Origin: a bacterium
Lineage (GTDB): Bacteria; Patescibacteriota; Minisyncoccia; Moranbacterales; GWC2-37-73
NCBI GenBank assembly: GCA_003251635.1
Contig: QKEW01000017.1
Coordinates: 1-59,582 of the forward strand
Length of the DNA stretch: 59,582 nucleotides
Direction of reading: 5' to 3'
The notes under the pieces were generated by a model, which did no database searches, was not told the DNA's origin, and saw only the letters and a program-made list of their open reading frames with translations. The translations under genes were made by a program, and so were the position numbers. Of the stretch, positions 1 to 59,582 are shown one piece after another (the stretch's first letter is position 1; every line of letters begins with the position of its first letter).

Positions 1-150
1 GTCTTGATCCCAAATGGTATCTTGATTGATTGTCAGAAATTCCTGGGCTGAAGCTGAGGATTTTTTAGAAAGAAGATGGGAAAAATCAAATGGAGCTAGG
101 ATAAAAAAGAGAATGAAAACAAAAATGGAAGCTTTTTTGAGAGCATTCAT
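1..150 (-). CDS. partial CDS (N-terminus only, continues past the left edge); signal-peptide-like protein
   Basis: ATG at 148-150 overlaps the stop of the upstream ORF (ATGA). My translation is MNALKKASIFVFILFFILAPFDF..., with a hydrophobic N-terminus. The frame stays open to the window edge. Confidence 0.35.
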   Translation of the reverse strand, partial: MNALKKASIFVFILFFILAPFDFSHLLSKKSSASAQEFLTINQDTIWDQD

Positions 151-437
151 TTTTTTGAAGATTTGAAGTATTTAATTATTAGGAAGATGTTGATAAGTGG
201 CCAGATGAAAAGAGAAAAATAAGCTAAAAATTCTAAACTATAAGAAATAAACATCCTAGATCCAATATTCACCAAAAAACTCAAATTTCCCAAAATCGAA
301 AAAACCAAAAAAGCCTTAAACTTATTTTTACTTAACCCTAAAACAATTAGAGCGATTATGATTGAAGCGCCCAATAGGTTTAAACTTACTTTTAAATCAA
401 AACCTGGATCAGAAAAAAACATTTTCTTTTTCACCAA
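147..437 (-). CDS. small hydrophobic membrane protein, unknown family
   Basis: 96-aa ORF with several hydrophobic stretches (IIIALIVLGL, LVFSILGNLSFLV, FSLFIWPLINIFLII). It is translationally coupled to the next ORF. Confidence 0.45.
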   Translation of the reverse strand: MVKKKMFFSDPGFDLKVSLNLLGASIIIALIVLGLSKNKFKAFLVFSILGNLSFLVNIGSRMFISYSLEFLAYFSLFIWPLINIFLIIKYFKSSKK

Positions 438-651
438 TTTCCACCTTGAAAACCCAAGATGAAAACGGATTAATTTAATTTTTATTTTTTATTATTCTAT
501 TCCTATTTAAAGCTCCAAAAGGCCTTAAAACAGAAATTAATTTACATCCTCAGTGATATTTTATCATCAATGTAAAAACCGGTCAAATCTCAAAACAAAA
601 ACGCAAAAAAAAATCCAATGCAAACAAAGAGCGAAATTAATTTTAAATAAA

Positions 652-3093
652 TTATTTCTGCGGTCTTTTCAAAAAATCCAAAATCTGCATCCAAACCAAA
701 GCCCAAAGCCAGATGAAAATTATCCAACCCAGGGAAATCGGCTGCATGAACAGACCAAAGAAAGCAAAAAGACTGGCGACGATTTGAGTTGCCGCCGTTG
801 CCCAAATCACCTCTCGACTTGGCAGAAAACGCCACCAATGTTTTTTAGTGTGCACGACATAGATCAACAGATGTCCGGAAACCGTCAGCTTGAGAAAAAA
901 CAAAGTTTGAATGAAACTCCAATCCAAATGCCAAAGATTTCGCGCCAGAATAACCAACAGAAAACTGTTCAAGGTTCCAACCAGACCAAACATCGCACTC
1001 TCTTTGAAACGCTTTTTGGCGTCGATATGAGCCGGCTTGGTGGCTATTTTGACCCGATTGAAAGCCAAGGAGATGATCGGGATGTCATTGAGCAAGGCCA
1101 GTAAAATCAATTGAATCGGAGTCAGCGGATAAATTCCATAAAAAATTCCCAAAAATAAAATGGCTATGATAATTCGAAAACTTTCCGACATCCGATAAAT
1201 CGAATAGGTGTAGAGTCGGGTAAAAATTTTGCGAGACTCAATGATCGCATCTCGGATGATTGAAATGCCGCTGCCAACCAAAACCAAATCAGCCGCACTT
1301 TTGAGAGCATCCACCGCATTTTTCACCGCAATCCCGACATTAGCCGCTTTGAGAGCCGGCAAGTCGTTGATTCCATCGCCGGTTACCGCCACCAAATAAC
1401 GTTGCTGAGCCAATTGCACCAAATCATATTTATCAGCCGGAAATATTTCCGCAAAAGCTCCGGTTTTTTCAAAGTCTTCCGTCGGCAGATTCGCCAAACT
1501 GCCTTCGATCATTTCCCGATTTTTCACTTCCCCTTCAATACCCAATTGACTGGCAATGCGACCGACAATCGCTTGATTGTCTCCGGAAAGCATTTTGATT
1601 TTGATCCCGCTTTTTTTGATAAAATCCAAAGTGCTTTTCGTGCCCTTGTCCAAACTGTCTGAAAAAAGCAACAACCCGACCAGACTCATTTTCTTTTCGC
1701 CAGCCGTGTGATTTTTTATTGCCAAAGCCACCGTGCGATAGCCCTTTTGAGCGGAATAGGCAATATCCTGTTGAAATTTTTGTTTGGTTTTTTCATCCAA
1801 AACACAAAATGGTTCAATCACTTGAGAGGCTCCGGCTCTGATGCGCAGTTCCTGACCATCCGCCAAAACTTCCGCCGTGCTTCTTTTGCGCACCGAATCA
1901 AAGGGGATAAAATCCAAAATTTTAAATTCTTTCTCCAATTTGAGTTCGGATATTTTTCGACGGACAGCCAAATTGATCGGATTGCGATCATTTTCTTGAG
2001 TGGTAAAATAGGCCCATCGCAAGGCTTGCTCCGAAGAAAATTGACCATAGGTAATAATTTTTTCCACCACAATTTCATTTTTAGTCAAAGTCCCGGTCTT
2101 ATCCGAAAGCAACAAATTGACATTAGCAATGTCCTCCAAAGCTGAAAGGCGCCGCACGATGGTTTTTTTCTTGGCCAAATCCAACACGCCAAAACTGATG
2201 ATGATGGTCATCACGGTCGGCAAACTGATTGGAATGCCGGCGATGATCAAACCCAAATCCAAAGTGATGATCTCCCCCAAAGGTTTTTGCTTGAAATAGA
2301 AAACCACGGACAAAATCGCCACTGCCGCCAAACTCAAAAAAGACAACCATTTGGAAATGTTCAAAATATCTTTTTCCAAAAGACTGCGTCGAACAGTCTG
2401 ATCGATTGAAATCAAAATCTTTCCAAAATAGGTATTTTTTCCAGTGGCCACCACTCGGCAACGAGCCCAACCCAAAACCACAAAAGAACCGGAAAAACAT
2501 TTTTCTCCTTGATTTTTTTCTTTGGGCAAAGATTCTCCGGTCAGAGCCGCCTCGTTTATGGACAGATTCTTGCTTTCCAAAATTTCCACATCAGCCGGCA
2601 CAATATCACCGCTGCCCAATTCAATCACGTCTCCCAGAACGATCAATCTGGATTCCACCAAGCGCCATTTTCCGTCACGAAAAATCTTAACCTTGACTGC
2701 CAATTTTTGACTCAATTTTTCGATGGCGTTGTCAGCTTTCTTCTCCTGCCAAAAACCGATGGAAAAATTGAGCAGCATCAAAAAAAGAATGAAATAAAAA
2801 TCAAAAATCTTATCAATAAACAAAGACAGGATGGCCGCCGCCAAGAGCATCAAAGCAATCGGCGAAACAAACCAACGGATAAACTTCAAAAAACCACTAA
2901 TTTTCTTGGTTTCAATTTCGTTGTAACCGTTTTCGGCAATCAATTTGTTGACCTCTTTTTGTTTTAGTCCGAGTTCTTTTTTCATTTTGTTTTTGTCCAA
3001 CAAAAAATTAGAATCTTTCTGAGATTTTTTTGAGATATTTACATGATAAATCACTGTCACTTTCTCTTTCATTTTACCAAAAAACTTGGCCAT
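652..3093 (-). CDS. cation-transporting P-type ATPase (type III H+/Mg2+-pump-like)
   Basis: 813 aa with the P-type signatures TGES, DKTGTLT (phospho-aspartate site) and GDGINDLPALK hinge, plus multiple TM segments at both ends. Confidence 0.92.
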   Translation of the reverse strand: MAKFFGKMKEKVTVIYHVNISKKSQKDSNFLLDKNKMKKELGLKQKEVNKLIAENGYNEIETKKISGFLKFIRWFVSPIALMLLAAAILSLFIDKIFDFYFILFLMLLNFSIGFWQEKKADNAIEKLSQKLAVKVKIFRDGKWRLVESRLIVLGDVIELGSGDIVPADVEILESKNLSINEAALTGESLPKEKNQGEKCFSGSFVVLGWARCRVVATGKNTYFGKILISIDQTVRRSLLEKDILNISKWLSFLSLAAVAILSVVFYFKQKPLGEIITLDLGLIIAGIPISLPTVMTIIISFGVLDLAKKKTIVRRLSALEDIANVNLLLSDKTGTLTKNEIVVEKIITYGQFSSEQALRWAYFTTQENDRNPINLAVRRKISELKLEKEFKILDFIPFDSVRKRSTAEVLADGQELRIRAGASQVIEPFCVLDEKTKQKFQQDIAYSAQKGYRTVALAIKNHTAGEKKMSLVGLLLFSDSLDKGTKSTLDFIKKSGIKIKMLSGDNQAIVGRIASQLGIEGEVKNREMIEGSLANLPTEDFEKTGAFAEIFPADKYDLVQLAQQRYLVAVTGDGINDLPALKAANVGIAVKNAVDALKSAADLVLVGSGISIIRDAIIESRKIFTRLYTYSIYRMSESFRIIIAILFLGIFYGIYPLTPIQLILLALLNDIPIISLAFNRVKIATKPAHIDAKKRFKESAMFGLVGTLNSFLLVILARNLWHLDWSFIQTLFFLKLTVSGHLLIYVVHTKKHWWRFLPSREVIWATAATQIVASLFAFFGLFMQPISLGWIIFIWLWALVWMQILDFLKRPQK

Positions 3094-3100
3094 CCCAAAA

Positions 3101-3124
3101 TAATACGTATTATAATCCTTACCA
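3101..3124 (-). promoter_or_regulatory. promoter-like motif TGGTAAGGATTATAATACGTATTA (minus-strand reading), 8 nt upstream of the ATPase ATG
   Basis: Contains TATAAT. A 21-nt identical copy lies at 9811-9831, and the motif is related to the 26-bp palindrome at 24864, 26205 and 26863. Its distance to the ATG implies a very short or absent leader. Confidence 0.5.
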
Positions 3125-3199
3125 CTTCTTTAAGGCATAACAAAAACGCCTCCGCTACTGGAACAAAGGCGCTTTTTTCAAGGCTATTAAAAACAAACC

Positions 3200-3263
3200 C
3201 GGGTCGAGGACAAACTCGGGTCGAGGACGGTCCTCGACTCATAGGAACCTCGACTCATAGGAA
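3200..3263. repeat. compound repeat/hairpin cluster: 2x CGGGTCGAGGAC followed by 2x CCTCGACTCATAGGAA
   Basis: Direct copies lie at 3200-3211 and 3217-3228, and tandem 16-mers at 3232-3247 and 3248-3263. GTCGAGG is complementary to CCTCGAC, so alternative hairpins are possible. The cluster sits between the PAP2 stop and the ATPase promoter. Confidence 0.6.
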
Positions 3264-3272
3264 CTATTGCGA

Positions 3273-3932
3273 CTACTTCACTCTTCTGGCAAAAGTTTTG
3301 CCAACTGTTTTTCCAATCAAACTGCCCAAGATAACGCCAGCCACCGCTTCGGATAGCCAATGAATGCTCATAGAAACTCCAACTGCTACATAAAGGGCGT
3401 AGCCAAGCGCCAAAACCCTGATCCATTTTTTCTGAGGAAAAAGTGTCACTAAAGTTGTGGCCAGAGCGAATGAAACTGTTGCATGTGACGAAGGCCAACC
3501 CCAAAAAACTCCGCCTCGCCAAAAACCAAAACGAAATCCTCGACTGACATCCAAGCTGACCCCGATCACATAGTCCAACGGCGGATGCAAACGTCCAGTA
3601 AAAACCTTGAAGAAAGAAGAAAGTAAAAGTCCCAGCAAGGCTGCTTGAGCTGACGCCCAGGCCGTGTTTAGCAAAACGAAACTTTTTTTGATTCGCCCGA
3701 TAATCCAAAGGATTAGCGGCAACAAAATTGGCAGCTGACCGCCAATAATGACTACCGGAAAAAACCAAAGTCGCCAAAAAGAACTTTGCAGATGCGAAAA
3801 CCAAAACCAATCCAGACCGCTTTCAACAATCACAAAAGTTAACAAAAAAATCAGCCCCAGCCAAAGCCAGTTTTTCCTACCTCGAAAAACCCCGGTGATA
3901 TTTTTGAAAAATTGATAGAAAAATGGAAACAC
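3273..3932 (-). CDS. PAP2-superfamily phosphatase (membrane)
   Basis: 219 aa, polytopic. PAP2-like motifs are PSSHAT and SMSIHWLSE, plus KVFTGRLHPP. Confidence 0.7.
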   Translation of the reverse strand: MFPFFYQFFKNITGVFRGRKNWLWLGLIFLLTFVIVESGLDWFWFSHLQSSFWRLWFFPVVIIGGQLPILLPLILWIIGRIKKSFVLLNTAWASAQAALLGLLLSSFFKVFTGRLHPPLDYVIGVSLDVSRGFRFGFWRGGVFWGWPSSHATVSFALATTLVTLFPQKKWIRVLALGYALYVAVGVSMSIHWLSEAVAGVILGSLIGKTVGKTFARRVK

Positions 3933-3983
3933 TGTTTGTTGCGTTTTAATTTACGTAAACATTTACTTACATGTGTAAGTAAA

Positions 3984-4754
3984 TTATTTTGATTTACTTT
4001 TTTTGACAACAAAGTTCGAAATTAATTTTATCATTTTATTAAAATCTTCCTGTCGGGAAAATTTGTGATCAGCTCCAGGTAATATTTCCAAAACACAATC
4101 AGGAATAATCTTAGAAATTTTTCGAGCTTCTTCTACTAGAATAAATTCATCCTGATCACCCTGCACCATAATCGTTGGGATTTTTATTTTTGCTCCAGCT
4201 TCAAAAGCGTTATTGTTTTCAAAATCTTCAACAAAGGAATAATTTAATTTCAAAATAGTTCCACTGCCATTTACGTAATCAATTACTCCGTTTTCTTTCC
4301 AATGCCTCATTTCATTTTCTCCCTTATATCGCAATTCTTCTTGATAATAATCGACAGCACTGCACTTAAGGCCCAAGACGAATAAATCGTTACTTTTAGA
4401 AGCTGCCATAATTGAAGCAATTCCTCCAAAACTGGATCCAACCAAGCCAATTTTGGAATATCCAAGCGCTTTCACATAATCAATTGCTGAAAAAATATTT
4501 TCAACAGCCTTTGATATGGTTATCTTGGCAAAATCACCCTCACTTTCTTCATGGCCAAGAAAATCAAAACGCAAAGTGGCAAATCCCTTTTCATTAAACA
4601 CTTTTTCCAAAACTTTATTAGTATAAGAATCTTTTCCGGTCGAAAAGCCATGACAAAGAATCACAATTGGCGCACTGGTTGCATTGTCAGTGTTTGAAAT
4701 TATTCCACATAATTTCAAACCATCATTCCCTTGAAAATATATCTTTTCTTGCAT
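3984..4754 (-). CDS. alpha/beta-fold hydrolase
   Basis: 256 aa with the HGFSTGKD oxyanion region, the GSSFGG nucleophile elbow and a C-terminal GADH histidine. Confidence 0.8.
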   Translation of the reverse strand: MQEKIYFQGNDGLKLCGIISNTDNATSAPIVILCHGFSTGKDSYTNKVLEKVFNEKGFATLRFDFLGHEESEGDFAKITISKAVENIFSAIDYVKALGYSKIGLVGSSFGGIASIMAASKSNDLFVLGLKCSAVDYYQEELRYKGENEMRHWKENGVIDYVNGSGTILKLNYSFVEDFENNNAFEAGAKIKIPTIMVQGDQDEFILVEEARKISKIIPDCVLEILPGADHKFSRQEDFNKMIKLISNFVVKKSKSK

Positions 4755-4803
4755 TCGAGCCGTATTAAAATTTTATAAATCAAGCTTTCTCTTATTTTAC
4801 CAC

Positions 4804-4830
4804 AAAACCCTGCCGAAAAAACAGGGTTTT
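4804..4830 (-). terminator. hairpin AAAACCCTG-N9-CAGGGTTTT
   Basis: Perfect 9-bp stem with U-rich flanks, immediately downstream of the DUF218/SEC-C segment. Confidence 0.5.
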
Positions 4831-4859
4831 GATTGGTTTGTTTGTGATTTTACAGTTTT

Positions 4860-4967
4860 TTAGTTACGTCCGCAGCAATTTTTGTATTTCTTGCCACTAC
4901 CACAAGGACAAGTCAGCACAAATCTATTTCCCCCACTTGCTGTTTTCCGTAGATTGTTTATTTTCAT
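4860..4967 (-). other. orphan SEC-C zinc-motif coding segment (35 codons), out of frame with the overlapping DUF218 ORF
   Basis: My translation is MKINNLRKTASGGNRFVLTCPCGSGKKYKNCCGRN*. The last 57 nt (4856-4912) match the 3' end of secA (5631-5687) at all but one position. Confidence 0.6.
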
Positions 4968-5574
4968 ACCCACCAGGCCATTTTTTATTAAAAAAATCAA
5001 CCTCATTCACGATACCCTTAAAATAAAAAGGGGTTTCATACAACAAAATATTGCGAACGCTCTCACTGTCTCCGTCTTCAATATCGTCTAATAAATTATG
5101 AAACATTTTTAATGCTCTAGGTTCTTTATCTATAGATTTCGGATTTTTGGACAAATCATCATCAATAAAGACAAATTCAAAATTATGATCAGCTCCTAAA
5201 ATTTTATTGGCTAAATATTTTGTACGATCACTGACTACCCTTGAATTATAAATAACAATTTTATTCGGGTTTAAAACATCCATAATCGGCTTAGAAAAAG
5301 CAAAATTACCAGCAGTTTCCGTAGATATATCTTCTTTGACAACTTTAGCATTACTCATTTTTTCCTGAACATATCTTTTGCAAGTTTCCGCTTCTGTTAT
5401 TTGTGGCAGATTTTCAACACTTGGTCCTCGGCCCGACAGCAAAAACAAACAATCTTCATTTGGATGATTCTTGGCATAATCAATAGCCATGTCCAATCTT
5501 TGCTGCAACCATGGACTTGGTCTTCCATTCTCCGTGTGAGCTGTTGGGACATACAAGATTGTTTTTATTTTCAT
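4924..5574 (-). CDS. DUF218 / YdcF-ElyC-like protein
   Basis: 216 aa. The LLSGRG...ETAGNFAFS...VIYNSRVVSDR pattern is typical of DUF218. The stop lies inside the out-of-frame SEC-C segment. Confidence 0.65.
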   Translation of the reverse strand: MKIKTILYVPTAHTENGRPSPWLQQRLDMAIDYAKNHPNEDCLFLLSGRGPSVENLPQITEAETCKRYVQEKMSNAKVVKEDISTETAGNFAFSKPIMDVLNPNKIVIYNSRVVSDRTKYLANKILGADHNFEFVFIDDDLSKNPKSIDKEPRALKMFHNLLDDIEDGDSESVRNILLYETPFYFKGIVNEVDFFNKKWPGGYENKQSTENSKWGK

Positions 5575-5634
5575 TTTTTTTATTTCTAATTTTATATATT
5601 GTCAAATCCCAGCTTTATTGAAAAATGATGTTTT

Positions 5635-8304
5635 TTAGTTACGTCCGCAACAATTTTTGTATTTCTTGCCACTACCACAAGGACAAGGTTCATTACGACC
5701 AACCTCGGCAGTTTTGACAATCGGTTTGGCCTTAACCTCTTTTTTGGCATTGCCAGATTCTTCAGCTTTAATGGCACCAAATTGACTGATATAACCACCG
5801 CCGCTATATTGCGCATTTTGCGGAATTTCTTTGGGTGTTTCGGTTTTTTGCGACTCGGCTGAAATTTGAGAAATCCTATAAATTGTCCGCACAATGGTGG
5901 CTCGAATATCTTCCATCAAATGGGAAAATAAATGAAAAGCTTCTCGTTTATATTCCACCAGAGGATCTCTTTGGCCATAACCCCGAAGACCGATGCCTTG
6001 GCGCAGATAGTCAATTTCATCCAAATGATTCATCCACAAAGTATCAATGGTTTGCAAAATGATAGCTTTTTCAATTTTGCGCATCGCTTCACTGCCAATT
6101 TCCTTTTCCTTACTTCCATAAACATGCTTGGCTTTACTGATGACAAAATCGGCAATGATGGTTTTCTTTTCAGCAATTGTCTTGGATTTGTCATTTTGAA
6201 TTTTTTTCAACTGAGCCACATTTTCTCCGGAAAAAGGAAAGATATCTCCAATTTCAGCTGCCATTTTATCGCTTTCCCAAGAATGATCCTCGTCCGTACA
6301 GAAAACCGAAACAATTTGTTCGACTTGTTCCCCGATATAGTCAAACATTTCAGATTTGACATTTTCCGCCTCCAAAATTTCCCGTCGTTTCTTATAGACC
6401 ACCTCGCGCTGTTTGTTCATGACATCATCATATTCCAAAACATGCTTTCGGATGTCGAAATTATAGCCTTCAATTTTGGATTGAGCACTTTCGATGGTAC
6501 GCGAAATAATTCCGTTTTGGATTGGCTGATCTTCCGGCAAGCCCAATTTATCCATCAAACCTTTCAAACGATCACCACCAAAACGTCGCATCAATTCATC
6601 CTCCAAAGAAACAAAAAATTGGGAAACACCGGGATCACCTTGCCGACCGGCTCGACCGCGAAGCTGATTGTCAATTCGCCTAGCCTCATGTCGTTCACTG
6701 CCCAAAATGAAAAGTCCTCCCAATTCTCGCACGCCCTCTCCCAATTTGATGTCGGTACCGCGTCCAGCCATGTTAGTGGCGATGGTTACTGCACTCTTTT
6801 GTCCAGCTTTGGCGATTATCGCAGCTTCTTTTTCGTGATGCTTGGCGTTGAGAACTTCATGCTCGATTCCCTCACGTCCCAACAAACTGCTCAGATATTC
6901 CGATTTTTCAATCGCAATGGTTCCCACTAAAATCGGTTGACCAGCTTGATTAACTTCTTTGATTTTTTCCACAATGGCTTCAAACTTGCCCTTTTCAGTT
7001 TTATAAATTATATCCGCCAAATCTTTTCGAACTAGATGCTTATTGGTCGGCACTTCAGTCACTTCCAATTTGTACACTCGAAAAAATTCTTCGGCGCTAG
7101 TGGTGGCAGTTCCGGTCATACCGGAAAGTTTTTCATACATGCGAAAATAATTTTGAAAAGTGATGGTTGCCAAAGTTCGTGATTCCTTTTGAACCTCCAC
7201 ACCCTCCTTGGCTTCAATGGCTTGATGCAAACCATCGCTATAGCGACGACCTTCCATTAAACGTCCAGTAAAATCATCCACGATGATTACCTGATTGTTT
7301 TTAACCACATAGTCTCGATCTTTTTTGAAAATTACTTGGGCCTTGAGAGATTGCTCCAAATGATGAACATAGCTAATTTTTCCAACTTCATAGATGTTGC
7401 CGATTCCTAGCATACTTTCGATTTTGGAAATTCCCTGCTCAGTCAAAGTCACCGCCTTCATTTTTTCATCAACTTCATAGTCTCCGGTTTCTTTCAAGCT
7501 CGGCACAATTTTGGCAAACTGCTGATAGAGCTTAGTCGATTCACTGTCCGGCGCTGAGATGATCAAAGGGGTTCGAGCCTCATCAATCAAAATTGAATCG
7601 ACTTCATCAACAATGGCAAAATTCAATTTACGTTGGGCCATCAAAGAGACGCCTTGCACCATATTATCCCTAAGATAATCGAAACCGAATTCATTATTAG
7701 TTCCATAGGTAATATCAGCCCCATAAGCCTGGGGCCGTGAAATGGATTTGAGGTTTTCATCTTGGTTAACCAAGGGACCGTTTTTTTCCATCTCCTCATC
7801 TTGATCTTTTTTCGGTTCAAACAAATAGGAAGCTTGATTGACGATACAAGCCGTTTGAAGTCCCAAGAAATGAAAAATTTGTCCCATCCAAGCTGCATCG
7901 CGTTTGGCCAAATAATCATTGACGGTCACCACGTGAACGCCTTTGCCGGAAAGCGCGTTGAGGTAAATCGGCAAAGTTGAAGTCAGCGTTTTCCCTTCTC
8001 CGGTTTTCATTTCAGCAATTTTGCCTTGGTGCAAAATGATGCCCCCTAAAAACTGCACGTCATAGTGTTTTTCACCAATCACCCGACCAGCCGCTTCGCG
8101 CACAGTCGCAAAAGCCTCCGGTAAAATTGAATCCAGACTTTCGCCTTCCTTTATTCTTTTTTGAAACTCAGCCGTCTTGTCTCGCAACTGCTCGTCCGAA
8201 AGTTTTTCCAACTCAGCCGCTTGAGATTTTATTTTCTCCAAAATTGGATTAAGCTTTTTAATTTCCCGCTCATTAGAACCAAATATCTTACTTAAAAATG
8301 ACAT
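5635..8304 (-). CDS. secA: preprotein translocase ATPase SecA
   Basis: 889 aa with MKTGEGKTL Walker A, DEVDSILIDEARTPLIIS, TNMAGRGTDI and the C-terminal SEC-C motif CPCGSGKKYKNCCG. Confidence 0.97.
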   Translation of the reverse strand: MSFLSKIFGSNEREIKKLNPILEKIKSQAAELEKLSDEQLRDKTAEFQKRIKEGESLDSILPEAFATVREAAGRVIGEKHYDVQFLGGIILHQGKIAEMKTGEGKTLTSTLPIYLNALSGKGVHVVTVNDYLAKRDAAWMGQIFHFLGLQTACIVNQASYLFEPKKDQDEEMEKNGPLVNQDENLKSISRPQAYGADITYGTNNEFGFDYLRDNMVQGVSLMAQRKLNFAIVDEVDSILIDEARTPLIISAPDSESTKLYQQFAKIVPSLKETGDYEVDEKMKAVTLTEQGISKIESMLGIGNIYEVGKISYVHHLEQSLKAQVIFKKDRDYVVKNNQVIIVDDFTGRLMEGRRYSDGLHQAIEAKEGVEVQKESRTLATITFQNYFRMYEKLSGMTGTATTSAEEFFRVYKLEVTEVPTNKHLVRKDLADIIYKTEKGKFEAIVEKIKEVNQAGQPILVGTIAIEKSEYLSSLLGREGIEHEVLNAKHHEKEAAIIAKAGQKSAVTIATNMAGRGTDIKLGEGVRELGGLFILGSERHEARRIDNQLRGRAGRQGDPGVSQFFVSLEDELMRRFGGDRLKGLMDKLGLPEDQPIQNGIISRTIESAQSKIEGYNFDIRKHVLEYDDVMNKQREVVYKKRREILEAENVKSEMFDYIGEQVEQIVSVFCTDEDHSWESDKMAAEIGDIFPFSGENVAQLKKIQNDKSKTIAEKKTIIADFVISKAKHVYGSKEKEIGSEAMRKIEKAIILQTIDTLWMNHLDEIDYLRQGIGLRGYGQRDPLVEYKREAFHLFSHLMEDIRATIVRTIYRISQISAESQKTETPKEIPQNAQYSGGGYISQFGAIKAEESGNAKKEVKAKPIVKTAEVGRNEPCPCGSGKKYKNCCGRN

Positions 8305-8385
8305 ATTTTTCGTTTTTAACTGTTTAGCCTGACTATCAAAACTGCTTTTTCACTGAAATTATAGCACCAATCTATTTTACTAACA

Positions 8386-8414
8386 AAAATCCCCGCCGTC
8401 CAGCAGGGATTTTT
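8386..8414 (-). terminator. hairpin AAATCCC-N-GGGATTT with T/A runs on both sides
   Basis: Stem-loop between the hpf stop and the secA start. Confidence 0.45.
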
Positions 8415-8436
8415 TATTGAAAGCTAAACTCATGCC

Positions 8437-8802
8437 CTAAAATCTCGCATTTTCATCCAAAACCGCTTTTTTCTTGATTGATCGAGCGCCACGTTCGCGC
8501 AAAGTTCGGACTTTATCTTTAGTGTCCACCACCTGTTTTTGTAACTCATCCACCACCAAATCAATTGACGCTTCCAAGCTTTCAGTCGTCTCCTCGGCCC
8601 GAAAAAGCTGACGAGGAGTTTTGACCATGACCTCAACCCGAATAAACCCTTTCTTATCCGCATCAACCTCAACTTCGGTTTGAACTGCCTCATCGACTAT
8701 CCGATCCAAAGTAGCCAATTTCTTCAAAATATAGTCTTTTTCTTTTTCTTCAATCTCCAAGCCTTTTCCCATAAATCTGACATTTTCAATAACTTTTCCC
8801 AT
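8437..8802 (-). CDS. hpf: ribosome hibernation promoting factor / RaiA family
   Basis: 121 aa. Its size and beta-alpha-beta pattern (ITEKEKDYILKKL...VEVMVKTPRQLFRAEE...SLEASIDLVVDELQKQV) are typical of sigma54-modulation/HPF proteins. Confidence 0.82.
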   Translation of the reverse strand: MGKVIENVRFMGKGLEIEEKEKDYILKKLATLDRIVDEAVQTEVEVDADKKGFIRVEVMVKTPRQLFRAEETTESLEASIDLVVDELQKQVVDTKDKVRTLRERGARSIKKKAVLDENARF

Positions 8803-8824
8803 ACTTTTGTTTTTTAATTATTAA

Positions 8825-9793
8825 TTAAAAACCCACATAACGAACTTCTTCCTCCAACTGAATTGCATATTTGCTTCTAATTTTCTGCTTGATCAAGCTG
8901 GCTAAAATAATCACGTCCTCCGCAGTGGCATTTCCTGTGTTGATAATGAAATTTAGGTTTTTTTCACTGATCCTAGCGCCACCAATCTGTTTGCCTGCAA
9001 GTCCCGCTTCGTAGGCGAGCCAGGTCACCGGTATTAAATTTCCTACAATAGGTTTTTTTCCTGTGTCTCTTTCGTATTTGGATAACAAATCCGTATCTGA
9101 AACTTGAGGATTTTTGAAAAAACTTCCTGAACTTCCGACCCAACCTTTTGGTTTTTGGTCAACTCTTTTTTGAATAATGTCTTTTGTTTTGGAATCTATT
9201 TCTTCCCTATTGCCTTTTTTTAAAATAAAAGTTGCGCCAACTATAACAAAACTTTCCTCTTTTTTAAAAATACTGTCGCGATAACCAAACTTGCACTCAT
9301 CTTGCGAAAACGATCTTACCTCCAGTTGCTTTGAATTAGTATCAATAAACTCAACGCTGTGCACGAATTTTGAAATACCAATCTCGTTCAAGTCATAGGC
9401 TCCGGCATTTCCGCGAATAGCTCCGCCGATTGTTCCCGGAATTCCAGTCAAATCCTCAAACCCCCTCAAAACATTCTTTGCTGCAAAACCGACTAAATTT
9501 GACAGAAAATCTCCACCCCAGCACTTAACCAAAAGATCATCGCCCTGCTGTTCAATCTCATATTCAAGATTTTGACCTTTCAGCTTTATGGATAGACCAT
9601 CAAAGCCGTCATCGCTGACAAGAACATTCGAACCGCCGCCCAAAAGAAAATATTCCAAACCCTTTTCCCTGGCAAACGTCAAAGCCTCTTTCAAATCCTG
9701 CGCATTGTCGACCTCGACAAAATATTTCGATGATCCACCGATTCTAAAAGTTGTCAAAGGAGCTAACTCAACATTTTTTTGGATATTCAACAT
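8825..9793 (-). CDS. murB: UDP-N-acetylenolpyruvoylglucosamine reductase
   Basis: 322 aa with the FAD-binding N-terminus (LAPLTTFRIGG, LLGGGSNVL) and GSFFKNP in the C-terminal domain. Confidence 0.92.
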   Translation of the reverse strand: MLNIQKNVELAPLTTFRIGGSSKYFVEVDNAQDLKEALTFAREKGLEYFLLGGGSNVLVSDDGFDGLSIKLKGQNLEYEIEQQGDDLLVKCWGGDFLSNLVGFAAKNVLRGFEDLTGIPGTIGGAIRGNAGAYDLNEIGISKFVHSVEFIDTNSKQLEVRSFSQDECKFGYRDSIFKKEESFVIVGATFILKKGNREEIDSKTKDIIQKRVDQKPKGWVGSSGSFFKNPQVSDTDLLSKYERDTGKKPIVGNLIPVTWLAYEAGLAGKQIGGARISEKNLNFIINTGNATAEDVIILASLIKQKIRSKYAIQLEEEVRYVGF

Positions 9794-9810
9794 AATTGAG
9801 TGTTCAATTT

Positions 9811-9832
9811 TAATACGTATTATAATCCTTAT
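9811..9832 (-). promoter_or_regulatory. promoter-like motif ATAAGGATTATAATACGTATTA between murC and murB
   Basis: 21 nt identical to 3101-3121. The TATAAT core lies about 20 nt upstream of the murB ATG, and I see no SD-like sequence in between. Confidence 0.5.
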
Positions 9833-11224
9833 TTATTCACCCTCATTTGAAACCAATTTTTTACCCAAATTCCAAATATCTCCAGCCCCCATGGTTATGA
9901 AAACATCTTCCCGACCCAAACTTTCAATCAAATCAGCTATTTCCTGGTCGGAATTGGAAAAATAAAAAGCTTTGCCTGGAGAATAAGTGTTAATCAATTT
10001 TATCAAATCTTTGGCTGAAACTTTACCACTTTTTTCTCGAACACTGGCATAAATATCTAAAATCAAAACTTCATCAGCGTCATCGAAACTTTGAGCAAAT
10101 TCCTGCAAAAGCTTTTCAGTTCGAGTAAAGGTGTGCGGTTGAAATGCTACCGTAATTTTTTTATCAGCAAATCTTTGCCGCGCTCCAGCCAGAGTGGCTT
10201 GAATTTCATCTGGGTGATGAGCATAATCATCAATAACCAAAGCCCCTTTTTTCTTCCCTAAAATTTCAAAGCGGCGAGCCGTTCCACGAAATCCAGCCAG
10301 GGCCTTTCTGATTCTCTCCAAATCAAAACCCATTCTGTTGGCTAAAATAATTACCGCGCTGGCATTGAGCACATTATGTTTGCCAGATAGCTTAATTTTA
10401 AATTGACCCAAATCCTCTCCTCGATAAAAAAGTCTGAAAGACTGAAAAAAATCCGGTCCATTTTGATTTTCCAATTGAACATCCCTGATTTCATAATCAT
10501 TATCTTCCGAAAAACCATATTTCAAAACCCGACAATGAGCCGCTTGAGCAATTTGCAACGTGTTGGCACTGTCTCCCCAAATTGCCAAAAAACCGCTCTG
10601 AGGAATTTTAGCTACAAAATCAGCAAAAACTTTTTTATAACTTTTTTCGTCTGGGAAAAAATCGGGGTGATCCCAATCAACACTAGTTAAAATGGCTGCT
10701 TGCGGATTGTAATAAGTCAGTTTGTTTTGATATTCATCAGCTTCAGCGATAAAATATTTACCTTGACCCAACAGAACATTGGTTTGCCAATCTATCACCC
10801 GACTGCCAACCAAAGCCAACGGGTCTGCTTCATTTTGCCCAAAGACTTCAGCCAACATGGCGGTTGTTGTTGTCTTACCGTGTGAACCACAAACCGCAAT
10901 GGAAAATTTTTCTTTGAAAAGCTCTCCCAGGGCTTGAGCATAGGTGAGAAACTTGACCTTGCGAGAGCGAATTTCCGCCACTTCCAAATTGGTAATGGAA
11001 ACAGAAGAAGATCGAACGGCAAAATCAATATCCTTGGGGATATTTTCAATAGCAAACTTATCAAAAGTTTCGATACCCTTGTTTCTCAAAACTTCTCGAT
11101 AAAAGTGGTCTCCCTCGTCCGAACCGCTAACTTGCCAACCAAAACTTTGGTAAATCTGAGCCAAAGCCGAGGTTCCCGCTCCTTCAATTCCCACAATATA
11201 GACTTTTTTTGCTTTTTCTTTCAT
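9833..11224 (-). CDS. murC: UDP-N-acetylmuramate--L-alanine ligase
   Basis: 463 aa with GIEGAGTSALA and the Mur ligase P-loop GSHGKTTTT. The DDYAHHP motif is present. Confidence 0.93.
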   Translation of the reverse strand: MKEKAKKVYIVGIEGAGTSALAQIYQSFGWQVSGSDEGDHFYREVLRNKGIETFDKFAIENIPKDIDFAVRSSSVSITNLEVAEIRSRKVKFLTYAQALGELFKEKFSIAVCGSHGKTTTTAMLAEVFGQNEADPLALVGSRVIDWQTNVLLGQGKYFIAEADEYQNKLTYYNPQAAILTSVDWDHPDFFPDEKSYKKVFADFVAKIPQSGFLAIWGDSANTLQIAQAAHCRVLKYGFSEDNDYEIRDVQLENQNGPDFFQSFRLFYRGEDLGQFKIKLSGKHNVLNASAVIILANRMGFDLERIRKALAGFRGTARRFEILGKKKGALVIDDYAHHPDEIQATLAGARQRFADKKITVAFQPHTFTRTEKLLQEFAQSFDDADEVLILDIYASVREKSGKVSAKDLIKLINTYSPGKAFYFSNSDQEIADLIESLGREDVFITMGAGDIWNLGKKLVSNEGE

Positions 11225-11228
11225 ATTC

Positions 11229-12335
11229 TTATCTTATCATTTCTATAATTCCATTGGCAATAACCTCGTCCGCGTTAGGATGATAGAAAGTCTTGAGCTT
11301 TTGACCCATAGATTGGGCCAACTGATTATCATCCAAAAGTTTTTCAACTTTTTCCAAAAGCATATTCTGACCCAAATTACTCTCTTCCAAAACAAAAGCC
11401 CCGCCAATTCTGGAAATATCATAGGCATTGATCCTTTGATGATCATTAGCGGCAATATCCAGCGGAACCAAAATTGCCGGTTTTTCATAGGCAGCAATTT
11501 CAGCAATCGAATTAGCCCCAGCCCGACTGATAACCAGAGAACAAGCTGCTAAGGAATTTTTTAAATCTTCATCATTCAAAAAAGGTTTGGCAATATAGCC
11601 TTCTCGACCGGCCTTAATTCCATATTCAGCCGCTTTGTGCAAAACATTTTCATAATTCTTTTGACCGGTTTGATGAATGATTTGAACTTTTCGCAAAGCC
11701 TGAGGTAAAATTTTTACTACCGCATCATTTATAACCTGAGCCCCCTGACTTCCACCCAAAACCAAGATGACTGGCTTTGAGGTGGTAAAATCAAACTGAG
11801 CCAAAGCCGCCTCCTTGTTGCCATCTAAAATTGTTTCTCGCACCGGATTACCCACCAAAGCTACTTTTTTACTATCAAAATACTTTTCAGCTGAAGGATA
11901 AGCTAGAGCCACTCTTTTGGCCAGTTTTCCACAAATTCGATTGGCCAAGCCGGCAGCCGCATCCGATTCATGAATCAAAACTGGAATCCGATAAATCCAA
12001 GCCGCAATAACTATCGGCACCGCCGCGTATCCACCTTTGGAAAAAATCGCATCCGGCATAAAACGAAAAAGAATCCAAAGTGATTGCAAAACACCCCAAG
12101 GAATTTTGAAAAGGTCAATAAAATTTTGCAGCGAAAAATAACGACGCAGCTTTCCAGCAGCAATGTTCTGAACCGGAATTTCCTCCCTTTCCATCACCTC
12201 TCTTTCCAAAGGTATCCCCGAACCAACATAGAGAAATTGAGCCTCTGGTCCAACCTTGTCTTTGATTTTTTTTACCACCGCTATCAAAGGAAATAAGTGT
12301 CCGCCCGTTCCTCCGCCAGTCAAAACTATTTTCAT
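11229..12335 (-). CDS. murG: undecaprenyldiphospho-muramoylpentapeptide beta-N-acetylglucosaminyltransferase
   Basis: The ORF extends to 12374, but the likely start is MKIVLTGGGTGGHLFP (12335). GT28 G-loop motifs and GGSQGA are present. Confidence 0.92.
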   Translation of the reverse strand: MKIVLTGGGTGGHLFPLIAVVKKIKDKVGPEAQFLYVGSGIPLEREVMEREEIPVQNIAAGKLRRYFSLQNFIDLFKIPWGVLQSLWILFRFMPDAIFSKGGYAAVPIVIAAWIYRIPVLIHESDAAAGLANRICGKLAKRVALAYPSAEKYFDSKKVALVGNPVRETILDGNKEAALAQFDFTTSKPVILVLGGSQGAQVINDAVVKILPQALRKVQIIHQTGQKNYENVLHKAAEYGIKAGREGYIAKPFLNDEDLKNSLAACSLVISRAGANSIAEIAAYEKPAILVPLDIAANDHQRINAYDISRIGGAFVLEESNLGQNMLLEKVEKLLDDNQLAQSMGQKLKTFYHPNADEVIANGIIEMIR

Positions 12336-12403
12336 AAGACTTTTTTTAATTTTTAATTCAAGACTTTCCTCCAATTTTTTGTTGAAAAATCCTCAATCAA
12401 AAA

Positions 12404-13522
12404 TCATTTTTTATGTGCCTGCTTGGAAATATTCAAAAGAACTCCAACAGCGAACATCAAGAAAATCAAAGAAGTTCCTCCATAGCTAACGAAAGGCAAA
12501 GGGATGCCGGTCAGGGGAATCAAAGCAACATTGGCGGCAATATTAACAAATGCTTGGGTCACAATCCAAACCGTGATTCCAACAGCCAACAGACAACCAA
12601 ATTCATCCGGCGCATTTTTAACAATTCGAAAACCGCGAAAAGCAATAATCAGAAAAAGAACTATCAGAAAAGTTGCTCCGATTATTCCCAGCTCCTCTCC
12701 AATTATGGCAAAAATAGAATCGCCGACTGGTTCCGGCAGGTAATTAAACTTTTGCCGACTATAACCCAGCCCCAACCCAAAAATTCCACCACTGCCTACC
12801 GCCAACAGCGCCTGGTTGATTTGATAACCGATTCCCTGCGGATCGTCACTGCGATTCAAAAAAGCCAAGATGCGATTGAAACGATAGGGTTCCAATTTGA
12901 CCAGCATAAAGACCATCAAGGAACCAAAAACGCCCATGAGAGTCAAATGACTCAATCTGGCACCGGAAACAAAATAAATTGAAACTGCAATCAAAATCAA
13001 AACCCCCAACGTTCCCATGTCTGGCTGCTTCAAAATCAAAATTCCAGCCAAACCAATAATCCCCAAAAAAGGCACGAAGCTTTCAAAAAAATCTTTAACC
13101 TGATGAGTGCCTTTATTTTCCAACCAAGCTGCCAGATAAATTATCAAACAAAATTTAACCATTTCAGATGGCTGAAAAGAAATCGGACCCAGATCAATCC
13201 AGCGCATGGCACCATAAACTTTCATTCCGATTCCAGGCACAAAAACCAACACCAAAAAAATTACCGAAATTCCAAAAAGAGGCAAAGCCACTTTTCGCCA
13301 ATAATGGTAGTCGATTTTTTGAGCCAGATACATTCCCAAAAGTCCTGGCAAAATTCCATAGAAAAGCTGATGTTTAAAAAAATAGTAGGGATCCCCAAAG
13401 CGGGTTTGTGAATAAATTATACCAGCACTGGAAATCATGACCAAACCTATCACGATCAAAATCAAAACCGAAACCAACAGCGGCCGATCGATCTCATGAT
13501 TTTGAACCTTAACTCTGCGCAT
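12404..13522 (-). CDS. ftsW: SEDS-family peptidoglycan glycosyltransferase (FtsW by dcw context)
   Basis: About 10 TM segments. SEDS motifs are QPSEMVKF, SDDPQGIGYQ, PEPVGDSIFA and IPLPFVSYGGTS. The internal Met at 13522 avoids overlap with trmD. Confidence 0.88.
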   Translation of the reverse strand: MRRVKVQNHEIDRPLLVSVLILIVIGLVMISSAGIIYSQTRFGDPYYFFKHQLFYGILPGLLGMYLAQKIDYHYWRKVALPLFGISVIFLVLVFVPGIGMKVYGAMRWIDLGPISFQPSEMVKFCLIIYLAAWLENKGTHQVKDFFESFVPFLGIIGLAGILILKQPDMGTLGVLILIAVSIYFVSGARLSHLTLMGVFGSLMVFMLVKLEPYRFNRILAFLNRSDDPQGIGYQINQALLAVGSGGIFGLGLGYSRQKFNYLPEPVGDSIFAIIGEELGIIGATFLIVLFLIIAFRGFRIVKNAPDEFGCLLAVGITVWIVTQAFVNIAANVALIPLTGIPLPFVSYGGTSLIFLMFAVGVLLNISKQAHKK

Positions 13523-13533
13523 AGTTTTCAATT

Positions 13534-14208
13534 TCAAATTTTTTCTTGATTTTTTTTGGATTGTTCTTGGCGCCAAGCAGCTATCTCTCCGTGATCACCA
13601 CTAAGCAAAATCGGAGGAACTTTCCAATCGTTGAAAATTTCCGGTTTAGTGTATTGGGGATATTCCAGATAACCGCTTTGAGAATGCGACTCGTCCTGAA
13701 AGCTCTGGGCGTTTCCCAAAACCCCTTCTTCCAAACGTGAAACTGAATCAACCAAAACCATAGCCGGAATCTCTCCCCCGGTCAAAACATAGTCTCCGAT
13801 CGAGATTTCTTCATCAATCAAGTTTTCAGCTACCCGCTCATCCACTCCTTCATATCGACCACAAACCAAAACCAGCTCTTCATATTCAGATAGTCTTTGT
13901 GCGTCTTGTTGGGTAAACTTTTTACCCTTAGCTGAAAACAAGATGGTGCGCCGAGCTGAAGATTCCACAGTCGAATCATTTTTAATTTTTTCTAAAGCCC
14001 GAAAAATCGGCTCGACTTTCAAGACCATACCCGCCCCTCCCCCATAGGGCGTGTCATCGACAGTTTTGTGTTTGTCCTGAGCAAAACCGCGCAAATCGTG
14101 AGTGTTTATCTCAATCAGCTTTTTTTGCCGAGCGCGACCAATGATTGATTCGCCAAAATAAGAATCAAAAATTTGGGGAAAAATGGTTACTATTTCAAAT
14201 TTTTTCAT
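13534..14208 (-). CDS. trmD: tRNA (guanine37-N1)-methyltransferase
   Basis: Motifs are FEIVTIFPQIF, DDTPYGGGAGMVL, CGRYEGVDERV and SIGDYVLTGGE. The likely start is MKKFEIV. Confidence 0.93.
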   Translation of the reverse strand: MKKFEIVTIFPQIFDSYFGESIIGRARQKKLIEINTHDLRGFAQDKHKTVDDTPYGGGAGMVLKVEPIFRALEKIKNDSTVESSARRTILFSAKGKKFTQQDAQRLSEYEELVLVCGRYEGVDERVAENLIDEEISIGDYVLTGGEIPAMVLVDSVSRLEEGVLGNAQSFQDESHSQSGYLEYPQYTKPEIFNDWKVPPILLSGDHGEIAAWRQEQSKKNQEKI

Positions 14209-14261
14209 AAAAATATTCTTCAAAAAATAAACCTGATTCAAGGCCATTTTAGCACATTAAA

Positions 14262-14300
14262 AATAACTGAACAAACAAAAATAGCCCTGTCCTGCCGGAC
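14262..14300 (-). terminator. imperfect GC-rich hairpin followed by a T-run (minus strand)
   Basis: The minus strand reads ATAGTCCGTCCGGCAGGACAGGGCTATTTTTG, just downstream of the upstream gene and before trmD. Confidence 0.4.
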
Positions 14301-14331
14301 GGACTATTTTCATATTTCGACAAAAACCGAT

Positions 14332-15180
14332 TTATCTTAACTCCATTTCAAAACTTTCTGAAAAATCTTCTTTGCGATTTTTGAAATTTCGTTCATCTTT
14401 TTCCCGATATCCACCTCTCTCATCATCTTCAAATCCGCGCATTGGATGCTCTGGAGCAAAAATCAAAACTGTTGCCTCAAAAACATTTTCACCTTGGTCT
14501 TTTCCAATTATTCGTACGATTTCATTTTTATTCAAATCCAAAACTCCTCGAGTTTGCATATCCTGAGAAAAAACAACTTCCCAAGCCGAATTTTTCAGAT
14601 CAATAATTGACATTTTAGATTGACCCATGGAGACAATTCGACCAGCCAAAAAACCTTCTTCCGGTCTTTGCCACATGTGTTCCATTCCCGGCATGAAATC
14701 TCGGTAAAAGGGCAACTGATGATAAGCAAAATCATCCACTATCTTTCCCATTTTTACAAAATTAGCCGCACTGCCCACGGCAGTCACCAAAGCCAAAAAG
14801 GAAAGAATAATGACCAAATTTCGATGCCGATAACCTTGTTGGGTTTTGCGAACAAAATGAAAAACCAAAAAGCCCAAACCAACCAAAATCATCAACCATA
14901 AATAAGGCAGGTAAAAAAACAAATTTCGCCAACCTCCTCCCGGAGCATATCGAAAAGCTTCCCAATCAATTTGAAAAAGCAGATGAATCCCAGCAGCTAC
15001 CGCCAAGATACTAAAAACAGCCGCTAAAACCACCAGGAACCAATAAAGAAAATTAACAGCCACAAAACGCCACCTGGGCAGGGGTTTGATATGCTCGCTT
15101 TTCAGCTTGCTGACTGTTTTTTCAATTAGATTTTTCATAGTCATAAATAAGTACGTGAAAATTAACCTAAAAAATTTCAA
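14332..15180 (-). CDS. membrane protein, possible anti-sigma factor
   Basis: 282 aa with 3-4 TM helices after a short cytoplasmic N-terminus. Its start overlaps the stop of the ECF sigma gene. The function is inferred from position only. Confidence 0.4.
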   Translation of the reverse strand: MKFFRLIFTYLFMTMKNLIEKTVSKLKSEHIKPLPRWRFVAVNFLYWFLVVLAAVFSILAVAAGIHLLFQIDWEAFRYAPGGGWRNLFFYLPYLWLMILVGLGFLVFHFVRKTQQGYRHRNLVIILSFLALVTAVGSAANFVKMGKIVDDFAYHQLPFYRDFMPGMEHMWQRPEEGFLAGRIVSMGQSKMSIIDLKNSAWEVVFSQDMQTRGVLDLNKNEIVRIIGKDQGENVFEATVLIFAPEHPMRGFEDDERGGYREKDERNFKNRKEDFSESFEMELR

Positions 15181-15757
15181 ATCCTTTCTTTTTTGCTTCT
15201 TTTTGAATCATCTTCTTTCCGCGAGCTATCAGAGTTGCTACCGTGCCCTTCGGTTTTTGCAAAATATCCATAATTTCTTCGTAGTCTTTATCTTCAATAA
15301 ACCTCAAAATCAAAACTTCTCGATACTTTAGAGGCATCTTTTCAATAATATCGCGAATAGCACCCATATCCTGCTTATTAGCCAAATCCTTTTCCAGATC
15401 AACATCTGACCTGATAATTTTCAGCCAACTGTCATCCTCATTCAAGGCAATTTTTGGTCTGGCCGCAATCTTGCGAAAATTATCAACTACGTGATTATGC
15501 GAGATACGATAAGCCCAACTGGAAAACTTCATCTGGCAGTTATAACCGTTTATGTTCAAATAAATCTTCACGAAAATATCTTGAAGTAAATCCTCAACAT
15601 CATCGTTACTTAACTGGGATATTCTTTTTATATAGAAAAACAGAGGTTTTTGATAGCGATCCATCAAGGCCCCGAACATTTCCGGATCCTTTTTGGCCAA
15701 CTCAACCAGCTGTTGATCAGTTTTTTTCTCCAAATCCTCTTTAATTTTCATGATCAA
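15167..15757 (-). CDS. RNA polymerase sigma factor, sigma-70/ECF family
   Basis: 196 aa. The region 2 pattern is DDVEDLLQDIFVKIY...FSSWAYRISHN, and the region 4 HTH is LKYREVLILRFIEDKDYEEIMDILQKPKGTVATLIARGKKMI. Confidence 0.88.
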   Translation of the reverse strand: MIMKIKEDLEKKTDQQLVELAKKDPEMFGALMDRYQKPLFFYIKRISQLSNDDVEDLLQDIFVKIYLNINGYNCQMKFSSWAYRISHNHVVDNFRKIAARPKIALNEDDSWLKIIRSDVDLEKDLANKQDMGAIRDIIEKMPLKYREVLILRFIEDKDYEEIMDILQKPKGTVATLIARGKKMIQKEAKKKGFEIF

Positions 15758-15886
15758 TTTTATTCACTTTTTCGAACAAGTCTAATACGAAAAAGATCGA
15801 ATTTATTTGCATTCGCGACAACACACCCTGCCAAAACAAGGCGTGTGACATATTTTTTTCAACTCTCCAATGACCGAGCTGAAAAA

Positions 15887-16375
15887 TTAAAGTTTATAAA
15901 AATCCTCCTTAGGGGCACCACAAACCGGACAAACATCCGGCGCCTCATTCAAATGCGGATAGCCGCAAACCGAACAAATATAGTAGTCATTTTCTTCAAT
16001 CTCGCCTTTTTTCTCCAAAGCTTCGGAAAAAAGTTTTTCATGAATTTTCTCAACCGCATTAGCTCGAAAAAAACCAATTTGAGCTTCAGCTTGTTTTTCT
16101 TCCTTAGCTTTTTCGATAAACTCCGGATACATTTTGGAAAATTCATAGGTTTCGCCTTCAATCGCTCCCTTAAGATTTTGCAAAGACTCCCCAACCTGAC
16201 CGGCATTTTCAAGATGCTTTAGCGCATGAATTGTTTCGCCCTCGGCTGCCACTCGAAAAAGTTTAGCCAAACCTTTTTTCCCCTCTTTTTCAGCCACCTT
16301 GGCAAAAGCTAGATATTTACGATTAGCCTGTGATTCACCGGCAAAAGCTGCCAATAAATTTTCTTGAGTTTTCAT
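15887..16375 (-). CDS. rbr: rubrerythrin
   Basis: 162 aa with a ferritin-like diiron N-domain (ESQANRKYLAF...EGETIHA...EGETYEF) and a C-terminal rubredoxin-like CSVCGY...CPVCGAP. Confidence 0.9.
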   Translation of the reverse strand: MKTQENLLAAFAGESQANRKYLAFAKVAEKEGKKGLAKLFRVAAEGETIHALKHLENAGQVGESLQNLKGAIEGETYEFSKMYPEFIEKAKEEKQAEAQIGFFRANAVEKIHEKLFSEALEKKGEIEENDYYICSVCGYPHLNEAPDVCPVCGAPKEDFYKL

Positions 16376-16395
16376 GTTTTTTTTCGTTAATTATT

Positions 16396-16408
16396 TTAGA
16401 TTATCTAA
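16396..16408. promoter_or_regulatory. 13-bp palindrome TTAGATTATCTAA upstream of rubrerythrin (candidate operator)
   Basis: Perfect inverted repeat 21-33 nt upstream of the rbr ATG. A Fur/PerR-type operator is only an inference from context. Confidence 0.3.
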
Positions 16409-16602
16409 AGACAAAATTTTAATTCGCCAAATTTGCAAATTAGGTTTATAATGGAATCAAAATCTTCAGGCGAGAAGACGAAAAATTGGAACCCACCTGG
16501 TTAAACCCGGGAAAAATTATTTTTTTCTCTATAATTACATCAAGGGATCCAGCCGCTTTCTCAAGTTGAGGATTTTTTTTATTTTTTAAAAAAGCCCTTT
16601 TA

Positions 16603-17628
16603 TTACAAACCGTTGAGGGATTTATTTCGAACGTGCTGCTCAAAAGTCTCAGAAAAAACAGTCTCTCCGGTTTCCGGATTACTCAAAAAATAGAAATAAT
16701 TTGTTTTAGCCGGCCAGATGGCAGCCTCGATAGAAGAAGCTCCCGGATTGCCAATTGGTCCGGGCGGTAAACCGGGAAATTTGTAGGTATTATAAAGAGA
16801 ATCAATCGAAATATCCTCAGCGTTGTGCTGAACTTTCTTTTCCCCACCCAACACATAGGCAACTGTCGCATCACTTTGCAATGCCATACCAATTTCAAGG
16901 CGATTAGTAAAAATTCCAGCCACAATTTTGCGATCAACAGCCGAAGGCACCTCAGCCTCAATTATGCTGGCTAAAGTAACTGTTTCAAAAATAGTCTTGT
17001 TTTCCAATTTTAGTTGCGAACGCCACTGCTCGGAGAATTTCAAATCAAAATTTTTCAACATCTTCAAAATTATGCTGGGGGGTTCTTCTTCAAAAGAGAA
17101 AAAATAGGTATCAGGAAAAAGATATCCTTCCAAAGAAGCTTGGACTGGCTTGTCAGAGAGAAAATCAAATTGATCAACGATATCCGCCGACGGTTTTTCA
17201 GCCAAATTCAAAAATCCTTCCCCATCCAAGTTTTTTTCGGATACAATTTGAGCCATTTCTTTTATTGTCAATCCTTCCGGAAAAGTTACTTTAAGGTAGT
17301 CCGGACGGGTTTCTCCTGCCACCAAAATCTTCACGATTTCTGGAATCTTTAAACCTGGATCAATTTCATAGGTCCCTGCCATAATTTTTCCGATCAAATC
17401 TTCCTTCCAGAGGTAATAAATCAAATAACTTTCTTGCCGAATTATTTTTTTCTCTTTGAGTTTTTGAGCAATAATTCGAGTATCATCACCTTTGACTATC
17501 TCCAAAGTCTCTTTCTGTTGCGCCTTTCCAATTGAACTGCTAACTTGATGGGAAAACCAAAAAAGCATTGCCAATAAAATCAGCAATCCTAAAAGAAAAA
17601 ATTTAACAAATTTTTTAATTTTGAGCAT
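16603..17628 (-). CDS. mltG: endolytic murein transglycosylase MltG (YceG-like)
   Basis: 341 aa with an N-terminal TM helix. YceG signatures are LEGYLFPDTY, ASIIEAE, LQSDATVAY, YNTY and GLPPGPI.NPG. Confidence 0.9.
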   Translation of the reverse strand: MLKIKKFVKFFLLGLLILLAMLFWFSHQVSSSIGKAQQKETLEIVKGDDTRIIAQKLKEKKIIRQESYLIYYLWKEDLIGKIMAGTYEIDPGLKIPEIVKILVAGETRPDYLKVTFPEGLTIKEMAQIVSEKNLDGEGFLNLAEKPSADIVDQFDFLSDKPVQASLEGYLFPDTYFFSFEEEPPSIILKMLKNFDLKFSEQWRSQLKLENKTIFETVTLASIIEAEVPSAVDRKIVAGIFTNRLEIGMALQSDATVAYVLGGEKKVQHNAEDISIDSLYNTYKFPGLPPGPIGNPGASSIEAAIWPAKTNYFYFLSNPETGETVFSETFEQHVRNKSLNGL

Positions 17629-17632
17629 CTAT

Positions 17633-18259
17633 TTAAAAATCGTTTTTTTCAATCAAAGGCACAAAAGAGAAACCAGGAAATTTTTCCGTGGTAACTTTAT
17701 TGTCCCTATCTTTTTTCACAAAACAAATATCATTATTGATTGGAATAATCATTTTACCACCTTGAGCTAACTGAGAAATTAGCTCTTTAGGAACTTCTTT
17801 AGACATAGCTGAAACCAAAATTCGATCATAAGGTGCATTTTTCTCAAAACCTTTGCTGCCATCCATGCAATGATATTCGATATTTTCACTCTTTATGAAA
17901 TCAAACTTGGCAATGTTCTTGCGACCAAAATCGCAAAGTTCCTTAATTCTCTCAATAGAAGTCACTTTTCCCGTCTCACCTACTATATGTAACAGCAAAA
18001 CAGTAGTCCAACCACTGCCGCTACCTACATCTAAAACATTCTGACCGAGCTGGGGATCCAAAAGTTCCAGCATAACCGCCACTGTCATGGGCTGAGAAAT
18101 TGTTTGACCATAACCTATCGGCAAAGGAATATCCAAATCAGCACTACCAATCAAATCGTCCGGCACAAACTCGGTTCGACTAATCTCAAAAAAAGCATTA
18201 ATTATCGCCTCGGTCTTCAAATAACCTTTTCTCATTAAGTCGTTAGCCAACTTACTCAT
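17633..18259 (-). CDS. pcm: protein-L-isoaspartate O-methyltransferase
   Basis: 208 aa with GQTISQPMTVAVMLELL, the VLDVGSGSGW SAM motif and a PLIEKN-type C-terminus. Confidence 0.87.
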   Translation of the reverse strand: MSKLANDLMRKGYLKTEAIINAFFEISRTEFVPDDLIGSADLDIPLPIGYGQTISQPMTVAVMLELLDPQLGQNVLDVGSGSGWTTVLLLHIVGETGKVTSIERIKELCDFGRKNIAKFDFIKSENIEYHCMDGSKGFEKNAPYDRILVSAMSKEVPKELISQLAQGGKMIIPINNDICFVKKDRDNKVTTEKFPGFSFVPLIEKNDF

Positions 18260-18279
18260 TTTTGTGATTTCTAAAATAT

Positions 18280-18726
18280 TTAAATTCCCATAACCTGCAC
18301 AATCACGTCTCTTTTTCGAGATCCGTCGAAATCAATCGCAAAAATACTTTGCAAATCAGCAATCATCAATTTTCCCTTTTCAATCGGAATGACTTCACTA
18401 TTGCCCATCAGCAAGGATTTGCAATGAGAATGACCATTGCTTCTTCCATCCGATTTGGAACCTTTCTTTAATTCAAATAGATCATGTGAATAGCGATCAT
18501 CCATTGGCACCAGCTTATAGAGAACTCGCATAAAATCTTGAATAAGCATGGGTTCATTGTGATTAATTGCAACGCCCATAGTTGTATGCGGCACATAAAC
18601 CAAAACTTGTCCTTGTCGTATCTTGGATTTCTCTACAATTTCCTGAACCTTTTCCGTTATGTCCATAAACTCAATCTGAGTTGTACTTTCCAGCTCAATT
18701 TTTTGTTTGTGAAGCTTAATTTCCAT
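18280..18726 (-). CDS. yjbQ: YjbQ/UPF0047 family (secondary thiamine-phosphate synthase) protein
   Basis: Motifs are DITEKV...GQVLVYVPHTTMGVAINHNEP, NGHSHCKSLLMG and FDGSRKRDVIVQVMG. An internal Met at 18726 avoids overlap with the malic enzyme gene. Confidence 0.83.
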   Translation of the reverse strand: MEIKLHKQKIELESTTQIEFMDITEKVQEIVEKSKIRQGQVLVYVPHTTMGVAINHNEPMLIQDFMRVLYKLVPMDDRYSHDLFELKKGSKSDGRSNGHSHCKSLLMGNSEVIPIEKGKLMIADLQSIFAIDFDGSRKRDVIVQVMGI

Positions 18727-18730
18727 TTTT

Positions 18731-19891
18731 TTATTTTTTATTTTTATTCCCAAAAATTTTAGCTATCGCTCGAACTGCTTGGCGATCTAGTGCGTCTACT
18801 ATAATTTTATCATGATTCGGATTTTTTACCAACGCAGCCAAAACTTTGGCCGCCTTAAGTTTATGATTTTCAGTTATATCTCGAACCCTTTGATCCAAAG
18901 CCCCCCGAAAAATTCCCGGAAAAGCCAAAACATTATTAATTTGATTCGGATAATCCGACCGTCCAGTGGCTACAATCGCGGCCCCACCCTTTCTGGCTTC
19001 CTCTGGCATAATTTCCGGGATTGGATTGCTCATGGCAAAAACAATAGCATCTTCATTCATTTTGGAAATATCGACATGTGAAATCAAATTCGGTGCACTA
19101 ACCCCCACAAAAACATCCGCCCCTTTCAAAGCGTTTTGCAAAGTTCCAGCAATTTTCTCAGGATTGGTCATTTTGGCAATCTCAATTTTAATCTCATTCA
19201 ATCCTTCTTTTCTGCCTTCAAAAATTATGCCACAACTATCCAAAACTAAAATATTTTTTACTCCATATTGCAAAAGTAATTTAGTTATAGCCACTCCAGC
19301 TGCGCCTGCACCTGAAACCACCACCTTAATCTTGCTTTTATTTTTTCCGACAACTTTCAAAGCATTGATCAATCCAGCCAAAACCACAATGGCCGTACCA
19401 TGCTGATCATCATGAAAAACCGGAATATCCAATTCCTTTTTCAATCTCTCTTCAATTTCAAAACAGCGCGGCGCACTAATATCTTCCAGATTAATTCCGC
19501 CAAAAGTTGGTGCTAAATTTTTTACTATCCGAACAATTTCATCAGAGTCTTGAGTATTTAGCACAATTGGAATTGCATCTACCCCGCCCAGTTCCTTAAA
19601 AAGTAGCGCCTTGCCCTCCATAACCGGCAAAGCTGCCTCCGGTCCGATGTTTCCCAAGCCCAAAACTGCACTGCCATCAGAAATTACCGCTACTGAATTT
19701 TTACGTATTGTGTAGTCAAAACTTAATTTTTTATCGTCGGCAATTTTGCGACACACCTCAGCAACTCCTGGAGTATACAAAACGGATAGACTTTTTTTGG
19801 TTAATTTTCTTTTTGATTTAACTTCAATTTTTCCGCCAATTTTTTGCGAGAGCTTGATAGCTTCCAGTGAATTTCTATTCTTGTCTGCCAT
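18731..19891 (-). CDS. NAD(P)-dependent malic enzyme (small form)
   Basis: 386 aa with LSVLYTPGVA, VISDGSAVLGLGNIGPEAALPVMEGKALLFK, FGGINLEDI, the VVSGAGAAG Rossmann motif and SNP.PEI. Confidence 0.9.
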   Translation of the reverse strand: MADKNRNSLEAIKLSQKIGGKIEVKSKRKLTKKSLSVLYTPGVAEVCRKIADDKKLSFDYTIRKNSVAVISDGSAVLGLGNIGPEAALPVMEGKALLFKELGGVDAIPIVLNTQDSDEIVRIVKNLAPTFGGINLEDISAPRCFEIEERLKKELDIPVFHDDQHGTAIVVLAGLINALKVVGKNKSKIKVVVSGAGAAGVAITKLLLQYGVKNILVLDSCGIIFEGRKEGLNEIKIEIAKMTNPEKIAGTLQNALKGADVFVGVSAPNLISHVDISKMNEDAIVFAMSNPIPEIMPEEARKGGAAIVATGRSDYPNQINNVLAFPGIFRGALDQRVRDITENHKLKAAKVLAALVKNPNHDKIIVDALDRQAVRAIAKIFGNKNKK

Positions 19892-20055
19892 ATTGTTTAA
19901 ATATTATATTAATTTCTATTTTCTGATTAATTAAGTTTTTTCCGCAATTCAAGAACTTGGCAATCTATATAATAAACATGACACACTCTCACTTCCACGT
20001 TAGGAATTATAAATTAAGCTTTTTGTGCTCCACGCTATGTGTTGGACTAAGCTTT

Positions 20056-20973
20056 CTATTTATTCAGCTTAATCTTTTTGTAAACACTGCCAGCTGCCAC
20101 CGCGCCTTCCGCTACCGCCGTAATGATTTGACGAAATTTATTTGAACCGGTGGTCACATCTCCGGCTGCAAAAACATTTTCCACATTAGTTGCCTGAGCT
20201 TGATCAACGATCAGATAATTTTGTTCATCGCTTTGCACCCCTATTTCCTGAGCTAAAGCAACTCCCGGCACCGAACCAATTTCAATAAAAACTCCGTCAA
20301 CGGCCAACTCTTTCTCTTGATCATCTTGCTTAAAAGTTACAGCTTGAACCTTGTCCTCGCCTTTAACTCCGGTTATCTCCGAACAAGCCTGCATTTCAAT
20401 CTTGGGATTCTTTTGCATTTGTTCCACCCAGGAAGGCTCTGCTTTCAATTCATTTCGGTAAAGCAACGTCACGTGATCGGCAAATTCGCTCAAATGAATG
20501 GCAGCCGTAGCCGCACTATCCCCTCCGCCAATAACTACTACATTCTTCCGACGAAAAAACATCGCATCGCAAGTGGCACAATAAGAAATACCTTTTCCCA
20601 CGAAATTGTTTTCACCCGGGATATTCATTTTGCGCGGCTTCATGCCCAAAGCGAAAATCAGGGCCTTGCCTTCATAAATTTCCTGATTGGTATGCACCAC
20701 AAACGAACCGTTTTCTTTCTTTTCAATTCTTTGTACCACCGCTGACACGATTTTGGCTCCCAAATTTTCAGTTTGCCGCCTAAACTTCTCCATCAAATCT
20801 TTGCCGGAAATTGATTCAAATCCAGCATAGTTTTCAATTTCCCAGGCCTCTACCACTTGTCCGCCAATATCTTCTCCAATTACCACGTGATCCAATTTAT
20901 AACGCGAAGCGTAAATTGAAGCTCCCAAACCGGCTGGCCCAGCGCCAATTATTATCAAGTCATGATTATTCAT
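20056..20973 (-). CDS. trxB: thioredoxin-disulfide reductase
   Basis: 305 aa with IIGAGPAG, the redox CATCDA motif, VIGGGDSA and GDV...RQ. Confidence 0.93.
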   Translation of the reverse strand: MNNHDLIIIGAGPAGLGASIYASRYKLDHVVIGEDIGGQVVEAWEIENYAGFESISGKDLMEKFRRQTENLGAKIVSAVVQRIEKKENGSFVVHTNQEIYEGKALIFALGMKPRKMNIPGENNFVGKGISYCATCDAMFFRRKNVVVIGGGDSAATAAIHLSEFADHVTLLYRNELKAEPSWVEQMQKNPKIEMQACSEITGVKGEDKVQAVTFKQDDQEKELAVDGVFIEIGSVPGVALAQEIGVQSDEQNYLIVDQAQATNVENVFAAGDVTTGSNKFRQIITAVAEGAVAAGSVYKKIKLNK

Positions 20974-21325
20974 ATTTTTGTTTTTAAATCATTAAATAAA
21001 CCCTACTGGAATTATACCTCAAATTAAAAAACTGTTCCATTTTCAACACAATTCTTTCGCAACTGATGACTAAAATCTTGCTCGCGATAATTCACGCTCC
21101 CATAGGTACTATAGGTACTATAAAATTTGGGTTTGTCATATATTACGTTCACATATTGAGCGATTTTCATAAAAAGATTTTAAACAATTTTTTTGGTCCA
21201 CTTCCCAGCTGCGAACATGCGAGAGTCTTTTGGAAAAAATCCATTCCAAAAAAATCAAAACGAAACCCAAAATAAAAAATAAAATGATTTTTAGCTTTTC
21301 AAATATTTTTAAGATAAAATCATAA

Positions 21326-21868
21326 TTATTTAAAAGATTCGACATATGCTAAAACTCCATCCAAATCCGTAAATAGATTACATTCATTTTGACCTTCCCT
21401 ATTGGGATAGGTTCTAAGTCCAGCAGTTGCAATTCCTTTTTCCTGGGCTTTTTGCAAAACCCTTGGTTCATCATCAATCACTAAACAACAATCTTTTCCA
21501 AATAAATCAGCTTTTTCTTTTGGAAATTGTATTTCATCAAAAATCAATTCATTTTCATTAAGCCATTTCCTGGTAACTTCAAGGCTAGCAGGTAAACGAT
21601 AGCTCATTATCAAGATATAGAATCCACTTTTCTTCAAAGCTTGCAAAAATTTTTTACTTTCAGCAAATGGAATATATTTGTCTTGATTAAAATGAATAGC
21701 ATTAACTGCTCCCCAGTAATCAGCCTCTTCACATTGCCCTCGCCAAAAATCCCACCCGTTCCATTCAGAAGGTTGAGAAAAACTAGGAAATTTTCTTTTT
21801 AATTGTAGATAGAGTTCATCAGAAAAATTCCAAAGAGTATTATCAATATCAACTAAGATCTTTTTCAT
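21326..21868 (-). CDS. HAD-superfamily 5'(3')-nucleotidase-like hydrolase
   Basis: 180 aa with the N-terminal DxDxT motif (LVDIDNTLW) and a later DD motif (VIDDEP). Confidence 0.65.
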   Translation of the reverse strand: MKKILVDIDNTLWNFSDELYLQLKRKFPSFSQPSEWNGWDFWRGQCEEADYWGAVNAIHFNQDKYIPFAESKKFLQALKKSGFYILIMSYRLPASLEVTRKWLNENELIFDEIQFPKEKADLFGKDCCLVIDDEPRVLQKAQEKGIATAGLRTYPNREGQNECNLFTDLDGVLAYVESFK

Positions 21869-21915
21869 GATTAATTTATCGAAAAATTAGTAACTTAACT
21901 TTAACATAAAAACAA

Positions 21916-21936
21916 AAGGCCCGCGACTGGGGCCTT
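21916..21936 (-). terminator. GC hairpin AAGGCCC-N-GGGGCCTT flanked by T/A runs
   Basis: Located 25 nt downstream of the metalloprotease stop codon. Confidence 0.6.
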
Positions 21937-21960
21937 TTTTGAATTTTGCTAGAAAAATAA

Positions 21961-24132
21961 CTATTGGCAATCAGGACACCCTGCCCCATCCTTACTTGGA
22001 TGACAAGTTCCGTCACAAATTCCCTTGAAACAAGCTGAACAATCCTGGCTCACACAGTCTGGGTCGCTAATAGCCGAACAACCAGATCCACAACAGCCAT
22101 CAGATAGACCGCAACTTGGCCAAATGTTCTGACACACGCCGGAGAGTAAGCAAGTGTCGATGGTGCAAGCAACTCCATCACTACATTCCGAATTCGAAGA
22201 ACAATCGCAATCTACCGGACAGTCTTCTCCAGCAGAACAAACTCCATCACCACAACAACTGTTACTTTGGCAATCCGGGCAATTGGCCCCGTCCTTACTT
22301 GGATGACAAGTTCCGTCGCAAACTCCCTTGAAACAATCCGAGCAAGAACCACTGGCTGTTGATGATGCGCAATCTTGAGGGCAGGTTTGACAGTTTTCAC
22401 CCACTGCTTGACCACCACAATATCCATCTCCACAACTTGATGACACTGATTGATTTGATATATTAACACTGATTTGATTGCTTGAGTTGTTACCGGAAGC
22501 ATCATAGGCAACTGCCTTGATGGCATGGCTTCCATCATCATAAAGCTTCGTGTCCAAAGAAAAGGAATAAGGAGAAGAGGTGTCTTCAGCTACAAAATTT
22601 GAATCAACATACAACTCAACTTTGGAAACTCCAATATTGTCAGTGGCCGTGACATCAACTTGAATGACACCTGAAATGGTATTTCCATCCAAAGGATTGG
22701 ATATTTTAACCGAGGGCGCCGTCGAATCACTAGCAACAGAAACCGTCAAATCAAAAGTAACTCCCTTATCAGAATGAGAAACTTGTGTCACACTAATTCC
22801 ATTAACCATATCAGAAAAACTAGAACCATCAGTTAACGACTGAATAAAGTAGGTATAACCATAATTGCTTCCCTTATAGCGATGAATATTAACTCCTTGG
22901 CTATAGATTGAAGCTATACCTGAATCATACCCTAAAGGTTGCCGATATGATAGATAATAAAATTCTTCCGTATCCGGTTTAGCTATCTTCAAAGCAAAAG
23001 GTAAATCTGTTGAAGTTGGATCCATTCCAATCGGTGCCAAAGTATAGGTTCCTGAAGTTGCCACGGTTTGAATGTCGCCCGAATAAGAAGAATACCAACC
23101 CATCTGATCGATATGCGGAGCATTGAATAAATGCCAGGCACTCGATGAAGTCCCCATTGGATCTGAATAATCCCCATACACAGAATTTACCACTCCATCA
23201 TTTTCCGGATCTGTCGCAGCATGACCCATTGAAAGATTATGACCAAGCTCATGAGCAATTAACATTGGATAATCCGCACCACCAACCCAGGCTCGACAAA
23301 AAGTTCCACAACCGACATTTGCAACCCCGGCCCAAGCGCAACTAGGTAATTCATTAAAATGAGGGAGTACAAAAACTCGATGCTGGTAAAGAGAAAGATC
23401 TATTCCAGCTTCAGTAGCAGCAGTCTCAGCAGCAGCAGACCAATCATAATAATTACATGTTTCATTTGTATAATTAACCTGGAAAGGACCGAAAACATCA
23501 GCCTGTCCATTTGCATCCACATCCGCTTCAAATCCTAACATGTCCCGAGAAGATTCCCGATAAAGACTATCAACGCTTTTGTCACCGTAATACATAACTG
23601 ACGAAATCTGATCAAGCGTATAGCGAGAAGACGCCTTCGCATTCAATAGATCAACCATCAAAACCACAGCTTTTCGAGTATCAGTAAGTGATTCTGCTTG
23701 ACTCACCAAAACCACATTATCTCCCTCAAAAACCTTTTCGGAAACTTTTTTACCCTTGATTCTAACCACATCTCCAGTTTCTAAAGAATCAGCTGGCTTT
23801 TTTTTGAATTTTATCTCAACGTGCTTTTTAGTCTTTTTGTCGTAAACAAAATATTTAATTTTTTCATATTCTTTTTCCGGATTTTCCTCAATTATTTTTT
23901 CAAATTCACCCTCAATACTTGAGTCATAACCGTTAGAACTGGCTAAAGATTTACTTTCTAAGTTTAAATTAATTGTCCAAATCAAGGCAACAATGACACC
24001 AACCACAAAAGCCATGATTATTAAGCCTTTCAAAGTAGTTATATTCTTTTTCTGCATTAAGACCGTTTTTTCACTTAACCAATTAAAGCTTGACTTTACA
24101 GCCCGGTCAATTGATCTTTTTTTTGTTTTCAT
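21961..24132 (-). CDS. secreted zinc metalloprotease-like protein with an Ig-like domain and a duplicated Cys-rich C-terminal module
   Basis: 723 aa with an N-terminal TM/signal anchor, the metzincin-type HELGHNLSMGH motif, an Ig-like segment (VELYVDS...AVAYDASGN) and two copies of C..CFKG.CDGTCHPSKDGA.CPDCQ. Confidence 0.8.
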   Translation of the reverse strand: MKTKKRSIDRAVKSSFNWLSEKTVLMQKKNITTLKGLIIMAFVVGVIVALIWTINLNLESKSLASSNGYDSSIEGEFEKIIEENPEKEYEKIKYFVYDKKTKKHVEIKFKKKPADSLETGDVVRIKGKKVSEKVFEGDNVVLVSQAESLTDTRKAVVLMVDLLNAKASSRYTLDQISSVMYYGDKSVDSLYRESSRDMLGFEADVDANGQADVFGPFQVNYTNETCNYYDWSAAAETAATEAGIDLSLYQHRVFVLPHFNELPSCAWAGVANVGCGTFCRAWVGGADYPMLIAHELGHNLSMGHAATDPENDGVVNSVYGDYSDPMGTSSSAWHLFNAPHIDQMGWYSSYSGDIQTVATSGTYTLAPIGMDPTSTDLPFALKIAKPDTEEFYYLSYRQPLGYDSGIASIYSQGVNIHRYKGSNYGYTYFIQSLTDGSSFSDMVNGISVTQVSHSDKGVTFDLTVSVASDSTAPSVKISNPLDGNTISGVIQVDVTATDNIGVSKVELYVDSNFVAEDTSSPYSFSLDTKLYDDGSHAIKAVAYDASGNNSSNQISVNISNQSVSSSCGDGYCGGQAVGENCQTCPQDCASSTASGSCSDCFKGVCDGTCHPSKDGANCPDCQSNSCCGDGVCSAGEDCPVDCDCSSNSECSDGVACTIDTCLLSGVCQNIWPSCGLSDGCCGSGCSAISDPDCVSQDCSACFKGICDGTCHPSKDGAGCPDCQ

Positions 24133-24508
24133 TTTTTGTTTAAAAATTATTTATTTTTATGTTATCAGCAAAGATATTTTTGCATGATGCTTAACTTTCA
24201 ACTCACTTTCAACTAAAAACCAATAAAAATCAACTAAACCCAGACTGATTCTCGTCGGTTTTTATCAAACAAAATTATTGGAATAAATTTTTAATATCTT
24301 TAATTTAATTTTATCACAAATATTAATTTTGTAAAAAATTTGGAAAATAAAAACCACCCCTTGGGATGATTTTTTAATACAAGTCCGACTTTGAAGGAGT
24401 CTTTAGCAAGACAGACAAAACTCAAATATTTGTCCAATTTTAATTAGCTTAACGAGCTAGCAATAGTTACTAGATTAATCTCAAAGAGAAAGTGCTTCGC
24501 AAAAGACA

Positions 24509-24817
24509 TTAAGAATTATTCTCTTGCCTACCCCATTGCCAACGGGGTTTTTTGCCTTTTTTATAGGCAACAATTATAAAAAGAGTAGTCAAAACAATGA
24601 TTGGCAGTGCAAATGTCAAAAAGTTGCTGCCTGAATCAGGATTTCCAGGAATATCTTCTTCTCTGACAGACACAAGACTCACAATTAACAAAACATAAAG
24701 AAGAGTGACGGCCCATCCTTGCCATTTTGCAGGCACCCAACCCCAACCAAAAAGTTTCCTCTTGAACCAATATTCCTTTGGATTGTTTTTTAGGTATGCG
24801 ATGTATTCCTTGAGCAT
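24509..24817 (-). CDS. small membrane protein, unknown family
   Basis: 102 aa with two hydrophobic helices. It is preceded by the 24-bp palindrome/promoter-like motif. Confidence 0.5.
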   Translation of the reverse strand: MLKEYIAYLKNNPKEYWFKRKLFGWGWVPAKWQGWAVTLLYVLLIVSLVSVREEDIPGNPDSGSNFLTFALPIIVLTTLFIIVAYKKGKKPRWQWGRQENNS

Positions 24818-24863
24818 ATAGTTTAGACTTTTTTCATGTTAAAATTTTACCTTTTACTTCCTT

Positions 24864-24887
24864 TGGTAAGTATTATAATACTTACCA
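24864..24887. promoter_or_regulatory. perfect palindrome TGGTAAGTATTATAATACTTACCA (copy 1)
   Basis: 24-bp perfect inverted repeat with a central TATAAT, 46 nt upstream of the ATG at 24817. Confidence 0.6.
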
Positions 24888-25073
24888 GAAATTTTTACCA
24901 AGAAGAAAAAACTGGTCAAGTTTGATGCCTTTTACTTTTGCCAAATTCAAAAGCAGATTGCTTTAAATGTTTTTTTACTTCTTCTGCAAGGAGAGAAATG
25001 GAAATATCCAAAGAAAAACGACCCGCTCTGTGATAATAAACGGGTCGCTTTTTTGTTCTGTTTGCCGACGTTG

Positions 25074-25598
25074 TTAGCTCAGGAAGTCCATTTCAGGCTT
25101 CCGCTCTTCATCGTTCTCGTAGGCGTCGTGCGCCAGGGCGACGATAATGTCGGAAATCATTCCCGAAATCATCTTGTCGAACCACGGCTGAACACCAGAG
25201 CAGGTAACGACAAATCCCCTTCGATTGACACCGCCCCAAAAAGGCGTGTCACCAGGAAAGAGCAGGTGTGGAATGGAAGCCGTGCGGTCGTCATTCCTTT
25301 CCGTCCAGAGCTGGAGAGCCTTGCATCTGGCAATGTCGTCGTAAGAGTGTTCCCATCCATCATCACCCATAACACTTTGTTCGTAAAGCAAGACGGGTTG
25401 AAGCGGATAGTTTGGCCAGTCGGGATAATCCGCTTTGCGGTCATCCTTCATCGCAGGCACCAGCACGACAATGTGGCAATCGGTACGCTTGAGAAGCGAA
25501 CGCAGAGGAGACGATTTCGTCATAACCGCATTGAGTACAGTCTCTACGGCTTTCTTGGCGATTTCCTCAGTCAGATACTTCGGTGTAAGCAATTCCAT
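25074..25598 (-). CDS. hypothetical protein (G+C-rich cassette gene 2)
   Basis: 174 aa, preceded by a strong SD (AAGGAGGAAAAAAGAGA-ATG). It is visibly richer in G+C than its surroundings. There is a weak resemblance to GlcG/DUF336-type proteins (GGVNRRGFVVTCSGV), which I could not verify. Confidence 0.6.
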   Translation of the reverse strand: MELLTPKYLTEEIAKKAVETVLNAVMTKSSPLRSLLKRTDCHIVVLVPAMKDDRKADYPDWPNYPLQPVLLYEQSVMGDDGWEHSYDDIARCKALQLWTERNDDRTASIPHLLFPGDTPFWGGVNRRGFVVTCSGVQPWFDKMISGMISDIIVALAHDAYENDEERKPEMDFLS

Positions 25599-25616
25599 TC
25601 TCTTTTTTCCTCCTTT

Positions 25617-26084
25617 TCAATATGAAGTTGTTTGCCACTCAACCACTATCGTGCCTTTTTCGTTTACAAAGACACTAATGATTGTGTAAATGGGTGAAAG
25701 ACTCTTGTTTCTAAACTTTCGCATGATTGCGGTGCAACTTGGCAGAAACAGGAAGTGGCGGAAAATCTCAATCCCCGTCTTTTTCCTTTCCTTGTGATAT
25801 TTTGGCAAAGCCTCGCACGGATATTCAGGACTCTTTCTCATGGCTTCAGCTGGGCAAGATATAAAACCTAATGAAACGCTCTGAACAACAGTGGCACTTC
25901 TCGGAAGACCGCCAAACAGCAACTCTCCATCAAAGACAACTAGTGTGCGTTGATCACGTTCATTTGCAGGAATACGATATTCCTTGTCCCCAAATCTGCA
26001 AACAACCGTGTTTGCGTCAACTCTTTTAGCAGTAGTAGTCCCAAATGCCTTCTCGTGCAGATAATGATGAACTGTTTTGTCCAT
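25617..26084 (-). CDS. hypothetical protein (G+C-rich cassette gene 1)
   Basis: 155 aa with an SD-like GAGGGG 7 nt before the ATG. Its stop is 18 nt from the next start. No motif recognised. Confidence 0.55.
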   Translation of the reverse strand: MDKTVHHYLHEKAFGTTTAKRVDANTVVCRFGDKEYRIPANERDQRTLVVFDGELLFGGLPRSATVVQSVSLGFISCPAEAMRKSPEYPCEALPKYHKERKKTGIEIFRHFLFLPSCTAIMRKFRNKSLSPIYTIISVFVNEKGTIVVEWQTTSY

Positions 26085-26204
26085 TTCAATCCCCTCTACA
26101 TTGATAATTTTGTTAATGTGCCAATTTTTTCGTGTTCAAATCAGAATAAACAAAAATGGACTAAAAGTCAACCAAGAAAACTTAAACCTTTTCATGCTTT
26201 TAAT

Positions 26205-26230
26205 TTGGTAAGTATTATAATACTTACCAA
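26205..26230. promoter_or_regulatory. perfect palindrome TTGGTAAGTATTATAATACTTACCAA (copy 2)
   Basis: 26-bp perfect inverted repeat. In the direction of transcription it follows a terminator-like hairpin (26255-26290) and precedes GTTGACTTTT (-35-like). Confidence 0.6.
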
Positions 26231-26317
26231 AAATTATGGGAGATTTAGAGAAAAGAAAAGCTGCCTGAGAGAAATTCTCCCAGGCAGTTTCATGAGTATT
26301 TTATTTTTTCAGCTTTT

Positions 26318-26737
26318 TTATTGGAAACGAACATCTTTTCTTAGTTCCTCACCGAAAAAATAATTTAAGTTCCAAATATAAGGTGACAGAAATGTGTCTG
26401 CCCTTTTTTCTGCCCAACCTATTGTTACTTTTTTTTCAAGTTCATGTTTAGGTCCGGGTTCAGGGCTCTTTATTTTTTTTAATCTATCTTTCAAGATTTC
26501 AACCGCTGAGCCCATATAACAGCCCCGGAAAAAACCCACAGAACAATCGATTTTTTTCAGGGTTTTGAAAATAAGTTCCGCCTCAGAAAAATCATTGAGG
26601 CAAATACAAACCACTTTATAGCCGTTCTCGGTTTGGGTTATTTTCTTTATATAAACCAAAAATGTCACAACTCGATTTGCTTCGGTGGGTTTCCATATAC
26701 CAAAACAACCTACCGCGATTTCTTTTCTGTCGCCCAT
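26318..26737 (-). CDS. hypothetical protein
   Basis: 139 aa with SD-like GGGAGGAAGAGC before the ATG. No motif recognised. Confidence 0.55.
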   Translation of the reverse strand: MGDRKEIAVGCFGIWKPTEANRVVTFLVYIKKITQTENGYKVVCICLNDFSEAELIFKTLKKIDCSVGFFRGCYMGSAVEILKDRLKKIKSPEPGPKHELEKKVTIGWAEKRADTFLSPYIWNLNYFFGEELRKDVRFQ

Positions 26738-26862
26738 GCTCTTCCTCCCTCCCCCTCACAAAGGTCTGTTTAAATAAGCGCCTATTTATTAACGTTCTCT
26801 TTTTTATTTTTCTAAGCAGAGTACTACAAATAAACTCAAAAGTCAACTATAATTTTACAAGC

Positions 26863-26888
26863 TTGGTAAGTATTATAATACTTACCAA
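26863..26888. promoter_or_regulatory. perfect palindrome TTGGTAAGTATTATAATACTTACCAA (copy 3)
   Basis: Identical to copy 2, with the same AAAAGTCAAC box about 25-35 nt to its left. Confidence 0.6.
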
Positions 26889-27141
26889 AAATTTTTGAAG
26901 GCCTGGGAAATAAAAAAAAGGACTTCAATTGAAGCGTACGCAAAGGTTGTTAGACTGGGGCGGTTTTTCCCGGTACTAAACCTCGCTTCAATCAAAGTCC
27001 TTAGCGATTTTGATAATTTCAGGCCCCTTACAAGCAAGATTTTGAAAAAGAATAGGGTTCAATTCTATTTCTTAGTCTTAAACTTGCAAGGGGCCTATCG
27101 GCAGCAGGCTAACTTTGTATGTTCCTATCTGCCTTTGGATT

Positions 27142-27213
27142 TGGCTGGGGATAAGGGACTTGAACCCCCATCTTCGACTTTGAGGTCGACGCTCTAGCTT
27201 AAGCTAATCCCCA
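27142..27213 (-). tRNA. tRNA-like gene with encoded CCA and a Gln-like acceptor (U1-A72, G73); the anticodon loop is irregular and the gene may be a pseudogene
   Basis: Manual fold: acceptor TGGGGAT/ATCCCCA + G + CCA, T-arm GGGGG-TTCAAGT-CCCTT. The anticodon stem TCGAC/GTCGA encloses only 6 nt (CTCAAA), and the D-loop lacks GG. Confidence 0.45.
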
Positions 27214-27235
27214 GCAAACCTTGAATTTGATTTGA

Positions 27236-27310
27236 CGCGCCCAGTGGGATTTGAACCCACGTCCCCGCCGTGAAAGGGCGGTGTTATGAGCCAAGCTAAA
27301 CAATGGGCGC
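27236..27310 (-). tRNA. tRNA-Glu (anticodon UUC)
   Basis: Manual fold: acceptor GCGCCCA/TGGGCGC, anticodon stem CCGCC/GGCGG with loop CTTTCAC, and a GGTTCAAATCC T-loop. No CCA is encoded. Confidence 0.85.
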
Positions 27311-27330
27311 GCAAAATCTGAATTTTGATT

Positions 27331-27404
27331 TGGAGTGGGAAATCGGATTCGAACCGACGACTTCTTCCTCAAGGGAAGCACTCTTACCGCTGAGTTATTC
27401 CCAC
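27331..27404 (-). tRNA. tRNA with encoded CCA; anticodon uncertain (UUG/Gln if the loop is CCUUGAG)
   Basis: Manual fold: acceptor GTGGGAA/TTCCCAC + T + CCA, D-arm ACTC-AGCGGTAA-GAGT (Gln-like), T-arm GTCGG-TTCGAAT-CCGAT. The anticodon arm CTTCC-CTTGA-GGAAG gives either a 5-nt loop or a 7-nt loop with C33. Confidence 0.6.
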
Positions 27405-27756
27405 TCAATCAATCAAAATTTTTAAATGGCGGGGCTTTTCGAGAAAGCAAGAAGAAGTGGAGATGTCCTAGGTTGCCGCCTAGGTTGCCGCCTGATCCCC
27501 ACTGGGAACCCCGCCACACCAACTCCTTGCTGTTGTTCCACAAAAAGCCCCATAAAAAAGAACTAAAAAAACAATAATTCACACACTTTAAAAAAAGCAA
27601 GTATAGGAATTATTGTTTTTTTATTTTCTTGAAACGATTTAATAAAATAAATCGCCGCTTATTGCGATTAATCCTTTATGTTATTTTCTGAGACAAGAAC
27701 TTGCCATCCGAAAATGACAAGTCGACCGTTAGATTAAGCCCCAATAAATTAGAGCA

Positions 27757-27787
27757 TCACCTTAACTCCCTAGAAAGGAGGTGATTC
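27757..27787. repeat. orphan copy of the 16S rRNA 3' end/trailer junction (island boundary repeat, left)
   Basis: TCACCTTAACTCCCTAGAAAGGAGGTGATTC matches 51526-51556 at 29 of 31 positions. The core TAACTCCCTAGA recurs inverted at 27871-27882, over the integrase stop codon. Confidence 0.8.
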
Positions 27788-27810
27788 GTGGGAGGAATTG
27801 GTTCTTATGC

Positions 27811-27836
27811 TAAATCTTGCTTTTACTAAAGCAAGA
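27811..27836 (-). terminator. hairpin TCTTGCTTT-N4-AAAGCAAGA downstream of the integrase
   Basis: Perfect 9-bp stem followed by TTTA on the minus strand. Confidence 0.45.
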
Positions 27837-27871
27837 AATTCTTGAATTTACTCCTTTCAAACTAGGCGAAT

Positions 27872-28795
27872 CTAGGGAGTTATAGAATTTAAATCTATAT
27901 CCATATATTTCTCGTGGGATTTCTTGGCTTCTTCATCGCTCAAAACTCCAAGATAGTGACGGCTGGTGGTTTGCAAGTCTGAGTGCCCCAACAATATCTG
28001 AATCTGACCCAAACCCACACCCCTCTTAAGCAAGGTAGTGGCGAAACTTCTACGCAATGTATGAGCCGTGCATCGCTTGGAAAGACCTGACTTTCTAACA
28101 TAATTCCTGAAATTACGCTGGGCATCATTCCTATCCCAACGCCTGTGACTTTTGCTTTCTGCCACAAATACAAACTTATATCTATACTCTCTTTTTTTCA
28201 GGTAATCCCTAATGCATTGATTAGACCACTCAGTAAAATATATTTTTCGTTCCTTATTCCCCTTTCCAATTATTGTTGCTTCTTTATTTGTAAAATCTAT
28301 ATCCTCAATTTTCAGGTTAAGTGCTTCGCTAATTCTGCAACCAGTCGAAAATAAGACTGCAAATAATGCTCTGAATCTGAGGTCTCTTAAGCTTCTCGTT
28401 CCTATGGAATTGAAAAATTGCCTGAGTTCATCTTCTGTAAGGTATTCCACTTTGTGCTTAGGTATCTTTGGTCGTTTTATTTTCTCAGCATCCATTACTC
28501 GCAGATTCAACTCTCCTTTGCAAAATCTCAACAGGTTTCTTAATATGGAAAAATTGTGTGCTCTGGTACTGGGACTCAAATTTCTCCTGCTATATTCTTG
28601 CCTAAGTCTGAGTATATGTCCCTCATTGAGCTTTTCCATTTTCAAGTCTCCTAATATATCCAATGTCCATCTCAATGTCTTACTATATTCATAAATTGAA
28701 GCAGGAGCCATTTCTAGCTCCAACTCACAATAATCAAGATATAGCTTGCTAACTTCACTTAATTTTATTGAATTTTTCCTGTTAAAAAATAACAT
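27872..28795 (-). CDS. tyrosine recombinase/integrase (XerC/D-like)
   Basis: 307 aa with an N-terminal SAM-like domain. The catalytic region reads TGCRISEAL, GKGNKER, HTLRRSFAT and LLGHSDLQTTSRHY. Confidence 0.92.
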   Translation of the reverse strand: MLFFNRKNSIKLSEVSKLYLDYCELELEMAPASIYEYSKTLRWTLDILGDLKMEKLNEGHILRLRQEYSRRNLSPSTRAHNFSILRNLLRFCKGELNLRVMDAEKIKRPKIPKHKVEYLTEDELRQFFNSIGTRSLRDLRFRALFAVLFSTGCRISEALNLKIEDIDFTNKEATIIGKGNKERKIYFTEWSNQCIRDYLKKREYRYKFVFVAESKSHRRWDRNDAQRNFRNYVRKSGLSKRCTAHTLRRSFATTLLKRGVGLGQIQILLGHSDLQTTSRHYLGVLSDEEAKKSHEKYMDIDLNSITP

Positions 28796-28815
28796 CGGAT
28801 TTCATAGTTTGTCCG

Positions 28816-28843
28816 ATGTTAGCTTGCGTGCAGATTAAGTCAA
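28816..28843 (-). promoter_or_regulatory. promoter TTGACT-N16-TAACAT with a conserved GCTTGCGTG spacer box
   Basis: The -35/-10 hexamers have a 16-nt spacer, about 20 nt upstream of the integrase ATG. The module is paralogous to 30876-30903. Confidence 0.55.
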
Positions 28844-28857
28844 ATTCAGTTGTCCGC

Positions 28858-29958
28858 TTATCTTTTATTTTGAATTTTACTCTTCTTTTTCAAATTACCT
28901 TCGGCTAATCTTTTCAAATCTTCCTCATTTTCAACCCCTTTCAACCTCCCGGATAAGAAACCCAGTTTATAGCTAATGCCATCACTCATAATTCTCCAAT
29001 TGGTACTAGCCAAGGTTTTCTTAACAAGTGTCTGAAAATCCTGAACACTAACCATCTTCTCTCTGCCAATCTTGTTATCTTGCAAGCCAAAGCCGAGAAC
29101 TACATCTTTTAGAATTTCTGGCTTCTCAAACTCCAAATTACTGAAGCCATTTTTTTCAAGAACAGGATTCAAAAGGTTTTGCAATTCAATTATTGTAAGT
29201 TTCTTTATTTTTGAAATTTCGTCATAAAGCTCAGTATTCTCTTCTTTTTCTTTCATCTCATCAACCAACTGCTTCATACTCTCCAAATGCCCTCTTTCAG
29301 CTAAATAACTTATACCATCTTCGGTTGATAGACAATATTTTTTGCGATTAGCTTCAAAATCTTCATCAACATCATCTTCAGATTTTCTATCCAAATCCAG
29401 TGACTCCACCTCCTTGTAGTTGCAATCTGAACAAAAGTATATTGTTTCAATAATATTACCTTTTCTTTTATGCTCGGACTGCAAATAAGATTTGCATTTC
29501 GGACAAGGATTAGACCTTGGCTCCCATTCTTTGCCATTTTCCCAATAAGCTCTACGCTTACTACATTTTTCACATTGAAACATAAATACCACCTCGTCCT
29601 TGCCATTAGTATAGCCCATTAAATCACGAGAGATGCACTTCATTTTCAGAGAACTACAACCGATACAACGCACACCCTTTGGTTCGTGAGCATTTTCCAG
29701 TTTCTTATCTAATTCTCTATCTCTTTCCATCCATTCCTGAATTGTCTTGTCTTTATCGTAATGCCTTTCACCTTTCATAAAATACAGTGAGGTTGGAGCA
29801 ACACACGCCTCAAAAAACTCCTTTTTGAATTTAGCCACATTTTCATCTTTATCCTCCAACGACTTAAGACCATCACTTTTTTCTAACGACTTGCATCGGT
29901 CAATTGTGATTTTGTCGTAAAGCTCACTATAATAATTATAATCTTTCAAATTTTTCAT
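28858..29958 (-). CDS. hypothetical protein with two CxxC...CxxC zinc-ribbon pairs
   Basis: 366 aa with CIGC...CEKC and CPKC...CSDC. Its start overlaps the Macro gene stop by 4 nt. Confidence 0.6.
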
Positions 29959-30470
29959 TGCTGACTTAAAAGATTTTTATATATTTCATAATCATTATCA
30001 GAAAAAGATACGAAGTAAACTTTTTCTATATCGTGCCTCTCTTCTTCCAAAAAATCCTTAACTGTCTGAATTGCAATCGGAGCAGCCTCTTCAATAGGAT
30101 AACCGTATACTCCAGTTGAAATATTTGGAAACGCTATGGTTTTGATATTGTTATCTACAGCCAAGTGCAAGCTCATCATATAGCAACTCCTGAGCATATC
30201 CGATTCTCTTCCGTTTTCATTTCCATATATAGGTCCGACCGTATGAATTATCCATTTAGCTGGAAGTTTAAATCCTTTTGTTATTACGGCTTCTCCCTCC
30301 ATACATCCTCCGATTTTAAGACAGGCATTGTACAATTCCTCGCCTGCAGCGTTGTGAATAGCACCGTCCACTCCACCACCACCAAGAAGTCTCCTGTTTG
30401 CAGCGTTGACGATGGCATCAACTTCAAGAGTCGTTATATCTTGTTTTATGGCTAAGAGTTGGGTTTTCAT
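29955..30470 (-). CDS. Macro-domain protein (MacroD/YmdB-like ADP-ribose-derivative hydrolase)
   Basis: 171 aa with [30 protein letters not shown] and [12 protein letters not shown]. Confidence 0.88.
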
Positions 30471-30856
30471 TTTATAAAATCCAATAATTGATTTGGTTTT
30501 TCTTTTAGATTTATTTCTACTAACCTATGCAAGGCATTATTTCTTTTCAGCTCCTCCCTTTCTCCATCGAAAGCATAATCATCTAGCCAAAGAAAGTCTT
30601 TACTAAAATCAATCCCTTCAGTTTTCCAAAGACCGAAATTAGTGGGCTTTATTTTTTTTAGCAATTCAAAAGACTTTTCTGAAACCTTACCTCTTAGATG
30701 TTCCAGTGCAGTCGAAGCATCACCTTTGCAGTGACTGGTAAGCCAATAGCAATCGTGATTCTCGGTGGCAAATTTCAAAAAATCATAAAGGTGATTTGCC
30801 TCAAGTCCGCCTTGTTTTGTTATAAGCGTCCCGTCAATGTCTAGATATAAATTCAT
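30467..30856 (-). CDS. small HAD-like hydrolase
   Basis: 129 aa with the N-terminal LDIDGTL (DxDxT) motif and a later WLDD. It overlaps the Macro gene start by 4 nt. Confidence 0.55.
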
Positions 30857-30875
30857 ATTTATTAAAGTTTGTGCA

Positions 30876-30903
30876 ATGTTAGCTTCGTGGTGAATAAAGT
30901 CAA
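30876..30903 (-). promoter_or_regulatory. promoter TTGACT-N16-TAACAT with a conserved GCTTCGTGG spacer box
   Basis: Same architecture and about 30 of 38 nt shared with 28806-28843. The box TTAGCTTCGTGG also occurs at 49756-49767. Confidence 0.55.
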
Positions 30904-30909
30904 CACTTA

Positions 30910-32178
30910 TTATGCACTGTCAAAGGATAATCCGCTCTGCTTAAGAAAGTCATCGACAACATCTTCCCTGATATCTTCAAATCCTAAATCCCAATAAATT
31001 TCTCTCAACAAATTTATAAAGTATTTTTTCAAATCTTCCCCATTGTTTAAAATATTAGTATCAATTTTTATATCCCAACTACATTCAGCAAGTAGACACT
31101 CTCTATCTTTTTCCCAAAAATCACGACCTGCGGGTGTTAATTGCCTTGCAAATGCATCATCTAAACCAGTCAGATTTATTTTTCCTACTAACACTCCGCT
31201 GTAACCATATTTATTATAAAATTTCTTGGCAAATTGAAATACACCGAAAATTCTAACGGCTATTCTCCAAAGGCTTACTATTTTAAATCCAGTATCTTCA
31301 CTTAATACTGAAACAGTAAATTTATTTTGAATTAGTCCTTGACTAAAAATTTGCTGAAACTCAATTAAATTGTTGTGTTTCAGGAAGGTGAAAAACATAA
31401 TTCCTTTTGGTGAAGGTATTACATTCAATTCAGGAAATGTAAAATTTCCATTTTTAAATCTAATCTCATCAATTCCATTTTTTATTTCTTTTGGGTTAGC
31501 AAATGATTGTTTTGGAAAAAATGGCTGGATAGTTATCTCACACATAGAAATATCTGTGACAAGAAATCTTCTGCTTTTAAAAATCACCTCCTCGCCTGCT
31601 TTTCTACTTTCTCTTATTATCTCATCTTCTTTCTTTAATACTTTTGCGTCAAAAATTTCATCAGCCATTGATAGGTATACTTTTCTGGACTTTTCAGCTT
31701 TCTCTTTCTTTCCAAACATAAGCTCCAACCCATCTGGAGAAGCAAGGTCTATTTGCTTTGTAATATTTCCAGTCCTGATATAGACATTTGAATCGTTTTG
31801 CACATAATAAGGAGTATTATCTCCTGAAAAAACCCTAACTAAAATAAAGAATTTATCATTTTTTGAATCTGTGGCGTGAACAACGCAGGAAGGAAATGGC
31901 TCAATATTTGCTATTTCTTGATGTAATTTTTCTATTTGCTTCGCATCAGTATCTATGCCATTCCAGTTTTTCGGAAATCCCGTTTTAATATCTTCCTCCA
32001 CTCCAATTATAATTACTCCGCCCCTACTATTGGATAAAGCCACTATATGTTTTGATAATCCTTTTGAAGAGTAATCCCGCTTATAATCAATTTGAAATCC
32101 TTCTCTGTATCCCTTTTCACAAAATGCAACGACATCTTCGAATTTAAAAGATTCAATTGGCTTGTTTAATATATCCAT
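30910..32178 (-). CDS. Schlafen/AlbA_2-domain protein with an uncharacterised C-terminal half
   Basis: 422 aa. The N-terminal pattern ESFKFEDV...IDYKRD...KHIVALSNSRGGVIIIGVEED is typical of the AlbA_2 (divergent AAA/Schlafen) DNA-binding domain. Confidence 0.7.
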   Translation of the reverse strand: MDILNKPIESFKFEDVVAFCEKGYREGFQIDYKRDYSSKGLSKHIVALSNSRGGVIIIGVEEDIKTGFPKNWNGIDTDAKQIEKLHQEIANIEPFPSCVVHATDSKNDKFFILVRVFSGDNTPYYVQNDSNVYIRTGNITKQIDLASPDGLELMFGKKEKAEKSRKVYLSMADEIFDAKVLKKEDEIIRESRKAGEEVIFKSRRFLVTDISMCEITIQPFFPKQSFANPKEIKNGIDEIRFKNGNFTFPELNVIPSPKGIMFFTFLKHNNLIEFQQIFSQGLIQNKFTVSVLSEDTGFKIVSLWRIAVRIFGVFQFAKKFYNKYGYSGVLVGKINLTGLDDAFARQLTPAGRDFWEKDRECLLAECSWDIKIDTNILNNGEDLKKYFINLLREIYWDLGFEDIREDVVDDFLKQSGLSFDSA

Positions 32179-32184
32179 CTTAGG

Positions 32185-32532
32185 TTAATCCTTATGTTTT
32201 AATAATGACTCGTTTTCAAAATGGGTAACTTTTCCAGTTTTTTTATCAATCACTTTTTGATAATAAGTTTTGTTTTTCTTATCAATTCTCCTTTCTTCAA
32301 TAACCCCTTCAGGATACTTCTTCATATCGCCACTGCTCTTATGCCTTGAAATAAATTCAACCATAAAATTTTTGAACCCTTTGACTTTTTGCTTTATACC
32401 AAAGTTTTCCGTAAAAATGGCGGAGTCGGTAATTGTAACTTTATACAACTTACTCTTACTACCACAGTTTGGACAAACTGAATTTCCATTAGGAAGTTTA
32501 GTTTCGCACTTTTTACATAAAATTTCTTTCAT
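32185..32532 (-). CDS. zinc-ribbon protein
   Basis: 115 aa with N-terminal CKKC-x11-CPNC. Gaps to the flanking genes are 6 and 13 nt. Confidence 0.55.
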   Translation of the reverse strand: MKEILCKKCETKLPNGNSVCPNCGSKSKLYKVTITDSAIFTENFGIKQKVKGFKNFMVEFISRHKSSGDMKKYPEGVIEERRIDKKNKTYYQKVIDKKTGKVTHFENESLLKHKD

Positions 32533-32545
32533 TGGCTTTCGTATT

Positions 32546-33889
32546 TTATAAACTTTGTTTAGTGATTACATTCTCATCAATAACAACGGTGCAGATGGCA
32601 TAAGCTAAAACATTTCTGGTTTGGTCATCAACACCGAAACACTCTACGAAATGGCTACCTCTAAAAACAGCACTCTCAGTTAAATTTAATGTATTATTTC
32701 TATTGATTTCTCCTCTTAATTGCTTGGCTCTTGTAGCCTGTTCGCCAGTGTTTGTAACCTTATAAAAATATTTGGTTATTTTAGATTTAGTGTGATTAAC
32801 GGGTGATAAAAATTTAGCTTTAAATTTAATCTTGTCATTCTTGTTTAACCTGACAATGCCACTTTTGTAATCTTCTGATTCTTCATTCTTAATGGCAGCA
32901 ATATAAAACATCGGGCTAGTCAATCTATTGATTGCCGAGCTATAACCATATGCTTCTATAAATTCTTCTCCTGACACAAGCCTGTGAAATATTCCTATTA
33001 ATTCCTTCTCACCTTCCACTTTTTTTATTTGTTCAACTAACACTAAAGCACATCTCGCTGCTAATCTAATCAATTTCTTCTCATTCTCATTTAATTCATC
33101 AATATAATCATCCACATATTTATTTCTCGCTCTGTCTGGAAATTGCCTTACACTTATAAATCCATTTATATTTCTAAAAAATAATTCCGCTAAACCAGAA
33201 ATGTCCATTTCGCTATTTTCTGAAATAAGTTTTTGCACAATCAGTTCTAAATGAAAAGATTTTAGCTTAAATTCTATACCCTTAAAGTTTCTTTTATTTT
33301 TCCAAGAGTTTCTCCACGCCTTCAGTAATTTTGCAGTCTTCCTAAAATTGGACGATTCTTCGTTTATTATTTTAGCTAATTCTATATAACCCCAGGGGTC
33401 GGTTTTAATCCATTTAACATCATTTTGCAAATTAACTTCTGGTATTGCATATATAGGTTTACCAAATTCATTAAACTGTTCTAGTTCACGAGCTGGAACA
33501 ATATCAATTTTAAAATCTCCCTCTTTATCTACAAATTCAATTTTCACAGAACGCGTTTGCGTCTTTGCCTTTATTTTTATTCCTAATATTTTGTATTCGG
33601 CTTCCAGTTTTTCTACCAAATCATTCAGTATATTATTTAAATTCAAATCTCCTGAGGAAATTTGCCTCTTTGATTCTTCAGGTAAAACCCAAATCACATC
33701 CAAATCATTTAGGGGCGTGATAGCGGTGAATCTGGCATATGAACCACTTTGAAATATTTTCCCTTCCAATATCTTACTTAATCTCTCGTATTCTTGCTGA
33801 ACAAAAATCTTTTCTTCCTTTGTTGGGGAATGAAAATCTCTTACAAATAAAGAGATGGGATTTCCAGCTTTTTTTTCACTATTTATCAT
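32546..33889 (-). CDS. SMODS/CD-NTase-like nucleotidyltransferase with a beta-rich C-terminal extension
   Basis: 447 aa with a Pol-beta fold triad: GS (SGSYARF), DLD (NDLDVIWV) and a third acidic residue in FKIDIVPA. This is followed by IKTDPWGY...TAKLLKAWRN, as in SMODS/CD-NTases. About 140 aa of unassigned C-terminal domain remain. Confidence 0.7.
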   Translation of the reverse strand: MINSEKKAGNPISLFVRDFHSPTKEEKIFVQQEYERLSKILEGKIFQSGSYARFTAITPLNDLDVIWVLPEESKRQISSGDLNLNNILNDLVEKLEAEYKILGIKIKAKTQTRSVKIEFVDKEGDFKIDIVPARELEQFNEFGKPIYAIPEVNLQNDVKWIKTDPWGYIELAKIINEESSNFRKTAKLLKAWRNSWKNKRNFKGIEFKLKSFHLELIVQKLISENSEMDISGLAELFFRNINGFISVRQFPDRARNKYVDDYIDELNENEKKLIRLAARCALVLVEQIKKVEGEKELIGIFHRLVSGEEFIEAYGYSSAINRLTSPMFYIAAIKNEESEDYKSGIVRLNKNDKIKFKAKFLSPVNHTKSKITKYFYKVTNTGEQATRAKQLRGEINRNNTLNLTESAVFRGSHFVECFGVDDQTRNVLAYAICTVVIDENVITKQSL

Positions 33890-34370
33890 AATTCATAGTT
33901 ATAACTGACATAATTATATCTCCCAACAATCTGTTTCTAAAATTAACAACGTTAGTGTGTTTATATTTCTGAAGCTTGTCCATTATCTGAACATCTCCAG
34001 GTTTTGCATAAATAATAAGAGCCTTCTTATCATTTTTCTTTTTTAAAACTTCGTCAATATCATTACCCCAATCTGACCAATCCAATAAAAATATGGAAGC
34101 GCCCTCTGAAGACTCCACGTCACTGACTGAAGAAATTTGAATTATATTTTTTTCTTTAAAAAGATTTGCTCCAACGAGTAAATTTTTTAAATCGGAAAAA
34201 CCATTAGTCGCAAAAATTGCAATTTTTCTTCCACGTAACCCATTACCAAGCCTCAATAACACAAGTTTAATACCGAACATCCATTGAATAAAAGCCGAGA
34301 TTATTTTTATAGCCAACAATGTTGCTGTGACATAACCAATAACAGTTAAAAAACTTTTTATTATTTCCAT
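33879..34370 (-). CDS. N-terminally membrane-anchored protein with a small alpha/beta domain (candidate partner/effector)
   Basis: 163 aa with a hydrophobic helix (FLTVIGYVTATLLAIKIISAFIQWMF), then alternating beta-alpha segments (KIAIFA, IFLLDW, ALIIYA). It overlaps the NTase start by 11 nt. Confidence 0.55.
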   Translation of the reverse strand: MEIIKSFLTVIGYVTATLLAIKIISAFIQWMFGIKLVLLRLGNGLRGRKIAIFATNGFSDLKNLLVGANLFKEKNIIQISSVSDVESSEGASIFLLDWSDWGNDIDEVLKKKNDKKALIIYAKPGDVQIMDKLQKYKHTNVVNFRNRLLGDIIMSVITMNYDK

Positions 34371-34380
34371 ATGATATTGA

Positions 34381-34584
34381 TTATTTTTTCCTATTATACG
34401 GACTCTGATTTGTGGGTTTTAAACTGATTTTATTCTCACTAGCCTTTATCTGAACAGCATTTTCAGTTCTTCCCAATTTCAATCCAATTACTCTTGTGGG
34501 TGTATTCTTTTTTGCCAGTGATTTTAATTGGGAGACTTCCTTAGCATTCCAAGCTTTTCCACTGTTTCTATTGTATTTTGCCAT
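34381..34584 (-). CDS. small GcrA/Myb-like HTH protein
   Basis: 67 aa. The pattern W..KEV.QLK.L....T....IGLKLGRTENAVQIKA resembles the GcrA N-terminal DNA-binding motif. Confidence 0.4.
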   Translation of the reverse strand: MAKYNRNSGKAWNAKEVSQLKSLAKKNTPTRVIGLKLGRTENAVQIKASENKISLKPTNQSPYNRKK

Positions 34585-34614
34585 TTGGTTTTTATTTAAT
34601 GATTAAAAAATTAT

Positions 34615-35277
34615 TTACACTTTTAAAACATCTAGCACTTTACCATTTATAATCAAATCATCTTCAGGGGTAAGATATATAGGCAAGAAATCTTTATTTT
34701 TTGACTGCGGAAACAAGCCGATTTTATCTTCTTCCAAATATCGCAATAGCTTAATTGTCGCTAGCCCATCAAGGATGGCAAGCACTGGAATGTTACTGTC
34801 GCCAAAGGCTGGTTTATAATTAGAATCAATTAAAACGTAGTCTCCATCCTCAATATTTTTCCCCTTCAATCTATAATCATTCATTGAATCTCCTGAAGCC
34901 TGGACGGCGAAAACATTTTTCGTGCTATTCCCTAATAATCCTCTTGAAACTTTAAGTGTTCCCTGCTTGTATTGTTCAGCAAAAATATTCGCCACACCGC
35001 AATTTGCACTCCCATAAATCGGGACATCTGCAAACATCATTTTTGACGCATCAAGAATTTCAATCGCCCTGGTTTCTGGATTTCTTCTTACCAATCCTTT
35101 TTTCTCAAGGTCATCAAGATACATAAAAATACTCCTTGGACTTTTAAGTATCAATCCGAAAGATTTTACAGCTTCCTGTAATTCTCGTATAGACGGCATT
35201 TCTCCGTATTTTGCATAAAATTTCTTTAATGCTTTAAATACTATATCCTGTTTTCTATTAAGTTCTTGCATATTCAT
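34615..35277 (-). CDS. lexA: LexA-type / S24 peptidase-family repressor
   Basis: It has an N-terminal wHTH (PSIRELQEAV...YLDDLEKKGLVRR) and a C-terminal S24 domain with GDSM serine and a downstream K (TIKLL). The ORF extends to 35337, but MNMQELN at 35277 fits the promoter and terminator positions. Confidence 0.82.
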   Translation of the reverse strand: MNMQELNRKQDIVFKALKKFYAKYGEMPSIRELQEAVKSFGLILKSPRSIFMYLDDLEKKGLVRRNPETRAIEILDASKMMFADVPIYGSANCGVANIFAEQYKQGTLKVSRGLLGNSTKNVFAVQASGDSMNDYRLKGKNIEDGDYVLIDSNYKPAFGDSNIPVLAILDGLATIKLLRYLEEDKIGLFPQSKNKDFLPIYLTPEDDLIINGKVLDVLKV

Positions 35278-35305
35278 ACTGTATACACTGTTTAACTTTA
35301 TGTAT

Positions 35306-35333
35306 ATAATACAGCATTCTGAAATTTTGTCAA
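35306..35333 (-). promoter_or_regulatory. promoter TTGACA-N16-TATTAT for the lexA-like gene
   Basis: A consensus -35 and a near-consensus -10 on the minus strand. CTGTAT-containing partial palindromes overlap and follow the -10. Confidence 0.6.
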
Positions 35334-35335
35334 TC

Positions 35336-35358
35336 AAAAAGCAGGGGACGCCCCCTGC
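35336..35358 (-). terminator. rho-independent terminator GCAGGGGG-CGT-CCCCTGC + TTTTT
   Basis: GC-rich perfect stem followed by a T-run on the minus strand, downstream of the methylase gene. Confidence 0.7.
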
Positions 35359-35433
35359 TAAACTTCATTCTCGCTATAATTTTAGTTATATCCCCCTATC
35401 GTCTCCCAAACTCATACTTATTTATATATATCA

Positions 35434-36195
35434 TTAGCACTTCTGAAATACAAACAAATGTTCGTGCATAATAAGTAAAAAATTGCTTTTCTTAGAACGA
35501 TTGACCCAGAAACCAGTTGCTTTACAATTATGCTGTTTTTTGATGATGTCCTCCTTTAAAGTGAAGCCTTGTTTAAGAAATCTTTCCATAACCTTAAACG
35601 CTAGAGGTTGGTACATCTTATTTCTCCTGGTATCACCTATTAAAACAGCACAGAATTTTCCTTTTTTTAACACGCGATATAATTCACAAGCTACTCTCTC
35701 TATTTCATCACAAAACCTATCAATATCGTGAATGCTAGATAAATCCTCCTTAATTTTACCTTCACTATATTTAATAATATCCGCATAGGGCGGATGAGTT
35801 AGAATAAAATCAATTTCTTCATTTTTAATAAAAAGCATTCTGCGCGCATCACATTTGACTATTCTTTGCTTGGCATTATTTTCAACTTCAAATTCTAAAG
35901 ATTTTTTTGTTCGCTCCAACGCCTCCTCGTTAACATCAATACAAGTAATATGACGATTTAAAATCTTTGCTTCTATAGCAGTTGTTCCACCGCCAATCAT
36001 ACAATCAAGTAAGTGGTCTTTTTCATTGGAATAACGCAGGATTAAATTACGAACAACTTCTGGTGCCCAATTACCACGCCAATCTGATTTATGAGTTGCC
36101 CAATTTCCTCGTCTCGGAAATGACCAAACTGTTGTACATTCTAAATCAAATTCATCTGGGTGAAGTTTTGTTTCTTTTTTGTTTGATATTTTCAT
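35434..36195 (-). CDS. DNA methyltransferase (N6-adenine/N4-cytosine type, second methylase of the R-M cassette)
   Basis: It has the SAM motif LDCMIGGGTT and the catalytic THPPY motif. The likely start is MKISNKKE, 1 nt after the endonuclease stop. Confidence 0.8.
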   Translation of the reverse strand: MKISNKKETKLHPDEFDLECTTVWSFPRRGNWATHKSDWRGNWAPEVVRNLILRYSNEKDHLLDCMIGGGTTAIEAKILNRHITCIDVNEEALERTKKSLEFEVENNAKQRIVKCDARRMLFIKNEEIDFILTHPPYADIIKYSEGKIKEDLSSIHDIDRFCDEIERVACELYRVLKKGKFCAVLIGDTRRNKMYQPLAFKVMERFLKQGFTLKEDIIKKQHNCKATGFWVNRSKKSNFLLIMHEHLFVFQKC

Positions 36196-36196
36196 A

Positions 36197-37063
36197 CTAC
36201 CATTGCAATTCCTCAAGCACTCCTTGCTCAATCATTTGCAAATTGAAAACATATTCATTATTATTGTAAGTTTCTTCCAATGGTCTTTTTGTGGTGTGCC
36301 AACCTAATCCATCTGTAACCCAAATAAAATCTATACTCTGTTCTTTTAATTCCCTGTAAAGTTCTTTGAATTCACCACAAACTGCTTTTAATTTTGAACC
36401 GCCCCCATTATAAAAATTAACCTCAATTAATTTAAATTTACCATTGGTCGGATTATAGACCGCAAAATCAAAACTTCTTGATGATTTATCTACCTTAACT
36501 TTTACACCCCATTTATCATAGATAGTCTTAGCATTTGCTTGAGCCAGATATTCGCATCCGTTTTGTGCACACAGCTTATTTATATGAGTTTCCACTATTC
36601 TCTCCATCATTGTTCCTCCACGATTTTTTCTTCCGTTGCTATCTAGTCCAACCTCAACACCAATTACATAATCAACCAGATTTTTAATTCCCTCTTTTTT
36701 AAAGAGATTTACCAAGCCAGTTTTTTCAAAAAAAACAAAATATTTTTCGAAATTATCAACACTTATTTGATTACTGTTAAAATCAAATATCTCAAAGCTT
36801 CCATCACTTAATTCAAATATTTCAAGCTTTTTCTCTCTTACTGCAAGTAAAACAGGAAAAGCTTTTACTATGTCAGGATTACTATCAAATAATTTTCTAA
36901 ATTCCGCTTTTAAATCTTCCTTTCCTAGGAGGTAATTGAGTTTATTTAAAATAATTTCTAGCTCTGAGCTATTATCGAATACTTTCTCCCAGTTCACGAA
37001 ATATTCCCACGTTTTTATTGAATTTTTTAATGTGCCTATTAAATTTTTAAAATCTTTCTTCAT
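36197..37063 (-). CDS. type II restriction endonuclease, DpnII/MboI family (GATC expected)
   Basis: 288 aa. The blocks LVDYVIGVEVGLDSNGRKNRGG, IEVNFYNGGGSKL and WVTDGLGW match my recollection of DpnII (LVDYVTGVEVGMDTNGRKNRTG, IEVNFYSGSGSKL, WITDGQGW). Confidence 0.85.
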   Translation of the reverse strand: MKKDFKNLIGTLKNSIKTWEYFVNWEKVFDNSSELEIILNKLNYLLGKEDLKAEFRKLFDSNPDIVKAFPVLLAVREKKLEIFELSDGSFEIFDFNSNQISVDNFEKYFVFFEKTGLVNLFKKEGIKNLVDYVIGVEVGLDSNGRKNRGGTMMERIVETHINKLCAQNGCEYLAQANAKTIYDKWGVKVKVDKSSRSFDFAVYNPTNGKFKLIEVNFYNGGGSKLKAVCGEFKELYRELKEQSIDFIWVTDGLGWHTTKRPLEETYNNNEYVFNLQMIEQGVLEELQW

Positions 37064-37067
37064 ATTT

Positions 37068-38045
37068 TTAGTAATTGGTTACAACAACTTCCTTTATTTT
37101 GCCCCTACCTGTTCCTTTTGAGTTTATTGCACGCCCAGCATAAACCTTATGGATTTTTATCTTTTCACTTAATCCTGAATACAGCTTATTGATAAATGGC
37201 GTGTCAGAATTTGAAAGCATCACAAAACAACCTTTTTTGTGCAGCTCCACAAAAACATCTTTCAATTCTTTCTGTTCTTTTTCCAGAAAGCCTTCCTTTG
37301 TATAACTTGTAAAACTTGAGGTTTTATTAACTGGATAGTAAGGTGGGTCAAAATAAATAAAATCACCTTTCTTTGCATCTTCTAATACTTTCTTGTAATC
37401 TTGGTGCAAAATCTTAGTATTTTTTAAAGCGTCACGTACCTTCCTTAAATTAACTTCATCACAAATGAGTGGATTTTTGTTCCCTGCAAAAGGCACATTA
37501 AAACCCCCGCTCTTATTTACTCTGTATAATCCATTAAAACCTGTTCTATTCAGATAAATAAAACGAGCTGCAATATTTACATCAGAAAGTTTACTTATAT
37601 CTTGTGAACGAATCTTGAGAAAAGACTCTTTATCATTTTTAGATTGATAAATCTTTAATTTTCTTATTAATTCTTCTACATTTTTTTTGATAACATTATA
37701 TGTTGTTATCAACTCAAAATTCATATCTGATAAAACTGCTTTCTTTGGAAGTAAATCAAAAAACATTGCTCCACCACCTACAAATGGTTCGAAATAAGTT
37801 GCTGTTTTTGGGTTAAAACTATAGGGAGGATATAAATCCAAATCTCTAAACTGTTGAACCAACTGCCTTTTTCCACCGACCCATTTTACAAATGGCTTCG
37901 GATTCTCATCTTTGAATTCTCTATATGCAGACTCCAATTCGTCTAATGAAATTTTATTTGCGTCAGACATAAAGACTCTCAGGTGTATTGGATGAATATT
38001 TAATCTTGTAGCAATATTTGTTATCACTTCTTTATTTTCAATCAT
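37068..38045 (-). CDS. Dam-like N6-adenine DNA methyltransferase (D12 class)
   Basis: 325 aa with KWVGGKRQL, FEPFVGGGAM and the FDPPY motif. Confidence 0.88.
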   Translation of the reverse strand: MIENKEVITNIATRLNIHPIHLRVFMSDANKISLDELESAYREFKDENPKPFVKWVGGKRQLVQQFRDLDLYPPYSFNPKTATYFEPFVGGGAMFFDLLPKKAVLSDMNFELITTYNVIKKNVEELIRKLKIYQSKNDKESFLKIRSQDISKLSDVNIAARFIYLNRTGFNGLYRVNKSGGFNVPFAGNKNPLICDEVNLRKVRDALKNTKILHQDYKKVLEDAKKGDFIYFDPPYYPVNKTSSFTSYTKEGFLEKEQKELKDVFVELHKKGCFVMLSNSDTPFINKLYSGLSEKIKIHKVYAGRAINSKGTGRGKIKEVVVTNY

Positions 38046-38223
38046 CTTTTATTTTATTTTATTCTTTTAAGTTATCTATATAATCCATACCGTCATTCTA
38101 CTCCAATTTCCTCTTTTGCTCAAGTCAAAAAATGACCTTATTTCGCCAAATTTCGCTTTTTGTGGCGGTTTTGAGGCTAAGTAGTCCTATTGTAGCTTTA
38201 GAGCAAAAATAGCCATTTTCGGG

Positions 38224-38445
38224 CTATTTCATCGCTTGAAGTCTTTTTATTAATTCCTGCCGTCTTCCCCTGTTTTTATACATCTCATAGAAAAAGTATT
38301 GCATCTGAACCAAATCATAAAATTCTCCGCTTTTTTTAATATGCTTAAGTTTCTTATTCACCTGACTAACAACAAATTTCTCAAGCTGAGTATTGTTTTC
38401 CCTCTTGATTATTGGCAAAAGCACTTTCCTTGAAAATCTCATCAT
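38224..38445 (-). CDS. hypothetical small basic protein
   Basis: 73-aa ORF. Its start overlaps the upstream ORF stop by 4 nt. Confidence 0.4.
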   Translation of the reverse strand: MMRFSRKVLLPIIKRENNTQLEKFVVSQVNKKLKHIKKSGEFYDLVQMQYFFYEMYKNRGRRQELIKRLQAMK

Positions 38446-38789
38446 ATTCCACTAAAAATGATTCCGATTATCATAAACAAAACATAAAATATTATTATGC
38501 CTAAAATTATCTTTGTTTTGCGACTCTTTTTTTCCTCTTTGACTTCAGGTAATTTCTGCCCCGTATCATTGAGTAGTTTTTGTCCCATTGGAGAGTTCGC
38601 AGGAATCAAGGTTTGATTATTACAATTTTGACAAAACTTATTTTTGTCGCTTCTTCTCCAGATTGAATACACGATTCCTGGGATTATAAATAACCACCAA
38701 AGAACGAACGCTGTCGGAAAGTTTCCCCTGAGCTTTTCCGTGGGTTTTCCGATGTGCCCACAGGAGCTACAAATGAATTGTTTTTCCAT
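38442..38789 (-). CDS. zinc-ribbon membrane protein
   Basis: 115 aa. CSSC...CQNC brackets one TM helix, and there is a second C-terminal TM helix. Confidence 0.5.
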   Translation of the reverse strand: MEKQFICSSCGHIGKPTEKLRGNFPTAFVLWWLFIIPGIVYSIWRRSDKNKFCQNCNNQTLIPANSPMGQKLLNDTGQKLPEVKEEKKSRKTKIILGIIIFYVLFMIIGIIFSGI

Positions 38790-38848
38790 TTTTTTATTTT
38801 AAAAAGTTAAATTACATAACAAAAAGGGACAACCCTTACTTGGATTGC

Positions 38849-38947
38849 CCTAGCCGACGAAGACTGGTCGCGCACCTTTCAGAGTTGCCCCTTACTATGC
38901 GTGACCAAAATTCGCAAGGTTTACTTGCTTTTTCTTCGTCGGCTAGG
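38849..38947. repeat. 14-bp inverted repeat CCTAGCCGACGAAG / CTTCGTCGGCTAGG enclosing about 71 nt
   Basis: Perfect arms at 38849-38862 and 38934-38947, immediately downstream of the second integrase. Confidence 0.7.
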
Positions 38948-38987
38948 TTGTTAACTTAATACTACTCTTTCAAAGAACTTCGGTCAA

Positions 38988-39848
38988 TCAACCTATTTTT
39001 GCCAGCCTCACCTCCTTTCTGAGCCTGGATTTGGCTATATGCAAATATCTCTCCGTTGTCGATATGTTCTTATGTCCTGCCAATATCTGTATGGATTTGA
39101 GATTCACTCCTTTTTCCAAAAGCCGAGAGCAGAAACTGTGTCTAATCGAATGCACAGATATGTTCGTCTTTAAAATTTCTGCTTTTTTGAAATATTCCTG
39201 AACCAGCATTCCCACCCTTCTCTGGGTTATTCTTTTCTTGAAACTGCTCATAAACATCGGTTCCCGCATATCTCTCCTATCTACAAAACTTTTAATGCTT
39301 TTTGCCAACTCCGAATTTATGGGGATACTTTGCTTCTGTCCTCCCTTTCTTTTGACCGTTATTATCCTATTCGCATATTCCGCATCCGATATATCCAAAT
39401 TTACAAGTTCGGAAATGCGAATTCCCGTTTCAATGAGAATCCTTATTATCAGTTCGTTTCTTTTTTGATGCTTGGACTTATCATCTCTGACACTCTTAAT
39501 TAACTTTTTCAATTCCGACTCGGTAAGATAGCTCGGCTCTTTTTCTTTAACTTTCGGCATCGCGATATTTTTGACAGGACTATCTTGAATCAACCTCTCA
39601 TCTTCCAGAAATGCGAAGTAGTTCTTAATGGAAGTAAGCTTTCTTCTTCTGGTTATGGGCTGGTTTTTCTTTTCCGATAAAAAACACAAAAAGCCACGAA
39701 TGTGGCTCCTTGCTAATTTGTTAACTGACGTCTTTTTTGTGATTTTTTGGAACTCCAGTAAATCCCTCTCGTACACCTCAATGGTCTTTTCGCTAAGTCC
39801 CTTCTCAATGCGAAGATGTTCCAAATATTGTGATAAATGCTTTTTCAT
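38988..39848 (-). CDS. tyrosine recombinase/integrase (XerC/D-like)
   Basis: 286 aa with TGIRISEL, RKGGKQ, HSIRHSFCS and LAGHKNISTTERYLH. Confidence 0.92.
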   Translation of the reverse strand: MKKHLSQYLEHLRIEKGLSEKTIEVYERDLLEFQKITKKTSVNKLARSHIRGFLCFLSEKKNQPITRRRKLTSIKNYFAFLEDERLIQDSPVKNIAMPKVKEKEPSYLTESELKKLIKSVRDDKSKHQKRNELIIRILIETGIRISELVNLDISDAEYANRIITVKRKGGQKQSIPINSELAKSIKSFVDRRDMREPMFMSSFKKRITQRRVGMLVQEYFKKAEILKTNISVHSIRHSFCSRLLEKGVNLKSIQILAGHKNISTTERYLHIAKSRLRKEVRLAKIG

Positions 39849-39890
39849 AATGCGTATCTCCTACCTTGTGACACACATTACCTTGCAATG

Positions 39891-40376
39891 CTAAATGAAG
39901 TCAACTCGCTGAATTTCCTCGAGAACTTGCCTGACTTTAACTATAGTTCTGGAGTTCGTGACTTCTTGCAGATTAACCCTGTCACTGGCAACCTTATGGA
40001 TTTCCTGCCTCGGTCCATCTTGTATGAAATAGAATTCCACATCTCCGTTGAAGAAAAACTTAGAATCTATATATCTGACAATGGCTTGCTCATTTATAGA
40101 CTCCAATAAATCGAAGACTAATAGTAATTGCAAATTGTCATAATTTTCAGCCTCACATTCAACATAAACCACGTCGTCTTTCTCGTGAAACTCAAAATCG
40201 CAATTGATGATACTTTTTCCACTTTTATCTAATATCTGCAAAGTGGCTTTATTTTCGTTTTCGACAAGCTTATGTAAATCGTGCTTATATTTTGAATTGC
40301 GTTTTTTGGCGTTAACCAGATTATGCAAAAACTTTTCTTTACTGATTGGTTTTAGAAACTTGAATTTAATACCCAT
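39891..40376 (-). CDS. hypothetical protein
   Basis: 161-aa ORF in the phage-like module. No motif recognised. Confidence 0.45.
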   Translation of the reverse strand: MGIKFKFLKPISKEKFLHNLVNAKKRNSKYKHDLHKLVENENKATLQILDKSGKSIINCDFEFHEKDDVVYVECEAENYDNLQLLLVFDLLESINEQAIVRYIDSKFFFNGDVEFYFIQDGPRQEIHKVASDRVNLQEVTNSRTIVKVRQVLEEIQRVDFI

Positions 40377-40493
40377 ATTTTTTTGAAATTAAAATAAATT
40401 AAAGGATACATAACATACATTATGCGAACATTCTGAAAATCAGATAAAACACCAAGGCAAATGTTCCGTAGCCGAAGATGTTTCCAATTATGC

Positions 40494-42032
40494 TCATAGG
40501 CTTCTGTTTTTTCTCCACTCTTCAAGCTCGCGAAGCGTGGGAAGATTATTATTAGGAATTATTGATTCTTTTACTCTTTCCTCTTTAACCTCTATTATTT
40601 TCGGACCGTGCAATTTTTCATTTCTTTCTTGCATCATAAATTCATCGAATGTCTGACCGCCCACAACCAAAAACCCTGCTTCTTTCTTATCTTCTTGCAC
40701 TGCATACATTGACGCCATTCCAAGACTAACACTATGGTCTGAAAATCCTCCGCTCTTATGGTCAATCCTCCAGCCATATGATTTCTCTTCGGCATTAAGA
40801 CTCAGCAGTTCCTCTTCCAATAGCTTGTGAGGAAAAATCCTGATAAGGCCATTGTGAAATAGATAGTATAAATTCTGAGAGAGTTTTTGGATTGAATTGG
40901 ACGTGAACGTGAACTCTTCGACTTTTATAAGCCTCTTGAGTCTTTCCGCTGTTCCCTTCATCTGCCAAGGGTCGAATATGTTCTTCACGATATTGAAGCT
41001 TCTGTTGCAAGCAAGAATTGCCTCCTCTACATCGCTTATGAGAACCGGGTTTGTTTTGGTTCCTTGAAAAGTCCTGATGTAATCTAAATAGACCAGATTA
41101 TCTTCTTCGCTTCTGTGGCACACCGTAAGCACGGTTCTGTCCCTTGTCAGCCCTAAGTCTACCGCCAAATAATATCTTATTTCACCTCTTCCACTGAGTT
41201 GAGGTTTGAGAGTATGGTCGGTGCATTTATCCAATTCTTCTTTCGTGATAAATGCGTTTTCTCCAGCCACCCATTTGTTTTCGTGAAGCCTTTGATATAC
41301 CCCTGCAGGAAGCCTCATTCTCTGTTGCTCCAGATATTCTTCACTTACCCAGCTGGAGAGATTCTTCTCTGACCAGAAAAAATACATCTTCCCATCTTTC
41401 TTTTGCACTCCGTCTTTATATAATTCATACAAGAGCGAGGTCTGGTCGGTGCCCGCATAAGTTACGATGAATGTAAGCGGCTCTTTCCTAACTGGAGATT
41501 GCGTGAGGGCGTCATACAAATCACGATTCGGCTGGTTCCAGAGTTCATCGAATATGACACAACTGGCGTTCAATCCGTGACTAGTCGGTGCGTCTGCAGA
41601 GAGAACTTTGTAAATCGAATTTGTACTTGGAACCATAATTTCGTCTTTATAAATCTTCACCGATTCCAAAAGGATTGGATTTCGCTCAATAGCTTTCTTG
41701 GTCATATTGAAAATAATTTTCGCCTGGTCTTTATCTCCTGCGACAGAATAAACTTCAGCATTTGAAACATCGGCAAAAAGCATATACAGAGCCACTCCCG
41801 AAGCCAAAGTCGATTTTCCGTTTTTCTTCGGTATTCCCAATAAGGCAAGATTGTACTTCCTCAGCCCCTTTTTGTCTTTGGTTTGGAATATATCCCTGAG
41901 AATCTTTTTCTGAAAATCCTGAAGCACAATCGATTTTCCATCTTCGAGAATATATTGTTCTTCAAGAAATACGCAGATGTCTTTCTTGTATTCAATGAGC
42001 TTCTCTCTTGTGATTGGACTAATCTTCTTCAT
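40494..42032 (-). CDS. terL: phage terminase large subunit
   Basis: 512 aa with a Walker A-like GIPKKNGKST and Walker B VIFDELW. The C-terminal nuclease region with conserved acidic residues is typical of Terminase_1-type TerL. Confidence 0.82.
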   Translation of the reverse strand: MKKISPITREKLIEYKKDICVFLEEQYILEDGKSIVLQDFQKKILRDIFQTKDKKGLRKYNLALLGIPKKNGKSTLASGVALYMLFADVSNAEVYSVAGDKDQAKIIFNMTKKAIERNPILLESVKIYKDEIMVPSTNSIYKVLSADAPTSHGLNASCVIFDELWNQPNRDLYDALTQSPVRKEPLTFIVTYAGTDQTSLLYELYKDGVQKKDGKMYFFWSEKNLSSWVSEEYLEQQRMRLPAGVYQRLHENKWVAGENAFITKEELDKCTDHTLKPQLSGRGEIRYYLAVDLGLTRDRTVLTVCHRSEEDNLVYLDYIRTFQGTKTNPVLISDVEEAILACNRSFNIVKNIFDPWQMKGTAERLKRLIKVEEFTFTSNSIQKLSQNLYYLFHNGLIRIFPHKLLEEELLSLNAEEKSYGWRIDHKSGGFSDHSVSLGMASMYAVQEDKKEAGFLVVGGQTFDEFMMQERNEKLHGPKIIEVKEERVKESIIPNNNLPTLRELEEWRKNRSL

Positions 42033-42567
42033 AATTCAATTCGCTCAATGCTTTTGCTAAGGAATATGTCTGAGCTATATTCAATCCCACTCTTGCTCTG
42101 GCATCGGGAGAAAGACAGAGCTTGTCAGCGAGTTTTATAAGTGTCTTCTCGTCTTCATTCCTAGCTCTTGTTATAGGCTGTACGTTTATGGAATCATCAC
42201 TGATTCTGAAGTTTCCAGCTATTTCACCAAGCCATCTATCAATTACCATAAGCCTTGCTTGCACGTGAGCAAATCTGTAGACCAAATATTTATCCTGCTC
42301 CCTTATGTGTGGAAGAGAAAATATTTCTTCCACAATTTCCTTTTGATAGTTCAAAGCTGGAACGCAGTCGCCTTTTTCGTTTTTCGAGTACTCACATTTG
42401 GAACTAAAAGGACACAATTCACAGGACATCGCGATACGATTCGGGTGATTTTTAAAATAGTGATAGGAATGTTTAACTTGCGGTTTTAGATTACTTTTCA
42501 CCGCCTCAATTCCCTCTTCACTAAAGTTCCGAACTGCTGTCTGTTTTTTTATTCCTTTTTCGCTCAT
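42019..42567 (-). CDS. terS: phage terminase small subunit (P27-like)
   Basis: 182 aa. The C-terminal KLADKLCLSPDARARVGL resembles the P27-family signature. It overlaps the terL start by 14 nt. Confidence 0.55.
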   Translation of the reverse strand: MSEKGIKKQTAVRNFSEEGIEAVKSNLKPQVKHSYHYFKNHPNRIAMSCELCPFSSKCEYSKNEKGDCVPALNYQKEIVEEIFSLPHIREQDKYLVYRFAHVQARLMVIDRWLGEIAGNFRISDDSINVQPITRARNEDEKTLIKLADKLCLSPDARARVGLNIAQTYSLAKALSELNYEED

Positions 42568-42575
42568 TTTTTCAG

Positions 42576-43190
42576 TTATTCCTTTAGATTAGCTGAACAT
42601 AGATTAAATAATTTCTCTCCTTTGCTCTTTCCACTGTGCTTATTTAACACCTTGTTAATAGTTATCTCCTGCTCTTTTGAGACTGCGAAATTCATTACGA
42701 TTGGAATTTCTCTTTCCCTCTCCTCAGCATCTTTTTTGATTTTCTCCATAAACTCTGGCGTCACCTGCATCAAAGATAGCTTGTCTTTTAAATCGTTGAC
42801 TTTGAATCCGAGTTTTGTCGAAAGCTGTTCCAGAGTAAATTTCTTATTAAGCTCTGAAATTAAACTGGCTAGCTTTAATGGATTCATTTCCCCTCTCTTG
42901 GAATTAAGAGCTATCGTTAAAATTTTCTGATGCTCCTCCGATTCTGGCTTAAAAACCACAACGGGTATTTCTTTCATTCCTAAAGCCATTCCAGCTTTCC
43001 AACGATGAAATCCGTCTATTATTTCCAACTTGTCATTAACCACCACTGGCTGACCAATCCAGCCGTTTTCTTCAAAATCGGCAACAAGGCTATCAAATTG
43101 CTCATCGCTCATTTTGTTTGGGTTGTATTTATTTGGATTAACCTTTAATGGGTCAACCATTTGGATATTTGAATATATTTTTTCCGTCAT
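42576..43190 (-). CDS. ParB N-terminal-domain (ParB/Srx-like nuclease) protein
   Basis: 204 aa with NPNKM...GWIGQPVVV...IIDGFHRWKA, a DGxHR-type motif. Confidence 0.72.
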   Translation of the reverse strand: MTEKIYSNIQMVDPLKVNPNKYNPNKMSDEQFDSLVADFEENGWIGQPVVVNDKLEIIDGFHRWKAGMALGMKEIPVVVFKPESEEHQKILTIALNSKRGEMNPLKLASLISELNKKFTLEQLSTKLGFKVNDLKDKLSLMQVTPEFMEKIKKDAEEREREIPIVMNFAVSKEQEITINKVLNKHSGKSKGEKLFNLCSANLKE

Positions 43191-43191
43191 A

Positions 43192-44265
43192 CTATTTAGT
43201 CACTATTAAATATTCCACGTTTTCGCTTTGCCTCTTTCCTGTTTTCGATGCGATGTTATTTATCGCCCAAGAATGCTCCATTTCGTATAAGTCAGCATCC
43301 CTGAATTTCTGAACCACACTTAGTAATTCCTCGCCTTTTATGCCAGCATCAGACGCGGGATTATATCCCATTGATATTACCCACTTAGGAATCCATTCCG
43401 AAAGAGAAAATAATCTCTCGAAGTTTTCTAAGGTGTCTTTAACATTGAATGCCTTGTCATCTATTTCCACTCCCCTTTTTTCTTCCAATATCTCATCGAG
43501 TATTTTGTAGTGAGCAGAATATACGGTTGAGTTGAAGTATGGACTGTCGAAATATGCCGTGTCGATTTTATTTCCTTTTTCTTTCAACATCTCCAGCAAT
43601 TCAAAACAATCCATCTGATAAACTTCGTTTTCTTTTCCGTTATTGAACACTCCGTAATTTATCTGGTCTTTTAGTTTTAGCAATAACGGCAAAGGGTGTG
43701 AGATGTTATATCTAACCTTTTTACCCCGAGATTCACTAGCCATTTCCAGTAGCTCAATTTCTTGATTTTCAATAAGCATCTCGTTGTCTTGTCTGCCCAC
43801 CTGAAAAGCCCCGTATTGCCTGAGACTAAGAATATATTTTGTCAGCAACAGTAACAGTAACTCTTTTTTCGGACTTTCCCTGTTTCTGGCGTTTTCAAAT
43901 GCCATATCAAGAAACTCGGCAACCTGAGGAATAAAAATTTGCGGAACATAATTTTTCTGAATGAATCCAGCATTCTCATTGAAAACAAATAAACTATACA
44001 CGTCTTCTTCCGTGATTTTTTCCGTTTGATTTTTAATCAACGCTTCACCGATTATCTTTGAGCGATAAGCGATATCATTTGCCAATACCCTCATTCCCAC
44101 TTTCTTTCCTTTAAGAGAAACGGAACCTCCTCCCATAAACACGTCCAGCAATGTTTCTCCCTGAAAATGAGATGCGATGATTTCTGCCATTTTCCTTTTA
44201 CCACCGAGAAATGGCACTGTAGCATCAAATGATTTAAGATTCTTTGACATCTTCTTTTTCTTCAA
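43192..44265 (-). CDS. Dam-family (D12 class) DNA adenine methyltransferase, phage-type
   Basis: 357 aa with PFLGGKRKMA, DVFMGGGS and the YFDSPY catalytic motif. It lies adjacent to the ParB-like gene, as in many phages. Confidence 0.75.
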   Translation of the reverse strand: MKKKKMSKNLKSFDATVPFLGGKRKMAEIIASHFQGETLLDVFMGGGSVSLKGKKVGMRVLANDIAYRSKIIGEALIKNQTEKITEEDVYSLFVFNENAGFIQKNYVPQIFIPQVAEFLDMAFENARNRESPKKELLLLLLTKYILSLRQYGAFQVGRQDNEMLIENQEIELLEMASESRGKKVRYNISHPLPLLLKLKDQINYGVFNNGKENEVYQMDCFELLEMLKEKGNKIDTAYFDSPYFNSTVYSAHYKILDEILEEKRGVEIDDKAFNVKDTLENFERLFSLSEWIPKWVISMGYNPASDAGIKGEELLSVVQKFRDADLYEMEHSWAINNIASKTGKRQSENVEYLIVTK

Positions 44266-44476
44266 GGTCGTTTAACAAGTACTTACAGGCCAAACCTATC
44301 GCTTTCGGTTTTCCAGTAATTCCGAATTTCTCATCAAGCACCCTTTCCAATTCTCGAATTACTTCTTGTTGTTCCTGCCAAAGGAAGATAAAATCTTGCT
44401 GTCCTTTTTTGCTGACAATTTTAATATCAGCATTGCTTATTTTTTCCGCCAACGTTTCTTTTTTACTTTTGCTCAT
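44234..44476 (-). CDS. hypothetical small protein
   Basis: 80-aa ORF that overlaps the methylase start. Confidence 0.4.
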   Translation of the reverse strand: MSKSKKETLAEKISNADIKIVSKKGQQDFIFLWQEQQEVIRELERVLDEKFGITGKPKAIGLACKYLLNDLEEKEDVKES

Positions 44477-44537
44477 AATTCTACTTTTTAGTTAGTTAAT
44501 TACTCTTTACTCCTTACTTTTTGAAAATGTAGTGTCA

Positions 44538-44900
44538 TTATTTTTTATTGCACGACATTTTCTTTAATCTTAAATAATTAGATTTTAATCCCTCATATTT
44601 TTTTAATAATTTCATTCGTCTTTTTAAGGCTGTTTTCAATGGAACCCTAGACTTAACAAGAGTATTAAACAATCTTGAATAACGAATTTCCATATACTCA
44701 TCAACTGGCACACTCAAATCTTTTTCCATTCTCCTCAAAAATATTTCCCAGTTTTTCAGTGCTTCTTTCACACTCTCATATTCACCAAGCGATATGACGT
44801 TTTGTCTGACTTTATTGCCTTTCCTATAAGCCTCGACTACCTGATATCTTTCTGATATTTCACCCTTTTTGAGACTTATAATTCTTTTCCTGACGAACAT
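44538..44900 (-). CDS. hypothetical basic protein
   Basis: 120-aa ORF, 1 nt from the upstream ORF. Confidence 0.45.
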   Translation of the reverse strand: MFVRKRIISLKKGEISERYQVVEAYRKGNKVRQNVISLGEYESVKEALKNWEIFLRRMEKDLSVPVDEYMEIRYSRLFNTLVKSRVPLKTALKRRMKLLKKYEGLKSNYLRLKKMSCNKK

Positions 44901-44901
44901 T

Positions 44902-45099
44902 TCACATCTTTTCTAGGTCAAACTTATAATCTGGTCTTTTCGGATTTTCGTGTTTGAAGATGTTCTCGAACACTACCAGCTTATATTCCTGACCATTGAC
45001 TTCGACTGTACCTGTCAGATAGATGTTTCCGCCTTTGGAAGACTTTTTCCACAAAGCACATTTTTCTATCTGAGGCAGATTCTTTTCGCCTTGTTGCAT
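44902..45099 (-). CDS. small DUF736-like protein
   Basis: 65 aa. GNIYLTGTVEVNGQEYKLVVFEN...KRPDYKF resembles DUF736 proteins of plasmids and ICEs; this is a weak call. Confidence 0.35.
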   Translation of the reverse strand: MQQGEKNLPQIEKCALWKKSSKGGNIYLTGTVEVNGQEYKLVVFENIFKHENPKRPDYKFDLEKM

Positions 45100-45117
45100 A
45101 TTATTTAAATTAAAAAA

Positions 45118-46029
45118 TTAGCTTCTTTTTCTCACCCAGCCTTTTTCTTCATACACCCACGCATCAAACTCTTCATTGCTGGAGTTTATGAAATCGATTC
45201 CGTGTTCGAGTCTCATCATATCGCAAAAATTTTCCAGTTTTCCCACACCTATCTCAAGCTCTACAGGATTTGTTATGTTAGGAGCATATTTGAAAAATCT
45301 CGCCCTCTTTGATGCCTTTATGAGTCCAGCCAATCTTTCTTCGCCAAGTGTCGAAAATAGTCTTTTTGCAGATTCTCGCTGAGAAGAACTCCCAATTAAA
45401 ACTGAAATCATAGGATTAACCTCTTTAAAGGCATAGAAGATTTTATCGATTGCTTTATCTGAAATCTCAGAAAAATCAAAGTGGGGCTTACAATCGTTTG
45501 CGATTGTAGATATATTTTTTTTACTACTTAAAGCATTTACCTTATTAGCACTTAAAGCATTTGTCTCCTGTTTTCCACTTGTTGGATTTTCTACTTGTTG
45601 AATTTCGGGGTTCTTGAATTCCTCTATCGTGATTTCATTCGGAATCTCATTTAATTCCTTTTTAATTAGCAAACTTTCAACTTCTTCAGCTTTTTCAGTT
45701 TTCCAGATATATTTCAGCTTTATATACCAACCCACGATTTTTCCGCCCTCTCTACGCATAATTATTTCGATTAAATTCATTCTTTGAAGAAGTGTCTTAG
45801 CTTTTGCAAATCTTCCCTTACCCCAGCCCAATCCCCTCATACAATAACTGTCACTGGCTTTAACTTGATTTGTTTTTTGCCATTTAGCCACATAACAGTA
45901 AAAACAATAGAGGGCTACTGCATCCGCACCGTTTTTAAATTGATATAGATTATGAAGCGTTCTTGTTGTCAGCAATACAACTTCGTCTTCAAGCATTATT
46001 TTAGGTTTAGTTTCAGTTGATTTTTGCAT
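45118..46029 (-). CDS. putative replication/wHTH protein
   Basis: 303 aa. Its N-terminal region is typical of phage/plasmid replication-organiser wHTH proteins (ADAVALYCFY...GLGWGKGRFAKAKTLL). The repeat-rich non-coding region lies upstream of it. Confidence 0.4.
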   Translation of the reverse strand: MQKSTETKPKIMLEDEVVLLTTRTLHNLYQFKNGADAVALYCFYCYVAKWQKTNQVKASDSYCMRGLGWGKGRFAKAKTLLQRMNLIEIIMRREGGKIVGWYIKLKYIWKTEKAEEVESLLIKKELNEIPNEITIEEFKNPEIQQVENPTSGKQETNALSANKVNALSSKKNISTIANDCKPHFDFSEISDKAIDKIFYAFKEVNPMISVLIGSSSQRESAKRLFSTLGEERLAGLIKASKRARFFKYAPNITNPVELEIGVGKLENFCDMMRLEHGIDFINSSNEEFDAWVYEEKGWVRKRS

Positions 46030-46109
46030 ATTTGCTTACAGAAAAAGGGCTACACGATGAGAGAATAGCCCTTTTACCATACTCATCGTTAAAATTTGTT
46101 ATAAAAAAA

Positions 46110-46167
46110 TCCGCAATACAGTTAAACATACAAGAGTAAATCTTGCGTGCTCGCATTGTATTGCGGA
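46110..46167. repeat. 11-bp inverted repeat TCCGCAATACA / TGTATTGCGGA, followed by reiterated (CG)ATTGT(ATT) motifs
   Basis: The arms lie at 46110-46120 and 46157-46167. ATTGTATT/ATTGTG motifs recur at about 46155, 46178 and 46195. Confidence 0.6.
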
Positions 46168-46334
46168 CTTCTGACCGATTGTATTCGGCGATATTCGATT
46201 GTGCCTTAATTATACTCTTCATAGTCTATATGTCAATACTTTATGGCTCAAATAAAGCATTTTACTTTATTGTCAAGTTATTGTTCAACTGACTCGTGAT
46301 TGGGAAGCAATAATATTGCCACCCAACCCACCAA

Positions 46335-46844
46335 TCAATTGGGGCATACGCATTCAAAAAATCCTTCGGGATAAAACAATTCTTCTTCGTCCACTTCTAT
46401 CCTATTGTTTTGAATCAACCACATAAGTGCCATATAAAGATTATGTTCATCAAGTTCAGCAAGAACAAGTAGTTCATCAAAGGAACTGGCAGGAAAAAGT
46501 CCTATAGTGGCACAAAGATATTCGGCATCATTATCAAATTTTTCCTTGGACATTCCCCAATTCCTAAGATGTACTTCATAATTATCGAGGGTTATTCTAT
46601 TTTTGAAATATGCTTTCCCATTGGTTACGCCCGCTAACTTTACCGCTTCAGTCATAGTAAGTAGCGACATCGCCTGAATCACCTCGATTTCCGACAACCT
46701 TGTAGCTTTCTTCAAATCAGGTATGGACATTAAATTTGGTGATTTCTCCATTACTTCAATAACTTTCTTAAGTGATTTTCCCCTCTTTTGAATCATTTTA
46801 GCTTTTTTTTCAAGAGCGTTTGCTTTTTTAATTTCTTTTTTCAT
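46335..46844 (-). CDS. hypothetical protein
   Basis: 169-aa ORF. No motif recognised. Confidence 0.45.
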   Translation of the reverse strand: MKKEIKKANALEKKAKMIQKRGKSLKKVIEVMEKSPNLMSIPDLKKATRLSEIEVIQAMSLLTMTEAVKLAGVTNGKAYFKNRITLDNYEVHLRNWGMSKEKFDNDAEYLCATIGLFPASSFDELLVLAELDEHNLYMALMWLIQNNRIEVDEEELFYPEGFFECVCPN

Positions 46845-46935
46845 TTTTTTATTGTTACTTTGTTTATTACTCCTTTTATAGTTGATTGCCGATTATGGGC
46901 ATTTGCGAAGTGTTTCAACTTTTCAAACATTCACG

Positions 46936-47898
46936 TCATTTTTGCGCCACCTCCTTTCCAGGTTCATTTTCTATATTGAAACCGCCCATTATTTCCTTAT
47001 GCACTCTTTCTACCTCAGAAAAACTGGTGTTGCCCAGATAATATCTTTCAGTCACAGATGGAGTTGCGTGTCCTAAAAATCTCTGTACGACTGATAAACT
47101 GGCTTTTTGATGGAAAAGCAAACTCGCACTGGACCTACGTAGCAAATGAGGGTGTATACTTATCTGAAATCCAGCACGCTTTCCCTGATTTCTAAGAGCA
47201 CGCTCCAAATCATTTATTTGCCATCTCTTGGGAGAATCTGTATTTGCAGTAACAAACAAAGCTGGATTGTTATCGATTCTCATCGCCAAGTATTTTTCTA
47301 TATAACCGATAGCCAATTCGTTAAAAATCAATGTATGCATTTTCCCTCCCTTTGCTAGAACCTGAGCTTTTCCATTTTTAAAATCAATATCCGAGATATC
47401 GAGCCTTATCAATTCACTCACCCTACAAGCACTGGAAATTAGACAGATAACAGCTGTTTTCAATCTCAATCTCGATATATTTTCTTCGGATATGGAATCT
47501 ATCAGTTCTTGCAACTGCTTTTTGTTTAAATGAATAATCTGCTTGGCTGGAATTTTGAATTTTTTAATAAGATTAGGATTGTATATTTTTATGCCATCAT
47601 CTCTTAAGCACTGAAGTATATTCTTAAGAACAACGAGATAATGATTTTTTCTGGAAGCACTTAGGGGGCAGCCAGTTTTCTCGGATTTCATCAGATTTAA
47701 TTTTTGCTTTAGATTCATAACGGTATCCCCATCAAACTTTTTAATTTTCACATCGCCCAATAAACTCAATAAGCCATTTGATATTTCCCTATACTTCTCA
47801 ATCGATTTTTTAGACAGCAAAGCATTCGCCTCCAATTTGGCGAAGTAACGTTCAGATGCTTCTGAAAATGTTAAGTTGTTGAAAAACGGGAAATTCAT
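46936..47898 (-). CDS. tyrosine recombinase/integrase
   Basis: 320 aa with SACRVSEL, AKGGKMH, HPHLLRRSSAS and FLGHATPSVTERYY. Confidence 0.9.
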   Translation of the reverse strand: MNFPFFNNLTFSEASERYFAKLEANALLSKKSIEKYREISNGLLSLLGDVKIKKFDGDTVMNLKQKLNLMKSEKTGCPLSASRKNHYLVVLKNILQCLRDDGIKIYNPNLIKKFKIPAKQIIHLNKKQLQELIDSISEENISRLRLKTAVICLISSACRVSELIRLDISDIDFKNGKAQVLAKGGKMHTLIFNELAIGYIEKYLAMRIDNNPALFVTANTDSPKRWQINDLERALRNQGKRAGFQISIHPHLLRRSSASLLFHQKASLSVVQRFLGHATPSVTERYYLGNTSFSEVERVHKEIMGGFNIENEPGKEVAQK

Positions 47899-47995
47899 TT
47901 CAAAACAAAAAACTGATTACTTATGTAACCAGTCTAGTATTTTCTCAAATTGCAAAATAGAAAATTAAATGAATCTAGAAATTATGTGTACTCAC

Positions 47996-48790
47996 TTATT
48001 TTCTCTGCCTATCTCTTTCATCTTTTATAATTTTATTGATATAGGTTTCGTCCATAACTTCACCAAATTTTTCACGCACAAGGCTTATTAGTTCTTTCTT
48101 GCTTCTTCCGAATCTATTTTTATAAATGAATTTATTTCTTTCTTCAACTCTTTTTGATTTTCTTCTTACTATTCCTAACTTTATCTTTTCATTGCGATAT
48201 TTTTTCTGAAGTGGCTCTATTTGCAATTTGTAAAGTTTTTTGACAGCATCAATAACATCTCTTTGCGACATATATGGGTGAATCATTATTCCTACTGGAT
48301 TTATCTTTGAAACTGTCTTTAGATGATAAGTTTCAAAACTCACATCGGATTCAAATCCAGCTTCAACATTAGAAAGTGCCAATTTTACATCTATAATTTC
48401 AATTACATCAAATTGGGTATCCATATAATCTGAAACTGCATCTGTATTTCCAAACAACAGATAACTCTCAAGAAAATCATAATAAGCAGGAGATGCATAA
48501 TTTTTAGCTAATTTGAAGATTTTGTTTGTATATTTTTCATCCCTTATATAGACCATTTCTTCAAACTGAGAACTACTCTTTGGATACTTAAATCCATTTA
48601 TTGGAATTCCGAACTCTTTTCTGAAGCTATTAACGCTTTTAATGAATTCTGGTTTTCTAGCCAAATCCATTATGAAAGAATCCACTTTCTTAAAAGCGGC
48701 TGTTTCCTTTAACGCTTGCCACAACCTTTCATCTTGTTCAATTTTATCCTCAGCTTCAAATATTTTTTTCGAATCTTTTGTTTTTTTCAT
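47996..48790 (-). CDS. hypothetical protein between two recombinase genes
   Basis: 264-aa ORF with a basic C-terminus. No motif recognised. Confidence 0.45.
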   Translation of the reverse strand: MKKTKDSKKIFEAEDKIEQDERLWQALKETAAFKKVDSFIMDLARKPEFIKSVNSFRKEFGIPINGFKYPKSSSQFEEMVYIRDEKYTNKIFKLAKNYASPAYYDFLESYLLFGNTDAVSDYMDTQFDVIEIIDVKLALSNVEAGFESDVSFETYHLKTVSKINPVGIMIHPYMSQRDVIDAVKKLYKLQIEPLQKKYRNEKIKLGIVRRKSKRVEERNKFIYKNRFGRSKKELISLVREKFGEVMDETYINKIIKDERDRQRK

Positions 48791-48843
48791 CTATATAAAA
48801 TCTATATTTACTATAATTTTACCACAAATTTTTCTATCCGAAA

Positions 48844-49743
48844 TCAATATCTTAAATACTTCTCATATGCCTGTTTTGCCTTTTCCTTGTCTGTTAGCCC
48901 TACATAGTAGCGAATTGTTGTGTCCAATCGTTCGTGTCCCATCAAGGTTTTGATTTCTGAAAAAGGGCAGGCGTTGAATACAAGGTGTGAGGCGAAGCAG
49001 TGACGGAGAAGATGCGGTGTCACTTTCTTGTTTATTCCAGCTATAAGCCTCTGTCTCTTAAAATATCTAGTCAAATCCTGATTTCTGAGTCTGCGAGGGT
49101 CTTCTCCCGTGGTTATAAACAAAGCTTCGTGTTTATCTGTCCTCCTATCCAAATATTGCCTAATCCAGCTAATGGCTTCTTCATTAAAAAATACTACCCT
49201 TTCCTTATTCCCTTTTCCAATTACCCTCGCTTCTCTTCTGGTAAAGTCTATCGAATTGCGGTTTAAACTCAAAGCTTCAGATATACGCATTCCTGAAGCA
49301 AGCAGGACTTCGACCAGTGTGCGGAACCGCAGACCATATATGGGTTTGATATCAATTGAATCCCTGAATCTCTGTATTTCTTCAGAGGTCAAAAAAACAA
49401 CCTCTCTTCTGGGTCGCTTGGGAATCGTGATATCGCTTGGATTTATACGAAGTGGGATTGAAAGCTGGGTTTTGCAGTAATTGAGCAATCCTTTTATGCA
49501 GGCTAGTGCCACGCCTATGAATACTTCGGAATTATCCCTCTGGTGCAAAATCTGCTTGAGTCTAAATATATGCTCCATCGTGAGTTCCTCTATGACAATA
49601 TCCCCTACATCCCTCACGAAGCACTTGAGTCGCGACCTGTAGCTCACAATCGAGCTCTGGGCGAAGCGTTTTTCAACCTGAAGCCACATCAAGTATTCTT
49701 CGCTCATATTCTGGATGGTTCGCATTTGAGTTTGTGTTTCCAT
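48844..49743 (-). CDS. tyrosine recombinase/integrase (paralog of 27872-28795)
   Basis: Motifs are SGMRISEAL, GKGNKER, HLLRHCFAS and LMGHERLDTTIRYY. The listed ORF starts at a GTG (49752); the first ATG is at 49743, 9 nt downstream of a TAATGT -10-like box. Confidence 0.9.
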   Translation of the reverse strand: METQTQMRTIQNMSEEYLMWLQVEKRFAQSSIVSYRSRLKCFVRDVGDIVIEELTMEHIFRLKQILHQRDNSEVFIGVALACIKGLLNYCKTQLSIPLRINPSDITIPKRPRREVVFLTSEEIQRFRDSIDIKPIYGLRFRTLVEVLLASGMRISEALSLNRNSIDFTRREARVIGKGNKERVVFFNEEAISWIRQYLDRRTDKHEALFITTGEDPRRLRNQDLTRYFKRQRLIAGINKKVTPHLLRHCFASHLVFNACPFSEIKTLMGHERLDTTIRYYVGLTDKEKAKQAYEKYLRY

Positions 49744-49802
49744 AGCACTCACACATTAGCTTCGTGGCACACAAAAGCAAGTCTAGTTATCCACTCCTGA
49801 AA

Positions 49803-49833
49803 CAAAAAAAAAGGAGTGACCAAGAATCACTCC
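49803..49833 (-). terminator. rho-independent terminator GGAGTGA-N7-TCACTCC + T9
   Basis: Perfect 7-bp stem followed by a long T-run on the minus strand, downstream of the acidic-repeat gene. Confidence 0.7.
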
Positions 49834-49864
49834 CCATTTCACTTACGGCTTTTTTATCTATCTC

Positions 49865-50482
49865 CTAAAAACTAAAAACTGAGAGAAGCCAATTCAGAAA
49901 ACTCTTCTGTGAATCCGTTACTGTCCCCTGTTCATCCAAGGTGACTTTTGATTCTACTTCCACGGGAATAAGAAAGAATAATTTTTCGTCCTTCTTAACT
50001 AAAGCCACATTTCCTTCTTTAGAAATCACTTCCCCATAACCCTCCACGTATTTTATGGATTCTTCAGAAATTTCCTGGGAAACTTCTGATGGTTCAGAGG
50101 CCTCAGAAACCTCCTCTGCCTCAACTGATTGCTCTGAAACTTCATCCGAAGATTTTTCAGAAAGCTCAGATGCATTCAACCCAGTTGTTGTTCTGGTAGT
50201 TTTTATCGACGGAGCAGAAGAAACGCTAGGTTCAGATTTTTCATCATCTTGAGATTCTTCATCATCCTGAGACCCTTCGTCATCTTGAGATTCTTCATCA
50301 TCCTGAGAGTCTTCATTATCCTGAGAACCCTCATTGGAACCTGAAGCACCACTGCCTTCTTCAGCTGAAGTGACATTTGTCCCAACAATTTCTTTTGTAA
50401 AAGCGCTGGCAAACAAAAACAGGAACAATACCGCAATGGAAGCTAGCAGCATTCTTTCTGTTTTGAACTTCTTAAAAGCCAT
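49865..50482 (-). CDS. secreted acidic repeat protein
   Basis: 205 aa with an N-terminal signal/TM helix, then (E/G)SQDD(E) hexapeptide repeats and Ser/Glu-rich sequence. Confidence 0.6.
   Translation of the reverse strand: MAFKKFKTERMLLASIAVLFLFLFASAFTKEIVGTNVTSAEEGSGASGSNEGSQDNEDSQDDEESQDDEGSQDDEESQDDEKSEPSVSSAPSIKTTRTTTGLNASELSEKSSDEVSEQSVEAEEVSEASEPSEVSQEISEESIKYVEGYGEVISKEGNVALVKKDEKLFFLIPVEVESKVTLDEQGTVTDSQKSFLNWLLSVFSF
50239..50328. repeat. 5 x 18-bp tandem repeat (coding, hexapeptide SQDDE-type)
   Basis: The units are TTCATCATCTTGAGATTC, TTCATCATCCTGAGACCC, TTCGTCATCTTGAGATTC, TTCATCATCCTGAGAGTC and TTCATTATCCTGAGAACC. Confidence 0.85.
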
Positions 50483-50535
50483 ATGTTTTATTTTTATTAA
50501 TTTATTAACTTGTTTTTATTTTAACACAAAAAACG

Positions 50536-51210
50536 CTATTTTGCATCTTTCTCACTAATTACGCAATGCTCTTTTATGTTAACATATCCCAAAATTCCAA
50601 GGGCTATTACCTCGGAAACTTCTTCGGTCAGCCTCATCAAATGCAAAACTACCTTGTTGCAATATTGTTCATAGCAAAAAGTTATTCCTGAATTTTTCCC
50701 CACAAACCCATCCAAAAAATCCAAGAAAATCGCAAACCCCAAAACCAATAGGGCTATGATTATGGTTTTTTTGTTTTTTTTAAGAGCGTCTTTCCAAATA
50801 AGCCATAAAAAAGCAGCCAAAGAAAACATAAGCAACGGGAAGTATATGATTGTCCAGACATAAGAAGGAAAAAATCCCAAAGCAGAAGTATTATCAACAA
50901 AAAAACCACTCACTCTTTCGTGAAAATACGTAGCATCATCCATACTAAAAAAGAAAAAGATAATCGCCAAAAAATACCAAATCTTTTGTTTTTTATGAAG
51001 ATAAACACTGAATGCAGAAAGTGCAATGAAAAGCAGAGCCAGGGAGCTTATCCAGGTCAAAGGAGTCTGCTCTCTAGTTGCCAAAAAAATATCGCCAAAA
51101 ACAGTTTTGGGGTAATAAAAATATGCCAACAAATCAAGTAGCAATAAAATAACCACAAGTAAAAACCCTATGCTATAAATTCTTTTTATGAAAGTTTCTG
51201 AAAAATACAT
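50536..51210 (-). CDS. polytopic membrane protein, unknown family
   Basis: 224 aa with about 6 hydrophobic helices. Confidence 0.55.
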   Translation of the reverse strand: MYFSETFIKRIYSIGFLLVVILLLLDLLAYFYYPKTVFGDIFLATREQTPLTWISSLALLFIALSAFSVYLHKKQKIWYFLAIIFFFFSMDDATYFHERVSGFFVDNTSALGFFPSYVWTIIYFPLLMFSLAAFLWLIWKDALKKNKKTIIIALLVLGFAIFLDFLDGFVGKNSGITFCYEQYCNKVVLHLMRLTEEVSEVIALGILGYVNIKEHCVISEKDAK

Positions 51211-51327
51211 ATATTTTATTTTTATCCCTATATAAAAAGTATATCACAAAAATGAACAGCCAGCACAAAAATGCATATAAACCCTGCCAAGAAATGAAAC
51301 GTTTCCAGGGAGTGGAGGAACGTAACG

Positions 51328-51350
51328 CAAAAAACACCCTTTTGGGGTGC
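51328..51350 (-). terminator. rho-independent terminator CACCC-CAAAA-GGGTG + T6 after the 16S trailer
   Basis: Hairpin plus T-run on the minus strand, about 190 nt downstream of the 16S 3' end. Confidence 0.6.
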
Positions 51351-51525
51351 CTTTAACGCTACAAGCAAAGCGAAAAGATTCGCAAGCTATTGTGGTTAGT
51401 CCTAAGCCCGCCTAAATGCTTTCGCATTCAGTACGGGTAAATGTTTATTCTGAGCCAAGTGTCATTAACCGAAGTTAATGAACGACCTTATAGGTTTGAG
51501 AAACTGATACTGAGTATCAACTCTG

Positions 51526-51542
51526 TCACCGTAACTCCCTAG

Positions 51543-51556
<14 letters not shown>
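51526..51556. repeat. 16S 3' end/trailer junction (island boundary repeat, right)
   Basis: TCACCGTAACTCCCTAGAAAGGAGGTGATCC. It contains the anti-SD end of the 16S and matches 27757-27787 at 29 of 31 positions. Confidence 0.8.
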
Positions 51557-53072
<1,516 letters not shown>

Positions 53073-53530
53073 AAAAATAGTTTTAGCAAAAAGAAAACTT
53101 TTTACTAAACTGGGTTATCTTTTTACCGAAGATAATAACGTTTCGCTTTTATCATCGAAAAAACGAAAAAAACGATAAGCTCAGAAAAACACCAGTTATA
53201 TAATAACTGAAGACCAGTCGCCCGAAGGCAACTAGTCAAGGACTAACCGCAATAAATTGCGATTTTATCCATCGCATAATTTTTATTATGCTGTTCTGTT
53301 TTCAAGTTTCTTATTTTCAGTCCCCTAATCTTTACGATTTGGGAGATAAAAAATACATCTTGTTGCATATTTCAATACACTCCAAGATGTATCTTCTAAA
53401 TATCCAATCTAAATTAAGCTTGTGTCTTTTTGATTTTCCTAAAAACTTATCCGCTTTTTTCCAGCGCTTTTACAGTTTATATTATCCTTAAAAACCTGTC
53501 AAGAGCTTGCCGAAAAATCCGCCTTCAAAA

Positions 53531-55381
53531 TCATTTATCCTCAGAAAAATACCAATCATAAATCTCTTTGGTGGCTGGAACTGCACTGGCATGATCTTCC
53601 GAACTGCCTTCAATCAAAACAATCATAGCTATCTGAGGATCATCATAGGGCGCAAAAGAAACAAACCAAGCATGGGTCTTGTCTTCACTGCCGAACTGAG
53701 CCGTTCCGGTTTTTCCAGCTACTGCTACCGGCAAAGTTTTCAATTGTTGAGCAGTGCCAGCTTCCACTGTTTTGCGCATTCCTTCACGCACCACCTGTAA
53801 AATATCCGAAGAAACTTCAACTTTTCGAATGACTTCCGGCTTTATATCTTCAATTTCATCCTGAGCAGAATTTCGAATTTGAGAAACCAGATGGGGACGA
53901 TACAATGTTCCACCGTTGGCAATAGTAGCCACACTGCTCACAATTTGCAAGGGCGTGGCTGAAACATATCCTTGTCCAATCGAAGCATGATAACTATTGC
54001 CAATATACCACCGCTCGCCCAAAACATCCAATTTCCATTGTTCATCCGGAATGAAGCCATCCGCCTCTCCTTGGATATCAATACCCAAAGTTTGACCATA
54101 GCCAAACATGTTATAATATTTTTTCATTCGACTCATACCTAAACCTTCAATGTTTCCATAACCGCCACCAACTGTATAAAAAAATATGTCATTACTTTCA
54201 GCAATGGCTGTACGGACATCACTGGGACCATGTACTTTCCAGTCCCCAAAAGAAAAATTCCCGATTCGCAAAACTCCACCCAATCCACTAACGATAGTTT
54301 GGGGCGTGATCACGTTTTCCGCCAAAGCTGCCGCCGCCAGAACCGGTTTAACTGTTGAACCAGGCGCATATTCACCGCTAATCGCCCGATTAAAAAGAGG
54401 TTTGTCTGGATTGTTTATCAAATCCAAATATTGATCTTGGGAAATTTTGCGCGCAAACAAATTATTGTCAAAACTTGGAAGAGTCACCAAAGCCAGGACC
54501 TCTCCGGTTTGTGGATCCAAAGCAATAGCGGCAGCTGTTTTCACTTCAGACTTTTCAATGTTAGCCAAAAGCGAATCATAAATTTTTTTCTCCAGGGCGG
54601 CATCAATGCTCAAAATCAAATCATTGCCAGCCACTGGATTTATCAAGCCGACTTCCCTTTTGATATTTCCGCGCGAATCAACTTCCACTTGCAAAGATCC
54701 GTGTTGACCGCGCAAATATTTTTCATAAGATTTTTCAATTCCCTGTTTTCCAATATAATCAGTCAACAAATAATCCGGATTTTCTTCCAATTCCTCTTTT
54801 TCAATCTTGCCTTCATAACCTAGAATGTGAGAAAAAATCAAACTATCGACATATTGGCGCACTGCAGTCTTTTCAATTTTAATTCCAGGAAAATCTTGGG
54901 CATTTTCCAAAAAGAGCAGCATCTGTTCCTGAGAAATATCCTCGGCAATCAAAATTGGCGACAAAGGCGTTTCCTCGGCCAAGGTTAATTTGGCTAGGAT
55001 TTCTCCTTGATTTATTTTGAGCAATTCAGAGAGTCGATCAATCATTTCATTCAAATTATCTTTAGGAATATCAGCCCAAACCGCAATCACATCCACACTG
55101 GGAATGTTGTTTACCAATAAACTGCCACTTCGATCAAAAATTCGACCACGGGCTGATTGAATTGTGATTGAACGAATACTATTAGCCTTGGAAACCTGTT
55201 GGTAATAACCGCCTTTGATTATAGTCAGATAAACTAAGCGTCCCGCTAAAAGCAACATAAAGAAAACCAAAATCCACCAAAAAAAATTGAACCATTTTTT
55301 CCCTAATGATTTTTCCAAATGAACAGCCTCTTGAGCACTGGTCGTCAAAACATAATCTTCAATTTCTAAACCCTTTTTCAT
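53531..55381 (-). CDS. mrdA: penicillin-binding protein 2 (elongasome transpeptidase)
   Basis: 616 aa with an N-terminal TM helix. Transpeptidase motifs are STVKP, a SxN-type region and KTGTA. It is adjacent to mreBCD. Confidence 0.9.
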   Translation of the reverse strand: MKKGLEIEDYVLTTSAQEAVHLEKSLGKKWFNFFWWILVFFMLLLAGRLVYLTIIKGGYYQQVSKANSIRSITIQSARGRIFDRSGSLLVNNIPSVDVIAVWADIPKDNLNEMIDRLSELLKINQGEILAKLTLAEETPLSPILIAEDISQEQMLLFLENAQDFPGIKIEKTAVRQYVDSLIFSHILGYEGKIEKEELEENPDYLLTDYIGKQGIEKSYEKYLRGQHGSLQVEVDSRGNIKREVGLINPVAGNDLILSIDAALEKKIYDSLLANIEKSEVKTAAAIALDPQTGEVLALVTLPSFDNNLFARKISQDQYLDLINNPDKPLFNRAISGEYAPGSTVKPVLAAAALAENVITPQTIVSGLGGVLRIGNFSFGDWKVHGPSDVRTAIAESNDIFFYTVGGGYGNIEGLGMSRMKKYYNMFGYGQTLGIDIQGEADGFIPDEQWKLDVLGERWYIGNSYHASIGQGYVSATPLQIVSSVATIANGGTLYRPHLVSQIRNSAQDEIEDIKPEVIRKVEVSSDILQVVREGMRKTVEAGTAQQLKTLPVAVAGKTGTAQFGSEDKTHAWFVSFAPYDDPQIAMIVLIEGSSEDHASAVPATKEIYDWYFSEDK

Positions 55382-55389
55382 AGAAAATT

Positions 55390-55929
55390 TTATTTAACCG
55401 GACCAACCCCTAGGTATTTCCTAAGTCTACGCAAAAGCCACAGCCATCCAAAAAAAACTAAAAAATTAAAAACTAAAGCGCAAAAAATTCCCGAAGTCCA
55501 GGGGAAAAAATTTGAAAAGTTTTTGTCCGACCAAGTAAAACCGAATTGCCACCAAAACATCAAAATTCTTTCACCCAACGTTGACATAATGACAAAAAAA
55601 ACAACCCAAAGCAACCCGGATCCGCGAATCTCCATGGCAAATCTCTTGGAAAAAAAACTAACTCCGTAGGAGGCCAGAGTAAAAATGATCACCGATTGTC
55701 CCAAGAATGAAAAAGAAGCTAAATCAAAAAAAACACCGGCCAAAATGGTCCAACCCAAAAAAGGCTCGAATCCATCCATCAAAGTGCCCACTACCACCAA
55801 CATCAAAACCAAATTTCCACACCATTGATTGGGGAAAATCAAAGAAAAAAAATTGCTTTGCAAAATTACTGCCAATAAAACTACTAAAAAATAAACAATG
55901 AATCTTCTCATGTCAGTTGGTTTTTTCAC
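55390..55929 (-). CDS. mreD: rod shape-determining protein MreD
   Basis: 179 aa, polytopic. Its position directly after mreC and its size are typical of MreD. Confidence 0.75.
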   Translation of the reverse strand: MKKPTDMRRFIVYFLVVLLAVILQSNFFSLIFPNQWCGNLVLMLVVVGTLMDGFEPFLGWTILAGVFFDLASFSFLGQSVIIFTLASYGVSFFSKRFAMEIRGSGLLWVVFFVIMSTLGERILMFWWQFGFTWSDKNFSNFFPWTSGIFCALVFNFLVFFGWLWLLRRLRKYLGVGPVK

Positions 55930-56728
55930 TTTTTACCACAAAGACTGCTTCAATTTTGGAAATATCAATCGGCGATGACACAACGGCCTGCTGAAACAAA
56001 TGATCACTGGAAGAACGTACTTGCTGGACTGTGCCAACCAAAAGCCCACGAGGAATTTTTCCACTGATTCCAGCTGTCACAATTTCATCGCCCACCACAA
56101 CCGAATCAGTTTGCAAAATCGAATCAGCTATTATGCCCAATCCATATTCACCCTTGATTACGCCTTTTGCTCCTGATTGAGAAACAATGATACTGATGGT
56201 ATTTTGCGGATTGGACAATAAAATTATTCTGGATCTGCCTGCAAAAACCTCTTGAATCTTACCGATCAAAATACCTTTGGAAACGACGACTGCCATACCT
56301 TCCTCAATTCCCGCCTCACTGCCTTTATCAATCTCCAACCAATTACCCAGACCCTGTGAGTCCCGAGCAATCACAAAAGCACCCTCCAAATCAAATTTTT
56401 CACGAGGAACTAAATTTAATTGTTGACGCAAAAAATCATTTTCCTGCTGAACATCCCGCAGACGCGCATTCTCAGCTTGAAGCTGCTGATTTTCCGATAT
56501 AAGCTCCTTGTTTTCATTTTTTAAGTCACCAATGGAAACTGCGAAATTCTTAGCACCAGAAATTTGAAGAGCTAAACCACTTGAAATTTTAACCAAAGGA
56601 TAAGTTGCTCTGCTCCACAGAGACCTGATTGGGCTGAAAAAATTACCCGGATTTAAAAAAACAATCAAACCAAAAATTGCTATTACCAACAAAGCTTTTA
56701 ACAATTTTCGAGAAAAGATTTTTTTCAC
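55913..56728 (-). CDS. mreC: rod shape-determining protein MreC
   Basis: 271 aa with an N-terminal TM helix, a coiled coil (ENQQLQAENARLRDVQQENDFLRQQL) and beta-rich domains (VVS.GILIGKI, GDEIVT.G..G.PRGLLVG). Confidence 0.88.
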   Translation of the reverse strand: MKKIFSRKLLKALLVIAIFGLIVFLNPGNFFSPIRSLWSRATYPLVKISSGLALQISGAKNFAVSIGDLKNENKELISENQQLQAENARLRDVQQENDFLRQQLNLVPREKFDLEGAFVIARDSQGLGNWLEIDKGSEAGIEEGMAVVVSKGILIGKIQEVFAGRSRIILLSNPQNTISIIVSQSGAKGVIKGEYGLGIIADSILQTDSVVVGDEIVTAGISGKIPRGLLVGTVQQVRSSSDHLFQQAVVSSPIDISKIEAVFVVKSEKTN

Positions 56729-56769
56729 GTCTTTTTCCTTAAAGAAATTGAAAGATCAATCAGTCAATT

Positions 56770-57858
56770 CTACCGATAGCGTTTATCATCTTGATTTTCC
56801 ACCAAAACACTTTGCAAAAGATCAATGTCTTCCAAAACAATACCAGCTCCGCGCACCACGGCCGTCAAAGGGTCCTCCATCATTCGAACAGGAATTTCTG
56901 TCTGCTGATTGATCAGTTTATCTAAACCACGCACCAAGCTTCCGCCTCCCGCTAAAATTATGCCTCTTTGCATAATGTCAGAGATAAGTTCCGGCGGAGT
57001 TTCCTCAACCACGATCTTGATATTATTGATGATGATTCTGATTGATCGCGACAAAGCTTCTCTGACCTGTTCCTGATTCACCACCACTTCTTTGGGTAAG
57101 CCACTGACCAAATCCCGACCACGCACCGCATAGGTCAATTTTTCTTCTTGAGGGAAAGCGCTTCCAATGGAAATTTTGATATCTTCAGCTGTTCTTTCAC
57201 CCACCAAAAGATTGAATTCATCTCGACAATAACGAACAATGTCTTCGTTCATTTCATCCCCAGCTACTCGCAAGCTTCGAGCCGCCACCACTCCTCCCAA
57301 AGAAATTACCGCGATTTCAGAAGTACCGCCACCGATATCAACCACCATGTTGCCACGAGCTTCGTTTACTGGAAGCCGGGCTCCAATTGCTGCTGCCATT
57401 GGCTCTTCAATCAGATAAGCCTCGCGGGCTCCCGCATTGGTTGCCGCGTCAATAACTGCTTTTTTCTCCACTTCAGTTACTCCCGAAGGAATTCCCACTA
57501 AAATTCTTGGTCTCGGCATTAGAGAAAAAGACTCCTTATGGACTTTCTCCACAAAATATTTAAGCATTTGTTCAGTAACCTCAAAATCACTAACCACTCC
57601 GTCTACCAAAGGACGCACAGCCACAATATGCCCGGGAGTTTTGCCAACCATTCGCTTGGCCTCCTTACCAATTGCTAAAATCTGGCCAGTTTTCTTGTTT
57701 AGGGCAACCACTGAGGGCTCATTAATCACAATGCCTTTGCCTTTAACATAAACCAGAGTATTGGCTGTTCCCAAATCAATTCCAATATCCTTAGAAATTT
57801 TGCCAAAAATCTGACCAGTAAATTTTCGTGTAAATTTTTTAAAATTAAAAAGTGACAT
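56770..57858 (-). CDS. mreB: rod shape-determining actin homolog MreB
   Basis: Motifs are IGIDLGTANTLVY, DIGGGTSEIAVISLGG and AGGGSLVRGLD. The ORF extends to 57891, but MSLFNFKKF (57858) is the more likely start. Confidence 0.95.
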   Translation of the reverse strand: MSLFNFKKFTRKFTGQIFGKISKDIGIDLGTANTLVYVKGKGIVINEPSVVALNKKTGQILAIGKEAKRMVGKTPGHIVAVRPLVDGVVSDFEVTEQMLKYFVEKVHKESFSLMPRPRILVGIPSGVTEVEKKAVIDAATNAGAREAYLIEEPMAAAIGARLPVNEARGNMVVDIGGGTSEIAVISLGGVVAARSLRVAGDEMNEDIVRYCRDEFNLLVGERTAEDIKISIGSAFPQEEKLTYAVRGRDLVSGLPKEVVVNQEQVREALSRSIRIIINNIKIVVEETPPELISDIMQRGIILAGGGSLVRGLDKLINQQTEIPVRMMEDPLTAVVRGAGIVLEDIDLLQSVLVENQDDKRYR

Positions 57859-57988
57859 TATTTTGCAAATAAAAAAAGTTTTCAGATTCAAAAACTTTCA
57901 AGGCTCAACTCCCTATATAATAGTGGCTTTTCGTTGTAATGTCAAAAGTAAAATATTTAGCTATAACTTACGTTAAATTAAAAAAATA

Positions 57989-58531
57989 TCAAATATTAAG
58001 TTTATTTAGTAAAAAATTAGATATTTCTACAAAACCACTAAGACTAGCAGCCCAATTTTGAGAATCCTTGGTCATTGATTTTTTAATTTCCTCAATATCC
58101 ATCCAACCAACCTCTTGAACTTCTCCGTCATTGAACTTCAAATCAGAAACGCTTCCTGGATACTCAAGAAAATAATTTTTAGTAAATTCACAGTTAGGAT
58201 AGTCATTTAGCTTTACCCATTGTCCTAATAATAGCTCATAATTATCAATATTTAATCCAATTTCTTCTTTCAACTCCGACTTCGCACCAGCTTCAATTTC
58301 ATAACCAGCTTTAATATGACCACCAAAACGAGTGTCCCAACAATTTGGATACAAGTCCTTAGAAGTTGATCGTAAATGCACCAAAAATTCAAGTTGATCC
58401 TTTATTTTTCGAAAAAGATAAATGTGCACTGTTCGATGCCAAATACCTTCGGCATGAATTTGACTTCGTGGAGCACTTTGCCCAATAAGCTTATTATTCT
58501 CATCAACGATGTCTAATAATTCTTCAGCCAT
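57989..58531 (-). CDS. NUDIX hydrolase
   Basis: 180 aa with the Nudix box GGHIKAGYEIEAGAKSELKEEIGL. Confidence 0.8.
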   Translation of the reverse strand: MAEELLDIVDENNKLIGQSAPRSQIHAEGIWHRTVHIYLFRKIKDQLEFLVHLRSTSKDLYPNCWDTRFGGHIKAGYEIEAGAKSELKEEIGLNIDNYELLLGQWVKLNDYPNCEFTKNYFLEYPGSVSDLKFNDGEVQEVGWMDIEEIKKSMTKDSQNWAASLSGFVEISNFLLNKLNI

Positions 58532-58591
58532 TGATTTATAAATTTATTCAAAAATAATTTCAATAACCTTGAAGCAGTGGCTGCAAGGAAT

Positions 58592-59299
58592 TTAATTCAA
58601 TTCCAAACGTTTCAAAAATTCGACCAGTTCAGCTCCTTTGATTTTACGCCATTGACCTGGCCGCAAATTTCCCAATTTAATGTTTTCAATTCTAACTCTT
58701 TGCAAATCTTTAACTGCGCGACCAAAAAATCCGCACATTCGTCGAATCTGCCGATTTTTACCTTCAGTTAAAATTATGGAAAAAACCTCCTCCCCTCTTT
58801 TTTTCGTCTGACAGGGTAACGTTTTCTTCCCATCCAAAACCACTCCGCGCTCCATTTTGCGCAAAAAATTTCCATCAATTCCGCCTTCCACTTGAATTCT
58901 ATATTCTTTTTCGTGAACATTTTCACTACTAAGCAGTTTCTCCGTAACTCGCCCATCATTAGTCAAAATTATCAGGCCACGAGAATCTTTATCTAAGCGA
59001 CCAATCGGAAAAACTTTCTGGGGAAAGTTCAATATGTCAGAAATTTCCCGCTCACCCTCTCCAGCGCTATGGGTAATCACATTTTTAGGTTTATTGAAAG
59101 CCAGATAGATATAGTCTTGACGCGGATCCTTTTTTATTTCAACTTTCGAACCCTCCTGAACCTGATCTCCCAAGCAGGCCTTTTTTCCATCAATCAAAAC
59201 CTGCCCACCATCAATCAGTCTGTCCGCCTCACGTCGCGAACAAATTTTTTGCCAAGCCAAATATTTATTAATTCTCATCGGGAAATCAATTTTTTCCAT
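58592..59299 (-). CDS. pseudouridine synthase, RsuA/RluB family, with an S4 domain
   Basis: 235 aa with an N-terminal S4 RNA-binding domain (RINKYLA...SRREADRLI), the catalytic PIGRLDKDSRGLIILTNDG motif and EGKNRQIRRM. Confidence 0.9.
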   Translation of the reverse strand: MEKIDFPMRINKYLAWQKICSRREADRLIDGGQVLIDGKKACLGDQVQEGSKVEIKKDPRQDYIYLAFNKPKNVITHSAGEGEREISDILNFPQKVFPIGRLDKDSRGLIILTNDGRVTEKLLSSENVHEKEYRIQVEGGIDGNFLRKMERGVVLDGKKTLPCQTKKRGEEVFSIILTEGKNRQIRRMCGFFGRAVKDLQRVRIENIKLGNLRPGQWRKIKGAELVEFLKRLELN

Positions 59300-59385
59300 A
59301 ATTTTATCTTTTCAACAACTATCACTCTTTTAAAAATAAAAGTCAACCTTCTTAAGCTGTTCAGCTATGAAATATGTGTCTTGGT

Positions 59386-59417
59386 AAAAATTAAGAGGGT
59401 GTTTCTCACCCTCTTAA
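59386..59417 (-). terminator. rho-independent terminator TTAAGAGGGTG-N5-CACCCTCTTAA + T5
   Basis: Perfect 11-bp stem followed by a T-run on the minus strand, 30 nt downstream of the partial CDS stop. Confidence 0.7.
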
Positions 59418-59448
59418 TAGAAACCATTCCTATTTTCAATCTTTTCTG

Positions 59449-59582
59449 CTAATTCTTCACAAAATTAACTTGTTTTGAGGTGGCCACATTGCCGGCGGCA
59501 TCACTGGCGCGACCATAAGCGACATGACTGCCAGCTGGGAATTTGAAATTGTATTTATAATCGCAAGAGGTCCTATCAGTAC
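59449..59582 (-). CDS. partial CDS (C-terminus only; the gene starts beyond the right edge), beta-rich/Ig-like tail
   Basis: My translation is ...TDRTSCDYKYNFKFPAGSHVAYGRASDAAGNVATSKQVNFVKN*. The A.D.AGN strand resembles the Ig-like segment of the 723-aa protease (AVAYDASGN). The frame stays open to the edge. Confidence 0.4.
   Translation of the reverse strand, partial: TDRTSCDYKYNFKFPAGSHVAYGRASDAAGNVATSKQVNFVKN

Follow-up and report, generated by a model that had tools for sequence, protein, structure and literature searches.

Integrative elements of a Moranbacteria-specific family probably insert at the 3' tip of a solitary 16S rRNA gene

Introduction

Islands and prophages of the Islander/TIGER class lodge in the 3' ends of tRNA and tmRNA genes and are served by P4-, P22- and HP1-type integrases (PMC4383910). 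Here, we analyzed a stretch of 59,582 nucleotides of bacterial DNA (GCA_003251635.1 QKEW01000017.1:1-59582), referred to as the window throughout, in which a 23.8-kb interval lies between two copies of a 16S rRNA 3' end. As in the Islander/TIGER class, a tyrosine recombinase gene marks one island terminus, the crossover would fall within the 3' end of a gene for a structural RNA, the displaced part would be carried by the element and the gene thereby regenerated, and the far end bears an orphan fragment as a direct repeat; tandem stacking, decaying scars and a defence-rich cargo are further shared features. The Islander-type boundary, an intact target end versus a displaced direct-repeat fragment, was found in the window and in six other contigs. 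Unlike that class, the tip of the 16S with its anti-Shine-Dalgarno region takes the place of a tRNA or tmRNA gene as the target, most of what would be restored lies outside the mature RNA, namely a leader-pairing trailer of ~200 nt plus a terminator, and the recombinase is short and Xer-like, without a lambda-type arm-binding domain. A tRNA or tmRNA target was rejected in favor of the 16S 3' end; the tRNAs of the window (Table 1) have no repeat at the other island end.

The recombinase beside the orphan fragment, int1, has Xer proteins as its nearest structures, which relates the locus to XerC/XerD, XerA, XerH and the users of such systems (IMEX such as CTX-phi; XerT of TnPZ). The putative core likewise resembles a dif-type site, with inverted half-sites of ~10 bp around a short centre, and int1 and int4 would flank attP in a circular form, where a two-partner mode of the two enzymes is conceivable. 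Unlike in Xer systems and IMEX, the recombinases are encoded by the element, the site is not that of chromosome dimer resolution, no dependence on FtsK is implied, and the arm holds accessory copies of the half-site motif. An IMEX, or any other element dependent on host Xer proteins, was rejected on the grounds of the four recombinase genes of its own and of a site that is the 16S tip and not dif.

Among rDNA-specific elements of eukaryotes are the R1/R2 non-LTR retrotransposons and Pokey, and introns and other insertions are common in the 16S genes of CPR bacteria; such introns lie inside the mature 16S and usually encode a LAGLIDADG-type endonuclease. All of these share with the present locus a target in extremely conserved, always-present and safe rRNA gene sequence. 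However, they insert inside the mature rRNA region and not at its very 3' tip, they rely on a reverse transcriptase/endonuclease, a transposase or a homing endonuclease instead of a tyrosine recombinase, and the gene copy is either inactivated or freed of them by splicing, whereas the gene here would be restored. A CPR 16S intron was rejected: the 16S of the window carries no insertion (model positions 1-1533 matched in 1,533 nt, complete to the last position in Rfam), and the accessory DNA begins after the trailer. By gene content, the interval also resembles PICI-like phage satellites and prophage-like islands, with integrase, a DnaD-like protein that resembles replication initiators, ParB, methyltransferase and TerS/TerL and without capsid or tail genes in 23.8 kb; it differs from them in its four recombinases, with no known helper phage and no IMG/VR relatives. 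No paper in the literature found describes an rRNA gene end as such a landing site for mobile DNA, a role that it appears to play here.

Results

Two copies of the 16S 3' end

The initial annotation had reported a 31-nt repeat on both sides of the accessory DNA, and pattern matching bore this out: TCACCKTAACTCCCTAGAAAGGAGGTGATYC matched the whole window at the left and right copies only (Table 1) and had no match in shuffled sequence, and the copies agree at 29 of 31 positions with an exact common core of 23 nt (27763-27785 and 51532-51554). They are 23,769 nt apart in direct orientation, the orphan being downstream of the 16S. The right copy, the genuine 16S end, comprises the final 14 nt of a full-length bacterial 16S and 17 nt of trailer. 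Beyond the left copy the sequence reads GTGGGAGG... and contains no 16S; this copy is an orphan near the stop codon of a tyrosine integrase, as described, with a measured gap of 84 nt instead of 85 nt. The core 12-mer TAACTCCCTAGA does recur inverted across the int1 stop codon, against a chance expectation of 0.12 matches. The 16S shares about 89% identity with that of a Moraniibacteriota MAG, and the source genome is Moranbacteria-like (CPR). Rfam detected no 23S in the window, and ten related loci likewise had none within 10-13 kb of their 16S; because the 16S is unlinked from the 23S, insertion at this place does not split an rRNA operon.

Table 1. Features of the 16S locus and the adjoining 23.8-kb interval (window coordinates; a point marks features without strand).
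Feature	Coordinates	Strand	Basis or remark
Three tRNA genes (one odd, then Glu-TTC, Gln-TTG), just beyond displaced trailer	27142-27404	-	ARAGORN and Rfam
Orphan-linked ("displaced") 16S trailer	27560-27756	-	Inverted repeat, stem motif, leader duplex, alignment with Moranbacteria trailers
Left repeat copy: orphan 16S 3' end and trailer start, attL-like	27757-27787	.	Exact core 27763-27785; no adjoining 16S
Putative recombination core, 29-mer	27766-27794	.	Read from sequence
Integrase-side arm	27788-27882	.	Conserved GATTCGTGGGAGG, int1 terminator hairpin, inverted TAACTCCCTAGA at 27871-27882
int1, Xer-like tyrosine recombinase, 307 aa, intact	27872-28795	-	PF00589 (E = 1e-37) and PF02899
Defence/accessory cargo	28858-38045	-	Pfam and PADLOC
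Conserved phage-like module	38988-49752	-	Pfam and PHROGs
int2	38988-39848	-	Pfam
TerL	40494-42032	-	PHROGs phrog_9, E = 4.5e-70
TerS-like	42019-42567	-	Pfam/PHROGs
ParB	42576-43190	-	Pfam/PHROGs
D12 methyltransferase	43192-44265	-	Pfam/PHROGs
DnaD-like protein	45118-46029	-	Pfam/PHROGs
int3	46936-47898	-	Pfam
264-aa protein, between int4 and int3 in module	within 38988-49752	-	
int4	48844-49752	-	Pfam; first in module in 16S-sense order
Two-gene block (205-aa protein; 224-aa membrane protein) separating int4 from the 16S-linked trailer	49865-51210	-	Homologue context
16S-linked trailer	51330-51542	-	Inverted repeat with leader, duplex energy, sequence, alignment
Right repeat copy: 16S 3' end and trailer start, attR-like (or attB-like)	51526-51556	.	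Rfam and repeat match
Solitary 16S rRNA gene	51543-53075	-	Rfam, 1422 bits
Leader half of 16S processing stem, can pair with either trailer	53239-53262	-	Inverted repeat, motif, duplex

Trailers and processing stem

The orphan-linked trailer contains a terminator-like hairpin (27561-27626) and the 3' half of a processing stem of type B (27650-27675), and its architecture matches that of Moranbacteria trailers in alignment; the 16S-linked trailer contains a type A stem half (51380-51403) with one C-A mismatch and a hairpin with a T-run at ~51334-51352. Collinear homology between the two is weak and extends ~130 nt past the core. With the leader, RNAduplex gave -46.1 kcal/mol for the orphan-linked trailer (shuffled trailers, -20.7 ± 2.8) and -52.6 kcal/mol for the 16S-linked one (shuffled trailers, -28.5 ± 3.9). 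The parallel segments TATTGCGATTAATCCT (27660-27675) and TATTGTGGTTAGTCCT (51388-51403) are present as claimed, and reading of the strands confirmed that the left one pairs with the leader at 16 of 16 positions, two of them G-U, and that the mismatch belongs to the right one; their leader partner AGGACTAACCGCAATA is present as well and starts at 53239, not at 53238. Type A is the commoner stem type among 16S-linked trailers, and the window has type B at the orphan and type A at the 16S, so that, taken by itself, the window would also allow the reading of one intact attP and one intact attB. Among the loci fetched, no close relative of either trailer was found (at most 69% identity). From the crossover topology, we infer that the 16S-linked trailer arrived with an element.

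The tRNA genes follow the orphan-linked trailer after 353 nt, and the corresponding spacing behind the 16S-linked trailers of L159 and L145 is 476 nt and 319 nt, respectively. In these two unoccupied relatives the 16S-trailer-tRNA layout is native, and the tRNAs of the window would be the original downstream neighbours of its 16S.

Recurrence and comparison with unoccupied relatives

Six further pairs of an orphan and a 16S end were found in metagenome contigs, with spacings of 4.9-35.7 kb (Ga0172380, 35,737 nt; Ga0209319, 25,969 nt; Ga0209202, 7,730 nt; L176, 6,742 nt; L130, 6,358 nt; L165, about 4,900 nt). Together with the window, seven of seven pairs are direct repeats in which the orphan lies on the downstream side of the 16S. 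A 30-mer search returned 46 copies at 45 metagenome loci, namely 37 true 16S ends and 9 orphans. Every orphan leaves the 16S sequence at one identical base and passes into the arm GATTCGTGGGAG; in all nine orphans of this search, GGTGAT is followed by TCGTGGGAG or a near variant. Scars with truncated arms were common among the orphan junctions. Ten of the 12 distinct int1-family genes examined have the orphan on their 3' side, 0.08-8.3 kb away, and for the other two (L173 and L174) it was not found within 10 kb.

Three contigs allowed comparison with relatives. The orphan trailer of L129 shows 94% identity to the 16S-linked trailers of L159 and L123 versus 70% to the 16S-linked trailer of its own contig, and together with its flank, over which homology extends for 755 nt, it matches the 16S-linked trailer plus flank of either relative at 90-94% identity. 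The orphan trailer of L126 shows 86% and 82% identity to the 16S-linked trailers of L150 and L137 versus 75% to that of its own contig. L130 corresponds to the arrangement of L165 and L143 with two additions, an IS3 element and a 6.4-kb insert placed precisely at the 16S tip. In these three contigs the orphan trailer is orthologous to the 16S-linked trailer of relatives, the signature of occupied versus empty sites.

An ancestral 16S-trailer-tRNA locus, entered by an element or a tandem array that brought along an imitation of the 16S end and trailer, had been proposed from the window. The relatives support this through the six additional pairs of one fixed topology, the orphans beside 10 of 12 int1-family genes, the L129 trailers as compared with L159 and L123, the insert of L130 as compared with L165, and the tRNA layout of L159 and L145. 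The empty site to be sought in relatives was found for related contigs; for the genome of the window, none was found among the related loci compared.

Recombinases and putative core

Where two terminal integrases had been noted, Pfam identified four tyrosine recombinases in the interval. The nearest solved structures of int1 are the XerA/XerC-like 4a8e and XerD 1a0p, and int1 belongs to a discrete Moranbacteria/Parcubacteria family of about 79 clusters at ≥51% identity, the next relatives being at ≤39%. In a 73-member alignment that includes int1, four residues of the catalytic R-K-H-R-H-Y set (R154, K181, R248 and H271) are invariant, and H245 and Y281 are nearly so. int1 and int4 are 36% identical; the int4 family comprises 926 proteins at an E value of 1e-40 or better, many of them 70-86% identical. 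For the window, the acting recombinase, the exact crossover position, the choice of native trailer and any present mobility of the element are inferences.

On the 16S-sense strand, the putative core consists of CTCCCACGAA, TCACCTCCT and TTCTAGGGAG, i.e., two 10-bp inverted half-sites, symmetric at 8 of 10 positions, with the anti-Shine-Dalgarno sequence as the 9-bp centre between them. This 29-mer is invariant or nearly so across 12 distinct orphan junctions and may serve as binding and crossover site, with the crossover probably between the two half-sites around the anti-Shine-Dalgarno sequence. The 16S-internal half-site and the arm half-site agree at 3 of 10 positions only, which counts against this core model. 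A second copy of the core motif is present in the arm, inverted at +94/+96 in the window, L129 and L126 and direct at +64 in L124, L171 and L172. No recombination directionality factor was identified in this analysis.

Contents of the interval

In 16S-sense order, the interval runs from the two-gene block through the module of int4, TerL and int2 to the defence cargo and int1, and its GC content is below that of most flanking sequence. The cargo (GC 0.31-0.38, versus about 0.39-0.42 in most flanking sequence) encodes a 366-aa zinc-ribbon protein, a macro domain, Schlafen/AlbA_2, a CBASS cyclase with 1TM effector, a LexA-like S24 repressor and a DpnII restriction enzyme with two methyltransferases; these modules have counterparts of 53-83% aa identity immediately upstream of int1-family genes in L171, L172, L181 and L182. 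L184/L185 have the gene order of the phage-like module directly behind the 16S trailer and L186/L187 have it 4 kb further downstream, and the int4-to-int1 architecture recurs in Ga0172380. Pfam and PHROGs gave no capsid or tail structural-protein match among the ORFs scanned in the interval, and no relatives were found in IMG/VR contigs.

The two-gene block is part of the rightmost 1.7 kb of the interval. Its homologues (75-89% aa identity) adjoin the 16S trailer in the nearest relatives L163, L165 and L146, and in L130/L166 the block stands outside the island, beside the orphan; Ga0172380 has a similar host-like stretch (147 aa, 169 aa and YceG) between 16S and int4. Host-like genes beside the 16S in the window and Ga0172380 point to captured or older DNA, or to an entry of the element elsewhere than at the core, and the block of the window would be either captured host flank, an older island layer or resident DNA. 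The interval of the window is a composite of four recombinase genes, a terminase module, defence genes and this host-like block.

Discussion

We consider it likely that the locus contains at least one integrative element from a family specific to Moranbacteria, whose members insert site-specifically, by tyrosine recombinase, at the solitary 16S 3' tip. The attachment core would combine the final 12 nt of the 16S with the 11 nt of trailer that follow, and strand exchange would probably occur at the element-side near-palindrome of the half-sites around TCACCTCCT. The element would bring what it cuts off, i.e., the 16S tip, the full trailer including the processing stem's 3' half, and the terminator; because of this replacement the 16S would stay functional, and we propose that its function is restored by the element. 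The earlier trailer and the tRNAs would be pushed 23.8 kb away, ending in the orphan 16S tip beside int1. Since each insertion would regenerate the target, islands could stack and then decay. Against this explanation weigh the failure to find an empty site for the genome of the window, the host-like genes at the 16S-linked trailer, the stem types of the two window trailers and their distance from all trailers fetched, the two int1-family genes without a nearby orphan, the poor match between the half-sites of 16S and arm, and the directionality factor that did not turn up.

A more far-reaching combination is tentative, and we think it somewhat more apt to fail than to hold: the anti-Shine-Dalgarno sequence would be the strand-exchange region, the elements would be routine suppliers of the 3' maturation signals of Moranbacteria 16S (processing-stem half and terminator), and attP would lie between int1 and int4 acting as a XerC/XerD-like pair in the circular form. 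If all of this were true, the rRNA trailer would be of mobile-element origin in many genomes and would co-evolve with the host leader. The family could then also offer integrases with an unusually widespread natural attB, which is possible since CTCCCTAGAAAGGAGGTGAT, 20 nt of the 23-nt core, is shared by the true 16S ends of >120 species from many phyla.

Unlikely, in our estimate, is an explanation in which the left copy is an intact attP, the element came by another route (an int4-type integrase at a different site, or homologous recombination) and the 16S end is unused in this genome. The stem types of the window, with type B next to the integrase arm and the usual 16S-linked type A next to the 16S, would suit it, as would the host-like genes still joined to the 16S-linked trailer in the window and Ga0172380; the short contig L124, with a type-B trailer, an arm and an int1-type gene, could be an attP form. 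However, it leaves without account the seven direct pairs with the orphan downstream and within 36 kb of the 16S, as well as the orphan trailer and flank of L129 as contiguous homologues of those of L159; moreover, the tRNA-to-orphan-trailer distance is native, and the stretch from the tRNA region to the int4 junction yielded no second att-like repeat.

A domesticated, host-controlled switch for excision or rearrangement at the rRNA locus, in place of an incoming mobile element, seems to us less probable again. The great size and conservation of the int4 family, and remnants of the arrangement that appear ancestral to a clade with L143, L146, L165 and the window, would fit such a switch, but the cargo is highly variable and rich in defence genes, many related 16S loci have no orphan (such as L159 and L145), scars with truncated arms are common, and a terminase and a DnaD-like replication protein are among the products of the module.

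An orphan left behind by deletion of a second rRNA operon or by a segmental duplication, with the integrase there by coincidence, is very improbable. Both copies do have the full trailer architecture, but the conserved junction contradicts this origin: the 16S breaks at an identical base in at least 12 independent loci, always before the same non-16S arm, no orphan retains more than 12-14 nt of it, and the orphans are tied to one recombinase family. Equally improbable is a chimeric assembly of two unrelated contigs fused at the shared 23-31-nt repeat, for although rRNA ends are frequent break and join points in metagenome assemblies and a Logan contig with the upstream PBP gene ends near the 16S, the repeat is below the usual assembly k-mer length, the architecture was assembled independently in JGI, ENA, NCBI and Logan (P0003 protein on 21 contigs), and L130 and L166/L156, from different samples, are identical over the 6,030 nt compared.

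The Duplicated 16S rRNA 3' End

In the initial annotation, a 31-nt repeat was described as linking the 3' end of the 16S rRNA gene with a distant second site. Our analysis confirmed this repeat, which matched only at 27757-27787 and 51526-51556 in the window, with 0 matches expected from shuffled sequences, and showed that the exact core common to both copies was 23 nt. The right copy consists of the final 14 nt of the 16S gene plus 17 nt of its trailer. The left copy is indeed an orphan, a 16S tip that continues with GTGGGAGG and not with 16S sequence. A tyrosine recombinase gene (int1) lies beside it as described, its stop codon 84 nt rather than 85 nt away, and the inverted TAACTCCCTAGA copy was found to overlap that stop codon (0.12 matches expected by chance). 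No 23S gene was detected in the window by Rfam.

Each copy is followed by a complete trailer, including hairpins, the 3' half of the processing stem, and a hairpin with a T-run. The claimed number of base pairs between the trailers and the 16S leader was correct, and only the leader coordinate needed shifting by one. Pairing with the leader at 53239-53262 was calculated at -46.1 kcal/mol for the left trailer (shuffled controls -20.7) and -52.6 kcal/mol for the right one (shuffled controls -28.5). When we attempted to tell the native trailer by similarity, both window trailers were at most 69% identical to any other trailer fetched. In addition, CCTAGGTTGCCGC is duplicated side by side at 27468-27494, between tRNA-Gln and the terminator hairpin of the displaced (orphan-linked) trailer. 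The minus-strand tRNA at 27142-27213 was returned by ARAGORN as 'tRNA-???' with a two-base anticodon 'ca'; its Rfam tRNA score was 54 bits, and six bases (CTCAAA) were counted by eye in the anticodon loop.

Features of the window and orphan-16S spacings in the window and related loci
Feature	Position	Strand	Remark
16S rRNA gene, complete bacterial	51543-53075	minus	Rfam; sole 16S in the window
Three tRNA genes	27142-27404		
Processing-stem 3' halves	27660-27675 (left); 51388-51403 (right)		
int1, tyrosine recombinase ORF	27872-28795		
Promoter-like stretches	28806-28843 (int1); 30866-30918 (ORF 30467-30856); 49756-49795 (int4)		TTGACT-16 nt-TAACAT with shared CACGAAGCTAACAT
Defence cargo			DpnII restriction-modification, LexA-like repressor, type I CBASS, Schlafen, macro-domain proteins
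Type I CBASS pair	32546-34370		Oligonucleotide cyclase with AGS_C sensor domain; 1TM effector
DpnII restriction enzyme and two methyltransferases	35434-38045		
int4, 264-aa protein, int3, DnaD-like, D12 methyltransferase, ParB, TerS-like, TerL, int2	49752 down to 38988		
Two genes, function unassigned	50536-51210; 49865-50482		Next to 16S-linked trailer
Orphan/16S pair, Ga0172380_10000184			Spacing 35,737 nt
Orphan/16S pair, Ga0209319_1000923			Spacing 25,969 nt
Orphan/16S pair, window			Spacing 23,769 nt
Orphan/16S pair, Ga0209202_1000115			Spacing 7,730 nt
Orphan/16S pair, L176			Spacing 6,742 nt
Orphan/16S pair, L130 (= L166/L156)			Spacing 6,358 nt
Orphan/16S pair, L165			Orphan degenerate; spacing about 4,900 nt

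The 16S Gene in Related Genomes

The window 16S was approximately 89% identical to that of a Moraniibacteriota MAG and 93-98% identical to those of several metagenome contigs, which places the window in a CPR/Patescibacteria bacterium close to the Moranbacteria. No 23S gene was present within 10-13 kb of the 16S in ten related loci, and a terminator-like hairpin closes the trailer in relatives as well; the 16S is therefore a stand-alone gene, so that insertion behind it splits no rRNA operon. Among genome contigs, the 20-mer CTCCCTAGAAAGGAGGTGAT was found in over 120 species from a wide range of phyla, nearly always at genuine 16S ends, which identifies the core as a normal 16S end; as a query the 20-mer was too loose. 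The same search gave Moraniibacteriota as the nearest named relatives and yielded one orphan, in a Parcubacteria MAG (L036, JBAZUU010000006.1, 6778-6850), which lacks the GTGGGAG arm and an adjoining integrase and has a second TTTCTAGGGAG copy 50 nt upstream. Since its trailer resembles that of the orphan of the related locus L179, this orphan was probably left as a scar when the same process took place in a different lineage.

Long insertions were observed in the 16S genes of two relatives (L165, about 5952-6834; L104, 262-2045), the former holding an ORF of about 146 aa; the window 16S has no insertion. Furthermore, the tip reads GGTGATTC instead of GGTGATCC in some Moranbacteria 16S genes (L122, L133 and L149, together with L049, L098 and L104). 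The T in these tips is the one present in all element arms (the conserved non-16S sequence on the int1 side of the core), and such tips could either have been left by earlier crossovers or reflect what the original hosts of the elements carried.

Recurring Orphan/16S Pairs and the int1 Family

A metagenome scan with a 30-mer recovered 45 loci with 46 copies, comprising 37 true 16S ends and 9 orphans. All orphans depart from the 16S at the same base, reading GGTGAT and then TCGTGGGAG or a close variant. The seven orphan/16S pairs were all in direct orientation; in each, the orphan lay downstream of the 16S, its conserved arm directed towards the interval. Neither a match to the 23-mer nor a relative of int1 was found in IMG/VR viral contigs.

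The int1 family is discrete: it comprises some 79 sequence clusters with identities of at least 51%, the next matches lie at 39% or less, and its members are labelled Moranbacteria or Parcubacteria by their sources. Across 73 members, four catalytic residues (R154, K181, R248 and H271) show no variation and two others (H245 and Y281) almost none; among solved structures, XerA/XerC-like and XerD are the closest. For 10 of 12 distinct int1-family genes with readable surroundings, the 3' flank contained an orphan 16S tip at a distance of 84 nt to 8.3 kb; no orphan lay within 10 kb of the members at L173 and L174. Genes beside int1 in the window have counterparts of 53-83% identity next to other family members, namely the 366-aa protein with the macro-domain protein, the Schlafen/AlbA_2 protein, and a LexA-like repressor with a CBASS cyclase and 1TM effector. 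At L174, a diversity-generating retroelement pair (bAvd accessory protein and reverse transcriptase, 8333-9760) lies immediately upstream of the int1-family gene.

Occupied and Empty Sites

Comparison of occupied and empty loci matched what integration at the 16S tip would predict. First, the orphan-linked trailer of L129 shared 94% identity with those attached to the 16S in L159 and L123, against 70% with the 16S-linked trailer of its own contig, and the L129/L159 homology spans 755 nt, beyond the trailer into the flank. The orphan-linked trailer of L126 followed the same pattern (86% and 82% versus 75%). Second, a 6.4-kb insert in L130 parts the 16S from two genes and a trailer beside the orphan, while the counterparts of these genes and trailer directly abut the 16S in L163 and L165. 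The L130 orphan trailer was closest to the 16S-linked trailer of L143. An IS3-family transposase pair (L130 4546-5834) between its 224-aa gene and the displaced trailer makes up the extra 1.5 kb relative to L165. Under such integration, the former 16S trailer would come to lie at the distal end of the island, and its place behind the 16S would be taken by a foreign one. One SRR7216773 contig has the window's PBP gene; look-up of this flanking gene gave only a 6.4-kb contig ending before the 16S, and no empty site was found for the window's own genome.

The proposal of a 16S-trailer-tRNA ancestor that received one or more trailer-carrying elements is thus supported by the recurring topology, the int1-family linkage and the L129/L159 comparison, and the finding extends to an element family of Moranbacteria and related bacteria. 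In the main rival, the orphan is the unused attP of an element whose entry took place elsewhere. This reading is compatible with the window considered by itself, but it leaves both the constant topology of the pairs and the L129/L159 comparison unexplained; we regard it as improbable. A second att pair by which an int4-type integrase could explain the insert was sought, and no att-like repeat above chance emerged between the tRNA region and the int4 junction or from k-mers of at least 13 nt against the whole island.

The Putative Recombination Site

Tyrosine recombinases usually act on a core of two inverted half-sites around a short centre. On the 16S-sense strand, the orphan junction (window 27766-27794) reads CTCCCACGAA TCACCTCCT TTCTAGGGAG and is invariant or nearly so. 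Its 9-bp centre is the anti-Shine-Dalgarno, flanked on either side by an inverted 10-bp half-site, and the two half-sites are symmetric at 8 of 10 positions. This junction is likely the recombination site, and crossover would fall inside the centre TCACCTCCT. The centre and right half-site lie within the block identical in element and 16S, the sole T/C difference falls in the left half-site, and the 16S-internal half-site matches at only 3 of 10 positions. In addition, the arm carries an extra ACTCCCTAG copy at a fixed offset, which looks like an accessory binding site; in L124, L171 and L172 this copy is direct and lies at +64, and in the window, L129 and L126 it is inverted and lies at +94 or +96. 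In four orphans with no integrase nearby (L130, L147, L153 and L165), nothing of the arm remains beyond its first 12-20 nt, and scars are the best interpretation of these orphans.

Relation to Known Integrative Elements

Known targets of site-specific islands are tRNA and tmRNA genes and some protein genes. Like tRNA/tmRNA islands, the element described here has a tyrosine recombinase, and a displaced fragment marks its far boundary. As in those islands, crossover would take place at the 3' end of a structural RNA gene, the element would restore its target, and tandem arrays would probably form. Unlike them, it targets the 16S rRNA gene, so that one defining feature of the class is missing, and it would need a trailer of about 200 nt able to pair with the leader of its host. 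Because it encodes recombinases itself and makes no use of dif, it does not qualify as an IMEX, and it is neither a CPR-type 16S intron nor an rDNA retrotransposon. No description of a bacterial integrase with its attachment site at the 16S 3' end was found in open-access full text, an incomplete survey that gives an indication only.

If this reading is correct, the anti-Shine-Dalgarno 16S end, the most conserved bacterial sequence, would join the list of integration targets, and an element that has to bring along a functional rRNA processing trailer fitting the leader of its host would face a new kind of host-range constraint. The solitary, unlinked 16S genes of CPR bacteria would also be connected with a hotspot at which defence islands turn over, and stray 16S 3' ends in CPR assemblies would be explained. 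Furthermore, the compact Xer-like integrase family would be a candidate for testing in the engineering of hard-to-manipulate bacteria.

The Composite Interval

The window interval is a composite, which in 16S sense runs through a trailer, two genes, the int4-to-int2 module, the defence cargo, int1, the arm and core, a second trailer and the tRNAs. In L181, the CBASS module recurs together with its LexA-like neighbour (60-83% identity). The int4-to-int2 module, conserved and syntenic, is located directly behind the 16S trailer in L184 (10001-19715 of a 1.27-Mb Moraniibacteriota contig); in several Moranbacteria (L184-L187), syntenic int4, int3, D12 methyltransferase, ParB, TerS-like, TerL and int2 genes are situated a short way downstream of the 16S. 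In Ga0172380, 4 kb separate the trailer from the module, and there too the interval ends with int1. At L179, an int4-type gene (62% identical) begins just past the displaced trailer, as expected for stacked islands.

The int1 and int4 proteins are 36% identical, and in a circular form their genes would lie on either side of attP. The int4 family is very large, with 926 proteins at an E value of 1e-40 or better, many of them 70-86% identical. A housekeeping host Xer, as this size and conservation might imply, was rejected, and int4 was treated as part of the element because it always travels with the int3-methyltransferase-ParB-TerL-int2 module. Repeats D7 and D8, upstream of int1, ORF 30467-30856 and int4, were considered as recombination sites and instead read as homologous promoters, which suggests that the three genes may be commonly regulated.

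The processing-stem types also differ between loci. The window and L165 have the rarer type B trailer half on the orphan and type A on the 16S, L130 has the reverse, and L143 and L146 retain a truncated type-B remnant at the far side. In the nearest relatives, homologues of the window's two 16S-side genes occur in the same place at 75-89% amino acid identity, and these genes thus look host-like; a YceG-containing stretch takes the equivalent place in Ga0172380. Stem types and host-like block could be accounted for in two ways, either by stacking and decay of successive islands or by capture of host flank along with the trailer via aberrant excision, and the latter would also account for the acquisition of a trailer by the elements. 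Within the 205-aa gene, five overlapping 36-nt units 18 nt apart (50222-50329) form an 18-nt tandem repeat, which encodes an acidic, serine-rich protein repeat (DDEESQ-like).

Follow-up and report, generated by a model that had tools for sequence, protein, structure and literature searches.

We asked whether five tightly spaced genes on the minus strand of a Patescibacteria-like genome constitute a single nucleotide-signalling defence system. The genes occupy positions 30,910–34,584 of the window, by which we mean the whole 59,582-nucleotide stretch that was analysed (contig QKEW01000017.1). A first-pass annotation, made from the sequence without database searches, had read them as one non-canonical system. 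The five open reading frames, their domains and their spacings proved real: in operon order, the gaps are 10, −11 (an overlap), 13 and 6 nt, and no terminator is predicted between the genes. Tight spacing, however, is common in this genome and is not particular to these five genes, as gaps of at most 15 nt account for 35% of the same-strand gaps in the window. The run of tight gaps extends upstream as far as a LexA-like gene (30 nt) and downstream into HAD, Macro and 366-aa genes, each with a 4-nt overlap. The surroundings are those of a defence island, as had been noticed: the LexA-like/S24 gene, a DpnII restriction-modification system and the Macro gene are all present, and so is an integrase. 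Very probably, the region strings together separate defence modules, a CBASS and a Schlafen, within one variable island that runs from the LexA-like repressor to the integrase. The locus presents known kinds of system in a new example: a two-gene CBASS beside an unrelated single-gene Schlafen-type nuclease.

A predicted type I CBASS pair

The third of the five genes (32,546–33,889, minus strand) encodes a 447-aa CD-NTase (SMODS) cyclase fused to AGS-C. Both SMODS and AGS_C matched above their Pfam cut-offs, so that what had been described as an unassigned beta-rich C-terminal domain is a known family, and the PADLOC cyclase model PDLC00785 matched over its full length (E = 6.6e-68). The residues G49-S50, D62xD64 and D129 were invariant in 37 relatives, in agreement with the GS, DxD and D triad recognised earlier. 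The nearest solved structures were those of CdnD and CdnC (1e-16). About 40% of type I CBASS cyclases are reported to carry AGS-C.

The preceding gene (33,879–34,370, minus strand) encodes a 163-aa protein that matched the PADLOC model PDLC00664, "Effector 1TM", over its full length (E = 8.7e-47). Its AlphaFold model (pLDDT 80) has an N-terminal helix at residues 2–46 followed by a five-stranded alpha/beta domain, as had been expected of a protein with one transmembrane helix and a soluble domain. The cytoplasmic domain is a putative nucleotide sensor of flavodoxin-like (Rossmannoid) fold; Foldseek returned only generic flavodoxin/CheY-like matches for it, none at E ≤ 1e-3. Within the motif NFRGRLLND, N143, R145 and R147 were invariant. 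The 1TM proteins are a recognised class of CBASS effectors, a classification credited to Millman et al. (2020), and in the literature searched no mechanism has been published for any of them.

The start of the cyclase overlaps the stop of the effector by 11 nt, and the identical overlap is found in L001, L002, L093 and the P0007 contig. Adjacency and overlap are kept across relatives of 35% to 83% identity, and the pair recurs in many phyla. The 1TM family itself spans 130 GTDB species. A SMODS gene adjoins the 1TM gene in 54 of 80 loci (49 downstream, 5 upstream), 22 of these SMODS genes carrying AGS_C, and the gene downstream of 1TM is SMODS in 49/67. On these sequence grounds, we assign the cyclase and the 163-aa membrane protein to type I CBASS. 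With the systems of Millman et al. 2020 (1TM plus CD-NTase-AGS-C) they share the two-gene effector-plus-cyclase architecture, the full-length PADLOC matches, the GS/DxD/D residues, the AGS-C fusion, the defence-island setting and the absence of Cap2/Cap3, HORMA/TRIP13 and type IV accessory genes. They differ in their Patescibacteria-like host, in having a LexA-like repressor and a small 67-aa HTH protein (HTH67) ahead of them rather than CapW or CapH/CapP, and in a cyclase that shares only 30–45% identity with most relatives and falls short of the NCBIfam CBASS-cyclase equivalog cut-offs (84 vs 200 bits).

A nucleotide-signalling system is thus present, with the small membrane protein as partner of the nucleotidyltransferase, just as the first-pass annotation had proposed. 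Its statement that the classic CBASS partners are absent does not hold, given the 1TM match, and neither does its impression of novelty: PADLOC models already name the core pair, and other genomes do not carry the five genes together.

The zinc-ribbon and Schlafen genes probably lie outside the CBASS

Past the cyclase, the downstream genes differ in every relative, including the two closest cyclases (79% and 60% identical). Here, the cyclase is followed by a 115-aa protein (32,185–32,532, minus strand) with a CxxC...CxxC pattern and only sub-threshold Pfam matches to zinc ribbons. Its sole convincing homologue, at 87% identity, lies in L091, 6 nt upstream of a Schlafen gene and without CBASS. 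The last gene (30,910–32,178, minus strand) encodes a 422-aa protein whose Schlafen/AlbA_2 domain, suspected before, was confirmed by Pfam (SLFN_AlbA_2, 9e-15), while its C-terminal ~230 aa are unannotated. The Ex4(E/D)xK motif, here E26-x4-D31-x-K33, is invariant or at least 90% conserved in 37 relatives. The top Foldseek matches were SLFN14, SLFN13 and the SAMD9 tRNase, and the family profile matched SLFN14 at 6.5e-6. From these similarities, we regard the protein as a prokaryotic Schlafen (pSlfn) nuclease and a candidate stand-alone defence gene.

Neither gene was found in any of the 85 other cyclase/1TM loci. In six loci (L006–L010 and L091) pSlfn occurs without CBASS or SMODS, once (L091) with the same zinc ribbon. 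The ribbon protein accompanies the Schlafen gene sporadically and does not belong to the CBASS. These data bear directly on the proposal that all five genes form one non-canonical system, with an HTH regulator, the membrane protein and the Schlafen as dual effectors, and the zinc ribbon as adaptor. The tight, terminator-free spacing suits such a system, and a precedent for a cyclic-nucleotide-activated Schlafen encoded beside a signalling system exists in Cash (CRISPR-associated Schlafen-Csx15), a cA4-activated tRNase (PMC13462974, PDB 9YLU). Each of the five genes has homologues elsewhere, but no second locus carries the whole set; the closest cyclases are followed by other genes, pSlfn occurs apart from CBASS, and HTH67 precedes many unrelated cargos. 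Co-occurrence has already largely refuted the five-gene reading, and we consider it very improbable.

A narrower proposal is that only this genome has recruited the Schlafen as a second effector of its CBASS, the protein acting by itself elsewhere. Here, the zinc ribbon and pSlfn almost certainly share a transcript with the CBASS, given the gaps of 13 and 6 nt and the lack of a predicted terminator, so that local functional cross-talk is conceivable, and cyclic oligoadenylates can gate Schlafen nucleases. The Schlafen domain of Cash is detectably similar to that of pSlfn (profile E = 7e-5 against CbCash, residues 25–151). However, pSlfn is 78–93% identical to the copies in the CBASS-free islands L006, L008 and L091, leaving few differences that could encode a new ligand specificity. 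Moreover, its C-terminal half showed no detectable nucleotide-sensor fold: compared with known structures, it matched neither Csx15, CARF nor SAVED, and no match was significant. Unlike Cash, the family also occurs without a nearby cyclase or type III CRISPR system. We judge local co-option to be very improbable.

The separate-module reading instead places pSlfn beside the prokaryotic Schlafens that were shown to act as single-gene phage defence (Perez Taboada et al., Nat Microbiol 2026, PMC13056530). Both combine an N-terminal Slfn/AlbA_2 nuclease domain bearing Ex4(E/D)xK with a second domain that lacks a family annotation, and both are single genes in defence islands. The present family differs in its length (~420 aa), its largely Patescibacterial distribution, a C-terminal domain with no significant structural match and the small zinc-ribbon gene that precedes it in two loci; its nuclease activity is predicted from sequence. 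Perhaps together with the zinc ribbon, pSlfn would work independently of the CBASS, its C-terminal domain sensing infection and releasing tRNA cleavage.

Signalling by the cyclase-effector pair

Upon infection, the CD-NTase would make a cyclic oligonucleotide, with its Ig-like AGS-C domain presumably adjusting how phage is sensed. This signal would bind the cytoplasmic Rossmann-like domain of the single-pass effector, where the arginines of NFRGRLLND probably contact phosphates, and the ligand-bound effector would oligomerise, damage the membrane and abort the infection. As ligand, we infer a cyclic oligoadenylate, for example cA3, as the most likely candidate, since the solved cyclases closest to this one are CdnC and CdnD and the effector family also occurs in type III CRISPR loci: one 1TM homologue lies within a type III-B locus, and a few other 1TM loci adjoin Cas10 and RAMP genes. 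[quoted passage not shown] Signals on the clade of the cyclase conflict: the nearest solved structures are of clade C and D enzymes, yet AGS-C fusions have been reported to be absent from these two type I clades.

The same two proteins could in principle form a Panoptes-like guard, in which a constitutive product keeps the effector inactive and its depletion by phage sponges or nucleases unleashes toxicity. Small effectors that combine a Rossmann fold with a transmembrane segment and are controlled by cA3 do exist (CARF-TM of type II Panoptes, PMC13577387), and type I CBASS lacks accessory regulators. However, the enzyme belongs to the SMODS CD-NTases and carries an AGS-C sensor domain; it is not an mCpol. 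The effector has its membrane helix at the N-terminus, opposite to CARF-TM, and resembles CARF neither detectably in sequence nor significantly in structure. PADLOC assigns enzyme and effector alike to CBASS. A guard of this kind is extremely unlikely here.

A LexA-like repressor and HTH67 head the island

The transcription unit likely starts at the LexA-like gene, from a sigma-70-like promoter (TTGACA-16-TATTAT, 35,306–35,333, minus strand) that agrees with the consensus at 11/12 positions. It is the best promoter of the region and the top match within 27.5–38.5 kb, and TTGACA...TATAAT is kept upstream of the LexA-like gene in L001, L002 and L008. Just before it, at the end of the upstream DpnII operon, stands an intrinsic-terminator-like hairpin (35,340–35,359, minus strand), whose 8-bp stem contains 6 G-C pairs and precedes a T-run; an equivalent hairpin and T-run occupy the same place in those three loci. 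At the other end, a promoter-like copy of the conserved integrase promoter (TTGACT-16-TAACAT, 30,876–30,903, minus strand) delimits the LexA-to-Schlafen unit.

The LexA-like gene (34,615–35,277, minus strand) encodes a self-cleaving repressor with a LexA wHTH (LexA_DNA_bind, 4e-9) and an S24 peptidase (Peptidase_S24, 2e-15), scoring under the NCBIfam LexA cut-off (89.8 vs 110.95). Its true start is probably ATG 35,277 rather than TTG 35,337; the homologues in L001, L002, L008 and L093 are 219 aa long and 75% identical. Gly94 of the cleavage site, Ser131 and Lys176 do not vary among relatives, and the S24 catalytic residues are intact. HTH67 (34,381–34,584, minus strand) follows, with a match to PHROG 323, "transcriptional regulator" (2e-8), and none in Pfam. 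It has more than 357 metagenome relatives at 70–87% identity, in a large, highly conserved family of 720 representative clusters whose members follow LexA-like or HTH+M78 regulators and precede a wide range of defence cargos. This CBASS appeared in only 1 of 80 metagenomic HTH67 loci, so HTH67 is not specific to CBASS; it pairs generically with damage-type regulators, ahead of defence cargo that varies.

The repressor and HTH67 are a generic regulatory module and would probably hold the downstream unit off until a RecA-type DNA-damage signal causes the repressor to cleave itself. An S24 gene adjoins 21 of 78 1TM-effector loci, which suggests SOS-type control of CBASS; the LexA-like gene also precedes non-CBASS cargo in L008 (75% identical), and it may regulate the island rather than the CBASS itself. 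CapH/CapP and CapW likewise place a repressor directly upstream of CBASS, with damage-triggered derepression expected. Those are an HTH with an M78 metallopeptidase and a WYL protein, whereas the present repressor joins a LexA-type wHTH to an S24 serine peptidase in a single chain, with RecA-stimulated self-cleavage expected, and it is accompanied by HTH67. We found no description of this arrangement upstream of CBASS in the literature searched.

Alternatively, the two regulators could form a CI/Cro-type switch for excision or transfer of the island, irrelevant to defence-gene expression, which we regard as rather unlikely. The island is closed by an integrase, S24 and HTH67 genes are divergent in 10 of 20 pairs, an arrangement known from CI/Cro switches, and the same LexA-like gene stands before different cargo in L008. 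Against this, both in the window and in relatives, co-oriented defence genes come immediately downstream, behind the conserved promoter, and S24 genes abut 1TM CBASS in phyla without a nearby integrase. The tyrosine integrase (27,872–28,795, minus strand; Phage_integrase, 1e-37) moreover has its own conserved promoter and leader hairpin at 28,796–28,857. It is 66–69% identical in L001, L002, L006, L008, L091 and L093, and a tRNA cluster lies at 27,142–27,404.

A type I CBASS module next to an independent Schlafen gene

All five genes proposed in the first-pass annotation were confirmed on the minus strand: a 67-aa HTH protein (HTH67, 34381–34584), a 163-aa membrane protein (1TM, 33879–34370), a 447-aa CD-NTase (the cyclase, 32546–33889), a 115-aa zinc ribbon (32185–32532) and a 422-aa AlbA_2 protein (pSlfn, 30910–32178). 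The reported tight intergenic spacings were reproduced (10, −11, 13 and 6 nt in operon order), as was the defence-island setting. In Pfam searches, the flanking genes included a LexA-like/S24 gene, a Macro-domain gene, a tyrosine integrase and a DpnII-type restriction-modification system, which is complete. The domain calls were mostly right: Pfam supplied SMODS in the cyclase (38.6 bits against a cut-off of 26.5) and SLFN_AlbA_2 (PF04326, 55.6 bits) in the 422-aa protein, while the zinc ribbon, which carries a CxxC...CxxC motif, matched zinc-ribbon families only below threshold.

Thus the observation was confirmed, while its interpretation as one co-translated, new and non-canonical system was only partly supported. 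Gaps of 15 nt or less make up 35% of the same-strand gaps in the window, so spacing does not discriminate units. The five genes also fail to recur as a set. The zinc ribbon and pSlfn were present in 0/85 other cyclase/1TM loci, including none of the 80 loci fetched for 1TM; SMODS was present in 0/6 pSlfn loci; and this CBASS was present in only 1/80 HTH67 loci. Moreover, two of the genes already have names, since PADLOC holds models for the 1TM effector (PDLC00664) and the CBASS cyclase (PDLC00785). Gene content and conservation therefore indicate that effector and cyclase form one unit, and that the zinc ribbon and AlbA_2 protein form at most another.

The locus consists of a type I CBASS (1TM plus CD-NTase-AGS-C) and, next to it, an independent Schlafen defence gene that a zinc ribbon sometimes accompanies. 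The two stand behind a generic LexA-like/HTH67 regulatory module in a cargo-swapping island. The apparent new signalling system is thereby removed. In compact genomes tight spacing can mislead, and neighbouring defence modules in swap-prone islands can mimic operons yet be independent.

The CBASS cyclase and its gene neighbourhoods

The 447-aa protein was matched by the PADLOC cyclase model at 6.6e-68. Its catalytic residues (G49, S50, D62, D64 and D129) were invariant in an alignment of 37 relatives. A family profile placed CdnD and CdnC nearest among solved structures (1e-16), and the CdnD alignment (6p8u) spanned the catalytic motifs. The NCBIfam CBASS-cyclase equivalogs were not reached (NF041117, 84 bits; NF041116, 63.5 bits; cut-offs 200), but these models cover particular clades, whereas those of Pfam and PADLOC were satisfied. 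The beta-rich C-terminal domain, previously described as unassigned, is Pfam AGS_C (residues 325–437, 6e-16). A preprint on type I CBASS reports AGS-C fusions in about 40% of type I CD-NTases and none in the other CBASS types. Among the neighbours between 27.8 and 42 kb, Pfam and PADLOC searches found no Cap2/Cap3, HORMA/TRIP13 or type IV (OGG/TGT/QueC) genes. By its architecture, the 1TM and cyclase pair is classified as a type I CBASS.

Relatives were gathered by alignment-based and exact-protein look-ups after peptide-pattern searches of GTDB genomes, run separately for the cyclase and for the LexA-like protein, returned nothing. Three of the related loci, L001 and L002 (cyclase 79% and 60% identical) and the metagenomic L093, have one common gene arrangement. 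The LexA-like gene (75%), HTH67 (80–90%), 1TM (77–83%) and the cyclase are all kept, and the effector-cyclase overlap of 11 nt is identical in the three. After the cyclase come unrelated genes, followed by the same integrase (66%). Among more distant cyclase relatives (35–42% identity), only the small upstream gene was kept, and it was recognisable as a 1TM homologue in two of three loci. Divergence in L002 is mosaic: HTH67 is 90% and 1TM 83% identical to those of the window, yet the cyclase is just 60% identical. These identities suggest either faster cyclase evolution or cyclase replacement within an otherwise conserved module.

The 1TM effector family

The PADLOC model "Effector, 1TM" aligned to residues 6–163 of the 163-aa protein (8.7e-47). 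According to citing papers, "1TM" is one of the effector classes in the Millman et al. 2020 classification. The family was present in 130 GTDB species from many phyla. SMODS lay directly downstream of 1TM in 49/67 cases among the 80 loci fetched, with AGS_C present in 22 of these, and upstream in 5 further loci, so that the adjacent gene was SMODS in 54/80 overall.

In the AlphaFold model (pLDDT 80), a long N-terminal helix (residues 2–46) is followed by a five-stranded beta-alpha-beta domain. The alpha/beta domain should be cytoplasmic, because a cluster of basic residues follows the TM helix. Foldseek and PDB profile searches with this sensor domain returned only generic flavodoxin/CheY-like matches and gave no CARF, SAVED, STING or TIR assignment; the predicted fold is flavodoxin/Rossmann-like, without a specific match. 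Three residues of the motif NFRGRLLND (N143, R145 and R147) are invariant and could plausibly contact phosphate. We also weighed a role as a TIR-like NADase but dismissed it, as no conserved catalytic Glu occurs among the invariant residues.

A weak PADLOC match linked 1TM to a membrane ancillary model of type III CRISPR, described in its annotation as a possible diverged CARF. A 45%-identical homologue lies within a type III-B CRISPR-Cas locus on a plasmid of Gloeothece verrucosa PCC 7822 (NC_014534.1, 3989–4498), with cas10/cmr2 and a TIR gene to one side of it and cas2/cas1 to its other side. [quoted passage not shown] Comparable cases for such a ligand are NucC and CARF-TM, the cA3-responsive effector of type II Panoptes (PMC13577387). 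A guard mode like that of Panoptes is possible for the cyclase/1TM pair but unlikely. The literature searched gave no account of any 1TM effector mechanism, an absence that is no proof of novelty. The locus supplies a Patescibacterial example of an uncharacterised CBASS effector family, together with a hint at its ligand.

The Schlafen nuclease and the zinc ribbon

Schlafen nucleases have the catalytic motif Ex4(E/D)xK (PMC13056530). The pSlfn motif E26-GFQI-D31-Y-K33 fits this pattern, with E26 and K33 invariant and D31 conserved to at least 90%, and the AlbA_2 protein is assigned to the prokaryotic Schlafens. The best Foldseek matches of the pSlfn model (pLDDT 88) were SLFN14, SLFN13 and the SAMD9 tRNase, and the family profile matched SLFN14 at 6.5e-6 and CbCash, a CRISPR-associated Schlafen, at 7e-5. 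In bacteria, Schlafens defend against phage as single genes; the sensor domains fused to them are varied, and 17% of these domains lack annotation (PMC13056530). In pSlfn, a C-terminal alpha/beta domain (residues 212–414) was confidently modelled (pLDDT 88). It had no significant match in PDB or BFVD, and a TBP-like match at E 0.09 is a mere hint. Motif, model and gene neighbours together describe a predicted prokaryotic Schlafen fused to a second domain, in a defence island.

Approximately 95 full-length relatives were found, mostly in Patescibacteria. At five of their loci (L006–L010), the neighbours included restriction-modification genes, an integrase, AAA_15/21 ATPases, a NACHT-Cap4 nuclease and an HD protein, and no SMODS gene was present. 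In L006–L008 the pSlfn gene stands immediately before the same integrase. The sole convincing homologue of the zinc ribbon (87% identity, locus L091) again lies 6 nt upstream of an AlbA_2 gene, with an integrase after it and CBASS absent. A weak zinc-ribbon match at a second locus was discarded, since its context was housekeeping and only the CxxC motif matched.

We considered whether the Schlafen is locally coupled to the CBASS signal. Cash, the CRISPR-associated Schlafen-Csx15, offers a precedent, being a Schlafen gated by a cyclic oligoadenylate (PMC13462974), but the pSlfn family is distributed without CBASS, and the copy in the window is 78–93% identical to CBASS-free copies. An independent Schlafen gene is thus the preferred reading, and this gene belongs to a candidate, largely Patescibacterial Schlafen family pointed out here.

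The LexA-like/HTH67 regulatory module

The variable island opens with a LexA-like gene (34615–35277, minus strand); its homologues, at 219 aa, place the probable start at ATG 35277. The protein matched both LexA_DNA_bind and Peptidase_S24 of Pfam, and it has all the expected parts: a DNA-binding domain and an S24 domain with a Ser-Lys dyad and an (A/C)-G cleavage site. In 15 CBASS-adjacent homologues, G94 (cleavage site), S131 (nucleophile) and K176 were invariant, and C93 was at least 90% conserved. The name "LexA-like" is used because the LexA equivalog TIGR00498 was not reached (89.8 bits against a cut-off of 110.95). Unlike CapW (WYL) and CapH/CapP (HTH plus Peptidase_M78), neither the LexA-like protein nor HTH67 nor their neighbours had a Pfam match to WYL or Peptidase_M78.

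A LexA-like S24 gene was found nearby in 21/78 species-level 1TM loci, within about 1 kb of 1TM in most of these; most of the genes were divergent, and six were co-directional. The S24-bearing loci were mostly Patescibacteria, with Syntrophaceae, Bacteroidota and Acidobacteriota also represented. This adjacency is far above chance expectation. The literature searched contained no account of LexA/S24 regulators of CBASS; such silence does not prove novelty, and the S24 protein beside 1TM may represent an SOS-type CBASS regulator not described before.

HTH67 had no Pfam match and was placed in a PHROG "transcriptional regulator" family (2e-8). Its family, which is very conserved, includes more than 357 metagenome relatives at 70–87% identity and 720 representative clusters. 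Upstream of HTH67 were S24 repressors, in 20/62 loci with enough flank, or pairs of HTH_3 and Peptidase_M78; M78 partners adjoin it in 7 other loci. Downstream, the metagenomic loci carried highly variable defence cargo, namely ThsB-TIR, AIPR, SMODS with a Cap15 receptor, PLD, AAA_15/21 or PemK. These neighbourhoods indicate that HTH67 is not CBASS-specific.

A strong terminator-like hairpin that ends the restriction-modification operon (35359–35340, minus strand) is followed by the top promoter-like site of the region, TTGACA-16-TATTAT (35333–35306, minus strand). L001, L002 and L008 have the same arrangement upstream of their LexA-like genes. Because a terminator and then a promoter precede this gene, the transcription unit most likely starts there. 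A by-eye search for a LexA operator in the promoter region of the window and these three loci found no palindrome above the AT-rich background, and hence no operator is claimed.

By a logic analogous to that of CapH/CapP, the downstream defence genes would be released by SOS-type derepression. More broadly, the LexA-like S24 protein, often with HTH67, might be a portable SOS-type switch that places downstream defence cargo under DNA-damage control, within an integrase-bounded, cargo-swapping hot spot characteristic of Patescibacteria; we offer this tentatively, as possible rather than probable. If true, it would add a third class of CBASS/defence-island regulator beside CapW and CapH/CapP. The recurrence of LexA-type/HTH67 genes in front of CBASS and other cargo suggests SOS-coupled expression of abortive infection, and is the part most worth following.

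Island boundary and mobile surroundings

The island ends at a tyrosine integrase (27872–28795) beside a tRNA cluster. The promoter TTGACT-16-TAACAT and a conserved leader hairpin precede this integrase here and in five other loci (L001, L002, L006, L008 and L091). In the window, the leader occupies 28796–28857, and its hairpin (AACATCGG/CCGATGTT) covers the start codon. A copy of the same promoter, lacking the hairpin, follows the Schlafen gene (30903–30876, minus strand), where the transcription unit would end, and precedes a HAD-like gene; from this, the block of HAD, Macro and 366-aa genes appears to be an insertion between the Schlafen and integrase genes. The integrase's neighbour, a 366-aa multi-zinc-ribbon protein (28858–29958), has a 697-aa homologue (4e-66) in an unrelated MAG (L080, 8302–10392), where it directly follows a LexA-like/1TM/cyclase set. 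No convincing att-site direct repeats were found between 26.5 and 50.5 kb, the long repeats being integrase paralogues and promoter copies.

From 28 to 50 kb, the DNA is a patchwork of mobile elements. A phage-like remnant (38988–50482) encodes a ParB-like protein, methyltransferases, a DnaD-like loader and a terminase large subunit (40494–42032), along with three further tyrosine recombinases (38988–39848, 46936–47898 and 48844–49752). An ORF at 49865–50482 contains five tandem 18-nt units (50222–50329), which translate into an acidic peptide repeat. The third tRNA of the cluster (27142–27213, minus strand; Rfam, 54 bits) has a 6-nt anticodon loop, CUCAAA, and is given no identity by ARAGORN. 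The window also holds a complete bacterial 16S rRNA gene (51543–53075, minus strand; Rfam, 1422 bits), and the nearest relatives at the protein level are in Moranbacteria/Parcubacteria MAGs.
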